From a candidate division WOR-3 bacterium (GTDB lineage: Bacteria; Hydrothermota; Tepidihabitantia; Tepidihabitantales; Tepidihabitantaceae): a DNA stretch of 64,000 nt. A program made the position numbers and the translations under genes. Below are positions 1 to 64,000 of the stretch, piece after piece. The notes under the pieces were generated by a model. It was given only the letters and a program-made list of their open reading frames with translations. It was not told where the DNA came from and ran no database searches. Location: positions 128,001 to 192,000 of the forward strand of contig CBFGIT010000001.1 of the NCBI GenBank assembly GCA_965648905.1, given 5' to 3'. Positions within the stretch are counted from its first letter, which is position 1, and every line of letters begins with the position of its first letter.

Positions 1-186
1 CCTTCGCACTTGACCTGTCGGCAGCGTATCGTGTCGCAATATCAATTCCCGGCGGATGGACTGGTACGTAAGCACCGTGTCCTTCTTGTCGTATGCACGC
101 AGGAACGTGCTGATCTGTTCGCACAACGAGTCACTCAGTACACCGAACGAGCTGACCAACACTGCCGACAACATGATAGTGTACAT
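1..186 (-). CDS. Partial hypothetical protein running off the window edge; hydrophobic N-terminus
   Basis: Read by hand: ATG at 186 with GGGAG upstream, open frame to position 1 (MYTIMLSAVLVSSFGVLSDSLCEQ...), same strand as the adjacent operon. Confidence 0.45.
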   Translation of the reverse strand, partial: MYTIMLSAVLVSSFGVLSDSLCEQISTFLRAYDKKDTVLTYQSIRRELILRHDTLPTGQVRR

Positions 187-265
187 ACGTCAGCTAACTC
201 CCTTCTCATGAACCTGCACGTAATAACCAGCAGCACAGCTATCTATAGTCAACGCGTTGCCCGAT

Positions 266-1798
266 CTACTGCTTGACCAGCCTCGCCCCGCCCCAAACCG
301 ACCAGTCCCAGTAATTGTTCTCAACAGTCTCTACGATGAGGTCCATCTGCTGCGCGCCTTCGACGGAGACGGAAACGGTCTTGCGGTCATCCCAGTCCAT
401 GACTCCGCTGTCATAGACCTTCTTGCCGTCGAGCCAGACCTGGAAGATGACGCTGCCGCGGCCACCCGCAAAGTCGCCCGGCACACCACGTCTGGGATTG
501 CCGGCGTCCCATAGTCCGATGTCGCTTTCAAACCGCTTGTACCGCCCGTTCAGTTTCCACCGCAGCCTAGCTGGTGCGTGTGTATGAAGTCCTCGTCGGT
601 AGGTCGTTCCGCAGATGACAATGGGTCGTCCTCTGAAAGCGTCCTTCTCTAGTTCACACTGTTCAACTTCGGCCGGCTGAAGGTCGCTGACGTACACCGT
701 TTCCTCGGGCGGCGGTGGCGGCTTGGTGGCGTGTTCAATATGTCGAAGGATGACCGCATCCAGATAGGTCTCTGCTTTGTGCGTGATCGTCCAGTCTTGG
801 TCATAGACCACAACCGCGGGCGGCTTGACGTCGAGCCTGCGAAGGAAATCCCGTTCGGCAATGGCGTTCTCGAAGCTGATGCCGGCTCCGGCCACGAATC
901 TCCGGGCCTCAACAGTATCGTCCGGATACGCCAGCACGCCGATGACTCTGAGCAGGTCTGAGCGAGTCTGCCGCGCCAACCGGTCAAGGGTTTTCATGTC
1001 CTCCTTCGTGCGCGCGTCGAGCGGGGTCCAGAAGTAGAAAACAGTCCGGGTGGGTAGGACCGGCCGACTTGATACCGAGTTGCGTCCGTCGAGTGCTGGC
1101 AAACGGAACTGCTCAGCAGCGGCTACGGATTTCCTTCTGGCCGGCGTTGGGGCTAACGGCGGGGGCATCCTGCTGCTCCGTACGTCTTCAGCAGACGTGA
1201 ACGGCACGCCAACCGCAAGCCTAGCCGCGGCATAAAGAGTACCAACTACCGGCGAGCCGGACGGCCCTATCAGGAGATATCCGACCTCCAGTCCGGTGAT
1301 GGCAAACAGGTGCAAGGCAGCATACAATGCGTAGTGCTTGCTGCCTTTCATCCCCCAGGCATTGCCCGTAGCCACGAAGGACAGGCTACTGAAATAGCCA
1401 ACCTTCCCAGCCATAATGGTGGTATCGGGATCGCTCAGCGGAAGGAGAAAACGCAACTCTGGCGTGAACAACCCGTAGCTCTCCATAGCCGACGGCCCAC
1501 AGGACCAGCCGTCAGCCACCGTGACACCAACACCAATCCCCGGCATGAGGCGGTTGCTGCCGCCAAGGCCATAGGTGAGTTTTAGGGCCTCGAACCTGCC
1601 CGTGAGTTTGTCAGGGCCAACTGGGAAACCAACCTCAGCGCCAACGAGCTCGAAGTAGTACCACTTGGCCATTAGTGGACTAAGTGATGCTATCAAGGCG
1701 ACAATCGTGCACACTCGGAAGGCCACCGTCTGAATCAACGGACTGCGAAAAGCGAACGATGACCTCGCGGAAACGAAGCTGGTGCCATACGTTTTCAC
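266..1798 (-). CDS. Exported multidomain protein: beta-rich N-terminal region, redoxin-like fold lacking CxxC, C-terminal NPCBM/NEW2 module
   Basis: C-terminal YVSDL...ICGTTYRRGLHTHAPARLRWKLNGRYKRFESDIG...GSVIFQVWLDGKKVYDSG...DWSVWGGARL matches NPCBM. The central TVFYFWTPLD...VIGV...PAVVVYD segment resembles TlpA/AhpC. GTG start overlaps the upstream stop. Confidence 0.75.
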   Translation of the reverse strand: MKTYGTSFVSARSSFAFRSPLIQTVAFRVCTIVALIASLSPLMAKWYYFELVGAEVGFPVGPDKLTGRFEALKLTYGLGGSNRLMPGIGVGVTVADGWSCGPSAMESYGLFTPELRFLLPLSDPDTTIMAGKVGYFSSLSFVATGNAWGMKGSKHYALYAALHLFAITGLEVGYLLIGPSGSPVVGTLYAAARLAVGVPFTSAEDVRSSRMPPPLAPTPARRKSVAAAEQFRLPALDGRNSVSSRPVLPTRTVFYFWTPLDARTKEDMKTLDRLARQTRSDLLRVIGVLAYPDDTVEARRFVAGAGISFENAIAERDFLRRLDVKPPAVVVYDQDWTITHKAETYLDAVILRHIEHATKPPPPPEETVYVSDLQPAEVEQCELEKDAFRGRPIVICGTTYRRGLHTHAPARLRWKLNGRYKRFESDIGLWDAGNPRRGVPGDFAGGRGSVIFQVWLDGKKVYDSGVMDWDDRKTVSVSVEGAQQMDLIVETVENNYWDWSVWGGARLVKQ

Positions 1799-4700
1799 TT
1801 CTTGTGCAGCCGATAGTTGAAGAACTGCTTCCCTTCGGTTACGGTCTCCAGCGCGAGGTGAGATTCGTAACCCTCCTTGGTGAGTACAAACGTATGTTGT
1901 CCGGCAGTCAGGTACGCTTCGGTCGTGGTGTAGCCGTATGACGTGCCGTCAATATGAACCAGCGCACTCTCGGGCTTTGAGTCAATCCGGACCTTCAGTA
2001 ACTGGCTGAGGGCGAAGGATAGTTGCGACGCTCCTGGCTCAACCGTTCTCCGTTCGCCTGATACAGTTGCGTACCCAGGTAGAAACAGGTCAAACCTGTG
2101 CTGGCCTAGCTCCAGATCAACCGTCGTTGGGGTCTTGCCCCAGGGCGTGCCGTCGATCGTAAGACTGGCGCCTTTGGGCTCGGACTCGATGCGCACTGAC
2201 TGCTTGCGGCGCACAGCAGAGGTCTCCTGCGGAGGAAAAAGTGGTGGCTTCGCTGAGCGCTTCTCTTCTGGCAGGGGATTCTTTGGCCTCTCCGTATTCG
2301 TCTCTTTCTCAGCAAATGCGTCCAGCGATACGAGCCCGAACCGACCTTCGCTTCGCCGGAATCTGACGGTACGGCCGCTCACGTCCACCACCTCAATACT
2401 TTCGCCTGGTGTGAGATGCCCATCCGGTCGATTGGTAGCGTAGTCCACAACAGGGGCTGCGCTCAGGACTTTGCGGAACTTGCCGTAAGGAAGAAAGGCG
2501 TCACTGTGAATCCAGCCCTCGCCTTGCGGGGTTCTGACCGAGTACCAGCGCTCGTCGCCGAGTGTTGAATCAACAACCTTGACTGTCGCGCCTGCTGACA
2601 GGGTTGCCTTGATAACGGAGTAGCGGTCCGCGCCTTCGCGCAGGTTCACCGACTCGCGTACGACTGTTTCGGTGCGGCCGCGAAACGCCCCGGCGTAGCA
2701 GTTCCATGCCTGCGGAGCTACACGACCGAGTAGCAAACCGCACAATCCCAACGGCACGAGTACCGCCCAATGCAGGTAGGCGTAGAGGTGCTCCTTAGGG
2801 ATGAGAGTAGTCAGGAGAACTGTGTAGAATGGCACGAGACCAAACAATACCTGAGGAGCTGCAAGAAAGACAAGCCCTGCGCTGAACACCCAGCACATTG
2901 CCTTCCAGAGCCACTGGGCACGCAGGAACAAGCCCAGAAACAAGGCTCCGAGCGCGACCGCAAGCACTGCAATGTCGAAGAGCGACCAGATTACGCCTGA
3001 GGTCGTGGCGAAGTAGGGCAGAAAGGCGAGCCCCGGAAACAAGGCGAGAAGGACAGCGGCCCAACGGTAGTCGGTCGTTGGTGCTGGCTTTGGTTTCCTG
3101 ACCGGTTTGCGTAGGGTTATCTTTCCCCACTTGACACCAGGTTTGACGTAGTCGGCCTTCCAGCCTGGCGGAAACTCCTCCAGCTTGAGCAATTCACGCC
3201 ACCTTTGTCTGAGCTTGTCCAGGTTGTCCAGTGTCGCCCGTTCTTCCTTGGTCATGTCAGCGCGATAGTCCGACGGCGTTAGCGCATCCAGCAAGTTCAG
3301 TGCCTGCTCCTGGACCTGCTTGTTCATGAGGTCCAGTTTCCACTTCGGAGCAAAGCTGGAGAGGTCGTCTGAGCGGTTCTTGACCTTGGTCATGAAGGTC
3401 TGGGCTCTGGCGATGTGCTGCGGTACACGCTCTACTCTTCTGACGAGCTCATTCAGCAAGTTGCCGGTCTCTTTGACAAGGTCGTCCATCTTTTCGTGCG
3501 CCTCGACCTTGGCCTTGCGAAGAACCTTCTCTCCGGCCCGGTATCCAACCTGAACAACCTTGTCAACCGTGAGGTCGGAATCACTGGTGAGTTTGTCTCG
3601 GTTGACAACCTCCACTTCGTGCTTCAACTGGTGCTCGGTAAGACCGCCTTTCGGGTGTATTTCCTGAACACCAAGCTTGTCCAGCCACCCACTCAGAAGC
3701 TCGCCCTGCTTCTCCGTGCGCAGCAGGTCAAACAGGCCAAGGCACTGCTCCGGCTCAGCCATCCCCTTTCGGGCCAGGCCGAGGACAAGGGCAAGGGAAC
3801 CAGCCTTGGCCCCAAGTTTCTCTTCGGTCTCACGTGCCAGCTTCCAGAGCGGCGGTTCATCGAGGGCCAGCTCAACCACGGCCTTCTTCTCCATGTCGGC
3901 GGACGCGAGTCTGAGACCGGGTTCAATCACACGAGCAACCAGGAGCTTGCCCTCCTGCGCGATGAACTCCTTCACGTTCTCCGGTGGTTGGGCGCCGCGG
4001 AACTCGTAGTTACCCAGTTCGGCTGGCGTGATGCTGGTGTCAATTACCGGCTCGACCAGTTCCAACCCGCCAAGACGGGCGATGTCTTCGTAGTCGGCCC
4101 GCTGGAAGCCGGCGCGGATGAGCTCCGCAGCCAGCTCGAAGAACACACGCTGGTCATGGTGTCTGGTCAGGAGCGACTGTACGAGCTGCTCGATCGTCTC
4201 AACGCGCTTCTTGTCGAGCTGGGCTGCCCGGCGGCGCACCGCGGTCCGCACCTTGTCAGCAGCGCTCTTGACCGGAGCGGCGCGGCTGCGCAGAGTCAGC
4301 ACACCGCGGAAAGCATCGTGGAAGCATTCCTTGGACGAAAACACATTGATGTCTGAACGACCGACGCGCTCAAGCACCAGCCCGGCCAGGGTCCTGAGTC
4401 CTTCGGTTCCGGCCCAGTCGCTCAGAATCAGGGTACGACATTGCGCATCGGGGTCAAGGTCTTTGACTGCCTTGGCAAGCGCAGGCAGCGTTGCCTCAAG
4501 CCCAGGGACTTCTGCCGATGCGAAGACAAATGGGCCGCTCCAGCGTTCCTCTCCCTGCAGCGCTGCCTGGAAGTCAGCGAATATCTGGTTCTCGTGCTCG
4601 GGGAATAGACGCAGGTGCTGCTCCAGTTCCTCGCGTTCTGCCTTGAGCCTGTTCCAGATCGCCTGCAAAGACAAGTCCGGCAACTCCTGTTGAGCCGCGA

Positions 4701-5058
4701 TGTCATAGTCCTTGACCACGCCGGCAAGCGCGGAACTGAATCCAATCGTCAGCACCAGAGTTGGCCCGCGCGACTTCTCGGCAAAGGCGTAGTAGACAGC
4801 CAAAAGTCGCGGCATAGGCGCCACCCGCTTGGCCAGCCGTTTGGGCAGGTCTACGCCAGCGAACACTGCAAGTTCCTTGGCTTTCATGACTTCGGGCAGG
4901 TCGACCAAGCTCGCGTTCTTGGGCGGCAACGTCCTCAGGTCGCCTACGCCGGTGCCTACTGCTATCGTGTACGTATCCTTGTCCCGCCACCGGTCAACAA
5001 TCGTCAATGATGCGGGCTTCGGCCGGCTGGCTTGATTCTCAGGTTGACTGGATGGCAT
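1795..5058 (-). CDS. Membrane protein with tandem GrpE-like modules, about 4-5 TM helices, SH3b-like domain(s) and two PEGA domains
   Basis: GrpE-like LGVQEIHP...VDKVVQVGYRAGEKVLRKAKV and VARVIEPGLR. SH3b VNLREG...WYSVRTPQGEGWI. PEGA IESEPKGASLTIDG...GKTP and IDSKPESALVHIDG. Confidence 0.75.
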   Translation of the reverse strand: MPSSQPENQASRPKPASLTIVDRWRDKDTYTIAVGTGVGDLRTLPPKNASLVDLPEVMKAKELAVFAGVDLPKRLAKRVAPMPRLLAVYYAFAEKSRGPTLVLTIGFSSALAGVVKDYDIAAQQELPDLSLQAIWNRLKAEREELEQHLRLFPEHENQIFADFQAALQGEERWSGPFVFASAEVPGLEATLPALAKAVKDLDPDAQCRTLILSDWAGTEGLRTLAGLVLERVGRSDINVFSSKECFHDAFRGVLTLRSRAAPVKSAADKVRTAVRRRAAQLDKKRVETIEQLVQSLLTRHHDQRVFFELAAELIRAGFQRADYEDIARLGGLELVEPVIDTSITPAELGNYEFRGAQPPENVKEFIAQEGKLLVARVIEPGLRLASADMEKKAVVELALDEPPLWKLARETEEKLGAKAGSLALVLGLARKGMAEPEQCLGLFDLLRTEKQGELLSGWLDKLGVQEIHPKGGLTEHQLKHEVEVVNRDKLTSDSDLTVDKVVQVGYRAGEKVLRKAKVEAHEKMDDLVKETGNLLNELVRRVERVPQHIARAQTFMTKVKNRSDDLSSFAPKWKLDLMNKQVQEQALNLLDALTPSDYRADMTKEERATLDNLDKLRQRWRELLKLEEFPPGWKADYVKPGVKWGKITLRKPVRKPKPAPTTDYRWAAVLLALFPGLAFLPYFATTSGVIWSLFDIAVLAVALGALFLGLFLRAQWLWKAMCWVFSAGLVFLAAPQVLFGLVPFYTVLLTTLIPKEHLYAYLHWAVLVPLGLCGLLLGRVAPQAWNCYAGAFRGRTETVVRESVNLREGADRYSVIKATLSAGATVKVVDSTLGDERWYSVRTPQGEGWIHSDAFLPYGKFRKVLSAAPVVDYATNRPDGHLTPGESIEVVDVSGRTVRFRRSEGRFGLVSLDAFAEKETNTERPKNPLPEEKRSAKPPLFPPQETSAVRRKQSVRIESEPKGASLTIDGTPWGKTPTTVDLELGQHRFDLFLPGYATVSGERRTVEPGASQLSFALSQLLKVRIDSKPESALVHIDGTSYGYTTTEAYLTAGQHTFVLTKEGYESHLALETVTEGKQFFNYRLHKK

Positions 5059-5128
5059 TTTCTTGCCCGGTCGGTCTTCGTCCAGTTGTCATGGCTTCTC
5101 GCGCCACCCCGTCCGTTCCCCTTCTGAG

Positions 5129-6322
5129 CTATCCGGTCTGCTCGACAACCACCCTTGGCTTGCGCAGGACCTCGCCAGTAGTGATGATGCGGTAGCCCGG
5201 CCCTTCGACCTCGGCGACTCGCACCTTCTCGCCGTAGCCGACAACGCGCACGATATCCAGGGACGCGCTGTCACCCACGGGGTCGTGCTTACGCGGAGCG
5301 AATTCCTCGACGCCGAGGTTTCGCATCAAACTCCCGCGCTCGGACTTCAGCTCATTGGTGTTCGTCTTGTCAAGGAGGTCGCAGAACGCGATGGGACGAT
5401 GGTAGACGGCAAGCTCGGTTAGTGCCCGGTCGAGCCGGTCAAGTGCGATGCCGAACTGGTTTCTGTCCTCGTCGAGTGTCGTCGGGTTGGTCCGCTCGGC
5501 CTTGCGTGTTAACTGCGCAAGGTTGTCTGCCATCTCCGTGGCGCCAAGGTAGATGCGGTACCTCTGTCCCATGTCAGAATCCCCCGCAGAGCTTGACCTC
5601 AGTTTCCTTACAAGCGCGCTCGTCGCTTGGGCTGTCGCGAGTATCGGGTGTCGAGCCTCGATGTCCTTCAGTGCGTCCCTGGCTCGCTGGGTAAAAGCCT
5701 GCTTTGCTTCCTTGAACCGCGCCGACTCCTGTTCTGACTGCAACTGCCTTATCTGGCCGGCCACCAATTGCGGCATCTTCGACAGCGCCTCGCGGGTCGC
5801 TGCGTCAGCCTGGTCTCGGGCCTTTGTCTGCTCATCGAGTCGCTGCTTCACCTCTGCCACATCATCGTGCAGTTTCTTCAGAGATTGCCTAAGACCCTCG
5901 AAGTCCGAACTTCTCTTATCGACTTCAACGTCTGGCTTCGACGCTTGCTCGCCTCTTCGCAGTATCCGAATTGAGGCTATCAGCAACGCGAGTCCGACAC
6001 CAAGCAGCGCTGTACTGAGCGCCAGGACAACCAGGGCTGTTACTGACACTCGAACCGCAGTACGGTCGGGTTCCTGCTGACCGCTGCTGTCAGGTAGTGC
6101 GGTGTCTGTATCGGGAGCGTGACTGCTCTCCTGCGCGGCAACTGCCGAAACGACGTCCTGTCCTGCGAGACTCCCGCTGTCTTGCTCGCTGGCCGTGCTT
6201 TCTGGCACAGGTTCACCCTTGTCCTGCTGCTGGGACGCGGGGCGTCTGCCCGCGCCGACCGCCAGCAATACAAAGAAGCAGGCTGCAATCATCAGGCCGG
6301 CCCGACTCATGGCAGTCCTCAT
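5129..6322 (-). CDS. Membrane-anchored coiled-coil protein with C-terminal GrpE-like domain
   Basis: Signal-like N-terminus, TM helix (VTALVVLALSTALLGVGLALLIA), coiled coil, C-terminal LGVEEFAP...VAEVEGPGYR...GEVLRKPRVVV. Start overlaps the Hsp70 stop. Confidence 0.7.
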   Translation of the reverse strand: MRTAMSRAGLMIAACFFVLLAVGAGRRPASQQQDKGEPVPESTASEQDSGSLAGQDVVSAVAAQESSHAPDTDTALPDSSGQQEPDRTAVRVSVTALVVLALSTALLGVGLALLIASIRILRRGEQASKPDVEVDKRSSDFEGLRQSLKKLHDDVAEVKQRLDEQTKARDQADAATREALSKMPQLVAGQIRQLQSEQESARFKEAKQAFTQRARDALKDIEARHPILATAQATSALVRKLRSSSAGDSDMGQRYRIYLGATEMADNLAQLTRKAERTNPTTLDEDRNQFGIALDRLDRALTELAVYHRPIAFCDLLDKTNTNELKSERGSLMRNLGVEEFAPRKHDPVGDSASLDIVRVVGYGEKVRVAEVEGPGYRIITTGEVLRKPRVVVEQTG

Positions 6323-8979
6323 CGCGATTTCACCTCCATCTTCTCACGCTTGCCGCCAATCTCGCAATACGCCTCAAGCTCGCCTTTGTCGGTTATCTTC
6401 AGGATGACCGGAATATCCCTGACGTTGGTTGACTGGACATTCTGCTCAAGCTGGTATGTGCGGTACGGGACTGTCTGGGGCTCCTGTCCCAAGGAGAGGT
6501 TCTCCTCCAATCGAAGCTCAAGCCCCGACCTGCTTGCGGCCTTGACAAGTTTGAGACCAGGTTTATCGGACCTGAACTCTTTTCCGTACTCCGCGCCCCA
6601 TGGCACAAGTGCCCTGAACGCCAAAGCGCCGGAGGCATCCCCTGTTGCGGCGCCGAGTCGGCCGACCTGCCGCCACCAGCGCCGCTCGCCCTGCAATTTG
6701 AACTCATCTGACACGCGCGTGTAAATAATCGCGCCCAAGGAAACACACTCCTTCAGGATAGGTCTGCCTGCGGAATCCCGGACGTAGTCAGTGCCCTCCG
6801 CAAACCGCGAGAACACCTGGGGCACTGTCGGCAGCAGAGAAGCCTTGCCGCACAGCAGAAGCCGGTCGGCCTTCTTCAGGTTGCATCTCCCCATGAAGAG
6901 GTCCATCTCCCTTTCGAAGTCCCGCAGGTATTTTCGTGCAATGCCGAGAATGTCGTCGATGGAAGCGTCTAGTTTCATTTGCTTTCCCCGCGCTATGTTC
7001 ACCGGGATTGCGCCCAGCTTCCTGATCTCCTTTATCCAGGTTCTGTATCTTTCGTTCTCTGGAATCGCGTGCAAGCTGCCGAGGCATTCCTCAAGCAGCC
7101 GATCGTCGCGGGGCACCAGAGGGTAGTCCGTCGTGGACTGCTCGCCGGCACCGGGTTTCACCACCTCTGATACCGCCAACTTGACCAGCTCAGGCGCCAC
7201 TGGCTCGAGATCTGGCGGCACGTCTCCCTGCTTCGCGATGTAACGCCCAACTTCAAGAGTCAGGACTGTGCCCCCCAGATTCTGGTCACCCCATGCACCG
7301 ATGACCTCTACCGTCTCTGGGCAACGACTGGTGCTCTCCCCCCGGTTACTCTGTGTTACGCGGAAAAGGGTAACATCAGTTGTGCCGCCGCCAAAGTCCA
7401 TGACCAGCAGAGTATACTCCGACCGAGACTTGATAGACTCGTCTCTGCGAGCACCACTGTAGAGGTAGTAAATGCCGGCTGCGAGCGATTCGTCAACCAC
7501 CTCCGGGTCCGCCACCTCCAGCCCCTTTGCTTGCGCGGCCTTCACGAACACGTCCCTCAGCACTTCGCGCTGATGAAGCGTGAACCTGGTAGGGACAGTG
7601 AACACCAGCCGCGTTGGCCGCGCTTTCAACTGACGTCGTGTGAGACGAAGCAACTCCATCACCGCGTACTGAGCAACGTCCTCGGCAGGTATCTCGCGCT
7701 CTTCGCCCTGCAGCACAAGCTTCTCAACGGCCCCAGTGCCAACCCGCGGCTTCACCGCACGGACGTAGCTCTCCCTGCGCAACCTCCCCAGTCGTGCAGC
7801 CTCCCTGCCGATGTCAAACACATACGGGGGTGTCCGGTCTTGCTTGTAGTCCCTGAAGTAGACGTCGGATATGATGACCGTCTCAGAGTCCTCAAGCACG
7901 AGATTGACCGGCTTCTGGCCATCCCAGCGGGCAACGGCCGATGCGCTCGTACCATAGTCGACAGCCAAGTCGTCCTTATAGACATCGTCCACAATCCGGG
8001 CATTGACTCTGCAGGTAGAAATTCTGGGGGCGTTGGACTTGAACTCGATCGTAACCGGTATACTGCCACGCGCCTTGGCCGTGGTCCGGGCCTCCAGCTT
8101 GACCTCGGCTGAGCCGCCGGCAGGAACCTCGCTCGCGCCAAGCTCGTAGGACCAACTCGCTTCAGGGTTGTCGCACTCCAGGACGACTTGCTCGATACGC
8201 AACGGGTCGTCGCCGACGTTCTGCAGCTTGACTTTAGTGGTACCACGGTCCTCAGGGTGTGTGTCGAAGTACTGAAGCTGACCGTCGGGAAAGACTATCT
8301 CCGGCGGGCGCTTGACTATCGCCTTGAACGTGCCGGTTAGAATCAGACTGCCAGTTCCGCTGCCGCGCGTCAGTGTGAAGCTGACCTTGGCTTCTCCGCG
8401 CTGCCGTGGGTCAACCTGCACGGGCACTTGAGCAGTTCCCTGGGCCAGCTTGACCGGTTGCCTCGGAACCTTGATACTCAGCAGATTCGGCTGGTCTACT
8501 TCTAATTCCAGGTCAGCCTCCAGGGCACAGTCCGAGGTGAAGCTGAGCATTGCCTCGGCTGAACCGAGGTAGACACTGACGTCTTTGACCGTGATGCTGC
8601 GCGGAGCAGGGAAGAGCCATATTTCGGCTTCGTTCAAGACCCCGAGGTCGTCGTAAACTGAGACGAAACACGACCTTGGAAACACCCCCGCCTGTCCCGG
8701 GTCGACAGTAATCTCGACTCTGGTTTCGTGCTGGCCGACGCTGCGATCTTGCCCAGAGATTCGGACCCACTGTTCGTGCTGGAATCTAAGCACCGAGAAA
8801 GCGCCTGGCGAGCGGTCACGAACCTGGAACGACTCGGTAACCGACGTGCGCTTCTCCCGGTCAACGTAGAGGTTGACCGTCTCAAACAACTCGTGCCCGC
8901 AGAGTGAGCAGTACCGGTCGCCGGACAGCGGCTCCCAGTTGCCACACTTGGGGCATCTCTCTTGTGGCGCCGGTCTCAT
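6319..8979 (-). CDS. Hsp70-family protein with N-terminal Zn ribbon and Ig-like domains
   Basis: CPKC...YCSLCG; Ig-like LQNVGDDPLRI; Hsp70 NBD motifs LAVDYGTS, VFTVPTRF, VDESLAAG, VMDFGGGTTDVT, GDQNLGG, VSLGA. Confidence 0.85.
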   Translation of the reverse strand: MRPAPQERCPKCGNWEPLSGDRYCSLCGHELFETVNLYVDREKRTSVTESFQVRDRSPGAFSVLRFQHEQWVRISGQDRSVGQHETRVEITVDPGQAGVFPRSCFVSVYDDLGVLNEAEIWLFPAPRSITVKDVSVYLGSAEAMLSFTSDCALEADLELEVDQPNLLSIKVPRQPVKLAQGTAQVPVQVDPRQRGEAKVSFTLTRGSGTGSLILTGTFKAIVKRPPEIVFPDGQLQYFDTHPEDRGTTKVKLQNVGDDPLRIEQVVLECDNPEASWSYELGASEVPAGGSAEVKLEARTTAKARGSIPVTIEFKSNAPRISTCRVNARIVDDVYKDDLAVDYGTSASAVARWDGQKPVNLVLEDSETVIISDVYFRDYKQDRTPPYVFDIGREAARLGRLRRESYVRAVKPRVGTGAVEKLVLQGEEREIPAEDVAQYAVMELLRLTRRQLKARPTRLVFTVPTRFTLHQREVLRDVFVKAAQAKGLEVADPEVVDESLAAGIYYLYSGARRDESIKSRSEYTLLVMDFGGGTTDVTLFRVTQSNRGESTSRCPETVEVIGAWGDQNLGGTVLTLEVGRYIAKQGDVPPDLEPVAPELVKLAVSEVVKPGAGEQSTTDYPLVPRDDRLLEECLGSLHAIPENERYRTWIKEIRKLGAIPVNIARGKQMKLDASIDDILGIARKYLRDFEREMDLFMGRCNLKKADRLLLCGKASLLPTVPQVFSRFAEGTDYVRDSAGRPILKECVSLGAIIYTRVSDEFKLQGERRWWRQVGRLGAATGDASGALAFRALVPWGAEYGKEFRSDKPGLKLVKAASRSGLELRLEENLSLGQEPQTVPYRTYQLEQNVQSTNVRDIPVILKITDKGELEAYCEIGGKREKMEVKSR

Positions 8980-9025
8980 GCGGGTCTTCTCCTAGTATCG
9001 TACGCCGCTGCCCGCGGACGTCATG

Positions 9026-12000
9026 CTAGAGACCTGACCGGTCGACCCAGGCTTCCTTCTTCAACGCCGGGAACTTGGCGTACTGGGGCCAGTCGAGGAA
9101 CTCACCGACCTGGTTTCTGACCCAGTCAGCCAGCGCGTCTCCGGCAAGGCCTTTCGGAGGCAACTCCAGATTGCCCGCAGCCTGCGAGACCGCCTTGTGC
9201 TTTGCGTCCACAAGCTCGTGTTCCGATGTCCCAACTGTGAAGCCGGGCTGCGAGGAGAGATACATGAGGACGTAGCTATACGCCTTACGCTCCTGCTCGC
9301 TCAACGCTGCCTCACGCTCGCTGATAACAGCCAGCAACCGACCTCGAAGCCCAGCGTCATGCATCAAAGTATCCATGGCTTCTTTGCGGTTTTTCCCGAG
9401 TTCGATGTCAGCAATACGGCCGACTTTGACCTTGCAGTACCCATATGCCGTCACGCGGTCCTTCTCGTAGCGCCGGATGACTCCCAAAATCGAGCCAAAC
9501 AGCAGGGCCTCAAGTGACTCCTTGGCGACGTGCGCGTCCTGTTCGGAGTACAACACCAGGTCATCAAATTGCCCTTCCCAGCGCTTGTCCAGGTGGAGCG
9601 GTATCTGGTAGTAGAGCTTGCCGAACTGCCGATTCTCACGCAGGTCCCGGTAGAATGAATAATAGGCATCGTGACAGGCACCGGAGACGACCGGTACGGC
9701 CGGCAGAGGAAAGGCATAGCAGATTGTGTACAAGAACACCTCACTCTTCCGTGTGGACTTGAGAACCTGAAGCTGGTAGTCACGGGAGGCCAGCGCACCG
9801 CCAAGCTCCTTCTCTAGTGCATCAACGGTGTTCTTGTCCGCATCGGCTGATACACCCAGGTAGGCTTCGCGCTTAGCTTTGACCGGCTTGCCACCAAAGT
9901 GACCGGTCAGCTTGACCAGGGGCAGTCCGGCCAGAGCCAGATCGGTCGCCCAAGCCTTCAGGGACTTCTTGGTGAACTCGGGGTGGGTAAGCACGTCCTC
10001 GTCGCGCGGGTATGAAGCAAAGTCCTGAGTGAATCGGTTGTCGCAGAACTTGGCAAGCAGCGCGCGTACCCTCTCCATGCTCTCTTGAAAACGGAAGTCA
10101 GCAAACTCAAGCAGCGACATTGGTCTTGGCAGCCCTTCGTGGGCCAGGAAGCCCTTGGCTTCGCTTGCGGCAGACACTGGTTCTCCACGGAGCCTGTAGA
10201 AGCCGGGCCAGTCGCGGTCATAGTTGAATATGCGTATGAAGAGCACATCGTCACCAGGGCGGAGGCGTGCGGTCTTTTCTTCCAAGAACGGCCCAGTCAT
10301 GGCCTCCATGTCGGTTAGGAATTGTGGCAACCGGGATGTGCGACTGACAAGATACGACGCCGCATCCATGACCGCCTGCTGGCACAGCCCGTAGAGCACC
10401 GCCTCGGCTCGGGCAAAGCCAAACTGCGCCTCGGCGTCCTTGACTTTGTCGGCAAGCAACTTGACCGAGAAGTCGCGTTCGTTCAATAGGCCGACCTTAC
10501 TGTTCGTCACAGCCTCGGTGAGCTCGTCAAGGAACCGGTCCCTCTCTCCCTGCCAGAGACCGGCGTCCTTCTCGGCCCTTTCGCGGCGCTTCGCGCAATC
10601 GGACTGGTCGGACGTGAACACGGTCTGAAGCTGCTCTTGGATTCTCGCCAGATACCCGGTCTTCTCGGCCAGCAGCCCGCGCAGTCCTCGTCCCGGTTCC
10701 TCCAGGCACCTGACCAACCATTGCTCCATTACGGTCTTCAGTTGCTCGGTGACCGCGGGCAGCTTCACCTTGAGCCGATGCGGAATATTGATGTCGGCGT
10801 CCAGCCGAGCCGTGTCCATGCCAACGTAATGCGTGTCCACGTCGTTGAGCGCCTTGCGTGCTTCCTCGATGTCGGCAAGCGTGCAACTGCCGGCTTTCGA
10901 GCGCAGGCCGGCAACTGCGCTGTCTGCTGCCTGCGTGAGTTTGTCGCGCCAGCCGGTGTCGAATCTGCGCGCAACGCCATCCAGCGTGAGCCCGAAGTCA
11001 GCCAAGTCGTGCTGGATGCTTCCGACCATGTCTGGGTCGGCGCAAGGCCGGACCCAGTAGCTGGCAATGTCGTGGCCAAGTTGGGCAGCGCAGGCGCCGC
11101 GGAGGGCATCAACCGGTATCTCAATCTTGCTCATGCCAAATGACCCGTAGCGCCGTGAGTACTCCTGAACCAGAGCCATCTGATCAACCTTGACGTTGGC
11201 GCCTTCGCCGCCTTCTAGGTACTGAACAACGTTGCTGTAGCTTGAGCGCTTGATAGTCGAGAAAGCACTGGGCATGAAGTCCATGTAGAGCGACTCGGCA
11301 ACCATGCGGAATAGCTCCTTCCTGGACTTGATGCCAACCTTCTCGTTCTCGGCACCAAGAACGTAAGTAACGTCAACCGGTGGACCCACGAGGGATTGCG
11401 GGTCGCCTTTTGTCCAGACTACATCGAACGTGGCTATTCCCTTCTTGCGTTTTTCGGACCTGGCCTGGCTGTCACCGGTCTGCTCACTGCCGGAATCGGC
11501 CTCGTCCACACAGAATGTGTAGTGCTCAAGCTCCTTGAGCGCGGCATAGGCATTGGCATAAGAGCGCTTGGACTGCTCGTCACTGAGGCTGCGGAAGTAT
11601 ACATCCGGCAGAACGCAGATGCCGGCAACGTGTTTGAACTGCTTCTGCATCTTTTTCTGAAGCAGAGTCAGCAGAAACGTCGTGTCCAGGAACGAACCGC
11701 CGCCCGTGCCACCCGCGACTGAGAAAACAATGAACACCTGAACGCCCAGGTCGAAGTCGTTCATTGTCGTTCCCGGCAGGAACTCCTGGGTCGCGCGGAG
11801 GTCCGGGAGCATGAGGAGGTCCCGGGAGAGCTTGTCGATGATCCCTTGCACCCGCTCGTGGTGGTAGAAGAACGCCAGCCGACCAATGGAACGGACGTTG
11901 CCGGCACCATCAGAGATTTTCCCGCCTTTCCGCTCTACTTCCGGGTACAGCCAGTCATGAATGTAGCCCCAGCGACCCCTGTTGTCAAAGACGTCAACAA

Positions 12001-12274
12001 AAGCCTGTCCAACTTCACCCTCGAGCAGCGCAAGGCTGTCTGTGTCAGTGAATCTGACCGACTCGTAGATGATATCTAGTGGCTCTCCCCACGCGCCTCC
12101 AGCTCTGATGTCGGTATCCAGCCACAGGTAGGCAACGCAAGGCAACCCGGGCATGTTGAAGTTCTCGTAGAACTTTCTTCGGAGCCGCAGCAGTACTTCC
12201 TTCCCGGTTCCGCCCAGGCCGATGAACAGGGTCGGCCTGATTGCACCGCCCTTCTCTTCTCTTGCAGGTGGCAT
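9026..12274 (-). CDS. Tubulin/FtsZ-like GTPase (Tubulin_2-type) with long helical C-terminal region
   Basis: PTLFIGLGGTGKEVLLRLR, DGAGNVRSIGRLAF, FSVAGGTGGGSFLD, ANAYAALKEL. GGAGG RBS. Confidence 0.9.
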   Translation of the reverse strand: MPPAREEKGGAIRPTLFIGLGGTGKEVLLRLRRKFYENFNMPGLPCVAYLWLDTDIRAGGAWGEPLDIIYESVRFTDTDSLALLEGEVGQAFVDVFDNRGRWGYIHDWLYPEVERKGGKISDGAGNVRSIGRLAFFYHHERVQGIIDKLSRDLLMLPDLRATQEFLPGTTMNDFDLGVQVFIVFSVAGGTGGGSFLDTTFLLTLLQKKMQKQFKHVAGICVLPDVYFRSLSDEQSKRSYANAYAALKELEHYTFCVDEADSGSEQTGDSQARSEKRKKGIATFDVVWTKGDPQSLVGPPVDVTYVLGAENEKVGIKSRKELFRMVAESLYMDFMPSAFSTIKRSSYSNVVQYLEGGEGANVKVDQMALVQEYSRRYGSFGMSKIEIPVDALRGACAAQLGHDIASYWVRPCADPDMVGSIQHDLADFGLTLDGVARRFDTGWRDKLTQAADSAVAGLRSKAGSCTLADIEEARKALNDVDTHYVGMDTARLDADINIPHRLKVKLPAVTEQLKTVMEQWLVRCLEEPGRGLRGLLAEKTGYLARIQEQLQTVFTSDQSDCAKRRERAEKDAGLWQGERDRFLDELTEAVTNSKVGLLNERDFSVKLLADKVKDAEAQFGFARAEAVLYGLCQQAVMDAASYLVSRTSRLPQFLTDMEAMTGPFLEEKTARLRPGDDVLFIRIFNYDRDWPGFYRLRGEPVSAASEAKGFLAHEGLPRPMSLLEFADFRFQESMERVRALLAKFCDNRFTQDFASYPRDEDVLTHPEFTKKSLKAWATDLALAGLPLVKLTGHFGGKPVKAKREAYLGVSADADKNTVDALEKELGGALASRDYQLQVLKSTRKSEVFLYTICYAFPLPAVPVVSGACHDAYYSFYRDLRENRQFGKLYYQIPLHLDKRWEGQFDDLVLYSEQDAHVAKESLEALLFGSILGVIRRYEKDRVTAYGYCKVKVGRIADIELGKNRKEAMDTLMHDAGLRGRLLAVISEREAALSEQERKAYSYVLMYLSSQPGFTVGTSEHELVDAKHKAVSQAAGNLELPPKGLAGDALADWVRNQVGEFLDWPQYAKFPALKKEAWVDRSGL

Positions 12275-12285
12275 GTTATCCTCCT

Positions 12286-12885
12286 CTAGTTTCCTTTAGC
12301 ATCTTGCCTGGTCCTGCCAGACCCTGGGTCGGCAACGTCCGGCCGGGAGAACCTGCTGCCCGCAGGCTCGGCCTCCTCGGTTCCGGTGGACCAGTCGCTG
12401 TTGTCTTCAGCCGTCGGTGTGATTACCGGCAGGACGAACCAGCACAAGGCGGCAGTTGCTGCCGCGACAACGATAGCTACGAGAATCAGCACCCAGCCCA
12501 GCGCGCGCGCCATCAGCACTATCGCCACGATGAAGAGCAGTCCGGCAGCCCCGGCAAGCCAGTACCAGGAGAATGTGCCGGCCAACCCGACCGCAACCGC
12601 GGCAGCCAGAAAGCACACGGCGTACCCAAGTCCGGCCGAAGCTGCTGAAGCGACCGAGGCGTCCTGACGCAGCAGCTTGCGGTACACACCCCGGCCTGCG
12701 ACCCAGCCGAGGAAGACTGCGACCAGCATTACGACAATCCTTGCTATCCACAGGAACCCTTCAACTAAGTGAGCAGTCACGCTCCACTGCAGCGCCTGGG
12801 TTGTGACTACGAAAGTGCTGATGAACACAAGCGCGATGAATACGAGCCAGTATAACGGGCCGAGTCCATGTCGTTCTTTGGCCAT
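12286..12885 (-). CDS. Multi-pass membrane protein
   Basis: About 5 hydrophobic segments. Start moved from 12915 to ATG 12885, which has a GGAGG RBS. Confidence 0.7.
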   Translation of the reverse strand: MAKERHGLGPLYWLVFIALVFISTFVVTTQALQWSVTAHLVEGFLWIARIVVMLVAVFLGWVAGRGVYRKLLRQDASVASAASAGLGYAVCFLAAAVAVGLAGTFSWYWLAGAAGLLFIVAIVLMARALGWVLILVAIVVAAATAALCWFVLPVITPTAEDNSDWSTGTEEAEPAGSRFSRPDVADPGSGRTRQDAKGN

Positions 12886-12904
12886 GTTACCTCCTGGTAG
12901 GGCC

Positions 12905-14434
12905 TTATGAGTCACTGGGACGACCGCGCCTTTCGGGCCGTTCCTTTCGATCTTCTCTGGTCTTTCTGCGTATCGGACCGCAGACCATCAGTATCGTCGT
13001 GCCGTCGTGCCGCTTCAGAGAGAACTCAAGACCCGGCACTAGTCTGACGTACTCCTGCCCGTCAGTCAGCCTGTACCGCATCGCCGGCCGGAAAACGTGC
13101 CCGACGTCAACCTTCCCCAGCGTATCACGCTCCATAATCAGCTCGCCGGTATCGCTGTCAATCCGGCACTGGACATCCCGGTCGTGCAGCCGGGCAAAGA
13201 CCTGGAGCCGCCGCTGCCCCAGCAATGGTTTGACCAGCCGATAAGTCACCAGGCACGCGGCGATGACCAGTGCCAGTATCACGAGCAGCAGCAGGGCCGG
13301 CAAGGGCCCGTAGTCGGCCTCCAGCGGTATCGTCACCAGAGTGCTGCAACTGACGGTTCTTTCGCTCAACTCAGCGGGCAGTCGGTTGATTCCGAACACC
13401 TTGCCCTCGCGACGAGCATCTTCCGGAGTAGCCGCGTCGTACTTCGTCTGGTACTCGCGCGTCAGCGACAGGTCGCTTGGCCGGATGCTGACGACCACCG
13501 GCAGTTCCATCGGTGCATTGACCCTGCCGCCGGCGAACGCTGCCTTCAGCAGGCTGCCGGTCAGCGTCACCTTGCTCTTGTAGCGCATCTTGAACCCGGG
13601 ACCGGTGCTCTGGCCCGGACCCAGCCCCGGAAGTGTAGTGGGCTGAACGCTGTACTTCACAGGTGCGAGGCCGAGCCCGGACTTGCCTGCTGCGGCCGTG
13701 CGAATCAGTCTTGGCGTGTCGATCTTCGCACTCGAGAAGCTGATATGGCTGAAGCAACTGACGAATCCAATCTGGACCGAATCGCAGATGCTCTGGCCCA
13801 GGATGTACTTGCGGGCCCGGGGTTTGTGCACCGGCTCGGCCTTCACGGTGTTCCGGCCCAGAGGCTTAACGAGGAGTGCTTCGGTCTGGTAGTTCTTCTG
13901 AACACGCCCGGAAAGAGCGCTCTTCATCTGCTCGAACCGCGCGTCCTGGTTCCAGTCAAGCAGCAGCGCATACACGGTCAAGCCCTGTGTTCCCGCAGGC
14001 TGCAGAATCGGAAAGAAGTAGACCTTCTTGACTCGAGGTCCTTTGAGCAACTCGTAGAACTTGTCCAGGTGTGCGCCTTCCGGATTGCCCGGCTGGTGCT
14101 GGATGTTGTCGGTGACAATCCAACCGATGTCGTACTTGCGGTCGAGCACGTACTTCGCCGCCTTGTCAATCTCGGTGAACGACCAGGCGAAGTTCTCGTA
14201 GGCAAAATCCTTGTCGCCTGTTGACTTGACCGGCTTGACTTCTGTGCTGAACACGGCCAGGTCGGGCTTGCCGTACTCGCTGCATACGGCAAGCAGGACA
14301 CGGGTGAGGTCTTCGACTGAACCGCGCTCGAAGTAAGGCTTCATGCTGCCTGACCGGTCAACGAGCACTACCTGACCGGCCAGTGCAAGTTGGCCAAGAA
14401 GGACGAATCCGACCAGCCGTGTCAACCTTGCCAT
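12905..14434 (-). CDS. vWA-domain protein with signal peptide and internal TM helix
   Basis: Signal peptide, then VVLVDRSGSM (DxSxS MIDAS), later WIVTD; TM LPALLLLVILALVIAACLV. Confidence 0.8.
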   Translation of the reverse strand: MARLTRLVGFVLLGQLALAGQVVLVDRSGSMKPYFERGSVEDLTRVLLAVCSEYGKPDLAVFSTEVKPVKSTGDKDFAYENFAWSFTEIDKAAKYVLDRKYDIGWIVTDNIQHQPGNPEGAHLDKFYELLKGPRVKKVYFFPILQPAGTQGLTVYALLLDWNQDARFEQMKSALSGRVQKNYQTEALLVKPLGRNTVKAEPVHKPRARKYILGQSICDSVQIGFVSCFSHISFSSAKIDTPRLIRTAAAGKSGLGLAPVKYSVQPTTLPGLGPGQSTGPGFKMRYKSKVTLTGSLLKAAFAGGRVNAPMELPVVVSIRPSDLSLTREYQTKYDAATPEDARREGKVFGINRLPAELSERTVSCSTLVTIPLEADYGPLPALLLLVILALVIAACLVTYRLVKPLLGQRRLQVFARLHDRDVQCRIDSDTGELIMERDTLGKVDVGHVFRPAMRYRLTDGQEYVRLVPGLEFSLKRHDGTTILMVCGPIRRKTREDRKERPERRGRPSDS

Positions 14435-15876
14435 ATCAGCGCCCTCATCTCCTGCTGGTTGGTGACGTAGATGTGCATGAGGCCATTTCCAATCGGGATG
14501 AACGTGACACCTTCAGCATAGTCCTTCAGTTGTGCCACACGCAGCTCTCCATGTTCGCGTGCCGGGCCGTAGAATCTGATGGTGCCGCCCGCGGTCGGCG
14601 CAACTCGACCGATGGTCACGCCGCTCACATGGCCGGGCAGGCCGTCAGGGACGAGTTCCTCATCCTCTGTCAGCTTAGTGAAGCTGCAACCGCTGTATTT
14701 GACAATCGCCCCCTTGGTGTGGAGTAGTGGTTCACCCGTCTCGCTATCCTGACAAATGACCATCGACTCACCCTTAGGCAGGATGGCAGGTGTACACACG
14801 AGCCTGGAATCGAGACTGCCGATAACGGAGAGCGCCGGCTTTCCGTTTCTCGTCCCAAGCACATAGGCAGAACTAGAGCTCACAAAGCAGGGCATGGTGC
14901 CAACTGCGGTATGCACACCCGCACTCTGCCGTCCCTCCTGGGGTGTCAGGAATGGCTGGAACCCCTTGGGCCAGTCAAGTGCCGCAACGCCGTTGTCTGA
15001 CAACACATGCACGGCCTCGGCCGTGTAGCAGAAAACACGCCCGCGGAAGAACCACGGGCCTGCCACCTGACCTTCGGTGACGACAGGAATTGCCTTTGCG
15101 TTCTCGGGCGCGTCACGCGGAACTTGGACGAGTTCAGCAGCAGTCCCTTTCTGAGCTAGCAGATACCACGCGCCGAGGCTGGGGTCTTCTGCCAGCAGGT
15201 GGCAGTTGTTCTCGATGTCCGACAGGAAGCGGTCGTGTCCGACAGCGGAGCAGACCTGATGCCAGCCCCTGGTCACCAGGTTAACGGCAACCAGATGCTC
15301 GCTGCTGGCAGCCAGCCCCACCGGGACCTTTGTCTTGTCTGACTTGCTCGACCGCACGGAGAGCAGCAGCGAGGAACGTCCGAACTCCTCGGGCAGAGAG
15401 ACAATCAACTCGGCTTGCTTGGCGCGAAGCGCCAGCCGGTAGAAACGGCCGCTTGCGGTCAAGAACCAAAGGAACTGGGCCAACATCTTCGGTGGTTCGC
15501 GGATGACGTCTGGCACTTCAACCAGTTGTGGAGTTGGGGGCTCAGGCAACTGTTTGCCTTCGGTCGAGGAAGGAACCGTAGAGGTCGAAGGGCCGCCAAA
15601 GCCAGGGTAGTACCGACTCAGGGTGCGGCTGATATTGGTGAAGTCGGAGATTCTTGCTCTATTGACTTCCCCGCCGCAGCACCGACAGAACTGCGCCAAG
15701 GTCTGATTGACGGCACTGCACTTCGGCTTCGCGCAGACACTCGCCGGTCGTCCGCACTCAGCGCACCACGCTGCGTTGTCAATACGTTCCATCACGCTGC
15801 TGTTACAGCCTGGGTATGGACAACCAGTCCGGAAACGTTCCGGATAACGTGAATCTATGCCGACGTCTTCTGCCAT
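14422..15876 (-). CDS. Zn-ribbon protein with beta-rich (propeller-like) C-terminal region; first gene of the operon
   Basis: CPYPGC, CAECG, CAKPKC, FCRCCG. Start moved from 16362 to ATG 15876 (GAGG upstream, promoter at 15948-15975). Confidence 0.7.
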   Translation of the reverse strand: MAEDVGIDSRYPERFRTGCPYPGCNSSVMERIDNAAWCAECGRPASVCAKPKCSAVNQTLAQFCRCCGGEVNRARISDFTNISRTLSRYYPGFGGPSTSTVPSSTEGKQLPEPPTPQLVEVPDVIREPPKMLAQFLWFLTASGRFYRLALRAKQAELIVSLPEEFGRSSLLLSVRSSKSDKTKVPVGLAASSEHLVAVNLVTRGWHQVCSAVGHDRFLSDIENNCHLLAEDPSLGAWYLLAQKGTAAELVQVPRDAPENAKAIPVVTEGQVAGPWFFRGRVFCYTAEAVHVLSDNGVAALDWPKGFQPFLTPQEGRQSAGVHTAVGTMPCFVSSSSAYVLGTRNGKPALSVIGSLDSRLVCTPAILPKGESMVICQDSETGEPLLHTKGAIVKYSGCSFTKLTEDEELVPDGLPGHVSGVTIGRVAPTAGGTIRFYGPAREHGELRVAQLKDYAEGVTFIPIGNGLMHIYVTNQQEMRALIWQG

Positions 15877-15947
15877 TCTGGTTCTGATTACCTCACAAAC
15901 TAACGGCTCGTCTCCTCTTGAGGCCAAACTGGCCGACTGAATAGGAA

Positions 15948-15975
15948 AATATACGTACCTTGGCCTGGCAGTCAA
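15948..15975 (-). promoter_or_regulatory. sigma70-like promoter of the tubulin/Hsp70 operon
   Basis: TTGACT-N16-TATATT on the minus strand, about 70 nt upstream of ATG 15876. Confidence 0.55.
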
Positions 15976-16187
15976 GCACTTCCTCGACTCTCCGGAACCA
16001 TCATGGACAACCCACCGAAGTTGTGGCGTGTGGGAGGCATGGATCAAAGGTCGGGAGGTGAATTGGCGCTCGTGGTGGCTCAATTTCGCTTTCAGGACGT
16101 GGACGACTGTGTCGTTGACAGCCCTGGGGGCAGAAGTATACTGCTCCTCGTGACCACGCAGTCTGAGCCGGTTGCCCCAATCCGAGC

Positions 16188-17324
16188 ATGAAGCGCCCAG
16201 GCTTCTGGCGGCGGTCGAGAAGGATGATGCGGAGGCTGCCGTACTCGCTCCGCATCGGGCTTGTGCTGCTCGGCGTGTTCTGCGTTCTGGTGCTGGCCGT
16301 GTACCTGGCTGAGAGGCCGGCACAGAGTCGCGCCGGGCGCCGGTACGACGTCCTGGACGCACTCAGCATGGTGCTTTTCCTGCTGGGGGGCGACCCGGGT
16401 ACCGATGACCCGCTTACCGACCTCGGTCGTGTGCTCAGGCTCATCACTTTTGTACTGGGTGTCGGGTTGGTTGCGGTCGTAATCGGGCGCGTGGCGGTCT
16501 ACATTATGCAGCGGCAAAAGGAGGCAGGAGTGCATCCAGATACAGAAGGCCACATCATCATCTGCGGATGGAACAGCCGCGGTGACCGAATCGTCCGGGA
16601 GCTGCACGCACCGGACGCTGCCCCGGAGACAACAGTTTGCATTATCACCGAGAAAGAGACGAACGAGAAGTTGCTCCGCGACGCGAGCCCGGTTGAGTAC
16701 GAAAACGTGTACTTCGTGAGGCAGGACCCGACGTCTCACTCGGTACTGAAGCAACAGCGGGCGCATCGGGCGCGGAGCGTAATCATCCTGATGGACGAGG
16801 ACTGTCCTGACCCGGACGGCAAGGCCGCGCTGATTGCGCTGGCGATCAGCAACCTGGAGCGCGAGAGCGCTCTCCCCCGAAAGCCCCACATCGTTGCCGA
16901 GGTCGGCAATCACCGCAAGGTCGAGCACCTGAAGGATGCGGGCGTGGACGAGTGGGTCTGCGCCCATGACTTCGGGTTGGGAATACTTGCCCAGGCAGCA
17001 TTGACGCAGAAGATTACCGAAGTCTACCAGCATCTGCTTTCGCGCTCTCCGGACACCAACGAGCTGTACATCGTGGGGCAGTCAAACTACCCGGCGCAGC
17101 TTGTCGGGAAGTCATTTGCCGAGGCCGCAAGTCTGATTTCCCGGAACCGGTCAACCCATAACCCGGTACTGCTGCTGGGCGTCAGGCGCGGCGAGCGGCT
17201 GATAATGAATCCAAAAGGGCACGAGCTGGAACGCATCGAGCCGAACGACGCTCTGGTGGTGATGGCTTACGAGGCTCCGAACCTGGTCTTGCCAGACGGA
17301 GCGACTGATGAGAGTCAGGGATAG
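16188..17324 (+). CDS. Two-TM ion channel with RCK/TrkA NAD-binding domain
   Basis: Two TM helices, then GHIIICGWNSRG, HIVAEV, and C-terminal RCK-C (LLGVRRG...NP). Confidence 0.8.
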   Translation: MKRPGFWRRSRRMMRRLPYSLRIGLVLLGVFCVLVLAVYLAERPAQSRAGRRYDVLDALSMVLFLLGGDPGTDDPLTDLGRVLRLITFVLGVGLVAVVIGRVAVYIMQRQKEAGVHPDTEGHIIICGWNSRGDRIVRELHAPDAAPETTVCIITEKETNEKLLRDASPVEYENVYFVRQDPTSHSVLKQQRAHRARSVIILMDEDCPDPDGKAALIALAISNLERESALPRKPHIVAEVGNHRKVEHLKDAGVDEWVCAHDFGLGILAQAALTQKITEVYQHLLSRSPDTNELYIVGQSNYPAQLVGKSFAEAASLISRNRSTHNPVLLLGVRRGERLIMNPKGHELERIEPNDALVVMAYEAPNLVLPDGATDESQG

Positions 17325-17330
17325 TACAGC

Positions 17331-18278
17331 GTGCTCAGTCGGACTGGCCTGAGACTGCTCGCGCTGATAGCATGCTGCTCGTGCCTGGTGCTGCTCGAGT
17401 GTCCGGAAACGCGAGCACCGGTCTCACCCGTAGACATCGTCCCTGCGGGCAGTGCATTTGTGCTGGTTGCGGACTGGACCGTAACGCGCACGGACGCGTG
17501 CCTGCGGAAGACAGCAAACGCTGATGAAGTCGAGCGGCAGTTGGCCGGAATCGGGCTGGCCGGGGCTGATCTGTCTGAAGTCGCTGTCTGTGCATTAGCA
17601 GCAGACCCGGGTAATTCCGAGGCAATTGTCGCTTCAGGTTCTTTCCGGCCGCGGGCTGTCCTGCAGTCGCTGCGCGAACAGGGCTGGACTCCGCTGACAT
17701 ACCACCGTTACCGTGTTGCCCGGTCCCCGTCCGGCGAAGAATGCGCTGCTGCCATCGGCTCCAATGTCATCGCCCTGGGCAAGGAAGCCGGGGTTGCTGC
17801 CGTGCTCGATGTGGCACGCGGTGAAACCGAACCTTTCACCAGGCAGGAGCCGTACGACCGGATGGTCGGTCGGTACCGGCGCAAGGGACAACCGGTGTAT
17901 GCGGTTGTGGTGGTGCCACAGGAAGCCCAGGACATGGGCCAGGCAGCGCTCAGCCTTTCGGCATTTGGCTGCGGTCTTCTGGGCCTGGACGCAGTCGGCT
18001 CGGTCCTGAGCAGCATTCCTTCAACCAGTGCCATGGGCGTGTGCATCGCCCCGGCCAAGGGCATCTACCGGAGTGAAATAGGAATGGTGCTGAGCGACGA
18101 GAAAGCGGCAAGCATGATTACGGGCAGCATCGGGCTGCTCAAGGGCCTTACCTCGATACTCAGCGGGGGCCACGAAGGAAGAGAAACGCTGGCCCAGGCC
18201 GACAAGCTATCCTCCACCCGCGACCGCGAAATCGTCTACATCGCCGTGATGATGACCGCGGAGGAAGTCCTGCACTGA
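17331..18278 (+). CDS. Exported hypothetical protein
   Basis: 315-aa ORF with signal-like N-terminus, 6 nt after the channel gene. Confidence 0.65.
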   Translation: MLSRTGLRLLALIACCSCLVLLECPETRAPVSPVDIVPAGSAFVLVADWTVTRTDACLRKTANADEVERQLAGIGLAGADLSEVAVCALAADPGNSEAIVASGSFRPRAVLQSLREQGWTPLTYHRYRVARSPSGEECAAAIGSNVIALGKEAGVAAVLDVARGETEPFTRQEPYDRMVGRYRRKGQPVYAVVVVPQEAQDMGQAALSLSAFGCGLLGLDAVGSVLSSIPSTSAMGVCIAPAKGIYRSEIGMVLSDEKAASMITGSIGLLKGLTSILSGGHEGRETLAQADKLSSTRDREIVYIAVMMTAEEVLH

Positions 18279-18378
18279 GCGGAGGCGCCCTACTTTCATC
18301 GCTTCGTGCCTGTCAAGTGATCTTGCAGTCACGACGGTGGTTGCAGAAAGACACGGGTGCTCCGTTCCTCTGTCGGTG

Positions 18379-18774
18379 CTAAGAGGATCGCATTGCTTCC
18401 ACGAACGTGTGTACGCTAACGGCCAGGGCACTCATGGACCTGTCAAGCACGGGCTTGACTGCCTCGGGCGTAGCACAGAACATCTCAATGGTAGCCCAGA
18501 CGTTATCCTCAACCGGGAAAACCTTGGCAACTTTGGTGTCTGCAGTCGCCTTGACCGACGCCATAATGACCTTGGCGCGCTCCTCTTCGCTTTCAATCTT
18601 CCAGAAGTTGGGATACACGATCCTGAAGAACTCCTCGTCTTTGTCCTGCAAGATAATGTAGTAGGTACGACCTTCACGCATGAACTTGACATCGCCGTCT
18701 CGGTCTATCTCGGGACGGTAGCCGAGTTCTGCCAGATACTCTCTGTACATGCCGATTCTAGTTGCCTTATCCAT
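18379..18774 (-). CDS. YbjN / T3SS-chaperone-like protein
   Basis: YLAELGYRPEIDRDGDVKFMREG...YPNFW. Start moved to ATG 18774 (AAGGAG RBS). Confidence 0.7.
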   Translation of the reverse strand: MDKATRIGMYREYLAELGYRPEIDRDGDVKFMREGRTYYIILQDKDEEFFRIVYPNFWKIESEEERAKVIMASVKATADTKVAKVFPVEDNVWATIEMFCATPEAVKPVLDRSMSALAVSVHTFVEAMRSS

Positions 18775-18843
18775 TTCGCCAACTCCTTTGTGTTTGTGTG
18801 TTACCAAGATAGCACAGCTTTGTCCGGTCTTTTGCCGAAACCC

Positions 18844-19056
18844 TCACGGCTGGTGTACACCTCCATATGGGTATCGGCACTTCATGAGTCTCATCACCAC
18901 GAGTCTTAGTGCGGTCGAGACCCGGTACTTGTCTAGGGCTTGCACGGCGTATTCGGAACACGTGGGCGTGAACCGGCACTGCCCCGGGGAGATAAACCTC
19001 GACAGACGCGCCTGGTAGAACCTAATCGCTCCAATCAATACTCGTCTCAAGTGCAC
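18844..19056 (-). CDS. YidD-family protein (membrane protein insertion efficiency factor-like)
   Basis: IRFYQARLS...CRFTPTCSEYAVQALDKY...RLMKCRYPYGG. Confidence 0.8.
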   Translation of the reverse strand: MHLRRVLIGAIRFYQARLSRFISPGQCRFTPTCSEYAVQALDKYRVSTALRLVVMRLMKCRYPYGGVHQP

Positions 19057-19096
19057 CGTATCACGTCGCCTGAAGGCGGACTATGCGAGTTCGTAG

Positions 19097-19297
19097 CTAC
19101 TTTGCCAGGGAGCAGTCACTTCTCGCGTCGTCCCATAGCTTGCATTTGTCGCGGACGCAATCTGTCGGCTCCCAGATCTCGTACGGTATCTTCTGCTCAG
19201 GAGTCGCGCCCATACCCAAGCAGCCGCTCTTGGCAGGAATTACCTCATACTTGGTCTTCGAAACCCACGAGAACGGACACATTGTACCTTTGCCCAT
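19097..19297 (-). CDS. Small Cys-rich hypothetical protein
   Basis: 66 aa with GGAG RBS; CPF...C...CVRDKCKLWD...C. Confidence 0.6.
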   Translation of the reverse strand: MGKGTMCPFSWVSKTKYEVIPAKSGCLGMGATPEQKIPYEIWEPTDCVRDKCKLWDDARSDCSLAK

Positions 19298-19338
19298 AGA
19301 TATCTCCCATAATAGCGGCCATCTAACGTATCTCCCTT

Positions 19339-19488
19339 CTACACCTTACCGGTTCCCTTGCAGTTGGGACACCTGCGCACGCCGTGGTCGCACGTACACT
19401 TGCCGTGGATGATGCCCAGGCTGCCGGTCCCGTTGCAGTCCTTGCACTTGACTACACCCTTACCATTGCATGTTGGACATGTTGCCAT
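19339..19488 (-). CDS. 49-aa stand-alone DnaJ-type (CxxCxGxG) zinc-finger protein; not in ORF track
   Basis: Hand translation MATCPTCNGKGVVKCKDCNGTGSLGIIHGKCTCDHGVRRCPNCKGTGKV*, with GGAGGTGA RBS. Confidence 0.8.
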   Translation of the reverse strand: MATCPTCNGKGVVKCKDCNGTGSLGIIHGKCTCDHGVRRCPNCKGTGKV

Positions 19489-19494
19489 TTTCAG

Positions 19495-20098
19495 TCACCT
19501 CCCCTCTCTTCTTCGTTCCCTAGCACAGACAGCGTTCCCTACTGCGTTCAGCAGTGGTCCGAAAACACACACCCTCAGCAATCGACGGAGAGCAGCACTC
19601 CGGGCCGCCACACTCGCAACGGACGGGGCAAGCCGGTAGTAGACGGCTGCGAGAACCCGTCCCGCCGGAGATTCGGAAAGCACCTCGTCGCGGAATCGCC
19701 TCAGAATGATAGCCGCTTCGGCCATTGACGAACCGTACACTGCCGTGGCGATGAAGCACCGACTGCATCCACCTGCGGTAACAGATGAGTTCGTGGTTAT
19801 GGTTGAATATGTATTCGGCATGGAGTACGCCAGCCCGCTCGGCTCCTCGGACCGTAACCTCGTCGTGCAGATGTACCGTTCCCTGTGTCTCCCCTTGGTA
19901 GTATACCTGCGCAAAGCTGTCAGAGGGTAGCGCCAGTCTGAATTTAAGAACCGGAATCGCGCGCCCATCGGGTCTGGACCAGGCGGGTATCGGGGGGTGC
20001 TTCTGCTCGACCTGGGGTTGGTCATCAACGATGCCTCGTACTTCAACGGCCGGCAAACCTGGTCTCCTCATCCACGGTCGCTTCGTTAAACCTCCCAT
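19495..20098 (-). pseudogene. OB-fold-like protein with C-terminal CFI-box-CTERM domain, split by a 1-nt frameshift near 19797
   Basis: The frame from ATG 20098 (GGAGG RBS) reads to ...AEYIFNH. CFIATAVYGS...LRRFRD...YY lies in a different frame. Removing one A joins them as IFNHTTNSSVTAGGCSRCFIAT. Confidence 0.65.
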
Positions 20099-20679
20099 GA
20101 ACTGCTATTGACTTAGGATCCCGACCCCTTCGCTCTCCCTGGTCACGGTTGGCGACAACCGTCCGCACAATAGATGACAGACTAGCAATGCACCGGCCTG
20201 ACACGCCGCGCCGACTTTCCGCAACCGGCATCTCCAGCGCTATCGCCAGCGTTCCGGTCCCGGGTTGTCTGCGGACGACAACAAGCACGTCCGCTTCTCT
20301 ACCACAAGCGTACACTGTACCTCTCGCCGCTCTCCCAAGACGGCTCCTTTAGCACCAAGATTGCCTGCAGGTTGTCACTCGGGCCTCGGACGCTGACGGT
20401 TCGAGAACTCGCTCGGCGGGATTACAGGTGCTTTTGCCGAGACGACCCGAACCCTGCCTCAAGACCGAGGCAATATATAACCTACCCCTAGAGTCTAGTC
20501 AAGTTTTCCGAACTGCCTGTTGCACCGACTCGGCGCCGGGTTCGACTGCGCGGTTTGGTTGGCCGTGCTGGCGACTTGGTCGTGTTCTTGTGCGAGGGCG
20601 GAGGTAAGGGAGAGGGGAGCTGGTGAAGTCAGAAGGCAGACATCAGAATGCAGAAGTCAGAGCAAAGGCAGAGGGGAGC

Positions 20680-21426
20680 CTAGACCGGAGGCAGACGGTC
20701 GAGCTCGCCGGTCTTCTCCTGCCGGCCAAACCAGTCAACCACTGATTCCTGCACGCGGTCGATGCTTGCCGCGGGCACGAGGTTCTGTTCCACAAGCCAG
20801 GCCCGCGCTTTGTCGAGCATCCTCTGCCGCACTTCGGGCGGCTTGCCCCGAGTGCGGTTCAAGACGCCGAGGACCTTGCGCGCGTGGTCGAATAGAAGCT
20901 TCGCATCCTGCCAGTTCCGGTCCAGGTGCTCGGCATCGATGATGTTTTTCACGTAGAGGTGCAGTTCCTCACGCAGGAGCGCGGCCCGGGCAAGCTTTCT
21001 GGCCCGCAGTTGACGTTTGTCTGCTGGTTCCGGCCACCCGCCTCTTGCTCGGCGCGCCGCAGCCTGCTTGACGTCGTACTTGAGCACCTCGGTCGCGGTC
21101 TTTATCGGCAGGTTGGCAGCAAGTTGACCGACTGCAACTGCTCCAGCCTGCTCAGGTGCAGTCGGCAATGACGTGTAGCGGTCGAGGATGTCTTTCAGGT
21201 CGTCGAACGAAGCCTGGCACGCGCGCAGGTAGTCGGCAACCGTGCCGATGCCGAGGTTCGGAACCCTGCCCTTCTCAATGTCACCGATCATGTGGTGGCT
21301 GCCTTTGCACTCGCGGCCCATCAGGATTGCAACCTGGGCCTGGGTCAGCCCGGCACGCAGGCGCAGTTCGCGCAGCCGCGCGCCAATCTCCTTGGCTGGC
21401 TTGAATGGTTCTTTGGCTCTCGGCAT
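20680..21426 (-). CDS. XRE-family HTH transcriptional regulator
   Basis: IGARLRELRLRAGLTQAQVA...IGDIEKG. Start taken at ATG 21426, downstream of the promoter. Confidence 0.8.
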   Translation of the reverse strand: MPRAKEPFKPAKEIGARLRELRLRAGLTQAQVAILMGRECKGSHHMIGDIEKGRVPNLGIGTVADYLRACQASFDDLKDILDRYTSLPTAPEQAGAVAVGQLAANLPIKTATEVLKYDVKQAAARRARGGWPEPADKRQLRARKLARAALLREELHLYVKNIIDAEHLDRNWQDAKLLFDHARKVLGVLNRTRGKPPEVRQRMLDKARAWLVEQNLVPAASIDRVQESVVDWFGRQEKTGELDRLPPV

Positions 21427-21440
21427 CAGCTTTCCAGAAC

Positions 21441-21475
21441 ACACGCATGATAGTAATTACTATCATGCGTGTCAA
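21441..21475 (-). promoter_or_regulatory. sigma70 promoter overlapped by a perfect 32-bp palindrome (probable operator)
   Basis: TTGACA(21475-21470)-N17-TATCAT(21452-21447); palindrome ACACGCATGATAGTAA/TTACTATCATGCGTGT at 21441-21472. Confidence 0.8.
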
Positions 21476-21843
21476 CTCACCCGTGCCTGTAAGTCTGCGA
21501 TTTGCATGCTGATATGTGAATTGGCCGCGCAGGACTCCCCGGCTCCCCAGAGAGTATCGGCAATAACGTTGAACGTGCTTTCGGGCTGAGTTGTACTCCA
21601 GGCGTTGCCGCAGGTGTCTTCTGTTATCCTTGGCCGAGTGCTGCCAGAAGTGCTGCCTCGCGTAATAGGCCAGGCAGTCAGCCTGCCATAAGCTGAACCA
21701 GCAGCCTGAGCAGTTCTTCCGGCAGTTGAGCAGGCCGATGGTTGCCGGTTCAGGCCTGCGGTTAGCGCTCTTTCCTAACCTGTCTTGCGACCCGTGCTTC
21801 GAGCTGTGGAACCAGGGTCAAGCTACGGCTGCGCTGGCCCGGG

Positions 21844-23502
21844 CTATTCGGCTAGAATCGCCTTGGCAGCAGAGGAAGCAGGGCCATCAACAAGCCGGAA
21901 CAGGTAAATCCCGGCGCCGCACCGGTGGCCCTGTTCGTCAAAGCCGTCCCAGACGACCCGGTCAGTCGCTGCGAGCGTGCGTACGAGGTTGCCCGCGGCA
22001 TCGTAGACTTGAAGTCGCGCTGCCGGAGTGCGCAGAGGCGTAAACTCGGCCACAAACGGCGGCGTGCCGATGGTGGGCGTGACACGCTTGAGCCGGGCCG
22101 GCGTCCGAGGTGCAACTGGTTCGCTTGCACCAGTGGCAGTGTGCGCACCGGCGAGTCTGGCAATGGTCGCGACCGCGGTCTTGACAACTTCGGTTGCCAT
22201 CGGCAGGTTGTTGGTCCCGCAGTTGGTGTAGTAGAGCGGGCCGATGGTGTCGCCGATGGTATGGTACATCGGGGTGAAGTCCCGCTCAATCCCGCAGAAG
22301 GCAACATAGCCGCGCTGCCAGAATGAATGATGGTCAGAGTAAGGCGCGTAGCTCACCATTGACTTCAGGGTCTTGAGCTGGGCAAAGGTGTCGGCCTGGG
22401 CGATGAAGTAGTCGACAAGCCATTCGCAGTTCGGGTTGGAGCGTTTGCCGATGACCTCAAAGGTGTCCAGGTACTGCCGGCCATAGGAAATCATGTCGAA
22501 GTTGAGCACGGCCTGAATCGAGTCGCCGCGACGATAGCAGCGGGCGGCAAAGCTGTCTGAGCCGTAAAGGCCCTGTTCTTCGCCCGCGAATCCGATGAAC
22601 CAGACCGTATGGTCGAACTCGATGTCGGCAAAAACCCGGGCCGCCTCGAGCACTGCAGCCGCACCTGAGCCGTTGTCGTCTGAGCCCGGGCAGCGGTTCG
22701 GCGCGTAGTCAGAAGTGTTGTCAACGTGGCCGCAGATGATGTAGATGCGCCGGGGGTTGAGTCGGCCGCGTTTGACGCCGATGGCATTTGGTGCGTAGTT
22801 GGAGCGGAAAGGTTCGAGTGCGGTCGAGTCGCAGTTGTACTCTATGAACCGGTCGCGCATCCATTCCATGGCCCGACGGCAGGAGTCAGTGGTCGAGTAG
22901 CGGGTGTAGAACGCGACCAGGCGTTCGATGTTGCTCCGGAACGAGTCCTGGCTGACACGGTTGACGAGGTTCTGGACCAGCGAGTCGGTGACCTTGGGCA
23001 GGCTGGGTTGGGTCTGACGAGAGCCGGAAAAAACCATCGGTTCCTGCGAAACCCGGCACAGTTCGACCGGCAGTTGGTTGAGCTGGAGGATATTCTCCTC
23101 GGTTGTGGCTAGGAGAACACCGTGGTTATCCTGAGTCAGTATCCGGCCGTGCTCTGCCAGCATAGTCCGGTCAAAGCCGGGCCTGGGCGTGACGTAGACG
23201 TAACACTCGGCAGAAGGACGAAGGTCGAAGGACGAAGGTCGAAACTGGTCGAGCAGTGCGACGCCGGTGCTGACAGACTTGAGTGCTTCTTCGGGCGCAC
23301 GCACCAGGCACCAGTTGTCGAGTTCCAGAAGGACATCAGCCCCAAGCCTGGTCAGAGCTTCGGGGTTCATGCCGTCAACCCGGGCAAGCCAGTTCGGGCC
23401 AGCAAATGCCGGCAGGGCAGTGAGACAGACCGCAATCAGCAAGCAGGCAGATTTCAAGGTTGGATTCCTTTCAGGTATCAGGAGTAATGATACCAGCCCC
23501 AA
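21844..23502 (-). CDS. Secreted M28 metallopeptidase with FlgD-Ig/T9SS-like C-terminal domain
   Basis: GHVD, GSDDNGSG, GEEQGL, NFDMI, SDH, YHT; C-terminal VYDAAGNLVRTL...WDG...GIYLFR. Confidence 0.9.
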   Translation of the reverse strand: MGLVSLLLIPERNPTLKSACLLIAVCLTALPAFAGPNWLARVDGMNPEALTRLGADVLLELDNWCLVRAPEEALKSVSTGVALLDQFRPSSFDLRPSAECYVYVTPRPGFDRTMLAEHGRILTQDNHGVLLATTEENILQLNQLPVELCRVSQEPMVFSGSRQTQPSLPKVTDSLVQNLVNRVSQDSFRSNIERLVAFYTRYSTTDSCRRAMEWMRDRFIEYNCDSTALEPFRSNYAPNAIGVKRGRLNPRRIYIICGHVDNTSDYAPNRCPGSDDNGSGAAAVLEAARVFADIEFDHTVWFIGFAGEEQGLYGSDSFAARCYRRGDSIQAVLNFDMISYGRQYLDTFEVIGKRSNPNCEWLVDYFIAQADTFAQLKTLKSMVSYAPYSDHHSFWQRGYVAFCGIERDFTPMYHTIGDTIGPLYYTNCGTNNLPMATEVVKTAVATIARLAGAHTATGASEPVAPRTPARLKRVTPTIGTPPFVAEFTPLRTPAARLQVYDAAGNLVRTLAATDRVVWDGFDEQGHRCGAGIYLFRLVDGPASSAAKAILAE

Positions 23503-23532
23503 GCCCGGTCGTCAAAACAGCGGCCGGGCTGG

Positions 23533-24996
23533 TCAGTCGGAGAGCTTGAGCAAGACGAGGGCTGAAGCCTCGGTCTCCGGGCTGTGCGCGACGTAGACGC
23601 CAGCCGGCACAGGCCGTCCGCTCTTGTCGCAGCCGTCCCACTCAACGCAATCGTAACTCAACGGTTTGAGTATGCGCAGGACCCGGCCATCTGCGCCGGT
23701 GATTGTAATCGCACCGTTATCGCGTGTGCCGGAGAGGGTCGTCTTCCGGCTGAACGGGTTGGGCCAGGAGTGCAACCGACCAGCCCTGCTGGCCGTGCCG
23801 GCTTCGGCGACGTCGGTGCTGCCGACATAGAAGCTGTCCTGGGCCGTTGTCACCTGATTCATGCCGTCGCTGAACCGGAAAGAGAATCGGTGCCAGCCTG
23901 GGCTGAACTTGGCAAGCTCGCGCCCGAACCGGACTCCGGCCTCGTAGCGGTGGCTTGCCGGCACAAGGTAGTATGGATTGCCGTCGACAAGCAGACCACG
24001 CTCGGTCGGCAGGTTGGAGTCAACATCGGTGTAGGTGACCGTGAAGACGAAATATGTGCTGGGTGAGCCAGAGCGCGGGTTCACGTGCGGGTCGGTCAGT
24101 GTCGGACCGCGGTTCTGACCGATAGCAAACGACGGCGTGCGCGTGGCGTAGTAGTTCGCCGGCGCAGTGGTGTCGCGCAGGGCCGCACCGCCGATGGGAT
24201 AGATAGCCTGGGTGTTGGCCGCGACCGAAAGAAATCCCGACGTGTTGGGCCAGGGCCCGAACTTCGGATGACCGACCATGTCGCTTGCGTCGCAGCGTAA
24301 ATGGAGCCGGTTGCCGCTGGTCGAAGCATCGGCATTGCCGATACGCTCGTAGCTCGCTGCGTACCGGTTGATGAGATAGAGCCCGGTGGTGAACACGCCC
24401 GGTACGTTGGCGTAACTGAGCGAGAAGGCATAGGTGTCGGTCGGTGCCTCCGGATTCACAAAGCCGATGGAGTAGATGAACCACGGCTGCGGAAAGGTGT
24501 AGAGCGGCCAGCTTGTGTGGTTGTTCGTGAGCGAGCCGTAGAACTTGTTTCCTGAGTAGCCGACCCATGCGCCGGTCAGGTCGACCCAGTTGCCTTCCGG
24601 GTCGATGGCGTCGCCGGTCGGGTCATTGGCCGCAAGCGCCAGAAGATTCATGCCCGGCGGCCAGGTATTAGTTGAGTTGTACGGGCTCTGGGTAGCGATG
24701 TTGGCCGCGCTGAGACCGCGCAGATAGTACCAGACCGTGCCCGAACTGCCGACCGCAAAGGTAGCCACGTGCGTGCTCTCATAGCCCGGGTCGGCCATGC
24801 GCGACATCGGCAGCTCAATCCAGCTTGCCTGGTTGTCGGTCGAGTAGAACAGACGTCCGACTGACAGGTCCTGGCCCGACGTGGCGATCTCACCGTTCAC
24901 AGTCACATGTCCGCCTGCGGCCGGCGCAGAGTTGCAGACATCGGTCAAAGTCGGCGTGGCCGAAGCGAGGAGAAGCACGACCGCGAACGCGCTCAT
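23533..24996 (-). CDS. Secreted beta-rich protein with FlgD-Ig/T9SS-like C-terminal domain
   Basis: Signal peptide; C-terminal WPNPF...GRVLRIL...WDGCDKSGRPVPAGVY. Confidence 0.75.
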   Translation of the reverse strand: MSAFAVVLLLASATPTLTDVCNSAPAAGGHVTVNGEIATSGQDLSVGRLFYSTDNQASWIELPMSRMADPGYESTHVATFAVGSSGTVWYYLRGLSAANIATQSPYNSTNTWPPGMNLLALAANDPTGDAIDPEGNWVDLTGAWVGYSGNKFYGSLTNNHTSWPLYTFPQPWFIYSIGFVNPEAPTDTYAFSLSYANVPGVFTTGLYLINRYAASYERIGNADASTSGNRLHLRCDASDMVGHPKFGPWPNTSGFLSVAANTQAIYPIGGAALRDTTAPANYYATRTPSFAIGQNRGPTLTDPHVNPRSGSPSTYFVFTVTYTDVDSNLPTERGLLVDGNPYYLVPASHRYEAGVRFGRELAKFSPGWHRFSFRFSDGMNQVTTAQDSFYVGSTDVAEAGTASRAGRLHSWPNPFSRKTTLSGTRDNGAITITGADGRVLRILKPLSYDCVEWDGCDKSGRPVPAGVYVAHSPETEASALVLLKLSD

Positions 24997-24999
24997 GCG

Positions 25000-26562
25000 C
25001 TAGTCCACAAGCACGAGTTTTGCTGTGCCTTCCGGAGAAGTGCCAGCCCGGCGGACGAAGTACAGGCCGGGCCCAAGCCGCCCGGACGACTGTCGAACCA
25101 GTTGGCCGCTGGCATCGTAAACTTGAACCTGAGTTCCAGATGGTGCGGTAATGCCGAGCCGGCTGCGGCTGACGGTCGGGCCAACCCCAGGCCACAGGCG
25201 TGCGGCGGAGGGCATAGCGCGCTCTCCTGCCCCGACCAACTGATGCGCACCGGCAAGCTTGGCAATGGTGGCGACTGTGGCTTTGACGACTTCAGTGTAC
25301 ATCGGCAAATTGTTGGTGCCGCAGTCAACATAGTGGAACGGGCCGATGGTATCGCCGGTCGTGTGGTACTTGGGCGTGCGGTCGTGGTACCTTCCCCGAA
25401 TCGCAAGATAGCCATAGCGCCAGAACGAGGCGTGGTCCGAGTTGGCGGTGTTGAGCATGGTATCCTTTGCCTTGAGCTCGGTGAAGGTGTCGGCCAGGGC
25501 AAGGAAGTAGAGCGCCATGTTCCGGGTCTCAGGCAGGTTCGAGGTCCAGACCACGGTAATCGAGTCGTCGCGGCCGTAGGAGACCATGTCGAAGTTGATG
25601 GCAAGTGCAATCGAGTCGCCGCGCTGGCGGCAGGCGTAGACAAAGCTGTCCGACCCGACCAAACCCTGTTCTTCGCCTGAGAACCCGAGGAACCAGACCG
25701 TGTTCTCGAACTCGATATCGGCGCAGACCCGGGCAACCTCAAGCACTGTGCCCATGCCTGAGGCATTATCGTCTGAGCCGGGCGCATAGCCGGAAGGGGC
25801 GAGTTCCGATGTATTATCGATGTGGCCGCTGACAACGTAGATGCGGTTCGGGTTGACCGTGCCGCGCTTGACTCCGATGACGTTCGGTGCGTAGTTCGCC
25901 CGGAACGTGTGCAGGGCGGTCGAGTCGCAGTTGTACTCTTCAAGCCGGGCGCGTACCCAGTTGGCTGCGCTGCGGCAGGAGTCGGTGGTTGAATAGCGGG
26001 TGAAGAACGCGATGAGCCGACGCAGGAACGCCTCAAGCGTATCCTGGCTGACGCGACTGACCAAGGTCCAGACCAGACTGTCATCGACAACGCAGGGTTC
26101 GGGTTGCCGGAGCTGGCTGAAAACCATTGGCCGCATCGGAATGCGGCAAAGTTCGACCGGCAGTTGGTTGAGGCTCGTGATACCGTCTTCGGTTGTGCGC
26201 AGGAGTACGCCGGACTGGTCTCGGGCCAGCACATCGCCCCAGCCGGCCAGCGCGTCCTGGTCAATGCCGCGGTCGCTGCTGACGTAGACGTAGCACCGGG
26301 CAGAAGGACGAAGGTCGAAGTCCGAAGGTCTAAGCTGGTCAAGCTGCTCGACAATGAAGCCACGGGCCAGACTCGCCGGCGTGGCCGTCCCGACTCTCGC
26401 GATGCAGCCGTCGCCAAGCAGGAAGAGCACGTCAGCACCAGCCTGGGCAACGTCGGCCGGGGTCTGGCTCGGCCCAAGCCGGATACGAACCAGCAGGTCG
26501 TCGGCCCCAGCCAGAGCGCCCCACAGGCAGAACACGGTTATCGCCATCCTCATTGGCTTCAT
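25000..26562 (-). CDS. Secreted M28 metallopeptidase, paralog of 21844-23502
   Basis: GHID, GSDDNASG, GEEQGL, NFDMV, SDH, YHT; near-identical blocks shared with the paralog (TRYSTTDSCR, CGTNNLPM). Confidence 0.9.
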   Translation of the reverse strand: MKPMRMAITVFCLWGALAGADDLLVRIRLGPSQTPADVAQAGADVLFLLGDGCIARVGTATPASLARGFIVEQLDQLRPSDFDLRPSARCYVYVSSDRGIDQDALAGWGDVLARDQSGVLLRTTEDGITSLNQLPVELCRIPMRPMVFSQLRQPEPCVVDDSLVWTLVSRVSQDTLEAFLRRLIAFFTRYSTTDSCRSAANWVRARLEEYNCDSTALHTFRANYAPNVIGVKRGTVNPNRIYVVSGHIDNTSELAPSGYAPGSDDNASGMGTVLEVARVCADIEFENTVWFLGFSGEEQGLVGSDSFVYACRQRGDSIALAINFDMVSYGRDDSITVVWTSNLPETRNMALYFLALADTFTELKAKDTMLNTANSDHASFWRYGYLAIRGRYHDRTPKYHTTGDTIGPFHYVDCGTNNLPMYTEVVKATVATIAKLAGAHQLVGAGERAMPSAARLWPGVGPTVSRSRLGITAPSGTQVQVYDASGQLVRQSSGRLGPGLYFVRRAGTSPEGTAKLVLVD

Positions 26563-26848
26563 GGCACAAGATGGTAGGCGCTTTGATGTGCCGTGTCAAC
26601 GTGCGCTCCGGGTCGTGCTTGCATTGCCGGCTTGCTCAGGTATGATACCGCCACGCTGTCAATGCACTGTTCCTGATTATGGCCAGACACATCACCGACC
26701 TGATTCGGCGCCGGCTTCTGGTCTTGTTCGAAGTCACCCCGCCGAGAAAACGGCACACCATTGACAAGGCACATGTTGCCAAGGAACTGCAACCGGTGTA
26801 CACTGAAGAGTCTTCCATGCAAGAGATGCTATCACAGGACTGGAGATA

Positions 26849-27586
26849 ATGAAAAGAATAACCCGCAAGAAGTCCGCATACCGAACCAGCCGTGCCTTGG
26901 GCGCCTCAGCCATCTTCCGTGGCACGAAGATTGAGCGCGCCGGGGGCGAGCGGCTCTGGCAGCATGTTGACCTTCAAGCCGTCGTGGTTCGACACTGGAA
27001 GCTGCTCAAGTCCAGCGCACCCGCGGCTCAGATAAGGAGAGCGCAGCAGATGGCCCTGACCCTGATCCGGCACCACAACAAGCGCGGCATCTGGCACGGC
27101 GAGTACGTCTACGGCATCTTCCTCGGCCGGGCAACACCCAAGGCGCTTACCCTGCTCCACCCGGGCTCTGAACAGGAAATGGCACAACTTAAGCTCTCGT
27201 CCGGGCTACTGCGCCGTCTGCGCGGCCGCTTCGACGACGAGCCGTTCCATGCCGCCCTGCTGGTTGCGACCATCGGGCCCTATGTGACTCAGGAAGTCAA
27301 CCGGTTGACCGCAACCGGCCAGGTTGCCGATGCGTTCTTCCTGCACGGCCTGGCTGCGGAGATGGTTGAAGGCCTTGCCCGGTTCTGCCAGGCGCAGATG
27401 CCGGAGTTTCCGGACTGGGCCCGGGCGGTGCGTTACGGCCCGGGGTCTGAGGTCTGGCCCGGGCTTGACGAGCAGCGCACCGTGTTCGAGGTGCTGATGG
27501 CCGAGCGGATCGGCGTCGAACTGACCAAGACGTGGCAGATTGTGCCCGAGCACTCCTTGAGCGCCATCGTCCTGCCCGCGGTCTAG
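26849..27586 (+). CDS. Stand-alone B12-dependent methionine synthase activation-domain-like protein
   Basis: VATIG...FFLHGLAAEMVEGLA...RYGPG...IGVELT...VPEHSLSAIV. Confidence 0.75.
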   Translation: MKRITRKKSAYRTSRALGASAIFRGTKIERAGGERLWQHVDLQAVVVRHWKLLKSSAPAAQIRRAQQMALTLIRHHNKRGIWHGEYVYGIFLGRATPKALTLLHPGSEQEMAQLKLSSGLLRRLRGRFDDEPFHAALLVATIGPYVTQEVNRLTATGQVADAFFLHGLAAEMVEGLARFCQAQMPEFPDWARAVRYGPGSEVWPGLDEQRTVFEVLMAERIGVELTKTWQIVPEHSLSAIVLPAV

Positions 27587-27629
27587 CCGCCGGTCGCACC
27601 GCAGAATCAGCCCTGACCGCGATAACTTG

Positions 27630-27658
27630 TTGACAGGGCTGTCGGTTGCGGCTATAAT
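27630..27658 (+). promoter_or_regulatory. Consensus sigma70 promoter of the polysaccharide operon
   Basis: TTGACA-N17-TATAAT exact match. Confidence 0.8.
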
Positions 27659-27795
27659 AAAACTGCGTCAGATTCAGGCTCCCGGCAGAGGAGCTTCCCG
27701 GCAGTAAGACCCTTTTGACAAACTGACCACCGCGATGCGGCAGTAGTGTCCGCATGGTCTGCGGCCGCGTGGCCGCAAAAACTTGGAGGAATGGT

Positions 27796-29532
27796 TTGCC
27801 GTACTCGTCCGGGGGAGAGAAGTCTGCCGGGGCAGAACTGCCCCAGCTCGAAGTCCAGAGACAATCATCCGCCGTCACCCGCCAGCAGTCGGTTGCCGTC
27901 ATCGGCACCGGCTACTGGGGAAAGAACCTGGTCCGGGTGTTCAACCGGCTCGGAGCTTTGCGCGCGGTCTGCGACCGTGAACCGGGCCGGCTGACCGGGC
28001 TCGCAACCGGGCCAGACGTGGCACGACTAGACGACCCAGAACAGGTGCTTGCTGACCCGGCAATCGAACGGGTGGTGATTGCCACTCCGGCCAGCACCCA
28101 CTATGAGCTCTGCCGCAAAGCGCTCACCTCGGGCAAAGACGTATTCGTCGAGAAACCGCTGGCCCTGACAGTGCGCGAAGGGGCTGAGCTGGTCGAGCTG
28201 GCCGAGCAGACCGGCCTGATACTTATGGTCGGTCATATCCTCAGATATCATCCGGCGGTGCTCAGGCTGAAGGAGATGATTGACCGCGGCGAGCTGGGCC
28301 GGGTCGAGTACATCTACTCGAACCGGCTCAACCTGGGCAAGCTGCGTACCGAAGAGAACATCCTCTGGAGCTTCGCACCCCATGACATCTCGGTGATCCT
28401 CGCGCTGGCCGGCAGCCTGCCCGAGGCAGTGTCATCCCACGGCGAGGCGATTCTCCAGCGTTCCATCTTCGACGTCACCCTCACCTCGCTCCAGTTTTCT
28501 TCCGATATCCACGCCCACACCTTTGTGTCGTGGTTACATCCATTCAAAGAGCAACGCCTGGTCGTGGTTGGAAGCGAGCAGATGGCGGTGTTTGAGGATT
28601 CGGCGTCTTCGGACAAGCTGACGGTCTATCCGCACCGGGTCGAGTGGCACTCGGGTCGAGTCCCGGTCGCAGTCAAAGGCGAACGCCGGGTCGTGCCGGT
28701 CCCGGCCGAAGAACCGCTGGAGAATGAGTGCTGCCACTTCCTCGAAAGCTGCGCTACCCGGATTCCGCCCCGAACCGACGGGTACGAAGGTCTGGCCGTG
28801 CTCCAGGTCCTGGCTGCGGCTGAAGAGTCGCTCCGGTCCGGTGGCAAGGTTGTGGCCTGCGACCGCAAATGCGAACAACGTGCGCAGGTCAGAATGCAGA
28901 ATGGCGAACGGCGAATGGCGAACGGCGAAAAGCAAGCTTATGTCCACCCGACCGCAATCATCGACCAGGACGTTGAACTCGGAGCCGGTACCAAAGTCTG
29001 GCACTGGACCCATGTCTCCAAAGGAGCCCGCATCGGCCAGAACTGCGTCTTCGGTCAGAATGTCTTTGTCGCCGATAACGTCACGGTCTGCGACAACTGC
29101 AAGGTGCAGAACAATGTATCGCTCTATAAAGGTGTCGTATTAGAACAAGATGTGTTCTGCGGCCCGTCGTGTGTGTTCACGAATGTGCTTGACCCACGGG
29201 CCTTCATCGAAAAGAAGTCAGAGTTCCGGCCTACGCTTGTTCGTCGCGGGGCATCGATTGGTGCAAATGCGACCGTAGTCTGCGGTCACACTTTGGGTGA
29301 GTACTGTCTGGTTGCCGCGGGCGCAGTCGTGACCAAGGACGTACCGGCCCATGCGCTGGTCGCCGGTGTGCCGGCCAAAGTGATAGGCTGGGTCTGCCGT
29401 TGCGGCGCCCGGCTGGCGTTTGAGCCTCAGCCCGGGACCACTCAACATGCTCGATGCGGGACCTGCGGCGAACGCTACACCCGGGACGAGAGCGGAACCG
29501 TGAAGAACGAGAAACAGGAAGAGGTGGCGTGA
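27796..29532 (+). CDS. Gfo/Idh/MocA oxidoreductase (WbpB-like) fused to hexapeptide N-acetyltransferase (WbpD-like)
   Basis: VIGTGYWG, VEKPLA, APHDIS; then VHPTAIID...KVQNNVS...CGPSCVFTN...GVPAKVIGWVC. TTG 27796 has a GGAGG RBS (track start 27754). Confidence 0.85.
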   Translation: MPYSSGGEKSAGAELPQLEVQRQSSAVTRQQSVAVIGTGYWGKNLVRVFNRLGALRAVCDREPGRLTGLATGPDVARLDDPEQVLADPAIERVVIATPASTHYELCRKALTSGKDVFVEKPLALTVREGAELVELAEQTGLILMVGHILRYHPAVLRLKEMIDRGELGRVEYIYSNRLNLGKLRTEENILWSFAPHDISVILALAGSLPEAVSSHGEAILQRSIFDVTLTSLQFSSDIHAHTFVSWLHPFKEQRLVVVGSEQMAVFEDSASSDKLTVYPHRVEWHSGRVPVAVKGERRVVPVPAEEPLENECCHFLESCATRIPPRTDGYEGLAVLQVLAAAEESLRSGGKVVACDRKCEQRAQVRMQNGERRMANGEKQAYVHPTAIIDQDVELGAGTKVWHWTHVSKGARIGQNCVFGQNVFVADNVTVCDNCKVQNNVSLYKGVVLEQDVFCGPSCVFTNVLDPRAFIEKKSEFRPTLVRRGASIGANATVVCGHTLGEYCLVAAGAVVTKDVPAHALVAGVPAKVIGWVCRCGARLAFEPQPGTTQHARCGTCGERYTRDESGTVKNEKQEEVA

Positions 29533-30653
29533 TGATCCCGATGCTTGACCTGAAGCGTGAGTATGAGTTCATGAAGCAGGATATCGATGCAGCTCTGAGC
29601 CGGGCCATGGAGCACCAAGCCTGGATTATGGGGCCTGAGGTGAAGGAGCTGGAGACTAAGGTTGCCGAGTACATCGGCACCCGCTTCGCCCTGGGTTGTG
29701 CGTCAGGAACCGATGCATTGGTCCTGGCCCTGCGTGCGCTGGCGCATGTTCGACACGGCAAGGAGTACTTCAGCCGCGAGGACGAGGTCATCACCACTTC
29801 GTTCACGTTCACCGCGACCGGCGATGCCATCATCCGGGCGGGCGCGACTCCGGTGTTCGTGGACATCGAGCCCGGAACTTTCAATCTGGACCCGGCTCTG
29901 GTGCGCGCCGCAATCACCCCCCGTACAGTCGGAATCGTCCCGGTCCATCTCTACGGTCAGGCCTGTCGGATGGATGAAGTGATGGCGATTGCCCGTGAAC
30001 ACAGGCTGTTTGTGGTTGAGGATGTGGCCCAGGCATTTGGCGCCAGCCTCGCCGGCACAAAATGCGGAGCCTGGGGTGATTGCGGTGCATTCAGCTTTTT
30101 CCCGTCAAAGAACCTGGGCGGGTTCGGCGACGCCGGCATGGTCACGACCAGTGACCCGGCTCTGGCCGCAATGGTCGACATGCTCCGCCGGCACGGGGGC
30201 AAGGACAAGTACAACGTCGACCATCTGGGCTACAACAGCCGGCTGGACACACTCCAGGCCGCGGTTCTCCTTGCCAAACTGAAGCACCTTGACACGTTCA
30301 ACAGTCTGCGCCGGCGGATTGCCGGCCACTACTCACAGGCCTTCACTTCGCTTTCGGGTATTACCATTCCAACTGCCTGCAACGGGAATCATGTGTTCCA
30401 CCAGTATACCATCCGCTCCCGCAGCCGCGACCGCCTCGCCGAAGAACTGAAGAAACGCGGGGTCGCGACCATGGTCTACTACCCCGTGCCCCTGCATCAG
30501 ATGAAGGTCTTTGCCGGCCGCTCCTGCACCCCCGCCCCGCTCGAGCATTCGGAAGAAGCCTCCCGGGAAGTCCTCAGCCTGCCGATTGAGCCGCTACTCT
30601 CCGACAAGGAGCTCGCACTGATTGTGACCGCAGTAACCGAGGCGGCCACGTGA
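29532..30653 (+). CDS. DegT/DnrJ/EryC1/StrS aminotransferase (WbpE-like)
   Basis: SGTDAL, VHLYGQ, EDVAQA, SFFPSKNLG, NSRLD. ATG overlaps the upstream stop. Confidence 0.9.
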   Translation: MIPMLDLKREYEFMKQDIDAALSRAMEHQAWIMGPEVKELETKVAEYIGTRFALGCASGTDALVLALRALAHVRHGKEYFSREDEVITTSFTFTATGDAIIRAGATPVFVDIEPGTFNLDPALVRAAITPRTVGIVPVHLYGQACRMDEVMAIAREHRLFVVEDVAQAFGASLAGTKCGAWGDCGAFSFFPSKNLGGFGDAGMVTTSDPALAAMVDMLRRHGGKDKYNVDHLGYNSRLDTLQAAVLLAKLKHLDTFNSLRRRIAGHYSQAFTSLSGITIPTACNGNHVFHQYTIRSRSRDRLAEELKKRGVATMVYYPVPLHQMKVFAGRSCTPAPLEHSEEASREVLSLPIEPLLSDKELALIVTAVTEAAT

Positions 30654-30688
30654 AAGGGGAAGGACAGCGGCAAAAGGCAGAATAGAGA

Positions 30689-32038
30689 ATGCAGACTGCG
30701 GAGTGCGGACCGGCCGGAGCGCAGGGCGCAGGGCGCAGGGCGTCCCTGGTGGCGATGCTGGCCGGAACAGCAGCCCTGCTGGTTGCCCTCGGGGCCTGGT
30801 TTGGCCCGCGGCTCTGGCTGCCTGTTCTCGGCCTCGGTCTCGCCGCCGCGCTGCTGAAGTGGCCCGAGGTATGCCTGCTGCTCTTCCTCACCGCGGGCAC
30901 GTTCAAGCTGGAGCTGGCGACCCTGCTTCAGTCCGAGATTGACGTCACCCTGGTTCTTGCCTTGGTCCTGGGGCTTGGTCTGGGCCTGCGCCTTCTCCGC
31001 CCACCGTCATCACCCCTCAATCAGCAGTTATCCATCACTCGTCACTCATCACCATTTCTTCCCTTCCTCGGCCTTGCCCTCCTCGTGCTGGTATCTGCGC
31101 TGGTTCACCCCGACACAACCTATGGCTCGGCCAAGGCGGTCCGTTTTGCCAGCCTGACCGGGCTGGCGCTCGCTGCCGGGTACATGGTTCTGAAGGACCG
31201 CGCGCGGCTGACGCGATTCCTTGCCGGCAGTGCCCTGATGGGGGTAATGATGGTAGTCATGGGCCGCGTCACCTCTGCCGGCCTGACCGCGTTCAACGCC
31301 ACCCACATCGCCACCGGCCGAATCATCGGACTGGGCCTGCTTGGCGCGCTGTACCTGATGCTCCGTGTCCGGAGCAAACCGGGCCGGGTTGTGCTGCTCG
31401 CCGCGATCGTAGCGCTCGGTTTCGGTTTTCTGTATTCGGGCAGCCGGGGCAGCCTGGTCGCGCTTCTGGCAAGCGTGCTCTCTGTTGCCGTGGCTGCGTT
31501 CCGGTTCCGCCGGGGTCGGCGTCTGGTGATTGCCATGGCTGTGGTCCTGGGGCTGGCCGCCACAACTGTCACGTTCGTGTTTCCGGCTGCGGCCGAGACA
31601 ATGAACTCGCGGGTTGTCGCGGTCTTTGAGGACGCAGGTTCGGTCGGCTCGGCAACAGGACGGCTGCACCGGGCCGAGGACGCCTTGGAGCTATTCCGCG
31701 ACCATCTAGTGTTCGGGGTCGGCATCGGCGGGTTCGACTTGGCGCGCGGGTATGCGGACGGTCAGCGCGGAGATTACGCGCACAACATCCTGCTCGAGGT
31801 CGGCTGCGAACTGGGGATACTTGGTCTGGCCCTGCTCCTCGCCCTGATACTTCCAGCCCTGTCCCGCTCAACCCGGGCTCTGGCCCTGACCCGGACCCGG
31901 GACGAGTTCGCGACTGCGGCGGTGCTCCTTGCAGTACTCGTCTACTTCCTGGTCAATGCCATGTTTTCCGGTGACCTGAACGACAACCGCCTCCTCTTTG
32001 CCGGTCTTGGGATGTGTGGCCGGGCGGTAGCTGCGTGA
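30689..32038 (+). CDS. O-antigen ligase / Wzy-family membrane protein
   Basis: Many TM helices; SGSRG, FGVGIGGF, YAHNILLE. Confidence 0.8.
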   Translation: MQTAECGPAGAQGAGRRASLVAMLAGTAALLVALGAWFGPRLWLPVLGLGLAAALLKWPEVCLLLFLTAGTFKLELATLLQSEIDVTLVLALVLGLGLGLRLLRPPSSPLNQQLSITRHSSPFLPFLGLALLVLVSALVHPDTTYGSAKAVRFASLTGLALAAGYMVLKDRARLTRFLAGSALMGVMMVVMGRVTSAGLTAFNATHIATGRIIGLGLLGALYLMLRVRSKPGRVVLLAAIVALGFGFLYSGSRGSLVALLASVLSVAVAAFRFRRGRRLVIAMAVVLGLAATTVTFVFPAAAETMNSRVVAVFEDAGSVGSATGRLHRAEDALELFRDHLVFGVGIGGFDLARGYADGQRGDYAHNILLEVGCELGILGLALLLALILPALSRSTRALALTRTRDEFATAAVLLAVLVYFLVNAMFSGDLNDNRLLFAGLGMCGRAVAA

Positions 32039-33489
32039 TGAACCGGCCTCTGCGAACCGTTGCTGCCCGCGGTGCTATCTGGACCGCTGTTGCCCAGGTC
32101 GGCGGACAACTCCTCATGCTCGGGGTCAACGTTGTCCTTGCTCGTCTGCTCACGCCGGCAGAGTTCGGGACTGCCAGCGTGGCGCTGGTCAGTGCGCTGG
32201 TGCTGTCGGCGGTGACGCAGATGGGTCTTGGAGCCGCAATCATCCAGCGGGCGAAAGTAGAAGCATGCCACTACGACACGGCTCTCTGGACAAGCGTCCT
32301 GGCCGGGGTAGGTCTGGGTATGGCCTTCTGTGCGTCTGCCGTCCCAATCGCCGGACTGCTCAGGAACCCGGCTCTGGTCCCGGTCCTGCGGCTGTACTCA
32401 ACTCTGTTTCTCCTCGGCGGTGTGTCGTCAGTCCAAGGGGCGCTGCTGACACGCGAGTTCCGCTTTCGCGACCTTGCTCTGGCCGGGCTGGCCGCACGTC
32501 TGGCTGGCGCTATCGTATCGGTCGGCTTGGCATTCTGGGGCTTGGGCGTGATGGCGATTGCCTGGGGATATGTGGCACTCAACGGAGTGAACGCCGCGTT
32601 GACCATGGTCCTGAGCAGACATCTCAGGCGACCGGGCCGAGAAGTTTCGCTGGCCGCGCTCAAGGAGATGCTCGGATTCGGCTCCGGTATCATGGGCATG
32701 AACCTGCTCAACCAGCTAGCAAACGGGCTGGACGTTCTTGTGGTCGGCCGGGTCATGGGCGCGTCGAACACCGGGTTCTATTCGGTTGCGAACCAGCTTG
32801 TCACATACGTTCCGGGCCGACTCGGTGCGACCCTGAGCACGGTCGCTTTCCCGGCCATGGCGCGGGTGCAGGAGAACAAGGCGCGGCTGACCCGAGCCTA
32901 TCTTGACCTGACCGGGTTCACCGCCATTGTGACTCTACCGATACTCGCCGGAACCGCGGTACTCGCGCGCGACCTGGTCCCGGTGCTCTTCTCTGCCAAG
33001 TGGTCTGGGGCCTCATTGCTGGTGCCGGTTCTTTCGGTGTACGGCGCAGTGGTGGCGTTCGACTGGGTCTGGACCCAGGTCTTGAAGGCTTTGGGGCGTT
33101 CGTGGAGCATTGCCGGAATTGTGGGCCTGAGGGTTACCGGACTCGTGGGTGCGGTGGTACTGGGCGCGCGCTGGGGTCTGGTTGGCGTTGCCTGGGCAGT
33201 GGCCGGGTTCGGCCTGGTCTACTGGCTCGCCTACCAGTTGGTTGTGGGCCGGGCGCTTGGATTGGGCCTGGCCGCGTACTGCCGGGTCCTGGCCCGTCCG
33301 CTGGCCGGGTCCGCACTGATGGCGCTGGTTATGGCAGCGCTTCGAGCCAACCTGGCAGGAGCGATTGTTGCCGGAGTTGCAGTGTATTGCCTGGCCGCAC
33401 TGACCCTGAACCGGAAGGTGGTACGCGAGCTGTTCGAAATGGCGAAAAGCGAACGGCAGATGGCGAACGGCGGGCAGGCATGCGCATAG
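32038..33489 (+). CDS. wzx: Wzx-type polysaccharide flippase
   Basis: LARLLTPAEFG, GLGAAIIQ, GFYSVA, many TM helices; start at ATG 32038. Confidence 0.85.
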   Translation: MNRPLRTVAARGAIWTAVAQVGGQLLMLGVNVVLARLLTPAEFGTASVALVSALVLSAVTQMGLGAAIIQRAKVEACHYDTALWTSVLAGVGLGMAFCASAVPIAGLLRNPALVPVLRLYSTLFLLGGVSSVQGALLTREFRFRDLALAGLAARLAGAIVSVGLAFWGLGVMAIAWGYVALNGVNAALTMVLSRHLRRPGREVSLAALKEMLGFGSGIMGMNLLNQLANGLDVLVVGRVMGASNTGFYSVANQLVTYVPGRLGATLSTVAFPAMARVQENKARLTRAYLDLTGFTAIVTLPILAGTAVLARDLVPVLFSAKWSGASLLVPVLSVYGAVVAFDWVWTQVLKALGRSWSIAGIVGLRVTGLVGAVVLGARWGLVGVAWAVAGFGLVYWLAYQLVVGRALGLGLAAYCRVLARPLAGSALMALVMAALRANLAGAIVAGVAVYCLAALTLNRKVVRELFEMAKSERQMANGGQACA

Positions 33490-34625
33490 CCATGCTGACC
33501 TCGGTCCATGCGTGGAACGACGTGCGCATCTATGAGAAAGAGGCGCAGAGCCTGGCCGAGCGCGGGCATCAAGTGGTTGTCGTCGGACCGGTGGACAGCG
33601 GACGCACGTCAGCAGGCAGAATGCAGAATGCGCAATGCAGGACTGCCGGGGCGCATGTTGAGCATGTGCCGGTCAGCATACCGAAGAAGCGGGTGGCGCG
33701 GATGGTTGTCGGCGGCCTGAGGATGCTTTGTTCCGGGCTGAAGCAACAGGCGGATGTGTACCATTTTCATGACCCTGAGCTGCTGCCGGTCGGACTGATC
33801 TTGCGGCTGATGGGCAGGCGGGTGGTCTATGACGTGCATGAGGACTACCCGGAGCAGATACTGTCCAAGCACTACCTGCCGATCTGGCTGCGCCGGACCG
33901 TGGCCCGGGCATTCGGCCGAGGCGAGAAGCTCGTGGCCCGACTGCTCGACGGCGTGGTTGCCGCAACCGACCACATTGCCAGCAGGTTCAACGGAACCAA
34001 GGTGGTGGTGGTGCGGAACTACCCAAAGACGGGCGAACAGCGCACGACGAATGGTGCAAGACGAACGGCCACGGAGCCGTTCCGGGTCTGCCATCTGGCC
34101 GGAACCCTGACCGAAGAGCGCGGAGTAAGCAGCTTGGTCCGGGCGATGGAGTATCTGGGTGACGGCTTTGAGCTGGTCCTGGCCGGCCGGTTCGTACCCG
34201 AGGCATATGAGGATGAGATTCGTACCCTGGCCGGGTTCAGGTGGGTCCGCTGCCTCGGAGTTGTGCCCCATGCTGAGGTCTGGCGCTGGTACGCACAGTC
34301 CGACGTCGGCGCAGTCTGTCTGCTTCCCGTGCCCCGGTTTCAGGTCAGTCTGCCGGTGAAGCTGTTCGAGTTCATGTCGGCCGGTCTTCCAGTCGTTGCG
34401 TCGGATTTCCCGCTGTTCCGGGAAATTGTCGAAGGCAGCGATTGCGGGATGTGCGTGAATCCGGAGGCGCCAGCAGAAATCGCCCGGGCGGTGCGTCGAC
34501 TGGCAGGGAACGAGGAGGAACGGAGCCGCATGAGCGCACGGGGCATGGCGGCGGTCAGGACCCGGTACAACTGGGAAGCAGAGGTAGAGAAGCTGGTCGG
34601 TCTCTATGAGGAGATGGAGAGATGA
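33480..34625 (+). CDS. GT4 glycosyltransferase
   Basis: TSVH...DVRIYEKE, YHFHDPEL, YDVHED, PVKLFEFMSAGLPVVASD; start at ATG 33480. Confidence 0.9.
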   Translation: MRIAMLTSVHAWNDVRIYEKEAQSLAERGHQVVVVGPVDSGRTSAGRMQNAQCRTAGAHVEHVPVSIPKKRVARMVVGGLRMLCSGLKQQADVYHFHDPELLPVGLILRLMGRRVVYDVHEDYPEQILSKHYLPIWLRRTVARAFGRGEKLVARLLDGVVAATDHIASRFNGTKVVVVRNYPKTGEQRTTNGARRTATEPFRVCHLAGTLTEERGVSSLVRAMEYLGDGFELVLAGRFVPEAYEDEIRTLAGFRWVRCLGVVPHAEVWRWYAQSDVGAVCLLPVPRFQVSLPVKLFEFMSAGLPVVASDFPLFREIVEGSDCGMCVNPEAPAEIARAVRRLAGNEEERSRMSARGMAAVRTRYNWEAEVEKLVGLYEEMER

Positions 34626-35656
34626 ACCGAGCATGGGAGCCGAAGGTAAGTCTGGTGGTGGTGTGTCGCAATGAGGAGAAAAGCATCGCGGCCACGCTTG
34701 AGTCGCTGTTCTCTCAGGACTATCCGGCTGAGCTGATTGAGGTTGTGGTTGTCGACGGAATGAGCACCGACCGGACCAGGGAAGTGATTCACAGAACGTG
34801 CGACCTGAAGGCCAGGTATCGAGTCAGGGTCCTGGACAATCCGGAGCGGGTCGCACCGACCGGATTGAACATCGGAGTTGAGGCTGCTTCCGGCGAGGTG
34901 GTCTTTGTGATGGGTGCCCATGCCCGGTATTCGCCAAACTACGTCTCGGGCGCAGTCGATGCTCTGGCCCGGTTTGGCGCTGACGCGGTCGGCGGCGCCG
35001 TGAGGACCGTGCCTGGAGCCGCTACCGCGCTGGCCCGCTCAATTGCCCGGGCGCTCGGCTCCCGGTTCGGCGTGGGCAATTCCCTGATGCGCGTGGGCGT
35101 GCCCGAGGCTCAGGAGGCCGACACTGCCGCATATGCCGGTTACCGACAGACCGTGTTCCAGCGGGTCGGGCTGTTTGACCCGCGTCTGGTAAGAAACCAG
35201 GACATCGAGTTCAACTTGAGGATGCGGCGGGCTGGGATGAAAATCGTTGTCGAACCCGCGATTCAGAGTCTGTATCAGGCACGACCAACCCTGTCCGGCC
35301 TGGCGCGAAATGCGTTTGACAACGGGTTCTGGGTCATTCACGGCGCGCGGTTCTCTCACCGGCCGTTTGCCCTGCGCCATCTGGTCCCTCTTGGGTTTGT
35401 CGTCTCGCTGGTCGTGACCGGACTCATGGCCGCGATTGTGCCCGCTGCCCGTTTGTTGTTCGGCGCACTGGCCGGCACATATCTTGCCGTTGATCTGGTC
35501 GCGTCGCTTGCCGGACGCGGAGGCCCGATTCGGGTACGACTCTGGCTGGTAGTGGTCTACCCGGTTCTGCATCTCTCATACGGCCTGGGCTCGGTCTGGG
35601 CCGCGGTCCGCCCGGTGCCGCGCGTCGGACGCGCTATTGCCGGAGGCAGCCCATGA
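34622..35656 (+). CDS. GT2 glycosyltransferase (ExoA-like)
   Basis: CRNEE, VVDGMSTD, RNQDIEFNLR, HLSYG. Confidence 0.9.
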   Translation: MNRAWEPKVSLVVVCRNEEKSIAATLESLFSQDYPAELIEVVVVDGMSTDRTREVIHRTCDLKARYRVRVLDNPERVAPTGLNIGVEAASGEVVFVMGAHARYSPNYVSGAVDALARFGADAVGGAVRTVPGAATALARSIARALGSRFGVGNSLMRVGVPEAQEADTAAYAGYRQTVFQRVGLFDPRLVRNQDIEFNLRMRRAGMKIVVEPAIQSLYQARPTLSGLARNAFDNGFWVIHGARFSHRPFALRHLVPLGFVVSLVVTGLMAAIVPAARLLFGALAGTYLAVDLVASLAGRGGPIRVRLWLVVVYPVLHLSYGLGSVWAAVRPVPRVGRAIAGGSP

Positions 35657-36570
35657 GCCTGACGAACGCCCTCAGCGCCGCCGGGATTGGTCTCGTGACG
35701 TCGTTCGGACTTTCTGCCTGGCTGACAAAGCTGGCCGAGCGCTACAACTGGCACGACCGGCCAGGTGATGTACTAAAGGTCCATGTGCGGCCGATTCCCA
35801 TGGTCGGCGGGTTCGGGGTCTATGTCGCGTTCAGCCTTGTGGCCTTGATTCAGACCGGGACCGCGGTCCTGGCCGGCGTCGGGCTGGTTTCGCTTGCGCT
35901 CGGAGCCTGGGACGACTTCCGGTGGAAATCACACGCCGTGCCTGGAACCAAGTTCATGCTCCAGCTAGGTGGGGCTGCGACAATGCTCTGGCTCTTGCGG
36001 GCTGCCGGGGTTCGGCTCGAAGGCGCACCAGCCTGGGTCTTCTGGCTGCTTGGACTTGGCTTCGTTGTCGGCGGGATGAACGCGCTCAACCTCGAAGACG
36101 GCATGGACGGACTGGCCGCAGGCGAAGCAGCACTGTCCGCACTCGGGTTCTCCTTCCTACTGCACCATCAAGGCCTCTCCGGTCCGGCTCTGGCCGGAGC
36201 GGCTTTGGCCGGAGCCCTGCTCGGGTTCCTTGCCCTCAACTGGCATCCGGCTCGTCTCTTTCTCGGTGACGGCGGCAGCCATCTTACCGGCGCGCTCCTG
36301 GCCGGACTGGCCCTTGTCTCAATCGACCGAGCTGGCGCTCATCTCGTCCTGCCCGCGATTCTCATCATCGGCCTGCCGGTCTTTGACACGGTCTGGGTCA
36401 TCACCCGCCGCCTAGCCGCAGGCCGCAGTGTCACGACCGGAGACCGGGGCCACCTCTACGATGTCCTCTTCGATGCCAACCACTCGGTGCGCAGGACCGT
36501 TGCCATTTGCTGGCTGGTCCAGCTCGGATTTGTCATGCTCGGACTGGTGCTTGCATGGCTCGGAACATGA
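35653..36570 (+). CDS. MraY/WecA-family undecaprenyl-phosphate sugar-phosphate transferase
   Basis: GAWDD, NALNLEDGMDGLA, NWHPARLFLGDGGS, GDRGHL. Confidence 0.85.
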   Translation: MSLTNALSAAGIGLVTSFGLSAWLTKLAERYNWHDRPGDVLKVHVRPIPMVGGFGVYVAFSLVALIQTGTAVLAGVGLVSLALGAWDDFRWKSHAVPGTKFMLQLGGAATMLWLLRAAGVRLEGAPAWVFWLLGLGFVVGGMNALNLEDGMDGLAAGEAALSALGFSFLLHHQGLSGPALAGAALAGALLGFLALNWHPARLFLGDGGSHLTGALLAGLALVSIDRAGAHLVLPAILIIGLPVFDTVWVITRRLAAGRSVTTGDRGHLYDVLFDANHSVRRTVAICWLVQLGFVMLGLVLAWLGT

Positions 36571-37751
36571 TTCCGCTTTCTGGGGCTGACATCGGCCCGG
36601 CCGAAAAAGCGGCGGTCGCCCGGGTGCTTGAGTCCGGACGGCTGAGCCTTGGGCCCTGTGCGCTGGAGTTCGAACGCCTGGTGGCAGACTACGTTGGAGT
36701 CAAACACGCGGTCGCGGTCAGCTCGGGCACGGCCGGACTCCATCTTGTGGTTCGTGCGCTGGGCTTGAAACCCGGAGACGAAGTCATTACCACGTCATTC
36801 AGCTTCGTCGCCTCGGTCAACTGCCTGCTCTACGAAGGGGTGAAACCGGTCTTTGCCGACATCGACCCGGCAACCTTGTGCATTGACCCGCTCCAGGTCG
36901 AGAAGCTCATCACCCCCCGGACCCGCGCCATCCTCGCCGTCGATGTCTTTGGCCGGCCGGCTGACTGGCCCGCACTCGAAGCGATCGCGCGCAGACACCG
37001 TCTGGTACTGATTGAAGACTCCTGCGAAGCGCTCGGCTCAAGCCTGGGTTCGCGCCGCTGCGGCAGCTTTGGCGACGCCGCGGTCTTTGCTTTCTACCCT
37101 AACAAGCAGATTACCACCGGTGAAGGCGGCATGATTGTCACGCGCCACCGCCGTATCGCCGACCTGTGCCGCAGCATGGCCAACCAAGGCCGTGCCCTGC
37201 GGGCAGGCCCGCACTTACCAGCCTGCTGGCTTGAGCATGTCCGGCTCGGGTACAATTACCGGTTGAGCGAGCTGGCCGCAGCCTTAGGATGCGCCCAGAT
37301 GAAACGTCTCGACCGGATTGTCAAACGCCGGCGTATCGTTGCCCGACGCTATGACCGTCTTCTCGCCCACGTACCCGGCGTCCGTCCGGTCCTTCCTCAC
37401 TCTTCACTCCTCACTCCTCGCTCCTCACTCGAGATGAGCCCCTTTGTCTACTGCGTCCGTCTCGCCCCCGGCCTCTCCCGCGCGCGCGTCATGGCCGGAC
37501 TCCGCAACCAGGGAGTAGCCTGCGCCGACTACTTCCGACCGATTCACCGCCAGCCCTGTTTCCGCAAGACCTTTCCCGGCCACGAGTTCCCGAACCTGCC
37601 CGTTACTGAGGCGGCCGGGCGCGAACTCGTGGCCCTGCCATTTTTCACCCGCCTGTCAAGCACCGACCAGCAGCGGGTTGTCCGCGCACTCACTCGCGCC
37701 CTGGAGAATACCATTCGCCGTTCACCATGGAGGAATCATGCAGCAAGATAG
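36567..37751 (+). CDS. DegT/DnrJ/EryC1/StrS aminotransferase
   Basis: SSGTAGLH, EDSCEALG, FYPNKQITTGEGG, GYNYRL; start at ATG 36567. Confidence 0.9.
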   Translation: MIPLSGADIGPAEKAAVARVLESGRLSLGPCALEFERLVADYVGVKHAVAVSSGTAGLHLVVRALGLKPGDEVITTSFSFVASVNCLLYEGVKPVFADIDPATLCIDPLQVEKLITPRTRAILAVDVFGRPADWPALEAIARRHRLVLIEDSCEALGSSLGSRRCGSFGDAAVFAFYPNKQITTGEGGMIVTRHRRIADLCRSMANQGRALRAGPHLPACWLEHVRLGYNYRLSELAAALGCAQMKRLDRIVKRRRIVARRYDRLLAHVPGVRPVLPHSSLLTPRSSLEMSPFVYCVRLAPGLSRARVMAGLRNQGVACADYFRPIHRQPCFRKTFPGHEFPNLPVTEAAGRELVALPFFTRLSSTDQQRVVRALTRALENTIRRSPWRNHAAR

Positions 37752-39921
37752 AAGTCTGCGTTACTACTGGGACGTCATCACCAGACGTTTGTGGCTGCTT
37801 ATCGGTATCTTTGCCGGTGTCGCCGCGGTCGTTTTCATCGGCGGCGCCCGGCAGCGACCTCTCTACCGCTCGAGCGCAACCCTGCTCGTCAGCCAGGACG
37901 GAGTGTCAACCGACCCGATGCAGTTGTTCGGGACGACCGCCAGCCTGGCCAAACGACCGATCCTGGTCAACCACATCGAGATCCTCAAGAGCTACGCCAT
38001 CGCCCGTATGGTCGCCGACGCACTGCCCGACACCCTCCGCGAACAACTCCGCCGGGCCGACCGGCATGACGCGGCCCTCTACCTTCAGCGCTCGCTCACT
38101 GTCCGACCCGTACGCGACGCCGACATCATCAACTTGAGCGTTCTCGCCCCAAACCCGGTCCTTGCCTGCGCACTCGCTGCCGCCTATGTCGACGCCTATC
38201 GCGCCTTCAACCTCAACCGCAGCCGGGCGGACGTCAGCGCGATCCGCGAATTCGTCGGTGCCCAGCTCGAACTGGTCAGCGCCCGGCTCGATTCCGCCGA
38301 GGCGAGACTGGAGCAGTTCAAGAGCACCCACCGAATAACCGGGCTCGAACACGAAACCCGGGCCGCCGTCGACCGGCAGACCCAGGTCATCGCCCTCTAC
38401 GAACGCAACCGGGCCGAACGGGCCGGTATCGATGAAGAACTCGCCTGGCTCCGCCGCCGCCTCGACAGCCTCGGCGCCTCTGCCCGACTCCAAGACCTCG
38501 CCGCACCCATGGTGACCGACCTGCGCCGCGAACTGGCCCGGCTCGAAGTCGAGCGCACCGGCCTCCTGGTTCAGGGCTACGACCCGTCAAGCCCGCGCGT
38601 CATTCGGCTGACCGAACAGGAAAGGACGCTCAAGCGTCGCCTCGAACAGGAACTCAGCAGCCTGATCACCGCTGCCGGCACTGACGACCCGGCGGCTCGG
38701 GTCAGCGTCCTTATGAACCGCATCGCCGAGCTGGAACCAGAGCGTGAGCGGCTGCGTGCGGCCGAAGGCGCTTTGGCCGGAGTCGTCGCCGCCTATGACG
38801 GCGAGTTGCGCTCCCTGCCCGGGCAGGAACGGTCTCTGGCTCGGCTCACGCGCGAGGTCGAGGTCGGCCGTCAGGTCCACATGCTGCTGGCCCAGCGCCA
38901 CGAGGAGGCACGGATTCAGGAAGCCGGACGCCTCTCCGCGGTCGGATTGGTCGACCAGCCCCGGACCGGCGCCCGCGTCCGACCCAACCACAGGAACAAC
39001 GCCCTGCTTGCCCTGCTCCTCGCGGTCATGATCTCATTCGGCACGGTCCTCACGGTCGACTACCTTGACACAACCGTGCGCCGGCCCGAGGACCTCGAAC
39101 GCCAGGGCTTCTCGGTCCTTGCCTCGGTTCCGCGCATTGCGCCGACCACGCCGGTTCAGCCGGTCCCGCTGGCAGTCAGTGACCCGGCGGCCCCGCCGGT
39201 CGAGGCGTTCCGCGTACTCCGCACCAACCTCCAGTTTGCTGGCTCAGGCCGGGCCCTGAAGACCATCATCGTCACCTCGCCGGGCGCAGGCGAGGGCAAG
39301 TCCACGGTCGCCTCAAACCTCGCCTCGGTCATGGCTCAGGCCGGCCGCCGGGTCCTCCTCATCGACGCCGACCTCAGACGCCCCAAACAGCACACCATCT
39401 TCGGCCGGCACAAGAAACCCGGGCTCACCGACACGGTCATGCTCGGCGCATCATTCGACCAGGCCCGCCTCCGCGTCCCGGTCCACGTCACCACGCCCGA
39501 ACCCATCACCCCTCACTCCTCACTCATCACTCATGACTCCTCGGGCCTCCTCGACGTGCTCTTCGCCGGGACCATGCCGCCCTCGCCGGTCGACTTCCTC
39601 AACTCGCCGGTCCTCCACGACCACCTCCGGCGCCTCGCCGACCAGTACGACGCGTTGGTCATCGATACCCCACCGGTCCTGGTCTCAGCCGATGCCGCGG
39701 TCCTTGCCGCCCGGGCCGATGGCGTCGTCCTCGTTGCCCGGATGTCAAGAACCGACTGGCGGGCCCTTGACGAAGCCCGCCGACTGCTCCTTCAGGCCGG
39801 GGCGCACACCCTCGGGGTCACGGCCAACGACCTCAGCCTGAGCCGCGGCTACGGCTATGCCCGATACCGCTACTACCATTACCGCTCAGCCGAGCGACCC
39901 GCGCTCGCGGTCAATCCCTAG
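37738..39921 (+). CDS. wzc: Wzc-type polysaccharide co-polymerase / tyrosine autokinase
   Basis: TM-coiled coil-TM; GAGEGKST, IDADLRRP, IDTPP; C-terminal Tyr cluster GYGYARYRYYHY. GGAGG RBS before ATG 37738. Confidence 0.85.
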   Translation: MQQDRSLRYYWDVITRRLWLLIGIFAGVAAVVFIGGARQRPLYRSSATLLVSQDGVSTDPMQLFGTTASLAKRPILVNHIEILKSYAIARMVADALPDTLREQLRRADRHDAALYLQRSLTVRPVRDADIINLSVLAPNPVLACALAAAYVDAYRAFNLNRSRADVSAIREFVGAQLELVSARLDSAEARLEQFKSTHRITGLEHETRAAVDRQTQVIALYERNRAERAGIDEELAWLRRRLDSLGASARLQDLAAPMVTDLRRELARLEVERTGLLVQGYDPSSPRVIRLTEQERTLKRRLEQELSSLITAAGTDDPAARVSVLMNRIAELEPERERLRAAEGALAGVVAAYDGELRSLPGQERSLARLTREVEVGRQVHMLLAQRHEEARIQEAGRLSAVGLVDQPRTGARVRPNHRNNALLALLLAVMISFGTVLTVDYLDTTVRRPEDLERQGFSVLASVPRIAPTTPVQPVPLAVSDPAAPPVEAFRVLRTNLQFAGSGRALKTIIVTSPGAGEGKSTVASNLASVMAQAGRRVLLIDADLRRPKQHTIFGRHKKPGLTDTVMLGASFDQARLRVPVHVTTPEPITPHSSLITHDSSGLLDVLFAGTMPPSPVDFLNSPVLHDHLRRLADQYDALVIDTPPVLVSADAAVLAARADGVVLVARMSRTDWRALDEARRLLLQAGAHTLGVTANDLSLSRGYGYARYRYYHYRSAERPALAVNP

Positions 39922-40256
39922 CTCTTCGCGGCCGGAAGATGCGGCTCAATCCTGGCGGTCAGCGCCGGCTCCGGGGCAAACCCGACCATGCGCTCTACTT
40001 CTTTGCCGTCTTTGAAGATTATCAGAGTTGGAATGCCGTGGATGTTGTACCGGCCCGGCGTGTCCGGCGCCTCGTCGGTGTTCAGCTTGCAGACCTTGAG
40101 CCGGCCCTGGTAACGCTCAGCCAGCTTTTCAACGACCGGCGCAATCATCTTGCAGGGCCCGCACCACGGTGCCCAGAAGTCGACCAGTACCGTCTCAGTC
40201 GACTTGATTACCTCGGACTCGAACGTGCCGTCATTGACGTGTCGAACTTCAGCCAT
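39918..40256 (-). CDS. trxA: Thioredoxin
   Basis: VDFWAPWCGPCK, IPTL. Confidence 0.95.
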   Translation of the reverse strand: MAEVRHVNDGTFESEVIKSTETVLVDFWAPWCGPCKMIAPVVEKLAERYQGRLKVCKLNTDEAPDTPGRYNIHGIPTLIIFKDGKEVERMVGFAPEPALTARIEPHLPAAKS

Positions 40257-40512
40257 TCTTCTTTTCCTCCTCAGCTATTCGGACGAGCAGCCGGACCAAC
40301 TGCGAAAGCCGCGGCCGCGCCAACTTGTAACAAACCTGGTTACCATTACGCTCGCACAAGACCAGACCCGAGGCCCGCAACACGGCAAGCTGCTGCGACA
40401 CGGTTGCCTGAGCCGCGCCCAGACACTCGGTAATGCGCTTCACGTTGCAGCTCTGCTGCATGAGATAGGCAACAATCTGCAACCGGAGCGGATGACCGAG
40501 CGCCTTCAGCAT
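40249..40512 (-). CDS. ArsR/SmtB-family regulator; true start may lie further upstream
   Basis: KALGHPLRLQI...SQQLAVLR...GLV...R.G...Y. Confidence 0.85.
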   Translation of the reverse strand: MLKALGHPLRLQIVAYLMQQSCNVKRITECLGAAQATVSQQLAVLRASGLVLCERNGNQVCYKLARPRLSQLVRLLVRIAEEEKKNG

Positions 40513-40612
40513 CGGCGCGAGGCTCCGGGCCTGTTCCTGGTTGATGCAATATTCGATAATATCTATAGACCGTTTCCCCGGTGTCCGGGATTCTTTCGCG
40601 CCGGGTCGCGGA

Positions 40613-40894
40613 CTAGAACTTGTACCAGAGATAGGCCGCCAGCGCGACCAGCAGGACCGCCACTGTTGTCACCGACAAGGATACCCCAACCGTGAAAGTC
40701 GCAAAACCGAGATTGACCGTCAGGTTCGGCACGCCGATGGGCAGGGCCTTGAAGAAGAAGTCCCGCACCGGCCCTGAGGGAAACAGCCCGGCCAGAAAAT
40801 ACGACACGACACTGCCCGATACACCGGCAACAAACACGGCGAGCACGAGCAGACCGACCGAGCGACCGCCGGCAGCAGGTGTGCGGGTTCTCAT
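40613..40894 (-). CDS. Small membrane protein (DUF4321-like)
   Basis: Two hydrophobic segments around GPVRDFF...NLGFATFTVG. Confidence 0.65.
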   Translation of the reverse strand: MRTRTPAAGGRSVGLLVLAVFVAGVSGSVVSYFLAGLFPSGPVRDFFFKALPIGVPNLTVNLGFATFTVGVSLSVTTVAVLLVALAAYLWYKF

Positions 40895-40939
40895 GAACTG
40901 ACCGCCGATAATACCAAGCGACGGCCAGGAATCAAGCGC

Positions 40940-41929
40940 CTACGCCAGGACCAGGTCGGCCGGCCGACCGCACCGGCTGCATCGACCGTCGACGACACCG
41001 GTGACCCGACCCCGGTACTGGCTGCGTTCCACCAGACAATTGGAGCAGGCCGGGCAGAAGGTATCGCGGTCTGCCGGACCCGCGACCACATTACCCAGGT
41101 ACACATAGTGCAGTTTCTGCCGGCCGATTCGAGCAGCGCGAACCAGGGTCTCCGCCGGTGTGGACCGAGTGGTTTCACGATGGCGCGGGAAGTAGCGTGA
41201 GAAATGCAGCACGGTGTTCGACCCCAGGCCGGCAACGAAGTCGACGAGGTCACGGATTTCCTCATCTGAGTCGTTGCGACCCGGAACCAGCAGATTGGTC
41301 AGCTCAACGTGGCAGGACTGACGGGCGGCCCGGATCGTGTCAAGCACGGCCTCGAGGTCACCCTTGACATAGTCGCGGTAGAACTCCGGCCGGATTGATT
41401 TCAGGTCGATGTTCATCGCGTCGACAAGCGGCAGGAGTTCAGCCAGCGGCTCAGGACTGATCATGCCGTTGGTCACGAGCACGGTCTTGAATCCGGCGTC
41501 CTCAAGCAGCCGGGCCGAATCGACCACATACTCAAACCATGTCAGCGGCTCGCTGTAGGTGTAGGAAACCGCCCCGGTCCCGGACTTGCGCGCCAGAGCA
41601 AGCAGCTCATCCGGGGCGACGACCTTCGACCGGGCCTGTTGCTGCGATATCTCAGCGTTCTGGCAGAACGGACAGCGCAGGTTACAGCCGTAGGTCGCAA
41701 CCGAGAGAATGTCGGAACCGGGAAGGAAATGGTAGAGCGGCTTCTTCTCAATCGGGTCCACGCCGAGAGAAACCACTTCCCCGTAGTTCATCGCGTACAG
41801 CGTCCCCTCCTCGTTGACCCGACCAAGACAGCGACCCTTCCTGCCCGGGGCAACAAGACACTGGTTCGGGCATAGCTGGCAACGTACACCGTCCTGTTCT
41901 CGAATCCAGTGGCGAGCCCTGACGCGCAT
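40940..41929 (-). CDS. amrS: AmmeMemoRadiSam system radical SAM enzyme
   Basis: CQLCPNQC, DPIEKKPLYHF, GCNLRCPFCQN; start moved to ATG 41929. Confidence 0.9.
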   Translation of the reverse strand: MRVRARHWIREQDGVRCQLCPNQCLVAPGRKGRCLGRVNEEGTLYAMNYGEVVSLGVDPIEKKPLYHFLPGSDILSVATYGCNLRCPFCQNAEISQQQARSKVVAPDELLALARKSGTGAVSYTYSEPLTWFEYVVDSARLLEDAGFKTVLVTNGMISPEPLAELLPLVDAMNIDLKSIRPEFYRDYVKGDLEAVLDTIRAARQSCHVELTNLLVPGRNDSDEEIRDLVDFVAGLGSNTVLHFSRYFPRHRETTRSTPAETLVRAARIGRQKLHYVYLGNVVAGPADRDTFCPACSNCLVERSQYRGRVTGVVDGRCSRCGRPADLVLA

Positions 41930-42016
41930 CGCTCCAGCATACCCGACGTTGCGGCCTGGTGCAAGGAGAAGCGCCGGTTTGACGCCTAACCATGCTGCTG
42001 CTACAATCGCAAGCCG

Positions 42017-43402
42017 ATGAAGCTGTTCAACACCCTGACGCGCCGCCGAGAGGAACTGGACCCGCTGACTCCAGGCAAGGTCGGCATCTACACCTGCGGT
42101 CCGACTGTCTACATGTTTGCCCATGTCGGCAACTTCCGTGCCTATGTCTTCGCCGACACGCTCCGCCGCTCACTGGAATATCTCGGTTACGAAGTCAGCC
42201 ACGTCATGAACATCACCGATGTCGGGCACCTGACGTCCGACGAGGATACCGGCGAGGACAAACTGGAGAAGGGCGCTCGGGCTGAGGGCAAGACCCCGGA
42301 AGAAATCGCCCGGTTCTACGAGAAGGCGTTCTGGGCCGACAGCGAACGGCTCAACATCCTCAGGCCCCATATCATCTGTCGGGCGACCGACCACATCGCA
42401 GACATGGTCGAGTTCATCCGCCGCATCGAGGCAAACGGATTTGCCTACCGGACCAGCGTCGGACTGATATTCGACACCGGAAAGTACCCGGACTACGCCC
42501 GACTTGCTCGACTCAACCTCGCCGAGCAACAGGCCGGCGCCCGGGTCAAAATCGACCCTGAACGCCGCAACCCGTCCGACTTCGCCCTCTGGATAACGAA
42601 CCAGCCCCGGCATCTTATGCAGTGGGACTCGCCCTGGGGCCGAGGATTCCCGGGCTGGCACGTCGAATGCTCGGCCATGTCAATCAGGTATCTGGGCGAG
42701 CGGTTTGATATCCACACCGGCGGCATCGACCATATCCCGGTGCACCACACCAACGAACGAGCCCAGAACTTCGCCGCCACCGGACACGAAGTCGTCAACT
42801 ACTGGATGCACAACGCCTTCCTGACCGTCGGCGACAGCCGGATGGGCAAATCCGAAGGCAACCTTGTGACGCTTGCCGAGCTGACCCGGCAGGGCATCCA
42901 TCCGGCCGACTTCCGATACCTCTGTCACACTGCCCTCTACCGCATGCCCTTGAGCTTCACGCTCGAATCACTCAAGAGCGCCCAGAACTCCCTCCGCAGC
43001 CTCATCGACTTCGGCCGCACCGCCCAGACCTGGAATGAAAGTGATGGTTCCTGGCTTCGGCCCTGGCAGGATGAGTTCCGCGCGGCGATCGCCGACGACC
43101 TGAACGTGCCTCAGGCTCTGGCCGTGGTCTGGAACGTCGTGCGCGAAGCCAACCGGCGCCAGGACCAGAGCGCCTGGCACGCTATCCTTCACTTCGACCG
43201 GGTCCTCGGACTCGGCCTCGAACGCCTGGCCACCGACCAGCACCCGGTCCCGGCAGAAGTCCTCAAGCTCCTCGAAGAACGCCAGGCTGCGCGTCAGGCC
43301 CGCGACTGGGCTGCATCTGACCGGTTACGCTCGCGTATCGCCCAACTCGGCTTCCTGGTCGAAGACACGCCCCAAGGCCCGCGGGTCAAACCGCGTCCTT
43401 GA
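42017..43402 (+). CDS. cysS: Cysteine--tRNA ligase
   Basis: YTCGPTVY, HVGN, PGWHVECSAM, GGIDH, RMGKS. Confidence 0.95.
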   Translation: MKLFNTLTRRREELDPLTPGKVGIYTCGPTVYMFAHVGNFRAYVFADTLRRSLEYLGYEVSHVMNITDVGHLTSDEDTGEDKLEKGARAEGKTPEEIARFYEKAFWADSERLNILRPHIICRATDHIADMVEFIRRIEANGFAYRTSVGLIFDTGKYPDYARLARLNLAEQQAGARVKIDPERRNPSDFALWITNQPRHLMQWDSPWGRGFPGWHVECSAMSIRYLGERFDIHTGGIDHIPVHHTNERAQNFAATGHEVVNYWMHNAFLTVGDSRMGKSEGNLVTLAELTRQGIHPADFRYLCHTALYRMPLSFTLESLKSAQNSLRSLIDFGRTAQTWNESDGSWLRPWQDEFRAAIADDLNVPQALAVVWNVVREANRRQDQSAWHAILHFDRVLGLGLERLATDQHPVPAEVLKLLEERQAARQARDWAASDRLRSRIAQLGFLVEDTPQGPRVKPRP

Positions 43403-43500
43403 CTTGGCGCGACCCTGCCCTATCATTAGCAGCGTGAGTTGAAGTCAGGAGTCCGGGGTTCGAAGCACAAGACCCTGATTCCTCGAACTCCTTGTTGGTC

Positions 43501-43573
<73 letters not shown>

Positions 43574-43583
43574 CTCCTCTGCC

Positions 43584-44468
43584 GTGAGTCGCAAGTCAAC
43601 CGTCATGCTTGTTGTGGCCGGAGTTCTGTCCGGCTTGGTTATGTTCGTGTTGTTCCTGACGGTCATTGCCACACAGGCCGGTGCCGGACCGGATGCCGTG
43701 GCCGGCTGGCGCAAGGGGCTCGGCTACGTTGAAATTGAGGGCACGATTGTCGACGCGACCGAGACCGTCCGTCAGCTCAAGTGGCTCGAACGGCAACCTC
43801 AGGTCAAGGGCATCCTGCTGCGTGTTGACTCGCCCGGCGGCGTCGTCACCCCCTCGCACGAAATCTACTCGGAAGTCGCCCGCATCAGCAACGAAGGCAA
43901 ACCGGTGATCGTCTCGATGGGCACGATTGCCGCCTCCGGCGCCTACTACATCTCGGCCCCGGCCGACCTGATTGTCGCCAGCCCCCAGACCCTGACCGGT
44001 TCCATCGGTGTGATCATGGAATTCCCGGTTGTCAAAGGCCTGATGGACAAACTCGGCCTCAAAGTCGAGGTCGTCAAGTCGCGCGACCAAAAAGACATCG
44101 GCTCACCCTTCCGGGACATGACCTCGCGGGACCGCGAACTCCTCCAGGGCGTTGTCACCGACGCCTATGAGCAGTTCGTCGAAGTCGTCAGCGCATCACG
44201 GAACATTCCTGAAGACAGCGTGAGACTGATTGCCGACGGCCGGATCATGACCGGCCGACAGGCCTTGGCGCTCGGTCTGGTGGATACACTCGGCACATTC
44301 GAAGATGCGAAGCGCATCGCGGCCGACCTGTGCGGCATTGAAGGTGAACCCCGACTCATCCGCCCGACTCGTCGAATGAGCTTCCTTGTTCGGCAACTGC
44401 TGGAGGGAACTACGGAAAACCTGCTCGGCGGGCTTAGGTTCCCGCGCCTGCGCTATGTCTACTACTAG
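43584..44468 (+). CDS. sppA: Signal peptide peptidase SppA (short type)
   Basis: RVDSPGG, AASGAYY, TGSIGV, DGRIMTGRQA. Confidence 0.9.
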   Translation: MSRKSTVMLVVAGVLSGLVMFVLFLTVIATQAGAGPDAVAGWRKGLGYVEIEGTIVDATETVRQLKWLERQPQVKGILLRVDSPGGVVTPSHEIYSEVARISNEGKPVIVSMGTIAASGAYYISAPADLIVASPQTLTGSIGVIMEFPVVKGLMDKLGLKVEVVKSRDQKDIGSPFRDMTSRDRELLQGVVTDAYEQFVEVVSASRNIPEDSVRLIADGRIMTGRQALALGLVDTLGTFEDAKRIAADLCGIEGEPRLIRPTRRMSFLVRQLLEGTTENLLGGLRFPRLRYVYY

Positions 44469-44509
44469 GCCAGTGGCCGGGCGGGCGCGCAGCCCGCTGC
44501 AGGTCTGGC

Positions 44510-44905
44510 CTACATGTTTGGCGGCCTAGAGCTGGCGCCCTTGGCAGCGAGTTCCAGCGCCCGCCGCGCGCGGCGCAGCGACTCCTTCACTTCCCTGAGC
44601 TGTGCCTCGCCCTGCTTCAGGTCGCCTGTCTGCCGCACCTGGCCGAGCTTGGTTCGCGCCTCAGCCAGCAGCCGGTCCGCCTCAGCCGCCTTAGCAACGT
44701 CAAACCCGGCTGCCGTGCCGCTCCGCACTGCCACCAGCTTCGCAGCCAACCGGTTAAGCTGAACCTCGGTCTGATCCGCGGCCCGACTCAGCCGCTCCGC
44801 CGTCACTCTCGGTGTGCCCGGCACCCTCGGTTTGGTCAGAATGAACAAAACCGCAGCGAGCGCAAGAACGCCGACCACGAGCCAGACAACAACCCTACTC
44901 TTCAA
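44510..44905 (-). CDS. Membrane-anchored helical protein, paralog of 45169-45567
   Basis: TTG 44905 with AGGAGG RBS; KSRVVVWLVVGVL TM, then helical region. Confidence 0.65.
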   Translation of the reverse strand: MKSRVVVWLVVGVLALAAVLFILTKPRVPGTPRVTAERLSRAADQTEVQLNRLAAKLVAVRSGTAAGFDVAKAAEADRLLAEARTKLGQVRQTGDLKQGEAQLREVKESLRRARRALELAAKGASSRPPNM

Positions 44906-45168
44906 ACCAGCCTCCTTTCTGTTCTGCTCGTTCTTCCAACTCCTTGCCACGGCTGGTAACTGGAAGGCGCCCGGCACCCATGATACTCATGCCGGTTGAC
45001 CTCAACCGTTTCAAACGAGGCTCTAGCGGAATTACGACAGGACATTGCCAAGTATAGACGTCATCGCCACAGCGTCAAGGCTTGATGGCCCGTCGGTGCT
45101 TCGTGCCGACGGCGCAGGCTGGAGCCGGTCGACCGGGCCGGCTCCAGCCGACGCTTCAGACGACGGAA

Positions 45169-45567
45169 CTAATCTTCGTCCGAACCGCCTTCACCTCCCG
45201 CTGCTCTCAGCATCTTGCGTGCCTCCGCAAGGTCATTCTTAATCTGCTCCATCTTGGGAAGCCACTGAGTCTGGTCGGTGATGCCCTGGAGTTCCTGCAT
45301 TCCGGCTCTCACCTTGGCGACCTGCTCGTCGACCTTCGCGAAGGCCGCCGGGTCACCGCCCTTGCTTCGGGCGGCTTCGATGCGGTGCTCGAACTTCACG
45401 AGCCGGCTCTCCATCCGATTGACGAACGCGGGGATGTCTTCGGCCGCCACGGCCCGCTTGCCGCTCGGCGTGCCCTTCCGACCGACGATTAGAAACACGA
45501 CTGCGATTACGACCAGGATGCCGACGATTGTCCAGATGACAACTCGGCTCTTGCTGCCTTGTGCCAT
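45169..45567 (-). CDS. Membrane-anchored helical protein
   Basis: AGGAGG RBS; KSRVVIWTIVGIL TM, then coiled coil. Confidence 0.7.
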   Translation of the reverse strand: MAQGSKSRVVIWTIVGILVVIAVVFLIVGRKGTPSGKRAVAAEDIPAFVNRMESRLVKFEHRIEAARSKGGDPAAFAKVDEQVAKVRAGMQELQGITDQTQWLPKMEQIKNDLAEARKMLRAAGGEGGSDED

Positions 45568-45737
45568 TGCTCCTCCTTAGTTTGAGCTCGAACTAGGTAC
45601 GGTGTCCCTGGCCTGGGCACCGCCCTCTTGCGCCGCCCGAGCCCGGCCCGCGCCGCACCGGACCGGGCAGACCCGGTCGGCCGCGCGCTGCCGAGCTGAC
45701 GGCATTTCTGCGGACAATGCCACGCTGCGGTCAGTCA

Positions 45738-48728
<2,991 letters not shown>

Positions 48729-48874
48729 TCCCCGAACAAGGGTATAATGTTACTCAGGCCGGCGTGGATGTCAAAGAACGCGCCCGGCCGTTGCCGGTTC
48801 ATCGACGACACCGCTCGGTATTGCTTGACTGACGCCGGGATACGAATAACATCACTCCACAAAAAGGAGGTCTG

Positions 48875-48940
48875 ATGCCTTGCGCAAAGCGCGGTGTGAA
48901 GAAAACCGCCAAGAAGACCGCAAAGAAAAAGAAGAAGTAG
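48875..48940 (+). CDS. 21-aa Lys-rich peptide; not in ORF track
   Basis: AAGGAGG RBS; MPCAKRGVKKTAKKTAKKKKK*; upstream TTGACT-N16-TAACAT; downstream hairpin. Confidence 0.6.
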   Translation: MPCAKRGVKKTAKKTAKKKKK

Positions 48941-48987
48941 CCTCCGGCTGACTTCCGGGAGGGGCGCCTGTGCGCCCCTTCTTCGTC

Positions 48988-51930
48988 ATGAACGAACTGC
49001 TCGCCTGTTTCTCCCGCGTAACCGCGTTCCGGCCGCTGCTCGACCAGCTCAAAGCCGGCGCGAGCGTGACCGTCCGGGGCGCAGCCGGTCCTGCGGCCGC
49101 GCTGCTGGCGACCCAAACCACCCGCGAACTGTCCCGACCAATTCTCCTCGTTACTGACCGCCTCGTCACGGCCCGCGCCGCGCTCGCCGACGTCCGCACG
49201 CTTGACCGGGCCATTCCGTGTCTTGCGTTCACCCCCGATACCCCGGGGTTCTTGGCGAACCTGAAACTGCTCGAGGCAAACGTCGCCGCAGTCGTCGTCA
49301 CCACGGTCGAACAACTAAACCAGCCTGCCCCCGCAATTGACGACTCCCAGTCCACGTGTCTTGCTCTGAGCCGGAGCGGCCCGCTTGCGCCTGACGACCT
49401 CCTTACCTGGCTTGAGGCCAACGGCTACGAGCGCACCGACCTCGTTACCGAACCGGGCGAGTACGCGGCCCGCGGCGGCATCGTTGACTGCTTTTCGGAA
49501 GACAGCCTTCTGCCTTTGCGCGTCGAGTTTGAGGGCGACAAGGTGCTCTCCTTGCGGACTTTCGACCCCCTGCTCCAGCGTTCAACCGGTCTGCTCGATG
49601 CCGCGAGTCTGGCGAGCCGGCGGGTTCCTGAACACTCGGACCAACCGGCCTCGTCCCTGCTGCCGTCCCATTTCGTGCTCATCGGTGAAGGCATCGATGT
49701 TGCGTGCTCTGCGGCTGCGATCCTCACTGGCGACGACCGGGCCGACTTTGACTTGGGCCTCGAACCCGCGCCGGTGTTCCTCGGCAATCTCGACCTACTG
49801 CGCCGCACGATGCAGGAATCAGACCACGAGTACATCATTGCTGCGAGCAACGACCAGCAGCGGGACCGGCTGCGCGGGCTCCTGGGTGACCGGCCCCGGT
49901 TTCTGGTTGCGCCGCTGAGCGCCGGGCTGACCAGCCCGGCCGGCCGCTTCACCGTACTCACCGAGCGCGAGCTCTACGGCTCGCCCGTCATCCGGCCGGT
50001 CCGGCACCGGTTCCAGGGCATCCCGATTGACAACGTTGTAGCACTCCGACCCGGCGACTACGTTGTTCATATTGATTACGGTGTCGGTCGGTTCATCGGC
50101 ACCCAGACCATTACCGACCACGGTATTGCCAAAGACTGCCTCGTCATCCAGTATGCCGGGACCGACCGGGTCTATGTCCCGGTCGAGAACATCGGCCTGC
50201 TCGACCGGTTTGTCGGCGGCGACGATTCGGCCCCGGCGCTCGACCGGCTCGGCTCACGCGCCTGGCTTGAGGCCAAGGCCCGGGCGGCCCGCGCCAGTGC
50301 CGAGTACGCCCGGGAACTGCTTGAAACCTATGCCCGCCGCGCCGCAGCCCGGGGCACGGCGTTCGGGCCTGCAACCGAATGGCTGACCGAGCTTGAAGCA
50401 TCGTTCCCCTTCACCGAAACCGAGGACCAGCGTCGGGCACTTGCTGACGTCAGCCGCGACATGGGTCAGTCCCGACCCATGGACCGGCTGGTCTGCGGCG
50501 ACGTCGGCTATGGCAAGACCGAAATCGCGATCCGTGCCGCACTCCGGACCGTGGCCGGAGCAAAACAGGTCGCGCTGCTTGCTCCCACGACGATCCTCTG
50601 CTACCAGCACTACGTGACGTTCCGCCGCCGCCTGGCCCGGTTTCCGGTTCGGGTCGAAATGCTCTCCCGGTTGACTCCGCCCCGGCGCCAGACCGAGGTC
50701 TGTGCCGGTCTTGCCTCGGGTGTCGTTGACATCGTCATTGGTACGCACCAGTTGCTCAGCAGCCGCGTCCGCTTCCGTGACCTCGGGCTCCTGGTCATCG
50801 ACGAGGAGCAGAAGTTCGGCGTGCGGCAGAAAGAACGGATCAAGGCGCTCAAGGCCGGAGTTGACGTCCTGACCCTGACCGCGACCCCGATTCCGCGCAC
50901 GCTCTACATGGGCCTGGCCGGCCTGCGCGACGTCTCCCAGATCAACACCCCACCTGCGGGCCGGCGCGAGGTGGCGACCGAAGTCGCTGTTTGGGATGAC
51001 CGTCTGATTCGGGAATATGTCCAGCGCGAGCTCGGCCGGAGTGGCCAGGTGTTCTTTGTCCACAACGAGATCGCCTCGATTCAGGCCGTGGCCGACCGGC
51101 TCAGCCGGCTCCTGCCCGAGGTGAACCTTGCCCTGGCTCATGGCCGGATGAGCGCGCGCCGGCTGGCTGATATCTACCTGGCATTCGCTGCCGGTGAGCA
51201 CCAAGTGCTGCTCTCAACCGCGATAATCGAATCCGGACTCGACATGCCCAACGTCAACACCATTATCGTCAACCGGGCTGACCGGTTCGGCCTGGCTGAC
51301 CTCCATCAACTGCGCGGCCGGGTCGGCCGGGCTCAGGAACAGGCGTATGCGCTGTTTCTGGTTCCGGCCCGGCACGAGGTCACGCCCGACGCGCGCCAGC
51401 GGCTCTCCGCGCTTCTTGCTTATTCCCGGCTTGGGTCTGGTTTCAAGCTTGCCCTGCGCGACATGGAAATCAGAGGCGTCGGCAGCCTGCTCGGCACAGA
51501 ACAGCACGGCCACGTTGCCCGGGTCGGCTTCAACCTGTACACCCAGATGCTCAAAGAGGCGGTCGCCCGACTGAAAGGTGAACCGGTCGCGCCCGAACCT
51601 GAACTGAAGCTCGACATGCCGGCCCGCATTCCTGACTCCTACATCAGCGACTCGTTCGAGCGCGTCGCGGTCTACAAGAGGCTGCTCAGCGTCGAGACTG
51701 AGACTGAACTGACCGAGCTGAAGACCGAGATGATTGACCGGTTCGGCCGCTATCCCGCTGAGGTCGAGCCGCTGTTCCAGGTTGCGCTGGTGCGCGTGCG
51801 GGCGCGAAAGCTCGACCTGCTCAAAGTCACGCTCCAGGGCGAGCGAATCACTCTGGTCGGCCCGGACCGTACCGAAACGCTGGCCGGTGGTATCGAGACG
51901 CTGCTCGAACGGCTAGCCCGGCCGGTGTAG
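48988..51930 (+). CDS. mfd: Transcription-repair coupling factor
   Basis: RGGIVD, VVHIDYGVGRF, CGDVGYGKTE, IDEEQKFG, QLRGRVGR, DMEIRG, TRCF C-terminus. Confidence 0.93.
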   Translation: MNELLACFSRVTAFRPLLDQLKAGASVTVRGAAGPAAALLATQTTRELSRPILLVTDRLVTARAALADVRTLDRAIPCLAFTPDTPGFLANLKLLEANVAAVVVTTVEQLNQPAPAIDDSQSTCLALSRSGPLAPDDLLTWLEANGYERTDLVTEPGEYAARGGIVDCFSEDSLLPLRVEFEGDKVLSLRTFDPLLQRSTGLLDAASLASRRVPEHSDQPASSLLPSHFVLIGEGIDVACSAAAILTGDDRADFDLGLEPAPVFLGNLDLLRRTMQESDHEYIIAASNDQQRDRLRGLLGDRPRFLVAPLSAGLTSPAGRFTVLTERELYGSPVIRPVRHRFQGIPIDNVVALRPGDYVVHIDYGVGRFIGTQTITDHGIAKDCLVIQYAGTDRVYVPVENIGLLDRFVGGDDSAPALDRLGSRAWLEAKARAARASAEYARELLETYARRAAARGTAFGPATEWLTELEASFPFTETEDQRRALADVSRDMGQSRPMDRLVCGDVGYGKTEIAIRAALRTVAGAKQVALLAPTTILCYQHYVTFRRRLARFPVRVEMLSRLTPPRRQTEVCAGLASGVVDIVIGTHQLLSSRVRFRDLGLLVIDEEQKFGVRQKERIKALKAGVDVLTLTATPIPRTLYMGLAGLRDVSQINTPPAGRREVATEVAVWDDRLIREYVQRELGRSGQVFFVHNEIASIQAVADRLSRLLPEVNLALAHGRMSARRLADIYLAFAAGEHQVLLSTAIIESGLDMPNVNTIIVNRADRFGLADLHQLRGRVGRAQEQAYALFLVPARHEVTPDARQRLSALLAYSRLGSGFKLALRDMEIRGVGSLLGTEQHGHVARVGFNLYTQMLKEAVARLKGEPVAPEPELKLDMPARIPDSYISDSFERVAVYKRLLSVETETELTELKTEMIDRFGRYPAEVEPLFQVALVRVRARKLDLLKVTLQGERITLVGPDRTETLAGGIETLLERLARPV

Positions 51931-52338
51931 ATCAGTCACCTCGACCCGCCGTCCGTCTGCCTCGACCGTAAGTACAACCCGGATGGCAGTGCCGGGCAGC
52001 AGGTCTCCGGCCCGCTCGGCCCATTCGACAAGACAGATCCCCTCGCTCCCAAGATAGTAATCGAGCCCGACTGTTTCGCAGTCTTCCCGGGTTGCCAGCC
52101 GGTACAGGTCAATGTGATAGACCGGTAGCCCTCCCTGGTACTCGCTGACAATGACGAACGACGGACTCCGTACCGGCTCAGTGACGCCGAGGCCCGCACA
52201 GATTCCCTTAATCATCGTGGTCTTGCCGCTGCCCAGCTCGCCCGAGAAAGCCACCACGTCTCCGGGCCGGAGCTGACGAGCAAGAGTGCGGCCGAGCTCA
52301 ACCGTCTCGGCCGCACTCGAGGTTCTGTAAGTCGGCAA
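51913..52338 (-). CDS. tsaE: tRNA t6A biosynthesis ATPase
   Basis: GELGSGKTT, VRSPSF, YHIDLYRL, LVEWAE. Confidence 0.93.
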   Translation of the reverse strand: MPTYRTSSAAETVELGRTLARQLRPGDVVAFSGELGSGKTTMIKGICAGLGVTEPVRSPSFVIVSEYQGGLPVYHIDLYRLATREDCETVGLDYYLGSEGICLVEWAERAGDLLPGTAIRVVLTVEADGRRVEVTDLHRPG

Positions 52339-52340
52339 GC

Positions 52341-53540
52341 CTACACGAGCTCGACGCTGATTGCGGTCGCCTCGCCGCCGCCCAGACAGGCAGTTGCCAG
52401 GCCGGTCTTCAGGCCCCGGTCTTTCAGGGCATAGACTAAGGACACGATAATCCGCGCCCCAGAACAGCCGATTGGGTGTCCAAGCGCAATCGCGCCGCCG
52501 TTGACGTTCACCTTGTCCCAGTTCCAGCCCAGCTCCTTGCCGTCAGCCCGAGTCTGAGAAGCAAAGGCTTCGTTGATTTCAATCAGGTCAAAGTGGTCAA
52601 TCCCGACACCCTGAACCTTGAGCAGATTACGCACCGCCTTGATCGGTGCGTAGAAGAGCATCTTCGGCTCAACACTGCCTGTGGCATAGGCGACAATCCG
52701 AGCCAGCGGTTTCAGTCCGGCCTGCTTCACGTACTCGCCCCCGGCAATCACCACTGCGGCCCCGCCGTCATTGATAGACGACGCATTGCCTGCTGTGACC
52801 GTGCCGTCCTTGGTGAACACCGGCTTCAGACTTGCCAGCTTCTCCAAGGTCGTGTCCGCACGCGGCCCCTCATCGGTGTCGATGACAATCGGGTCGCCCT
52901 TGCGCTGAGGAATCAGCACCGGCGCAATTTCCGCCTTGAACTTGCCGGCCTTGATTGCGGCCGAAGCCTTGGCATGACTGCCTGCAGCCCACTTGTCCTG
53001 TTCCTCGCGGCTTATCCCGGAGTTGCTGGCGGTGAAGTCGCCAAGTGCGCCCATGTGGACGTCGCCGAAAAAGTCCCAGATGCCGTCGTAGACCATGCCA
53101 TCCTGGAGCTTCGCGTCGCCCATCTTGTTACCCGCTCTCAAGGTCTTCAGGTAATAAGGCACGTTCGACATCGACTCCTGACCGCCGGCAACAATCAGCC
53201 GGGCATCTCCGGCCTTGATTTGCTGGCAGCCCAGTGCCACGGCAATCATGCCTGAGCCGCAGACCTTGTTCACGGTCAGCGCCGGTATCTCGGGCGACAA
53301 CCCGGCATACTTGACTGCGGCCTGGCGGGCCGGAGCCTGGCCGATGCCGGCCGGACAGACATTGCCCATGATCACGCCGTCAATCTCCTCCGGCTTCACG
53401 CCTGAACGCTCGACCGCGGCCTTGATTGCTGCTCCGCCCAGCTCCGGCGCACGCAGCGACGAAAGTCCGCCCAAGAACCGACCGATTGGCGTCCGGGCCG
53501 CGCCAACGATGAATGTATCCTTTGCCTTACCTATGGTCAT
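52341..53540 (-). CDS. Acetyl-CoA acetyltransferase (thiolase)
   Basis: [28 protein letters not shown]. Confidence 0.95.
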
Positions 53541-53543
53541 TGG

Positions 53544-54326
53544 TTACTCCTTTGCCGGCTTCCAATCCGGCTTGCGCTTCTCCAAGAAGGCCCGGGTCCC
53601 TTCGGCCGGCTCACCGGACGAGAAACAGACGCCAAAGGCCTCGATTTCAAATGCATTGCCTGTGTTCAAATCAGTGTCAAGCCCGCGGTTGATACAGGTC
53701 TTGGCAAGCCTGACCGCAACCGGGCCTTTGCTTGCTATTTTCTGAGCCAGCTCGGTCACAGTTGCAATCAGCTTGTCTGCAGGCACGACCATGTTCGCAA
53801 GACCGATGCGCAGCGCCTCAGCCGCATCAACCGGGTCGGCGGTGAAGATGAGCTCCTTGGCCTTGCCTGGTCCGACCAGCCGGGCCAGGCGCTGAGTCCC
53901 GCCGAACCCGGGCAAGAGTCCCAAGTTCACCTCAGGCTGGCCGATTTTCGCAGTATCAGCCAGAACCCGGATATCGCAGGCGAGTGCAACCTCGCAACCG
54001 CCGCCCAGAGCAAAACCGTTTACGGCAGCAATCACCGGCTTCTCAATACCAGCGACCTTGGCCAGAGCCCGGTGCCCGTTCTGGGCAAACACCCGGGCCT
54101 CAAGCGGGCTGAAGTTCGACATCTCCGCAATGTCCGCACCGGCAACAAACGTCCGGCCCTCGCCGGTGAGAACAATGACTCTGACGTCGTCCTGAGTAGC
54201 AAACCGGTCAAATGCCCGCTCAATCTCCAGGACGACTTCGGTGTTGAGTGCGTTCACCGGCGGCCGGTTGAACTTAAGCCAGCCGATGCCGTCGGCCTTA
54301 CTGACAATCAGATGTTTGTAATCCAA
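53544..54326 (-). CDS. Enoyl-CoA hydratase (crotonase)
   Basis: FVAGADI, GFALGGGCE, GQPEVNLG..PGFGGTQRL. TTG 54326 with GGAGG; own promoter TTGACC-N17-TATAGT at 54382-54354. Confidence 0.92.
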   Translation of the reverse strand: MDYKHLIVSKADGIGWLKFNRPPVNALNTEVVLEIERAFDRFATQDDVRVIVLTGEGRTFVAGADIAEMSNFSPLEARVFAQNGHRALAKVAGIEKPVIAAVNGFALGGGCEVALACDIRVLADTAKIGQPEVNLGLLPGFGGTQRLARLVGPGKAKELIFTADPVDAAEALRIGLANMVVPADKLIATVTELAQKIASKGPVAVRLAKTCINRGLDTDLNTGNAFEIEAFGVCFSSGEPAEGTRAFLEKRKPDWKPAKE

Positions 54327-54414
54327 AGAACCTCCGGGTCTAGCTTGTTCCTGACTATAGGTGAAGCCGGCGCACCGGTCAAGCATCGCGCAGCCCGGCT
54401 CCACCACAGACCGA

Positions 54415-54442
54415 GGCGGCAGAGCGCAGCCGCCCTGCCGCC
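54415..54442 (-). terminator. GC-rich hairpin downstream of the 124-aa gene
   Basis: GGCGGCAGGGCG-GCTG-CGCTCTGCCGCC; no clear U tract. Confidence 0.45.
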
Positions 54443-54459
54443 GGTCCTGCTCTTCTGCC

Positions 54460-54834
54460 TTACGGACTCGAAGGCGGCGCGATGTTGAACACGCCGGTGC
54501 GGATGGTTTCGAGCACGCTCCGCGCGAGACCGCGTGCCACCCACTTCACAATGAGCAGCTCAGCCTCAATCGCGGCCGACTCGCCCGACATCCCGTTCCG
54601 GATAATCCGGAACAGCTCGCGCCCGAACGCGAGATAGTTCGCGTACTGCGCGACCGAGACGCCGGCCAAATCCAGCACCTGCTTCACCTCCAGCTCCATC
54701 GCGGCAATCAGGGGAAACACTGCCTGCACGTTAGCCAGCATGGCCGGACGCATCTCGTCCAGCACTGCCTTCACGCGCTCGGTATTGAACTTGGTGTTCC
54801 ACCGCGCGATGCGCTTACCAGGGTCGATCGGCAT
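54460..54834 (-). CDS. 124-aa helical protein resembling the rudivirus (SIRV-type) major capsid protein
   Basis: AAGGAGGTGA RBS; motifs RIARWNTKFN, VKQVLDLAGV, YLAFGREL, SG, VLETI are colinear with the SIRV capsid protein as recalled from memory. Confidence 0.65.
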   Translation of the reverse strand: MPIDPGKRIARWNTKFNTERVKAVLDEMRPAMLANVQAVFPLIAAMELEVKQVLDLAGVSVAQYANYLAFGRELFRIIRNGMSGESAAIEAELLIVKWVARGLARSVLETIRTGVFNIAPPSSP

Positions 54835-55192
54835 ACTTAGTCACCTCCTTTCTCAGCAGTTGCCGACCCCGCAGGCGCAGCACCGGGCTTCGGGCTGCCT
54901 CAGTCCCGGTGTCGCGCCGCGGGCATCCCGTCCTTCCCGAATGAGAAAGAACAGTGGTCGAGGTACGTTGCCCTCGCCCTCACTCTGTTATACGGTTCCC
55001 GTGTCCGGACTTGCCGGAGAAAATAGGCCGTCACACCGAGCCACCCGCGCTCCGTTTCCCGCACCGGCCCGCTTCCTTCACCGAAGAAGCTTCGACCAAC
55101 CCAGCAGGACAGTCCTCGATCGCCAGTTCGGCGTGACTTGACACGGCTCGGTTCTCAGGCTACAACTTACTCATCCGGAAAAGGAGAAAAGC

Positions 55193-55417
55193 GTGACCAG
55201 TTTCAAGATCATCGTCGAGAAGCATGCAGACGGCTATGTTGCCTACCCGCTCGGTTTCAAAGGTGTCGTAGTCGGCGAGGGCGACACCTATGAGGCGGCG
55301 CTGGCCGACGTGAAGTCGGCGATACGGTTTCACCTGGAAACGTTCGGCAAGGACGCTGTTGACGCCGATGGGCCGATCCTTGAAGCCTACCTGACCGAGA
55401 CGGCTGTGGCCGTCTGA
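55193..55417 (+). CDS. hicB: HicB-family antitoxin (short)
   Basis: [13 protein letters not shown]...[26 protein letters not shown]; promoter TTGACA-N17-TACAAC at 55138-55166. Confidence 0.85.
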
Positions 55418-55656
55418 TGTCCAAGTTTCCGGTCGATGCCCCGAAAGCGCGGGTGCTGAGTGCGTTCCGCGCCCTCGGATTCACCCTGGTGCGCGAACAG
55501 GAGCATATCGGCATGGTCCGCGAGAACCCGGACGGCACGCGTACACCACTCACCATGCCGAATCACCCCAACATCAAGGCATCGACCCTGCGGACCATCT
55601 GCACGCAGGCCGGCATCAAGCGAGAGGACTTTCTCGCCGCCTACACACGCACCTGA
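55417..55656 (+). CDS. hicA: HicA-family toxin
   Basis: [13 protein letters not shown]...[25 protein letters not shown] overlap with hicB. Confidence 0.85.
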
Positions 55657-55743
55657 CCGCCCGCACCGCAGGGCGCTACGCGGCTCGCCATCTGCCAGTC
55701 GCCGCGGCCGTTCGATTCCGCATCATGGTTTCCGGGTTCCGGG

Positions 55744-56343
55744 CTATCCTTCGCGTGCCTGGAGCGTAACTCCGCGTCTCTTCAGCCGCCGCCGCAACTG
55801 AGCAATCGCCTTATCGCGCCGCCGCCGGACACTGCCCACGCTCATGCCCATAGCAGTGGCCGTGGCGGCAAAACTCCAACCCGCAAGGTCATGGTACATC
55901 ATGGTCAACCTGCCTTCCTTGTCCAAAGCCGCGAACTCCTGCTGCACGAACTCGTCTCTCTGCTGCTGTTCATGAAGCTCCTCTGGACCCGGCACTGCCG
56001 GCACATACTGCGCGTGCAGGTTTTCATCAAAACCGGTGAACCGCGGGCCATGCCAGTCAGCAAGGACCTGGCTGGCAACCCGGCGCGACTGCCAGTTGAG
56101 CCAGGTCTGAAACGAAGCCCGGCCCGGGTCAAACTGAGCCAGCCGCTCAATTGCACGCTCGTGAGTCCGAATCGCGACCTCATCAATGAAATCTCGGCCA
56201 AGGTGTCCGTACCGCGAGCTGATGAACGAACGCAGCGCCTGGTCGCAGGAATTATAGATGGACGTGTACGCTTCAGCATCACCGGCAAGCACCTGCTGCA
56301 CAGCAATCCCGATATCAACTTCGCTCTTCCCACTTGCAGACAT
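55744..56343 (-). CDS. ECF-type sigma-70 factor-like protein
   Basis: VLAGDAEAY, FDPGRASFQTWL, region-4-like GWSFAATATAMGMSVGSVR. Confidence 0.7.
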   Translation of the reverse strand: MSASGKSEVDIGIAVQQVLAGDAEAYTSIYNSCDQALRSFISSRYGHLGRDFIDEVAIRTHERAIERLAQFDPGRASFQTWLNWQSRRVASQVLADWHGPRFTGFDENLHAQYVPAVPGPEELHEQQQRDEFVQQEFAALDKEGRLTMMYHDLAGWSFAATATAMGMSVGSVRRRRDKAIAQLRRRLKRRGVTLQAREG

Positions 56344-56996
56344 GATAAAACCCTTTCATCGCTGGCAGCACGCGCCGGTCATCCCGCATAAGCCCGGTCA
56401 AAATGGACACTTACCAGGACAACGGCCCCAAACAGGCAGAGGCCGCCCGGCCCCAATGGCCGGTCGCCGCGTTCTCCAGCGACTCGCCCATCGTACAAGA
56501 CCCTAAGCCTGAAATCAAGCCCAAACCGTAAGTCCGACAAGCATGATAACACATTACCAACAAGCAACTTACAACATGGCGCGAGCGCTTTTTGGTAAAC
56601 TTATGTTTACTGGGGGTGCCGACGGGGAACCGCGCTGCTGGTGCTCAACATCGGCCTACTTGACGTTGGCTCTTGCGTGCTGTGCGGTCATAGCAGATGA
56701 TACATAGCTTCGGCACGACACTTGAATCAGGTACTATGGTACCTGTGCCTCATTAGCTGCACGCTGATTCTGCGCTCAGGGGATAGTCAACGCAGCGTAG
56801 CCCCCCGAGCGCGCGGCACATTCGGGGTGTACGGCCAGCGGGCCCGCTTGACGGCGCCGACCAGCAATCGCCGTCCTGCACGCTGCCGCCCGCATCTTAT
56901 CCTTCCGCCGCTCGCCACCCGCCGCGGCAAGCCGTGGGTAACCTCAGCTTGACTTGCCCTGAACCCGGCCTATACTGCGACACCTATGAAGCCGCG

Positions 56997-57290
56997 GTGC
57001 AGGAGCGGAGCGCATCGGGGACACCCGAACAGCGAGCCCGCGAGAGAATCGACGAACTGCTTGAGGCAGCCGGCTGGGTCGTGCAGGACCAGCTTGAAAT
57101 GAACCTCGGAGCCGGTATCGGGGTGGCGGTACGCGAGTTTGCCCTTGACACCGGGGTCGCCGACTACCTGCTCTTCATCAACCGTGAAGCCTGCGGCGTC
57201 ATCGAAGCCAGGTCCGAAGGCGCGACGCTCAGCGGGGTATCCGACCAGACCGCGCTCTACCAGGCCGGCGTGCCCAAAAGGAACAGATGA
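56997..57290 (+). pseudogene. hsdR: N-terminal fragment of type I restriction subunit HsdR (EcoEI-like)
   Basis: TPEQRARERIDELLEAAGWVVQD...VAVREF...ADYLLF...GVIEA, then stop after about 100 aa. Confidence 0.8.
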
Positions 57291-57364
57291 CATGGCTGGA
57301 GATGATACGCGACCACATCGCCACGAGCCTGCGGGTCGAGATGAGCGACCTTGAGATCTCGCCC

Positions 57365-57453
57365 TTCCACGACAAAGGCGGCCCGGGCAGAGCGTATCAG
57401 ACATTCGGCAATGACCTCGACGGCCTGCTAAGGGAACTGAACGAGGTGTTCGC
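57365..57453 (+). repeat. hsdR 3'-end-like remnant, direct-repeat copy 1
   Basis: Encodes FHDKGGPGRAYQTFGNDLDGLLRELNEVFA; 70/89 nt identical (hand count, no gaps) to 59966-60054. Confidence 0.75.
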
Positions 57454-57456
57454 GCT

Positions 57457-59946
57457 ATGAACCAGGACGTATTTGGTCTCCTGCGGGCGATATTTGAGCT
57501 TGCTAGGGAGGCTCAAGAACCGTGGGTTCGCTACACACGACTTGCGCGCCGCCTGTATGGCTCGGACGAATACACCGATGCCGTGAAGGCCTGGGTTAGT
57601 ACACCCGACGTGTGCACGTTCGTTGTAGTCGCTCGCTGGGCGGTCAAACTGACCGAGGCCGGTATTCGAGTGGCCGCTGCCCCACCAGATGGACCTCCGC
57701 CCGGATCTGGTCCCGACGTGGCAGAAGTGGCAGCGGCGGTACTCAGTTATCAGGAAGGGTTGCGTGACATACGGTTCACGGTTGAAGAAGCGCACCGCGT
57801 GCAGCGTCACGCATCGGGCGGCGGCCGCGTTGTTCAGGCCCTGCTCGTTCAGGCATCCGATGAGCGCCTAGCGACGGGCACCCCCGTAAGGTACCGGGCG
57901 ACGGTGTCAGGTTGGACCACCGACGGCAAAATAGTGGGCCAAGAGCCGGACGGTGCAAGAGTGTACGCGGCGCTCAGGAGCGAAATTCTGCCGAACGACA
58001 TACCCGGTACGTTGACGGTCGACAGAGCCTTCCTGCTGCGCGGGCTTCAACAGCGTCTGGCTGCGCTGACGGAGATGCCACCTCTCGTCCGCAGTTTGCT
58101 TCAAGGTGCGCCCCACGGAGCGACCGGGTTGTCAGCGGACGACGCAATCGACCTTGCCGGCGGGCTTGCGCGGCTTGCAGCGCCTTGGGCTAGATTCCTA
58201 TGGGGGCCGCCCGGGGCAGGCAAGACCTACTGCATCGGCTCGCTGCTTGCCAAGCTGCTGCCTGACCATCCCGGTGAGCGACACTTGGTGGTGGCGCCCT
58301 CGAACCGGGCGGCCGACGTCGCAACCCTTGAGTTCCTCAAACACTGCGGGGCCGAGAATCTGCGCTCCATGATCAATGATCGTCGAATCCTACGATTCGG
58401 CTACCCTCGCATGAGCGACGTGATTGAGGACGCTCGTTTGCGCGGGCCGGTCGAACTCGACGAACTCGCGGACGAAGAGCAGAAGGTATCACGGCGACTA
58501 AGGGAGGCGGAGAAGGCTCACCAGTCCGAGGAGGATCTTTCCGCGTTGCGGGCCGAGATGCTGGACGTTCAGGAGAGGCTGCGCGAGGCCGTCCGACAAC
58601 ACGTGCAAGGCTGCTCGGTGGTCTTCACCACCAGTACAATGGCTTACCTGGTCTCTGAAAGCAATCCGGTCGCTGACCTCCAGTGGGACAGCGTGTTCGT
58701 TGACGAGGCGACGATGGTGCCACCGGCGCAGTGTGTCTACCTTGGATCACTCGCGACGCGCCGTTTCTTGCTCGCAGGTGACCCGCGGCAGCTCGGTCCG
58801 GTTTTCGAGTCCAAAGCAGCCACCGCTGCTACCGAGCAATGGTTGAAGCGGGACGTGTTTGAGACGACCGGTGTCATGCGCGGCGTAGGGGACGCGCATC
58901 TGGGTGACGGGCGTCTCACGCTCATCGACTCGCAGCGCCGCTGCAGTCGCGGCATATGGACACGGGTGCAGTCGCTGTACCCCAGTGTTGCGTGCAATGT
59001 CGATGACGCGGCCGTGCTGTGGATATCGAGACTACCGCCAAATCCGCACAGACCGGTCGTGCTGATGGATACGTCCGGAGACCAAGAGGCAATCTGCGAG
59101 AGGATACATGGAAGCTGGAGGAATGCGGGGACCGCGAAGCTCGCCATGGAAGTGGCCTGCGCTGCGATTGGGGAAGCCGAACGGACGTTACGAGTAGCCA
59201 TCATAAGCCCGTATCGCGCGCAGGTCCGGGAGCTGCGGAAAATGCTCCGCGAGGAGCTCAGAGCCGAGAATGAGGCGTACAACGGCATCGATGTTGGCAC
59301 GGTCCACCAGTTCCAGGGCAGCGAGGCCGATTATGTCATCTTCGACCCAGTGGACGGCCGGGGGCGACCGGGGCTGGGAGCACTCCTTGATGGACCCTCG
59401 GGGATGAGGCTCGTGAATGTAGCTGTCACGCGTGCTCGCGGCAAGGTCGTAATCATCGCCGATAGGACGTGGATGCGAAACGCGTTCACGAGTGAACAAA
59501 ACCAGTTGCTGTGGGACCTCACCGCGGGCAGCGGCACGGACGGCGTTCTCGTGGTCAACTCACCGAGCGGCGGCCCAGTGCAGCAACACACGGAGTCGCC
59601 TATCGAAAAACTGCTGCTCGATGCGATGCGCGAACACCCGGAACTTGATGGCATCAAGACGCAGCATCGTATACTGGACGAAGGCGGCGCTCTTGTGTCA
59701 AGGGCCGACTTCGCGTTCCCCGATATCAAGTACGCCGTGTACTGCGACGGGGCGCAGTGGCACCTGCGCGAAGCACGGTGGCAGCGCGACATCCGCCAGC
59801 GCAACAGGCTAACCAAGCTGGGGTGGGCATTCAGCGTGTTCACTGGCTCGGACGTGACCCGGCGTCCAGCAGAATGTGCTGAGGAAGTCCTGGATACGTA
59901 TCGTCGACTTCACGCCAGGCAAGAGGGCAATACAGATCCCGAATGA
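57457..59946 (+). CDS. SF1 (Upf1/DNA2-like) helicase with C-terminal Vsr/DUF559-like nuclease
   Basis: GPPGAGKT, APSNRAAD, VDEA, GDPRQL, ISPYRAQ, TVHQFQGSEAD, NVAVTRAR; ESPIE...ADFA...YCDGAQWH...D..RN..L...GW. Confidence 0.85.
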   Translation: MNQDVFGLLRAIFELAREAQEPWVRYTRLARRLYGSDEYTDAVKAWVSTPDVCTFVVVARWAVKLTEAGIRVAAAPPDGPPPGSGPDVAEVAAAVLSYQEGLRDIRFTVEEAHRVQRHASGGGRVVQALLVQASDERLATGTPVRYRATVSGWTTDGKIVGQEPDGARVYAALRSEILPNDIPGTLTVDRAFLLRGLQQRLAALTEMPPLVRSLLQGAPHGATGLSADDAIDLAGGLARLAAPWARFLWGPPGAGKTYCIGSLLAKLLPDHPGERHLVVAPSNRAADVATLEFLKHCGAENLRSMINDRRILRFGYPRMSDVIEDARLRGPVELDELADEEQKVSRRLREAEKAHQSEEDLSALRAEMLDVQERLREAVRQHVQGCSVVFTTSTMAYLVSESNPVADLQWDSVFVDEATMVPPAQCVYLGSLATRRFLLAGDPRQLGPVFESKAATAATEQWLKRDVFETTGVMRGVGDAHLGDGRLTLIDSQRRCSRGIWTRVQSLYPSVACNVDDAAVLWISRLPPNPHRPVVLMDTSGDQEAICERIHGSWRNAGTAKLAMEVACAAIGEAERTLRVAIISPYRAQVRELRKMLREELRAENEAYNGIDVGTVHQFQGSEADYVIFDPVDGRGRPGLGALLDGPSGMRLVNVAVTRARGKVVIIADRTWMRNAFTSEQNQLLWDLTAGSGTDGVLVVNSPSGGPVQQHTESPIEKLLLDAMREHPELDGIKTQHRILDEGGALVSRADFAFPDIKYAVYCDGAQWHLREARWQRDIRQRNRLTKLGWAFSVFTGSDVTRRPAECAEEVLDTYRRLHARQEGNTDPE

Positions 59947-59965
59947 CCACGCTGCAAGCGCGTCA

Positions 59966-60054
59966 TTCCACGACAAAGACGGACCGGTCAAGGCGTATCA
60001 GACATTCGGAACAGACCTGAACAGGCTGCTGGAAGAACTGAGCGAGGTGCTGGC
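59966..60054 (+). repeat. hsdR 3'-end-like remnant, direct-repeat copy 2
   Basis: Encodes FHDKDGPVKAYQTFGTDLNRLLEELSEVLA. Confidence 0.75.
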
Positions 60055-60074
60055 AGCACAGCTAAGGAGGTAAC

Positions 60075-61175
60075 GTGGAATTCATCTATGAAGTAGACCC
60101 CAAGGACATGAATCTGCGCCGGGCCAAGTCCATTGCCCTCTCCGATATCGGGGTCAAAGAGCGGCAGGATATGGAGCAGTGGATTGCCAGAAACCCCGAC
60201 GTCCTCGGCGAGCCGCTGCTGGTCATTACCACTGAGTTCGACAAGTTCGACAAGAGCTCGCGACGGCTCGACCTGCTCGCCCTGGACAAGACCGGAACAC
60301 TGGTCGTGGTCGAACTGAAGCTCGATGCTCGTGGTTCGCACGCTGATCTGCAGGCGATTCGATATGCGGCCTTCTGTTCAACCTTGACCGCAGAGCAGGT
60401 TGTGGGCATGCTTGCGCAGTTCACGAAGGTCAGCGATGAAGCCGCGAAGAAGAGCATGGAGCAGTTTCTCGATGACGACGCCGAGCTGCTGAAGAAACCG
60501 CCACGCATCATCCTGGCGGCCGGGTCTCTTGATGACCAAGAGCTCACAGCATCCGTGCTTTGGCTGCGTAACTTCGCGCTCGACATATCCTGCGTGGAGC
60601 TTACGCCATACCGGCTGGGTGACGGCAAGTTGGTGCTTGTCCCGAAGGTCATCATACCTTTGCCCGAGACAAAGGACTACCAAGTGATGGTCGAACAGAA
60701 GAAGGCGTCGGAGACGCGCAGGAACCAGAGTTCTCCTTATGCGGCGCTCTGGCAGAAGATCGCCGACGAGTTCAACCAGCTTAATGTGGTCGTTGCTGGA
60801 AGACGCTTCACCGCGACGCCAGGCGCTTGGCGATACTACTTCAAGGTCTTTCTGGGCCACAGCCACATTCACTACGAATGGAGTATCAGCAAGCGCGCGA
60901 AGCAGTTGAGAGCGTGCATCCACTTCGAGACATCTAACCAGCAAGAGAACTTCAGGTTGCTGCAACTCATAAAGGACAGCGAAAAGGAGATCGTACGCGG
61001 AGTAGCCTGGCCATTCGAAGCCGCACCATGGGGTGAAGCTTGGGCAGCCGCTTTCTTCTCCATCCAGTACTCTACGGACCCCAGCGACCTAAGCAAGGCT
61101 TCTGATGCCGCCCACGCAATGGCGCTACTGATCGAGCGAACTTGGCCTCTCATACAACCAGCAATCAACAAGTGA
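60075..61175 (+). CDS. NucS/EndoMS-like PD-(D/E)xK nuclease with DUF4268-like C-terminus
   Basis: ERQDMEQWI..NP..LGE.LL, RLDLLALD..G.LVVVELK, QAIRYAA; AAGGAGG RBS. Confidence 0.75.
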   Translation: MEFIYEVDPKDMNLRRAKSIALSDIGVKERQDMEQWIARNPDVLGEPLLVITTEFDKFDKSSRRLDLLALDKTGTLVVVELKLDARGSHADLQAIRYAAFCSTLTAEQVVGMLAQFTKVSDEAAKKSMEQFLDDDAELLKKPPRIILAAGSLDDQELTASVLWLRNFALDISCVELTPYRLGDGKLVLVPKVIIPLPETKDYQVMVEQKKASETRRNQSSPYAALWQKIADEFNQLNVVVAGRRFTATPGAWRYYFKVFLGHSHIHYEWSISKRAKQLRACIHFETSNQQENFRLLQLIKDSEKEIVRGVAWPFEAAPWGEAWAAAFFSIQYSTDPSDLSKASDAAHAMALLIERTWPLIQPAINK

Positions 61176-61270
61176 CTTCTTCTTTGGGTGAGAGATCGCG
61201 CGAGCTTCCTCCCGGCTGGGCGTGGACCACGCTGGGCGAGGCCCTGAGGGCAGGGCAGCGTAAACCTTGA
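61172..61270 (+). pseudogene. hsdS: N-terminal stub of type I specificity subunit HsdS
   Basis: GTG overlapping the upstream stop; ELPPGWAWTTLGE, then stop after 32 codons. Confidence 0.65.
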
Positions 61271-61586
61271 GGCTCATCTTGGCCCGCAATACCCGGGCTG
61301 TCCGCAGTGGGACTACGCTGTCGGGTACGGTTATGGCAACCAGCCTGACGGCGTGGCCTACGTCGAAGTACACCCTGCTTCTTCTTACGACGTGGATGCT
61401 GTCATCAGGAAGAAGTCCTGGCTCAAGAGCTGGTTGGACAGGAGTGCGCCGAGCTTGAACCGTCTGGTTCAGGGTGGCTTCTATTGGGTGGCAGTAGGGA
61501 GCGTCCGCTTCCGCGCCGGCACACCGCAGTACACCAGGCTGGCGCAGAACGGTATCATCCTCGGTCGAGTGGCCCGAATTGGCTAG
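61254..61586 (+). pseudogene. 5'-truncated hypothetical gene, possibly nuclease fold
   Basis: Frame stays open upstream of the track GTG (61353): GSVNLEAHL...QWDYAVGY...YVEVHPA...KKSWL; no convincing start. Confidence 0.4.
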
Positions 61587-61667
61587 GTGGCGAGCGAGGA
61601 CGCAGGCTTGCTTTGACCTGGTCAAGGTTGAGCAGAACCACCGGCGAAGTATACTGAAGAACACCGT

Positions 61668-62471
61668 ATGGCGCTGAACTCTACCATCGAGTGGACCCAA
61701 GCGACGTGGAACCCGGTTACCGGGTGTTCGCCCATCAGCGCCGGATGCGCGCACTGCTATGCTGAGCGGTTTGCCCTGCGACTTCAGGCCGCGGGTGTGC
61801 CGAAGTACCGGAACGGGTTCAAGGTGACGACGCACGCGCGGGAGCTTCTGACTCCTTTGTCGTGGCGCAAGCCGCACATGGTCTTCCTTTGCTCGATGGG
61901 CGACTTGTTCCACGAGTGCGTGCCGGCGGAATTCATCCGGCAGGTGTTCGACGTCATGGTCAGGTGCCGACAGCATGTTTTTCAAGTCCTCACCAAGCGG
62001 AGTTTCCGCCTGAAGGAGCTCGCCCCAGGCCTGCCGTGGCCGGAGAATGTCTGGATGGGCGTGACGGTTGAGGACAGCCGGTGCGTCAGCCGCATCGCCG
62101 ACCTGTGTGCCACAGGCGCGAAAGTCAGATTCCTGTCCTGCGAGCCGCTGATTGGCGATGTCGGGCATCTTCCGCTGGACGGCATTCACTGGGTGATCGT
62201 CGGCGGCGAGTCCGGCCCGGGCGCAAGGGTGATGCGCAAGGAATGGGTGCTGTCAATCAGGAACCAGTGCGAGCTGGCGGGCGTGCCGTTTTTCTTCAAG
62301 CAGTGGGGCGGCACCAGGAAGCACCTGAATGGCCGGTCCCTGGAGGGCAGGGACTACAGCAACATGCCGGAGGTCATGCCGGTGCCCACACCCGTGCACC
62401 GGGCTGCGATGTCGAGGCCTTCAACACTGGAACTGCCGCTGGCGGCCGGCGCAGTCCTCAGGCCGGGATGA
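61668..62471 (+). CDS. Phage Gp37/Gp68 (DUF5131) family protein
   Basis: IEWTQATWNPVTGC..ISAGCAHCYA, SMGDLFH, QVLTKR, SCEPL, VIVGGESG, FFKQWGG. Confidence 0.9.
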   Translation: MALNSTIEWTQATWNPVTGCSPISAGCAHCYAERFALRLQAAGVPKYRNGFKVTTHARELLTPLSWRKPHMVFLCSMGDLFHECVPAEFIRQVFDVMVRCRQHVFQVLTKRSFRLKELAPGLPWPENVWMGVTVEDSRCVSRIADLCATGAKVRFLSCEPLIGDVGHLPLDGIHWVIVGGESGPGARVMRKEWVLSIRNQCELAGVPFFFKQWGGTRKHLNGRSLEGRDYSNMPEVMPVPTPVHRAAMSRPSTLELPLAAGAVLRPG

Positions 62472-62692
62472 CAAGCGGGGGTGAACAGCGATGAACAGAG
62501 AGCGCGCTCATCGTTGGCGCACGGGTCGCGGGGCGGGGGATTATTCCGAAAGTGCTTGACCATACCCCGACGGGGGCTATCATTAGTCGCGTCTGGGATG
62601 AGTCGCCTGGCTTCTCGTCTCGGGGCTTTCAGCCCCGACCCAGTCGCCATATCTTTCGGAGTCTTGCTCGTCGACCTCTCGCGCGGATGATA

Positions 62693-62805
62693 TTGACACG
62701 ACGCGCTGCTGACGTACAATAGATGGGTATTAACTCCCGCCCTTGCTACGCAATGGCGGCCAATTACCACCCGGAGGTTGCTCTGCAACCTCCGGTTACT
62801 TTTTC
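62693..62805 (+). promoter_or_regulatory. Promoter, structured leader and intrinsic terminator upstream of the NYN gene
   Basis: TTGACA-N16-TACAAT (62693-62720); hairpin 62737-62759; 11-bp stem CCGGAGGTTGC-TCT-GCAACCTCCGG (62771-62795) followed by TTACTTTTT. Confidence 0.65.
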
Positions 62806-62820
62806 AGAGGAGGACCGGCA

Positions 62821-63363
62821 ATGGCAGACAGGGTGTCCATCTTCATGGACGGCAGCAACTTCTACCACGGGTGCCGCAATTCGCTGCCGCCAGGCACGAA
62901 CGTCGACTTCGCCCGATTCGCGCGTAAGCTCGTCGGAAATCGCCAGCTTGTACGCGTCTATTTCTATACCGCGGTTGTGCGGCGCGAGGATGGCGAGCAG
63001 CGCTACGCAGACCAGCAACGATTCATCGAAAGGCTCAACCATCTGGACTTCTTTCAGGTGAAGCTCGGACGTCTCATGCGACGTGGTGACACCGTTGTAG
63101 AGAAGGGCGTGGACGTGAACATCGCGGTTGACTTGCTGAAGTACGCAGTCTCAAACGCCTATGACACCGCGATTCTCGTGTCCGGCGACGGCGATTTCGC
63201 CACCGCTGTCGAGGCTGTCAAGGATTTGGGAAAGCATGTCGAGAACGCCTACTTTGAGACGGGGCGCTCACAGGAACTGCAGCGTGTCTGCGACCGGTTC
63301 ATCCGGCTCGACCCCGAGTATCTGCGTGAGTGCACCTTCGAGCCGCGTCAGCCACGAACGTAA
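62821..63363 (+). CDS. NYN-domain (LabA/DUF88, PIN-like) ribonuclease
   Basis: IFMDGSNFY, EKGVDVNIAVD, ILVSGDGDF; AGGAGG RBS before ATG 62821. Confidence 0.9.
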   Translation: MADRVSIFMDGSNFYHGCRNSLPPGTNVDFARFARKLVGNRQLVRVYFYTAVVRREDGEQRYADQQRFIERLNHLDFFQVKLGRLMRRGDTVVEKGVDVNIAVDLLKYAVSNAYDTAILVSGDGDFATAVEAVKDLGKHVENAYFETGRSQELQRVCDRFIRLDPEYLRECTFEPRQPRT

Positions 63364-63379
63364 TCCTGGCCGCGCGGTT

Positions 63380-63925
63380 GCATCAGGCGTACCGTGCACG
63401 ACCATTGGCGACCAAGCCCTGCTCAAGCCGCCGCTGCTCGCCCTGTTCTGCTCGGTCCGCTGTCCGGGCGAGCTGATACTCAGGCTGTTCGACCTGGCAA
63501 AGGAGTTGCGGGACAGAAAGGTCGGTGTTATCAGCGGGTTTCATGCGCCGATGGAAAAGGAGTGCCTCGACATCCTGCTGCGCGGCAAGGGGCTGGTTGT
63601 CTGGTGTCCGGCGCGGAGTATCGAGAAGCTGCGGCTGAAGTCGGACTACCGCAAGGCGGTCGAAGAGAAACGGCTGCTTATCCTGTCGCCGTTCCCGACC
63701 GGCCAGGGCCGGATTTCCGCAGCGCGGGCCCAAGTCCGCAACCGGTTTGTAGTGTCATTGGCCGAGCGTGTGTTTGTTGCCTATGCTGTGCCGGCCGGCA
63801 AGACCGAGGCACTTTGTCGTGAAGTCATCGCTTCAGGCAAGCCGCTTTTCACGTTCGACTCGCGCCATAACCAGAATCTGCTTTCACTTGGGGCGCGGGC
63901 CCTCGTTTCCAGCCAGGACCTCTAG
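63380..63925 (+). CDS. DprA/Smf (SLOG) Rossmann-fold protein; start uncertain
   Basis: IGDQALL...LALFCS..CPG, ISGFHAPMEKECL, RNRFV...A..VFVAYA..GKT; no in-frame ATG/GTG found between the NYN stop and the domain. Confidence 0.65.
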   Translation, partial: ASGVPCTTIGDQALLKPPLLALFCSVRCPGELILRLFDLAKELRDRKVGVISGFHAPMEKECLDILLRGKGLVVWCPARSIEKLRLKSDYRKAVEEKRLLILSPFPTGQGRISAARAQVRNRFVVSLAERVFVAYAVPAGKTEALCREVIASGKPLFTFDSRHNQNLLSLGARALVSSQDL

Positions 63926-64000
63926 CGAGTTTCGGCCAGGCGGACATCACAGTCACAACCCGAACACTTGTTCGCAGATTGCCTTGAGCACTTCCGGGTC

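Follow-up and report, generated by a model that had tools for sequence, protein, structure and literature searches.

The window analysed here, a stretch of 64,000 nucleotides from a candidate division WOR-3 bacterium, carries in genes g1 to g7 a complete copy of a rare, conserved and horizontally scattered gene module. This module unites a tubulin-like GTPase of the FtsZl1 family, the g1-g2-g3 trio, a dedicated Hsp70, and two membrane proteins containing GrpE homologues. As the sequence-only reading of this DNA had claimed, and as the ORF coordinates bear out, eight co-oriented genes are tightly packed on the minus strand at window positions 266-15975, each junction being an overlap or a gap of at most 70 nt (overlaps of 13, 11, 4 and 4 nt and gaps of 11, 46 and 70 nt between g1 and g8). 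The upstream limit at 15975 does not hold as the start of g1, since the TTG at this position coincides with the -35-like hexamer TTGACT; the likely start is the ATG at 15876, within an open frame that reaches 16362, and the disordered residues 1-48 of the g1 structural model agree with it. What does stand at that limit is a sigma-70-like promoter match (15948..15975, minus strand; TTGACT, 16 nt, TATATT), a consensus match only, which agrees at 10 of 12 positions, lies about 70 nt upstream of the likely ATG, and falls in a region holding 10 such promoter-like sites where 3.2 are expected.

Genes g1 to g7 stand in the same order in a second genus of the window's family (L070, whose tubulin is 43% identical by tblastn and 45% by genome search), in Bryobacteraceae/Bryobacterales MAGs (Acidobacteriota), and in JGI metagenome contigs. 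Fifty-eight ortholog-like loci were examined, those with enough flanking DNA serving as denominators, and the resulting counts overstate the number of independent observations because loci of related organisms are not independent. Upstream sequence reaches 3.5 kb or more in 31 loci, and every one of them has g1, g2 and g3. Downstream sequence reaches 3 kb or more in 28 loci, of which 23 encode an Hsp70 of 500 aa or longer; among the 17 where it extends to 6 kb or more and an Hsp70 is present, 15 also encode a protein with a GrpE-like domain. The conserved neighbourhood of tubulin, Hsp70 and GrpE-like genes on which the sequence-only reading depended is thus found elsewhere. The remaining two loci (L077 and L143) encode a Pfam GrpE protein (E 1.5e-11 and 1.4e-5) beside a divergently placed Hsp70 pair, and a more distant tubulin subfamily is also accompanied by Hsp70 (11 of 14 loci). 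Hsp70 is absent from five ortholog loci (L096, L097, L098, L099 and L119), and therefore the tubulin-vWA core can exist without it.

The module is accessory in its distribution. It occurs in 2 of 272 genomes of the phylum, the window's own counted, and in none of the same genus; no close homologue was found in 40 relatives, and it is absent from a sample of 400 other genomes of the phylum to which the Bryobacteraceae MAG belongs. At E <= 1e-30 the Hsp70 profile matched 267 of 1.84 billion cluster representatives, and among the top 150 of these 267 some are giant repeat proteins that match the Ig-like part only.

The central gene, g4 (9026..12274, minus strand), encodes an FtsZl1/Tubulin_2 GTPase of 1082 aa, and the assignment made from the sequence is upheld by a Pfam match to Tubulin_2 (PF13809, E 2.1e-57). 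The GTPase domain occupies approximately residues 16-402 (window 11069-12229) and is followed by a long conserved C-terminal region; a subfamily of full-length orthologs exists. Residues G21 G22 G24 K25 E26 and S185 G188 G189 T190 G191 G193, which we take to be the tubulin T1 and T4 signature loops, are invariant in 58 homologues. An ordinary FtsZ is also encoded in the same genome.

The trio begins with g1 (14422-16362 as the longest frame, likely 14422..15876, minus strand), a cytoplasmic protein comprising a double zinc ribbon, a linker and a beta-propeller. Among 31 homologues Cys52, Cys74, Cys86 and Cys97 are invariant and Cys57, Cys71 and Cys81 nearly so, and the AlphaFold2 model (pLDDT 82.8, pTM 0.82) places the propeller at residues 150-515, which match WD40/BamB/TolB-type propellers (E about 2e-7). 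These observations give a definite architecture to what had been called a Zn-ribbon/beta protein; the hydropathy script detected no hydrophobic segment in it. The product of g2 (12905..14434, minus strand) has a signal-peptide-like N-terminus, a vWA domain, a beta-rich region, a TM helix (residues 378-396) and, behind it, some 110 residues of cytoplasmic tail, the latter two placed by hydropathy and flanking charges. Its Pfam match to a vWA-TerF-like family is weak (14.4 bits, below the cut-off of 29.4). The claim of a vWA protein with a TM helix is nevertheless sustained, by that hydropathy profile, by MIDAS residues D26, S28, S30, T87 and D109 that are invariant in 29 homologues, and by a homologue profile that matches the vWA structures 8s05_A and 5a8j_A and calcium-channel alpha2delta (E 3e-3 to 8e-3). 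From its sequence, this MIDAS-intact domain probably lies outside the cell. The small g3 protein (12286..12915, minus strand) has four hydrophobic (TM) segments by hydropathy, and a homologue is found in all 31 ortholog loci whose sequence extends 3.5 kb or more upstream of the tubulin gene.

Downstream of the tubulin gene, g5 (6319..8979, minus strand) encodes a zinc ribbon, an Ig-like beta-sandwich region and, at approximately residues 335-760 (window 6700-7977), an Hsp70 ATPase domain; about 125 beta-rich residues form the C-terminal part. The Pfam HSP70 match exceeds its cut-off (33.4 against 20.6 bits), those to Zn_ribbon_3 and DUF1573/Ig-like score under theirs, and a search with the family profile finds DnaK ATPase domains (E 2e-23), with DLGTTNS, NEPTAAAL, DLGGGTFD and VGGATRVP aligned to the family motifs; the Hsp70 assignment is thereby secured. 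Nucleotide-binding motifs (D341 G343 T344, K410, D496 E497, D528 G530-T534 D535 and G711) are invariant in 28 homologues, and the family profile search found no substrate-binding-domain match in the C-terminal part. Because the genome encodes a housekeeping grpE-dnaK pair elsewhere (154 and 885 bits) in addition to FtsZ, the Hsp70 and GrpE of the module are dedicated components. Scans found no J-domain protein in the operon (Pfam) or in three sets of neighbour proteins at related loci (10, 19 and 126 proteins); a canonical Hsp70 cycle therefore lacks a component unless the housekeeping DnaJ supplies it.

The two genes that follow encode membrane-anchored proteins whose GrpE-like segments are, by profile comparison, homologues of GrpE, with a GrpE-type fold in the g6 structural model. 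The g6 protein (5129..6322, minus strand) has a hydrophobic N-terminal segment, a low-confidence stretch of about 70 residues that is probably outside the cell, a TM helix at about residues 94-126, a long helix, a helical bundle, and a GrpE-like beta-domain at residues 308-394 (window 5141-5401). Pfam GrpE does not match g6 and matches only 1 of 11 relatives, weakly. The GrpE-like claim for g6 gains its footing from a profile of 33 such segments, which matches GrpE 3a6m (E 6e-7) and 8gb3_E (2.7e-6) with the next match at 0.12, and from Foldseek, whose ten best matches are all GrpE chains (E 1e-3 to 1.4e-2, probability 0.85-1.00). The underlying AlphaFold2 model has a mean pLDDT of 77.2 and is mostly above 90 beyond residue 150, save for one 10-residue block at 74. 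Aligned by hhalign with the genome's own GrpE, the g6 family matched the correct region at a probability of only 0.3, and rigid-body structure comparison returned generic helical bundles only. In g7 (1795..5058, minus strand), an N-terminal domain (residues 1-300) precedes the GrpE-like segments, a coiled coil, 4-5 TM segments within residues 667-778 (hydropathy), an SH3_3 domain (E 1e-8) and two PEGA domains (E 6e-23; Pfam). The protein had been read as containing multiple GrpE units; the GrpE-like character stands and the number is two, at residues 301-397 (window 3868-4158) and 435-520 (window 3499-3756), matched by the profile of g6 relatives at E 1.1e-14 and 2.7e-19. Pfam GrpE itself matches g7 at residues 455-519 (25.9 bits, cut-off 25.8) and six more proteins just downstream of Hsp70 in other loci (24.8-28.5 bits). 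In relatives, a WD40 domain stands in place of SH3/PEGA in g7.

The last gene, g8 (266..1798, minus strand), is a lineage-specific add-on with homologues at the same position in the window and locus L073 only. It encodes hydrophobic N-terminal segments and a C-terminal NPCBM/CBM51-type domain (NPCBM E 7e-30, Pfam; carbohydrate-binding module 2vmg_A E 2.8e-8). The NPCBM half of its earlier description as a redoxin-NPCBM protein is confirmed; the redoxin half is not, as Pfam gave no thioredoxin/redoxin match at E <= 0.1 and thioredoxin chains matched only at E 0.72 and 1.6. A possible thioredoxin-like region lacks CxxC. Beyond g8, the start of g9 (1..186, minus strand) runs off the window; the complete protein of 706 aa (P0159; L151:13066-15186:-) continues about 1.9 kb past the window start, bears a vWA-like motif read by eye (DVSQS...TDG) and five or six C-terminal hydrophobic segments, and matches no Pfam family at E <= 0.01. 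In L073 the gene that follows g8 matches it with 30% identity over 239 residues (E 3e-16), and no homologue was found in any other locus compared. The flanks of the window copy hold ordinary metabolic and envelope genes, including those for polysaccharide synthesis, and no mobile or defence genes were seen there (Pfam). The neighbours of relatives include RHS-repeat proteins, caspase-FGE-sulfatase fusions, MNT-HepT pairs, ParE and PP2C.

The combination has no experimentally characterised match in the literature, and its parts are foreshadowed by two computational studies; we found computational work only on members of the module. The statement that no such system is characterised is therefore correct for experiments and incorrect as regards computational prior art. 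FtsZl1-vWA operons were described in 2010 by Makarova and Koonin (PMC2875224). In the parts of that paper available to us, these operons share with the module the tubulin family with its long C-terminal region beyond the GTPase domain, a MIDAS-intact vWA partner, and membrane-protein neighbours. Among the FtsZl1 neighbours in its supplementary table are amb2961, annotated as DnaK (1626 aa), and Cagg_1315, annotated as GrpE (1083 aa) and encoded immediately behind an FtsZl1 gene, whereas the main text never names Hsp70, DnaK or GrpE, and stresses kinase, GTPase and OmpA partners. None of these partners is present here by Pfam, and the earlier remark that no Ras-like GTPase or kinase partner is visible proved accurate, the operon encoding no P-loop GTPase or kinase. 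The seven-gene module with its zinc-ribbon propeller, zinc-ribbon-Ig-Hsp70 and membrane GrpE-like proteins is not described in the available parts of PMC2875224. The second study (Kaur, Burroughs, Iyer and Aravind 2020; PMC7159879, section 29) described GAP1-N2-type DO-GTPase conflict systems with predicted membrane-proximal action, and tubulin-vWA and Hsp70-GrpE modules, called non-overlapping themes, mainly in Firmicutes and Actinobacteria. Both themes, the Hsp70-GrpE one sometimes with a second Hsp70 copy, resemble the present module, as do the zinc ribbons and the SH3/PEGA domains beyond TM segments. In contrast to those systems, the two themes are merged here in one operon, the GrpE domains are fused to membrane proteins, and DO-GTPase and GAP1-N2 families were found neither in the genome nor, as GAP1/DO-GTPase proteins, in the operon or the related loci scanned. 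An unconserved gene order, a fold other than that of GrpE, and an exact match to a described system, any of which the sequence-only reading had held to speak against it, were not found in the form stated.

Like DnaK-GrpE, the module has conserved Hsp70 ATPase motifs and GrpE homology spanning helical bundle and beta-domain, and the g6 model shows the GrpE order of long helix, bundle and beta-domain. Unlike DnaK, its Hsp70 has an N-terminal zinc ribbon and Ig-like region and no lid/substrate domain recognisable by sequence; unlike GrpE, its GrpE-like parts belong to membrane proteins, where they form C-terminal or internal domains, two of them in g7, and a separate housekeeping pair exists while the operon lacks a J-domain protein. 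The ArnA-ArnB pair of Sulfolobus likewise joins a zinc-ribbon protein gene to a vWA protein gene. The top structures for the g2 profile, 8s05_A and 5a8j_A (named VWA2), are weak matches (E 3e-3 to 7e-3), and the g1 profile weakly touches 8s05_C and 5a8i_A (named ARNA) through its zinc ribbon (E 0.29 to 0.4). ArnA carries an FHA domain where g1 has a propeller, and ArnB is not known to be a membrane protein.

A mechanism can be proposed in which the GrpE-like domains would serve the Hsp70 of the same operon as nucleotide-exchange factors. They would be held at the membrane and joined to variable far-side domains (SH3 and PEGA here; WD40 or others in relatives). Because the exchange-factor domains are so tethered and joined, binding of a ligand in the envelope or outside could alter the local rate of Hsp70 cycling. 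At the membrane, the Hsp70 would then act on either the tubulin-like polymer or the vWA protein's cytoplasmic tail by loading, remodelling or releasing it, and the output would be GTP-dependent assembly of the FtsZl1 protein. A crude reading of topology, from a hydropathy script and charge distribution, places the GrpE-like domains inside the cell and the SH3, PEGA and vWA parts outside. Of the trans-envelope machine proposed earlier, it is the anatomy that stands, on module conservation, GrpE homology and fold, the extra Hsp70 and GrpE copies, and this topology. Our overall reading, membrane GrpE-Hsp70 control of an FtsZl1 polymer serving envelope surveillance or conflict, is held tentatively, at somewhat short of even confidence. 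The defence-system match that was sought did not emerge, PADLOC models giving nothing better than E 0.0078 against the operon. Conflict-type neighbours in relatives and the proposal in section 29 of PMC7159879 favour a conflict role; the missing PADLOC match and the ordinary flanks weigh against one.

We consider it unlikely, though deserving of weight, that the module is a cytoskeletal or membrane-remodelling apparatus of normal physiology (vesicles, placement of surface structures, local wall handling) in which Hsp70-GrpE regulates assembly only and no conflict is involved. Membrane remodelling was the original proposal for FtsZl1-vWA operons, argued from their membrane-associated neighbours in the available parts of PMC2875224; SH3, PEGA and NPCBM here and an M14 peptidase-YkuD protein at locus L089 suggest wall or glycan binding, and the polysaccharide-synthesis flanks and lack of a PADLOC match fit as well. 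A module so sporadic, in 2 of 272 phylum genomes and none in the genus, is ill suited to a core function, however, and toxin-like and caspase-type genes adjoin some relatives. We judge it improbable that the Hsp70 and the GrpE-like proteins form a biogenesis device, one that would pull, fold or insert the operon's large exported or membrane proteins (vWA, SH3/PEGA, NPCBM) instead of regulating the tubulin. Hsp70 motors drive protein import elsewhere, as in mitochondrial membrane-tethered Hsp70/GrpE systems; both GrpE-like proteins are membrane anchored (g6 model, hydropathy), and all operon products save g1, g4 and g5 have hydrophobic segments. Bacterial export motors, however, push from the cytoplasmic side, Pfam detects no translocon component in the module, and the Hsp70 stays linked to the tubulin gene also at loci with different exported accessory parts. 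Equally improbable is an FtsA-like role, in which the Hsp70-like protein would use its actin fold to tether the filament to the membrane or to co-polymerise with it, and the GrpE-like proteins would be its membrane anchors rather than true exchange factors. The adjoining tubulin and actin-fold genes recall ftsA-ftsZ, with a tubulin-superfamily GTPase beside an actin/Hsp70-superfamily ATPase and membrane attachment, and the Bryobacteraceae orthologue scores 25.7 bits for MreB_Mbl and 23.5 for FtsA, both below cut-offs. The families here are instead Tubulin_2 and HSP70, in an accessory module of a genome with its own FtsZ; HSP70 is the top-scoring family and the DnaK ATPase domain the top structure match, and it is chiefly an Hsp70-type nucleotide cycle that would explain why GrpE homologues are conserved. 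Chance neighbours or several unrelated units, for which only the 46-nt and 70-nt gaps at two junctions speak, have a negligible probability, because the same order recurs in distant taxa and dozens of unrelated contigs and four junctions have overlapping stop and start codons.

For the membrane GrpE-Hsp70-FtsZl1 module, a defence-type role in envelope surveillance or conflict seems to us likelier than one in growth or division. Because the cassette couples a tubulin relative to a private Hsp70 and to membrane-anchored versions of GrpE, it probably relays signals from outside the cell to a filament within.

The operon that holds the tubulin-like gene occupies positions 266 to 16362 of the window, where the ORF listing gives eight long open reading frames on the minus strand and no rival long frame is backed by a family match. 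In order of transcription, these genes encode a zinc-ribbon/propeller protein (g1), a vWA protein (g2, 12905-14434), a protein with four hydrophobic segments (g3), a Tubulin_2 protein (g4, 9026-12274), an Hsp70 (g5, 6319-8979), two GrpE-like membrane proteins (g6, 5129-6322, and g7, 1795-5058), and an NPCBM protein (g8, 266-1798). By their ORF coordinates, they are joined by overlaps of 13, 11, 4 and 4 nt and by gaps of 11, 46 and 70 nt. Positions 6300-16200, compared with sequencing runs, matched none of them and no RNA data set. The sequence-only reading had described eight co-oriented, tightly packed genes ending at 266; the packing holds, but the unit continues downstream into a ninth minus-strand gene, g9, which starts 79 nt past g8 at position 186 and reaches about 1.9 kb beyond the window (1-186 together with 13066-15186 of L151, the piece that holds g9; 706 aa), its end facing a convergent transglutaminase-like gene. 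On its upstream side, the operon borders a TrkA-N/RCK gene (16188-17324) that lies divergently on the plus strand. The start of g1 had been placed at 15975, a position that proves to be a TTG within a promoter-like match; translation more likely begins at the ATG at 15876, in agreement with the lengths of the homologues and with the disorder of residues 1-48 in the g1 model. The strongest promoter-like sequence in this region, matching at 11 of 12 positions, lies on the plus strand at 16115-16142 and points to the TrkA-N/RCK gene, so that the space between this gene and g1 may contain two back-to-back promoters.

The first seven genes, g1 to g7, form a module that is real, conserved and rare. 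No close homologue of g4 or g5 is present in 40 relatives from the same genus, family and order, and among 272 genomes of the phylum only one besides that of the window, G217, from another genus of the same family, has a g4 orthologue (45% identity). The locus of this genome, L070, carries g1 through g7 in an order identical to that of the window. Within the protein collection, the g4 orthologues are a sharply bounded set of 87 entries of about 1080 aa (E <= 3e-127), beyond which the next full-length matches appear at about 1e-70, with two partial matches in between; the zinc-ribbon-Ig-Hsp70 proteins of about 900 aa likewise form a family. The named sources of g4 and g5 relatives are candidate division WOR-3, Acidobacteriota, Bryobacteraceae, Pyrinomonadaceae and Acidisarcina. 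No g4 orthologue appeared at E 1e-60 when 400 other genomes were sampled from the phylum to which the Bryobacteraceae MAG belongs. At E <= 1e-30, the Hsp70 profile matched 267 out of 1.84 billion cluster representatives, among them giant repeat proteins that match the Ig-like part only.

To count gene associations, 82 loci were fetched and homologues of each gene were mapped by iterated profiles; a contig scan based on the Hsp70 alignment was dominated by generic Hsp70 patterns, and it yielded only three useful loci. Fifty-eight of the loci are orthologue-like, and all 31 of those with at least 3.5 kb of upstream DNA contain g1, g2 and g3. Hsp70 is present in 23 of the 28 orthologue-like loci with enough downstream DNA, and a GrpE-like protein is detected by profile in 15 of the 17 with more downstream room; in the remaining two (L077 and L143) a Pfam GrpE protein adjoins an Hsp70 pair located divergently upstream. 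A more distant tubulin subfamily retains Hsp70 in 11 of 14 loci. Many of these loci come from related organisms or samples, and the counts are not of independent events. L070 and the locus counts bear out the expectation that the gene order is conserved elsewhere, and demonstrate that g1 to g7 are co-inherited; the distribution of the module is accessory. That the genes are neighbours by mere chance was weighed and dismissed. Among the five loci without a full Hsp70 gene, L097 has an integrase-like gene directly behind the tubulin gene, and four related contigs (L096, L098, L099 and L119) retain behind it only a fragment of the Hsp70 gene encoding about 125 aa of zinc ribbon and Ig-like sequence, followed by unrelated genes such as one for a family 1 glycosyl hydrolase, which suggests that the chaperone half has been lost.

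The end of the module varies among related loci. The Bryobacteraceae counterpart of g7 has retained the N-terminal part and a GrpE-like segment, ends in WD40 repeats and is followed by an RHS-repeat protein. Elsewhere, TPR proteins and an amidohydrolase follow the GrpE-like gene, and other loci encode a weakly kinase-like/zinc-ribbon/TPR protein, a PP2C phosphatase or an M14-YkuD wall enzyme. At the position of g8 and g9, these two genes are found only in the window and in its nearest relative among the fetched loci, L073. Four loci (L077, 948-6549; L143, 636-6455; L084; L106) carry a zinc-ribbon-Ig-Hsp70 gene and a second, shorter Hsp70-like gene upstream of g1 on the opposite strand, a layout that replaces the placement of Hsp70 downstream of the tubulin gene and that in L077 and L143 includes the GrpE protein. 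Tandem tubulin-like genes precede the Hsp70 gene in L101 (9038-15678) and L103 (3351-9986), the second L103 copy being in two pieces. Within the distant subfamily, L123 and L124 carry caspase-FGE-sulfatase fusion genes downstream of the tubulin gene, and in L124 (6634-9320), L125 (4584-7315) and L130 (6879-9537) the g2 and g3 counterparts are separated by a YhgA-like transposase gene together with two MNT-HepT fusion genes.

The two enzymes at the center of the module have intact nucleotide-binding motifs. The assignment of g4 to Tubulin_2 is well supported by PF13809 (195.4 bits with the cut-off at 27, E 2.1e-57, profile positions 1-353 of 356), and g4 is the sole Tubulin_2 copy in the genome. 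Across 58 homologues, G21, G22, G24, K25 and E26 as well as S185, G188, G189, T190, G191 and G193 are invariant; we take these glycine-rich loops to be tubulin T1 and T4. Phage records contain no tubulin match, and the Tubulin_2 genes in plasmid records are all distant. A role for g4 as the main division protein was ruled out because the genome has its own FtsZ. The Hsp70 label of g5 stands as well: PF00012 is matched at 33.4 bits (cut-off 20.6), and the phosphate-binding and adenosine motif residues of Hsp70 are invariant in the family. Among solved structures, the g5 family profile finds DnaK ATPase domains (E 2e-23) in stretches that end inside this domain and leave outside the last ~125 residues of g5, in the part where an Hsp70 would carry its substrate-binding domain and lid. 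The N-terminal third of g5 consists of a zinc ribbon and Ig-like sandwiches, and in this part the profile also aligns repeatedly with giant repeat proteins. Searches of the operon with NCBIfam gave DnaK, HscA and GrpE matches alone, all far under cut-off. No DnaJ or J-domain family is represented among the eight operon proteins or the 155 neighbor proteins (10 + 19 + 126) of related loci.

The GrpE homology of g6 and g7 is supported by domain profiles and by the predicted fold of g6. Against PF01025 (GrpE), g7 scores 25.9 bits, with a cut-off of 25.8, and 29.8 bits in the genome-wide search; its Pfam matches comprise GrpE, SH3_3 and two PEGA domains, in line with its label in the sequence-only reading. 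There is no PF01025 match to g6 at E <= 0.1, and one of 11 g6 relatives matches (E 0.0042). A model of g6 built from 11 sequences (pLDDT 77, mostly >90 from residue 150, with one lower block at 241-250) predicts, in this order, a transmembrane helix, a helix of 89 residues, a helical bundle and a small beta-domain. GrpE chains take each of the first ten Foldseek ranks for this model (E 1e-3 to 1.4e-2, probability 0.85-1.00), in keeping with the GrpE beta-domain fold expected in the sequence-only reading; the TM-scores of these matches are low (0.25-0.41 by target length), as expected from the long flexible helix. A domain profile from g6 relatives finds two segments of g7, one of which overlaps the Pfam GrpE match. 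When 33 such segments from g6, g7 and their relatives were combined, the profile matched the solved GrpE structures 3a6m_A (E 6.1e-7) and 8gb3_E (E 2.7e-6), and the next chain followed at 0.12. This profile link to solved structures surfaced only with the excised domain: a profile of the g6 family at whole length matched nothing but coiled-coil look-alikes among solved structures, and the single sequences of g6 and g7 found nothing useful. Furthermore, BLASTP detects no similarity between g6 and g7, hhalign aligns the correct region of the g6 family with the genome's own GrpE at a probability of 0.3, and VIA-align on the g6 model returns generic helical bundles only (Z up to 9.1), with GrpE absent among the 50 rows listed. 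We attribute these negative or neutral results, including that with Pfam for the g6 relatives, to the far divergence of the sequences. The fold predicted for g6, the g6-derived segments in g7 and the 33-segment profile establish, at the level of profiles and modeling, that g6 and g7 are GrpE homologues. A complex prediction for g5 residues 330-760 with g6 residues 136-397 scored 0.32, and the control 0.29, a difference that counts neither for nor against binding. By ESM Atlas features, the conserved domain at residues 1-300 of g7 (4159-5058) is closest to MreB/MamK/actin-fold clusters (0.91, with 110 features shared); hhalign lends no support to an actin-, MreB- or Hsp70-like reading of this region, whether compared with the Hsp70 family (probability 0.2) or with the second Hsp70-like protein of L143.

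Of the eight conserved cysteines in g1, four are invariant, three nearly invariant and one present in the consensus of 31 homologues. The model from this alignment (pLDDT 82.8, pTM 0.82) contains a zinc-ribbon region and a beta-propeller resembling those of WD40 proteins, BamB and TolB (E ~2e-7), and hydropathy reveals no hydrophobic segment. At the N-terminus of g2, a signal-peptide-like stretch leads directly into the motif LVDRSGSM, and the MIDAS residues D26, S28, S30, T87 and D109 do not vary among 29 homologues. The Pfam vWA match of g2 is below cut-off (14.4 against 29.4 bits), and vWA structures are matched by its family profile with E-values of 3e-3 to 8e-3. Because basic residues and then a tail of ~110 residues follow a single transmembrane helix (378-396), the vWA domain probably lies outside the cell and the tail inside. 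The g2 and g1 profiles touch chains A and C of structure 8s05, as well as chains VWA2 and ARNA; the zinc-ribbon matches of g1 to ArnA-type chains are weak (E 0.29-0.4), a hint from profile matches that g1 and g2 (12905-15876) may pair like archaeal ArnA and ArnB. The NPCBM label of g8 is confirmed by Pfam, which places a CBM51/NPCBM-type module in this protein, and its former redoxin label could not be confirmed. No Pfam family matches g9, which has a vWA-like DVSQS...TDG motif, five or six C-terminal hydrophobic segments and a single homologue among the fetched loci, behind g8 in L073.

A standard grpE-dnaK pair is located elsewhere in the genome, and the Hsp70 and GrpE copies of the operon are thus dedicated ones. 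A second, separate Hsp70-GrpE cluster lies on the minus strand of contig 51 (L155, 1114-11995), where a 182-aa GrpE (43.6 bits) and a 540-aa Hsp70-like protein accompany three AAA ATPase genes, one fused to a Ser/Thr kinase, two FGE-sulfatase-domain proteins and a HEAT protein; it represents a further dedicated Hsp70-GrpE pair, in surroundings that resemble those of a conflict system.

FtsZl1 proteins, which occur in many phyla, were described computationally in 2010 (Makarova and Koonin 2010; PMC2875224). In the sense of that paper, the operon is an FtsZl1-vWA operon and g4 falls within FtsZl1; g4 has as its operon partner the vWA protein g2, with its invariant MIDAS. Its supplement annotates two FtsZl1 neighbors, without comment, as GrpE and DnaK, at loci of Chloroflexus aggregans and Magnetospirillum magneticum. 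Kaur et al. (2020; PMC7159879) describe tubulin-vWA and Hsp70-GrpE themes, together with SH3/PEGA ectodomains, in GAP1-N2 DO-GTPase systems, all of which the operon shares; there the tubulin and Hsp70-GrpE themes are presented as non-overlapping, whereas here both accessory themes are joined in one operon. The operon is not filed under these systems because both of their defining features, a DO-GTPase and a GAP1 protein with a GAP1-N2 domain, are absent: Pfam finds neither in the operon or in the 155 neighbor proteins. Likewise, PF19993 (DO-GTPase2) and PF20013 (GAP1-N2) were not found in the genome, which is 99.6% complete, and their controls matched in Corynebacterium; PF19975 (DO-GTPase1) was also not found, its control matching nowhere. 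In literature searches that covered the text on these systems in PMC7159879, whose figures and source data could contain related neighborhoods, we found no description of the seven-gene module and no experimental work on FtsZl1 since the computational description of 2010. The operon is best classed among the computationally predicted FtsZl1-vWA and tubulin-Hsp70 conflict-type systems, from which it is distinguished by its membrane-anchored GrpE homologues.

The domain content and the conservation of active-site motifs are established by these sequence comparisons, and they allow a mechanism to be proposed. The GrpE-like domains would lie at the cytoplasmic side of membrane proteins whose opposite ends are variable binding modules. 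As GrpE homologues, g6 and g7 would presumably bind the Hsp70 ATPase domain and speed nucleotide exchange, and they would act on the operon's own Hsp70, which in turn would act on the tubulin-like protein or on the tail of the vWA protein. We regard this whole chain as tentative, with slightly less than an even chance of being correct. A conflict or envelope surveillance role is favored on account of the patchy distribution, the variable outward-facing parts, some of the genes that adjoin the module in relatives, and its relationship to predicted conflict systems. Against a conflict role stand the ordinary genes that flank this copy and the outcome of the comparison with defense models proposed by the sequence-only reading, in which PADLOC-DB 2.0 gave no defense-system match (best E 0.0078, no domain covered).

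The source organism is uncultured, and the module is known here from its genes alone. Its predicted wiring, in which exchange factors for a private Hsp70 are built into the membrane and bear outward binding domains, is specific and testable. In a bolder and rather unlikely version of the proposal, g6 and g7 would be transmembrane receptors with an exchange-factor output, such that an outside ligand sets off local Hsp70 cycling and thereby triggers or dissolves a tubulin-like polymer; the module would then be an envelope immune or surveillance device, related to the DO-GTPase systems yet independent of their GTPase switch. We know of no such ligand-driven exchange-factor receptor as a signaling principle in bacteria. 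If the proposed chain from outside ligand through exchange factor and Hsp70 to tubulin-like polymer holds, it would give signals a new route across the membrane of bacteria and put the Hsp70 cycle to a new use, and it would mean that the tubulin-vWA and Hsp70-GrpE themes can cooperate without the DO-GTPase, which bears on how the DO-GTPase systems are built.
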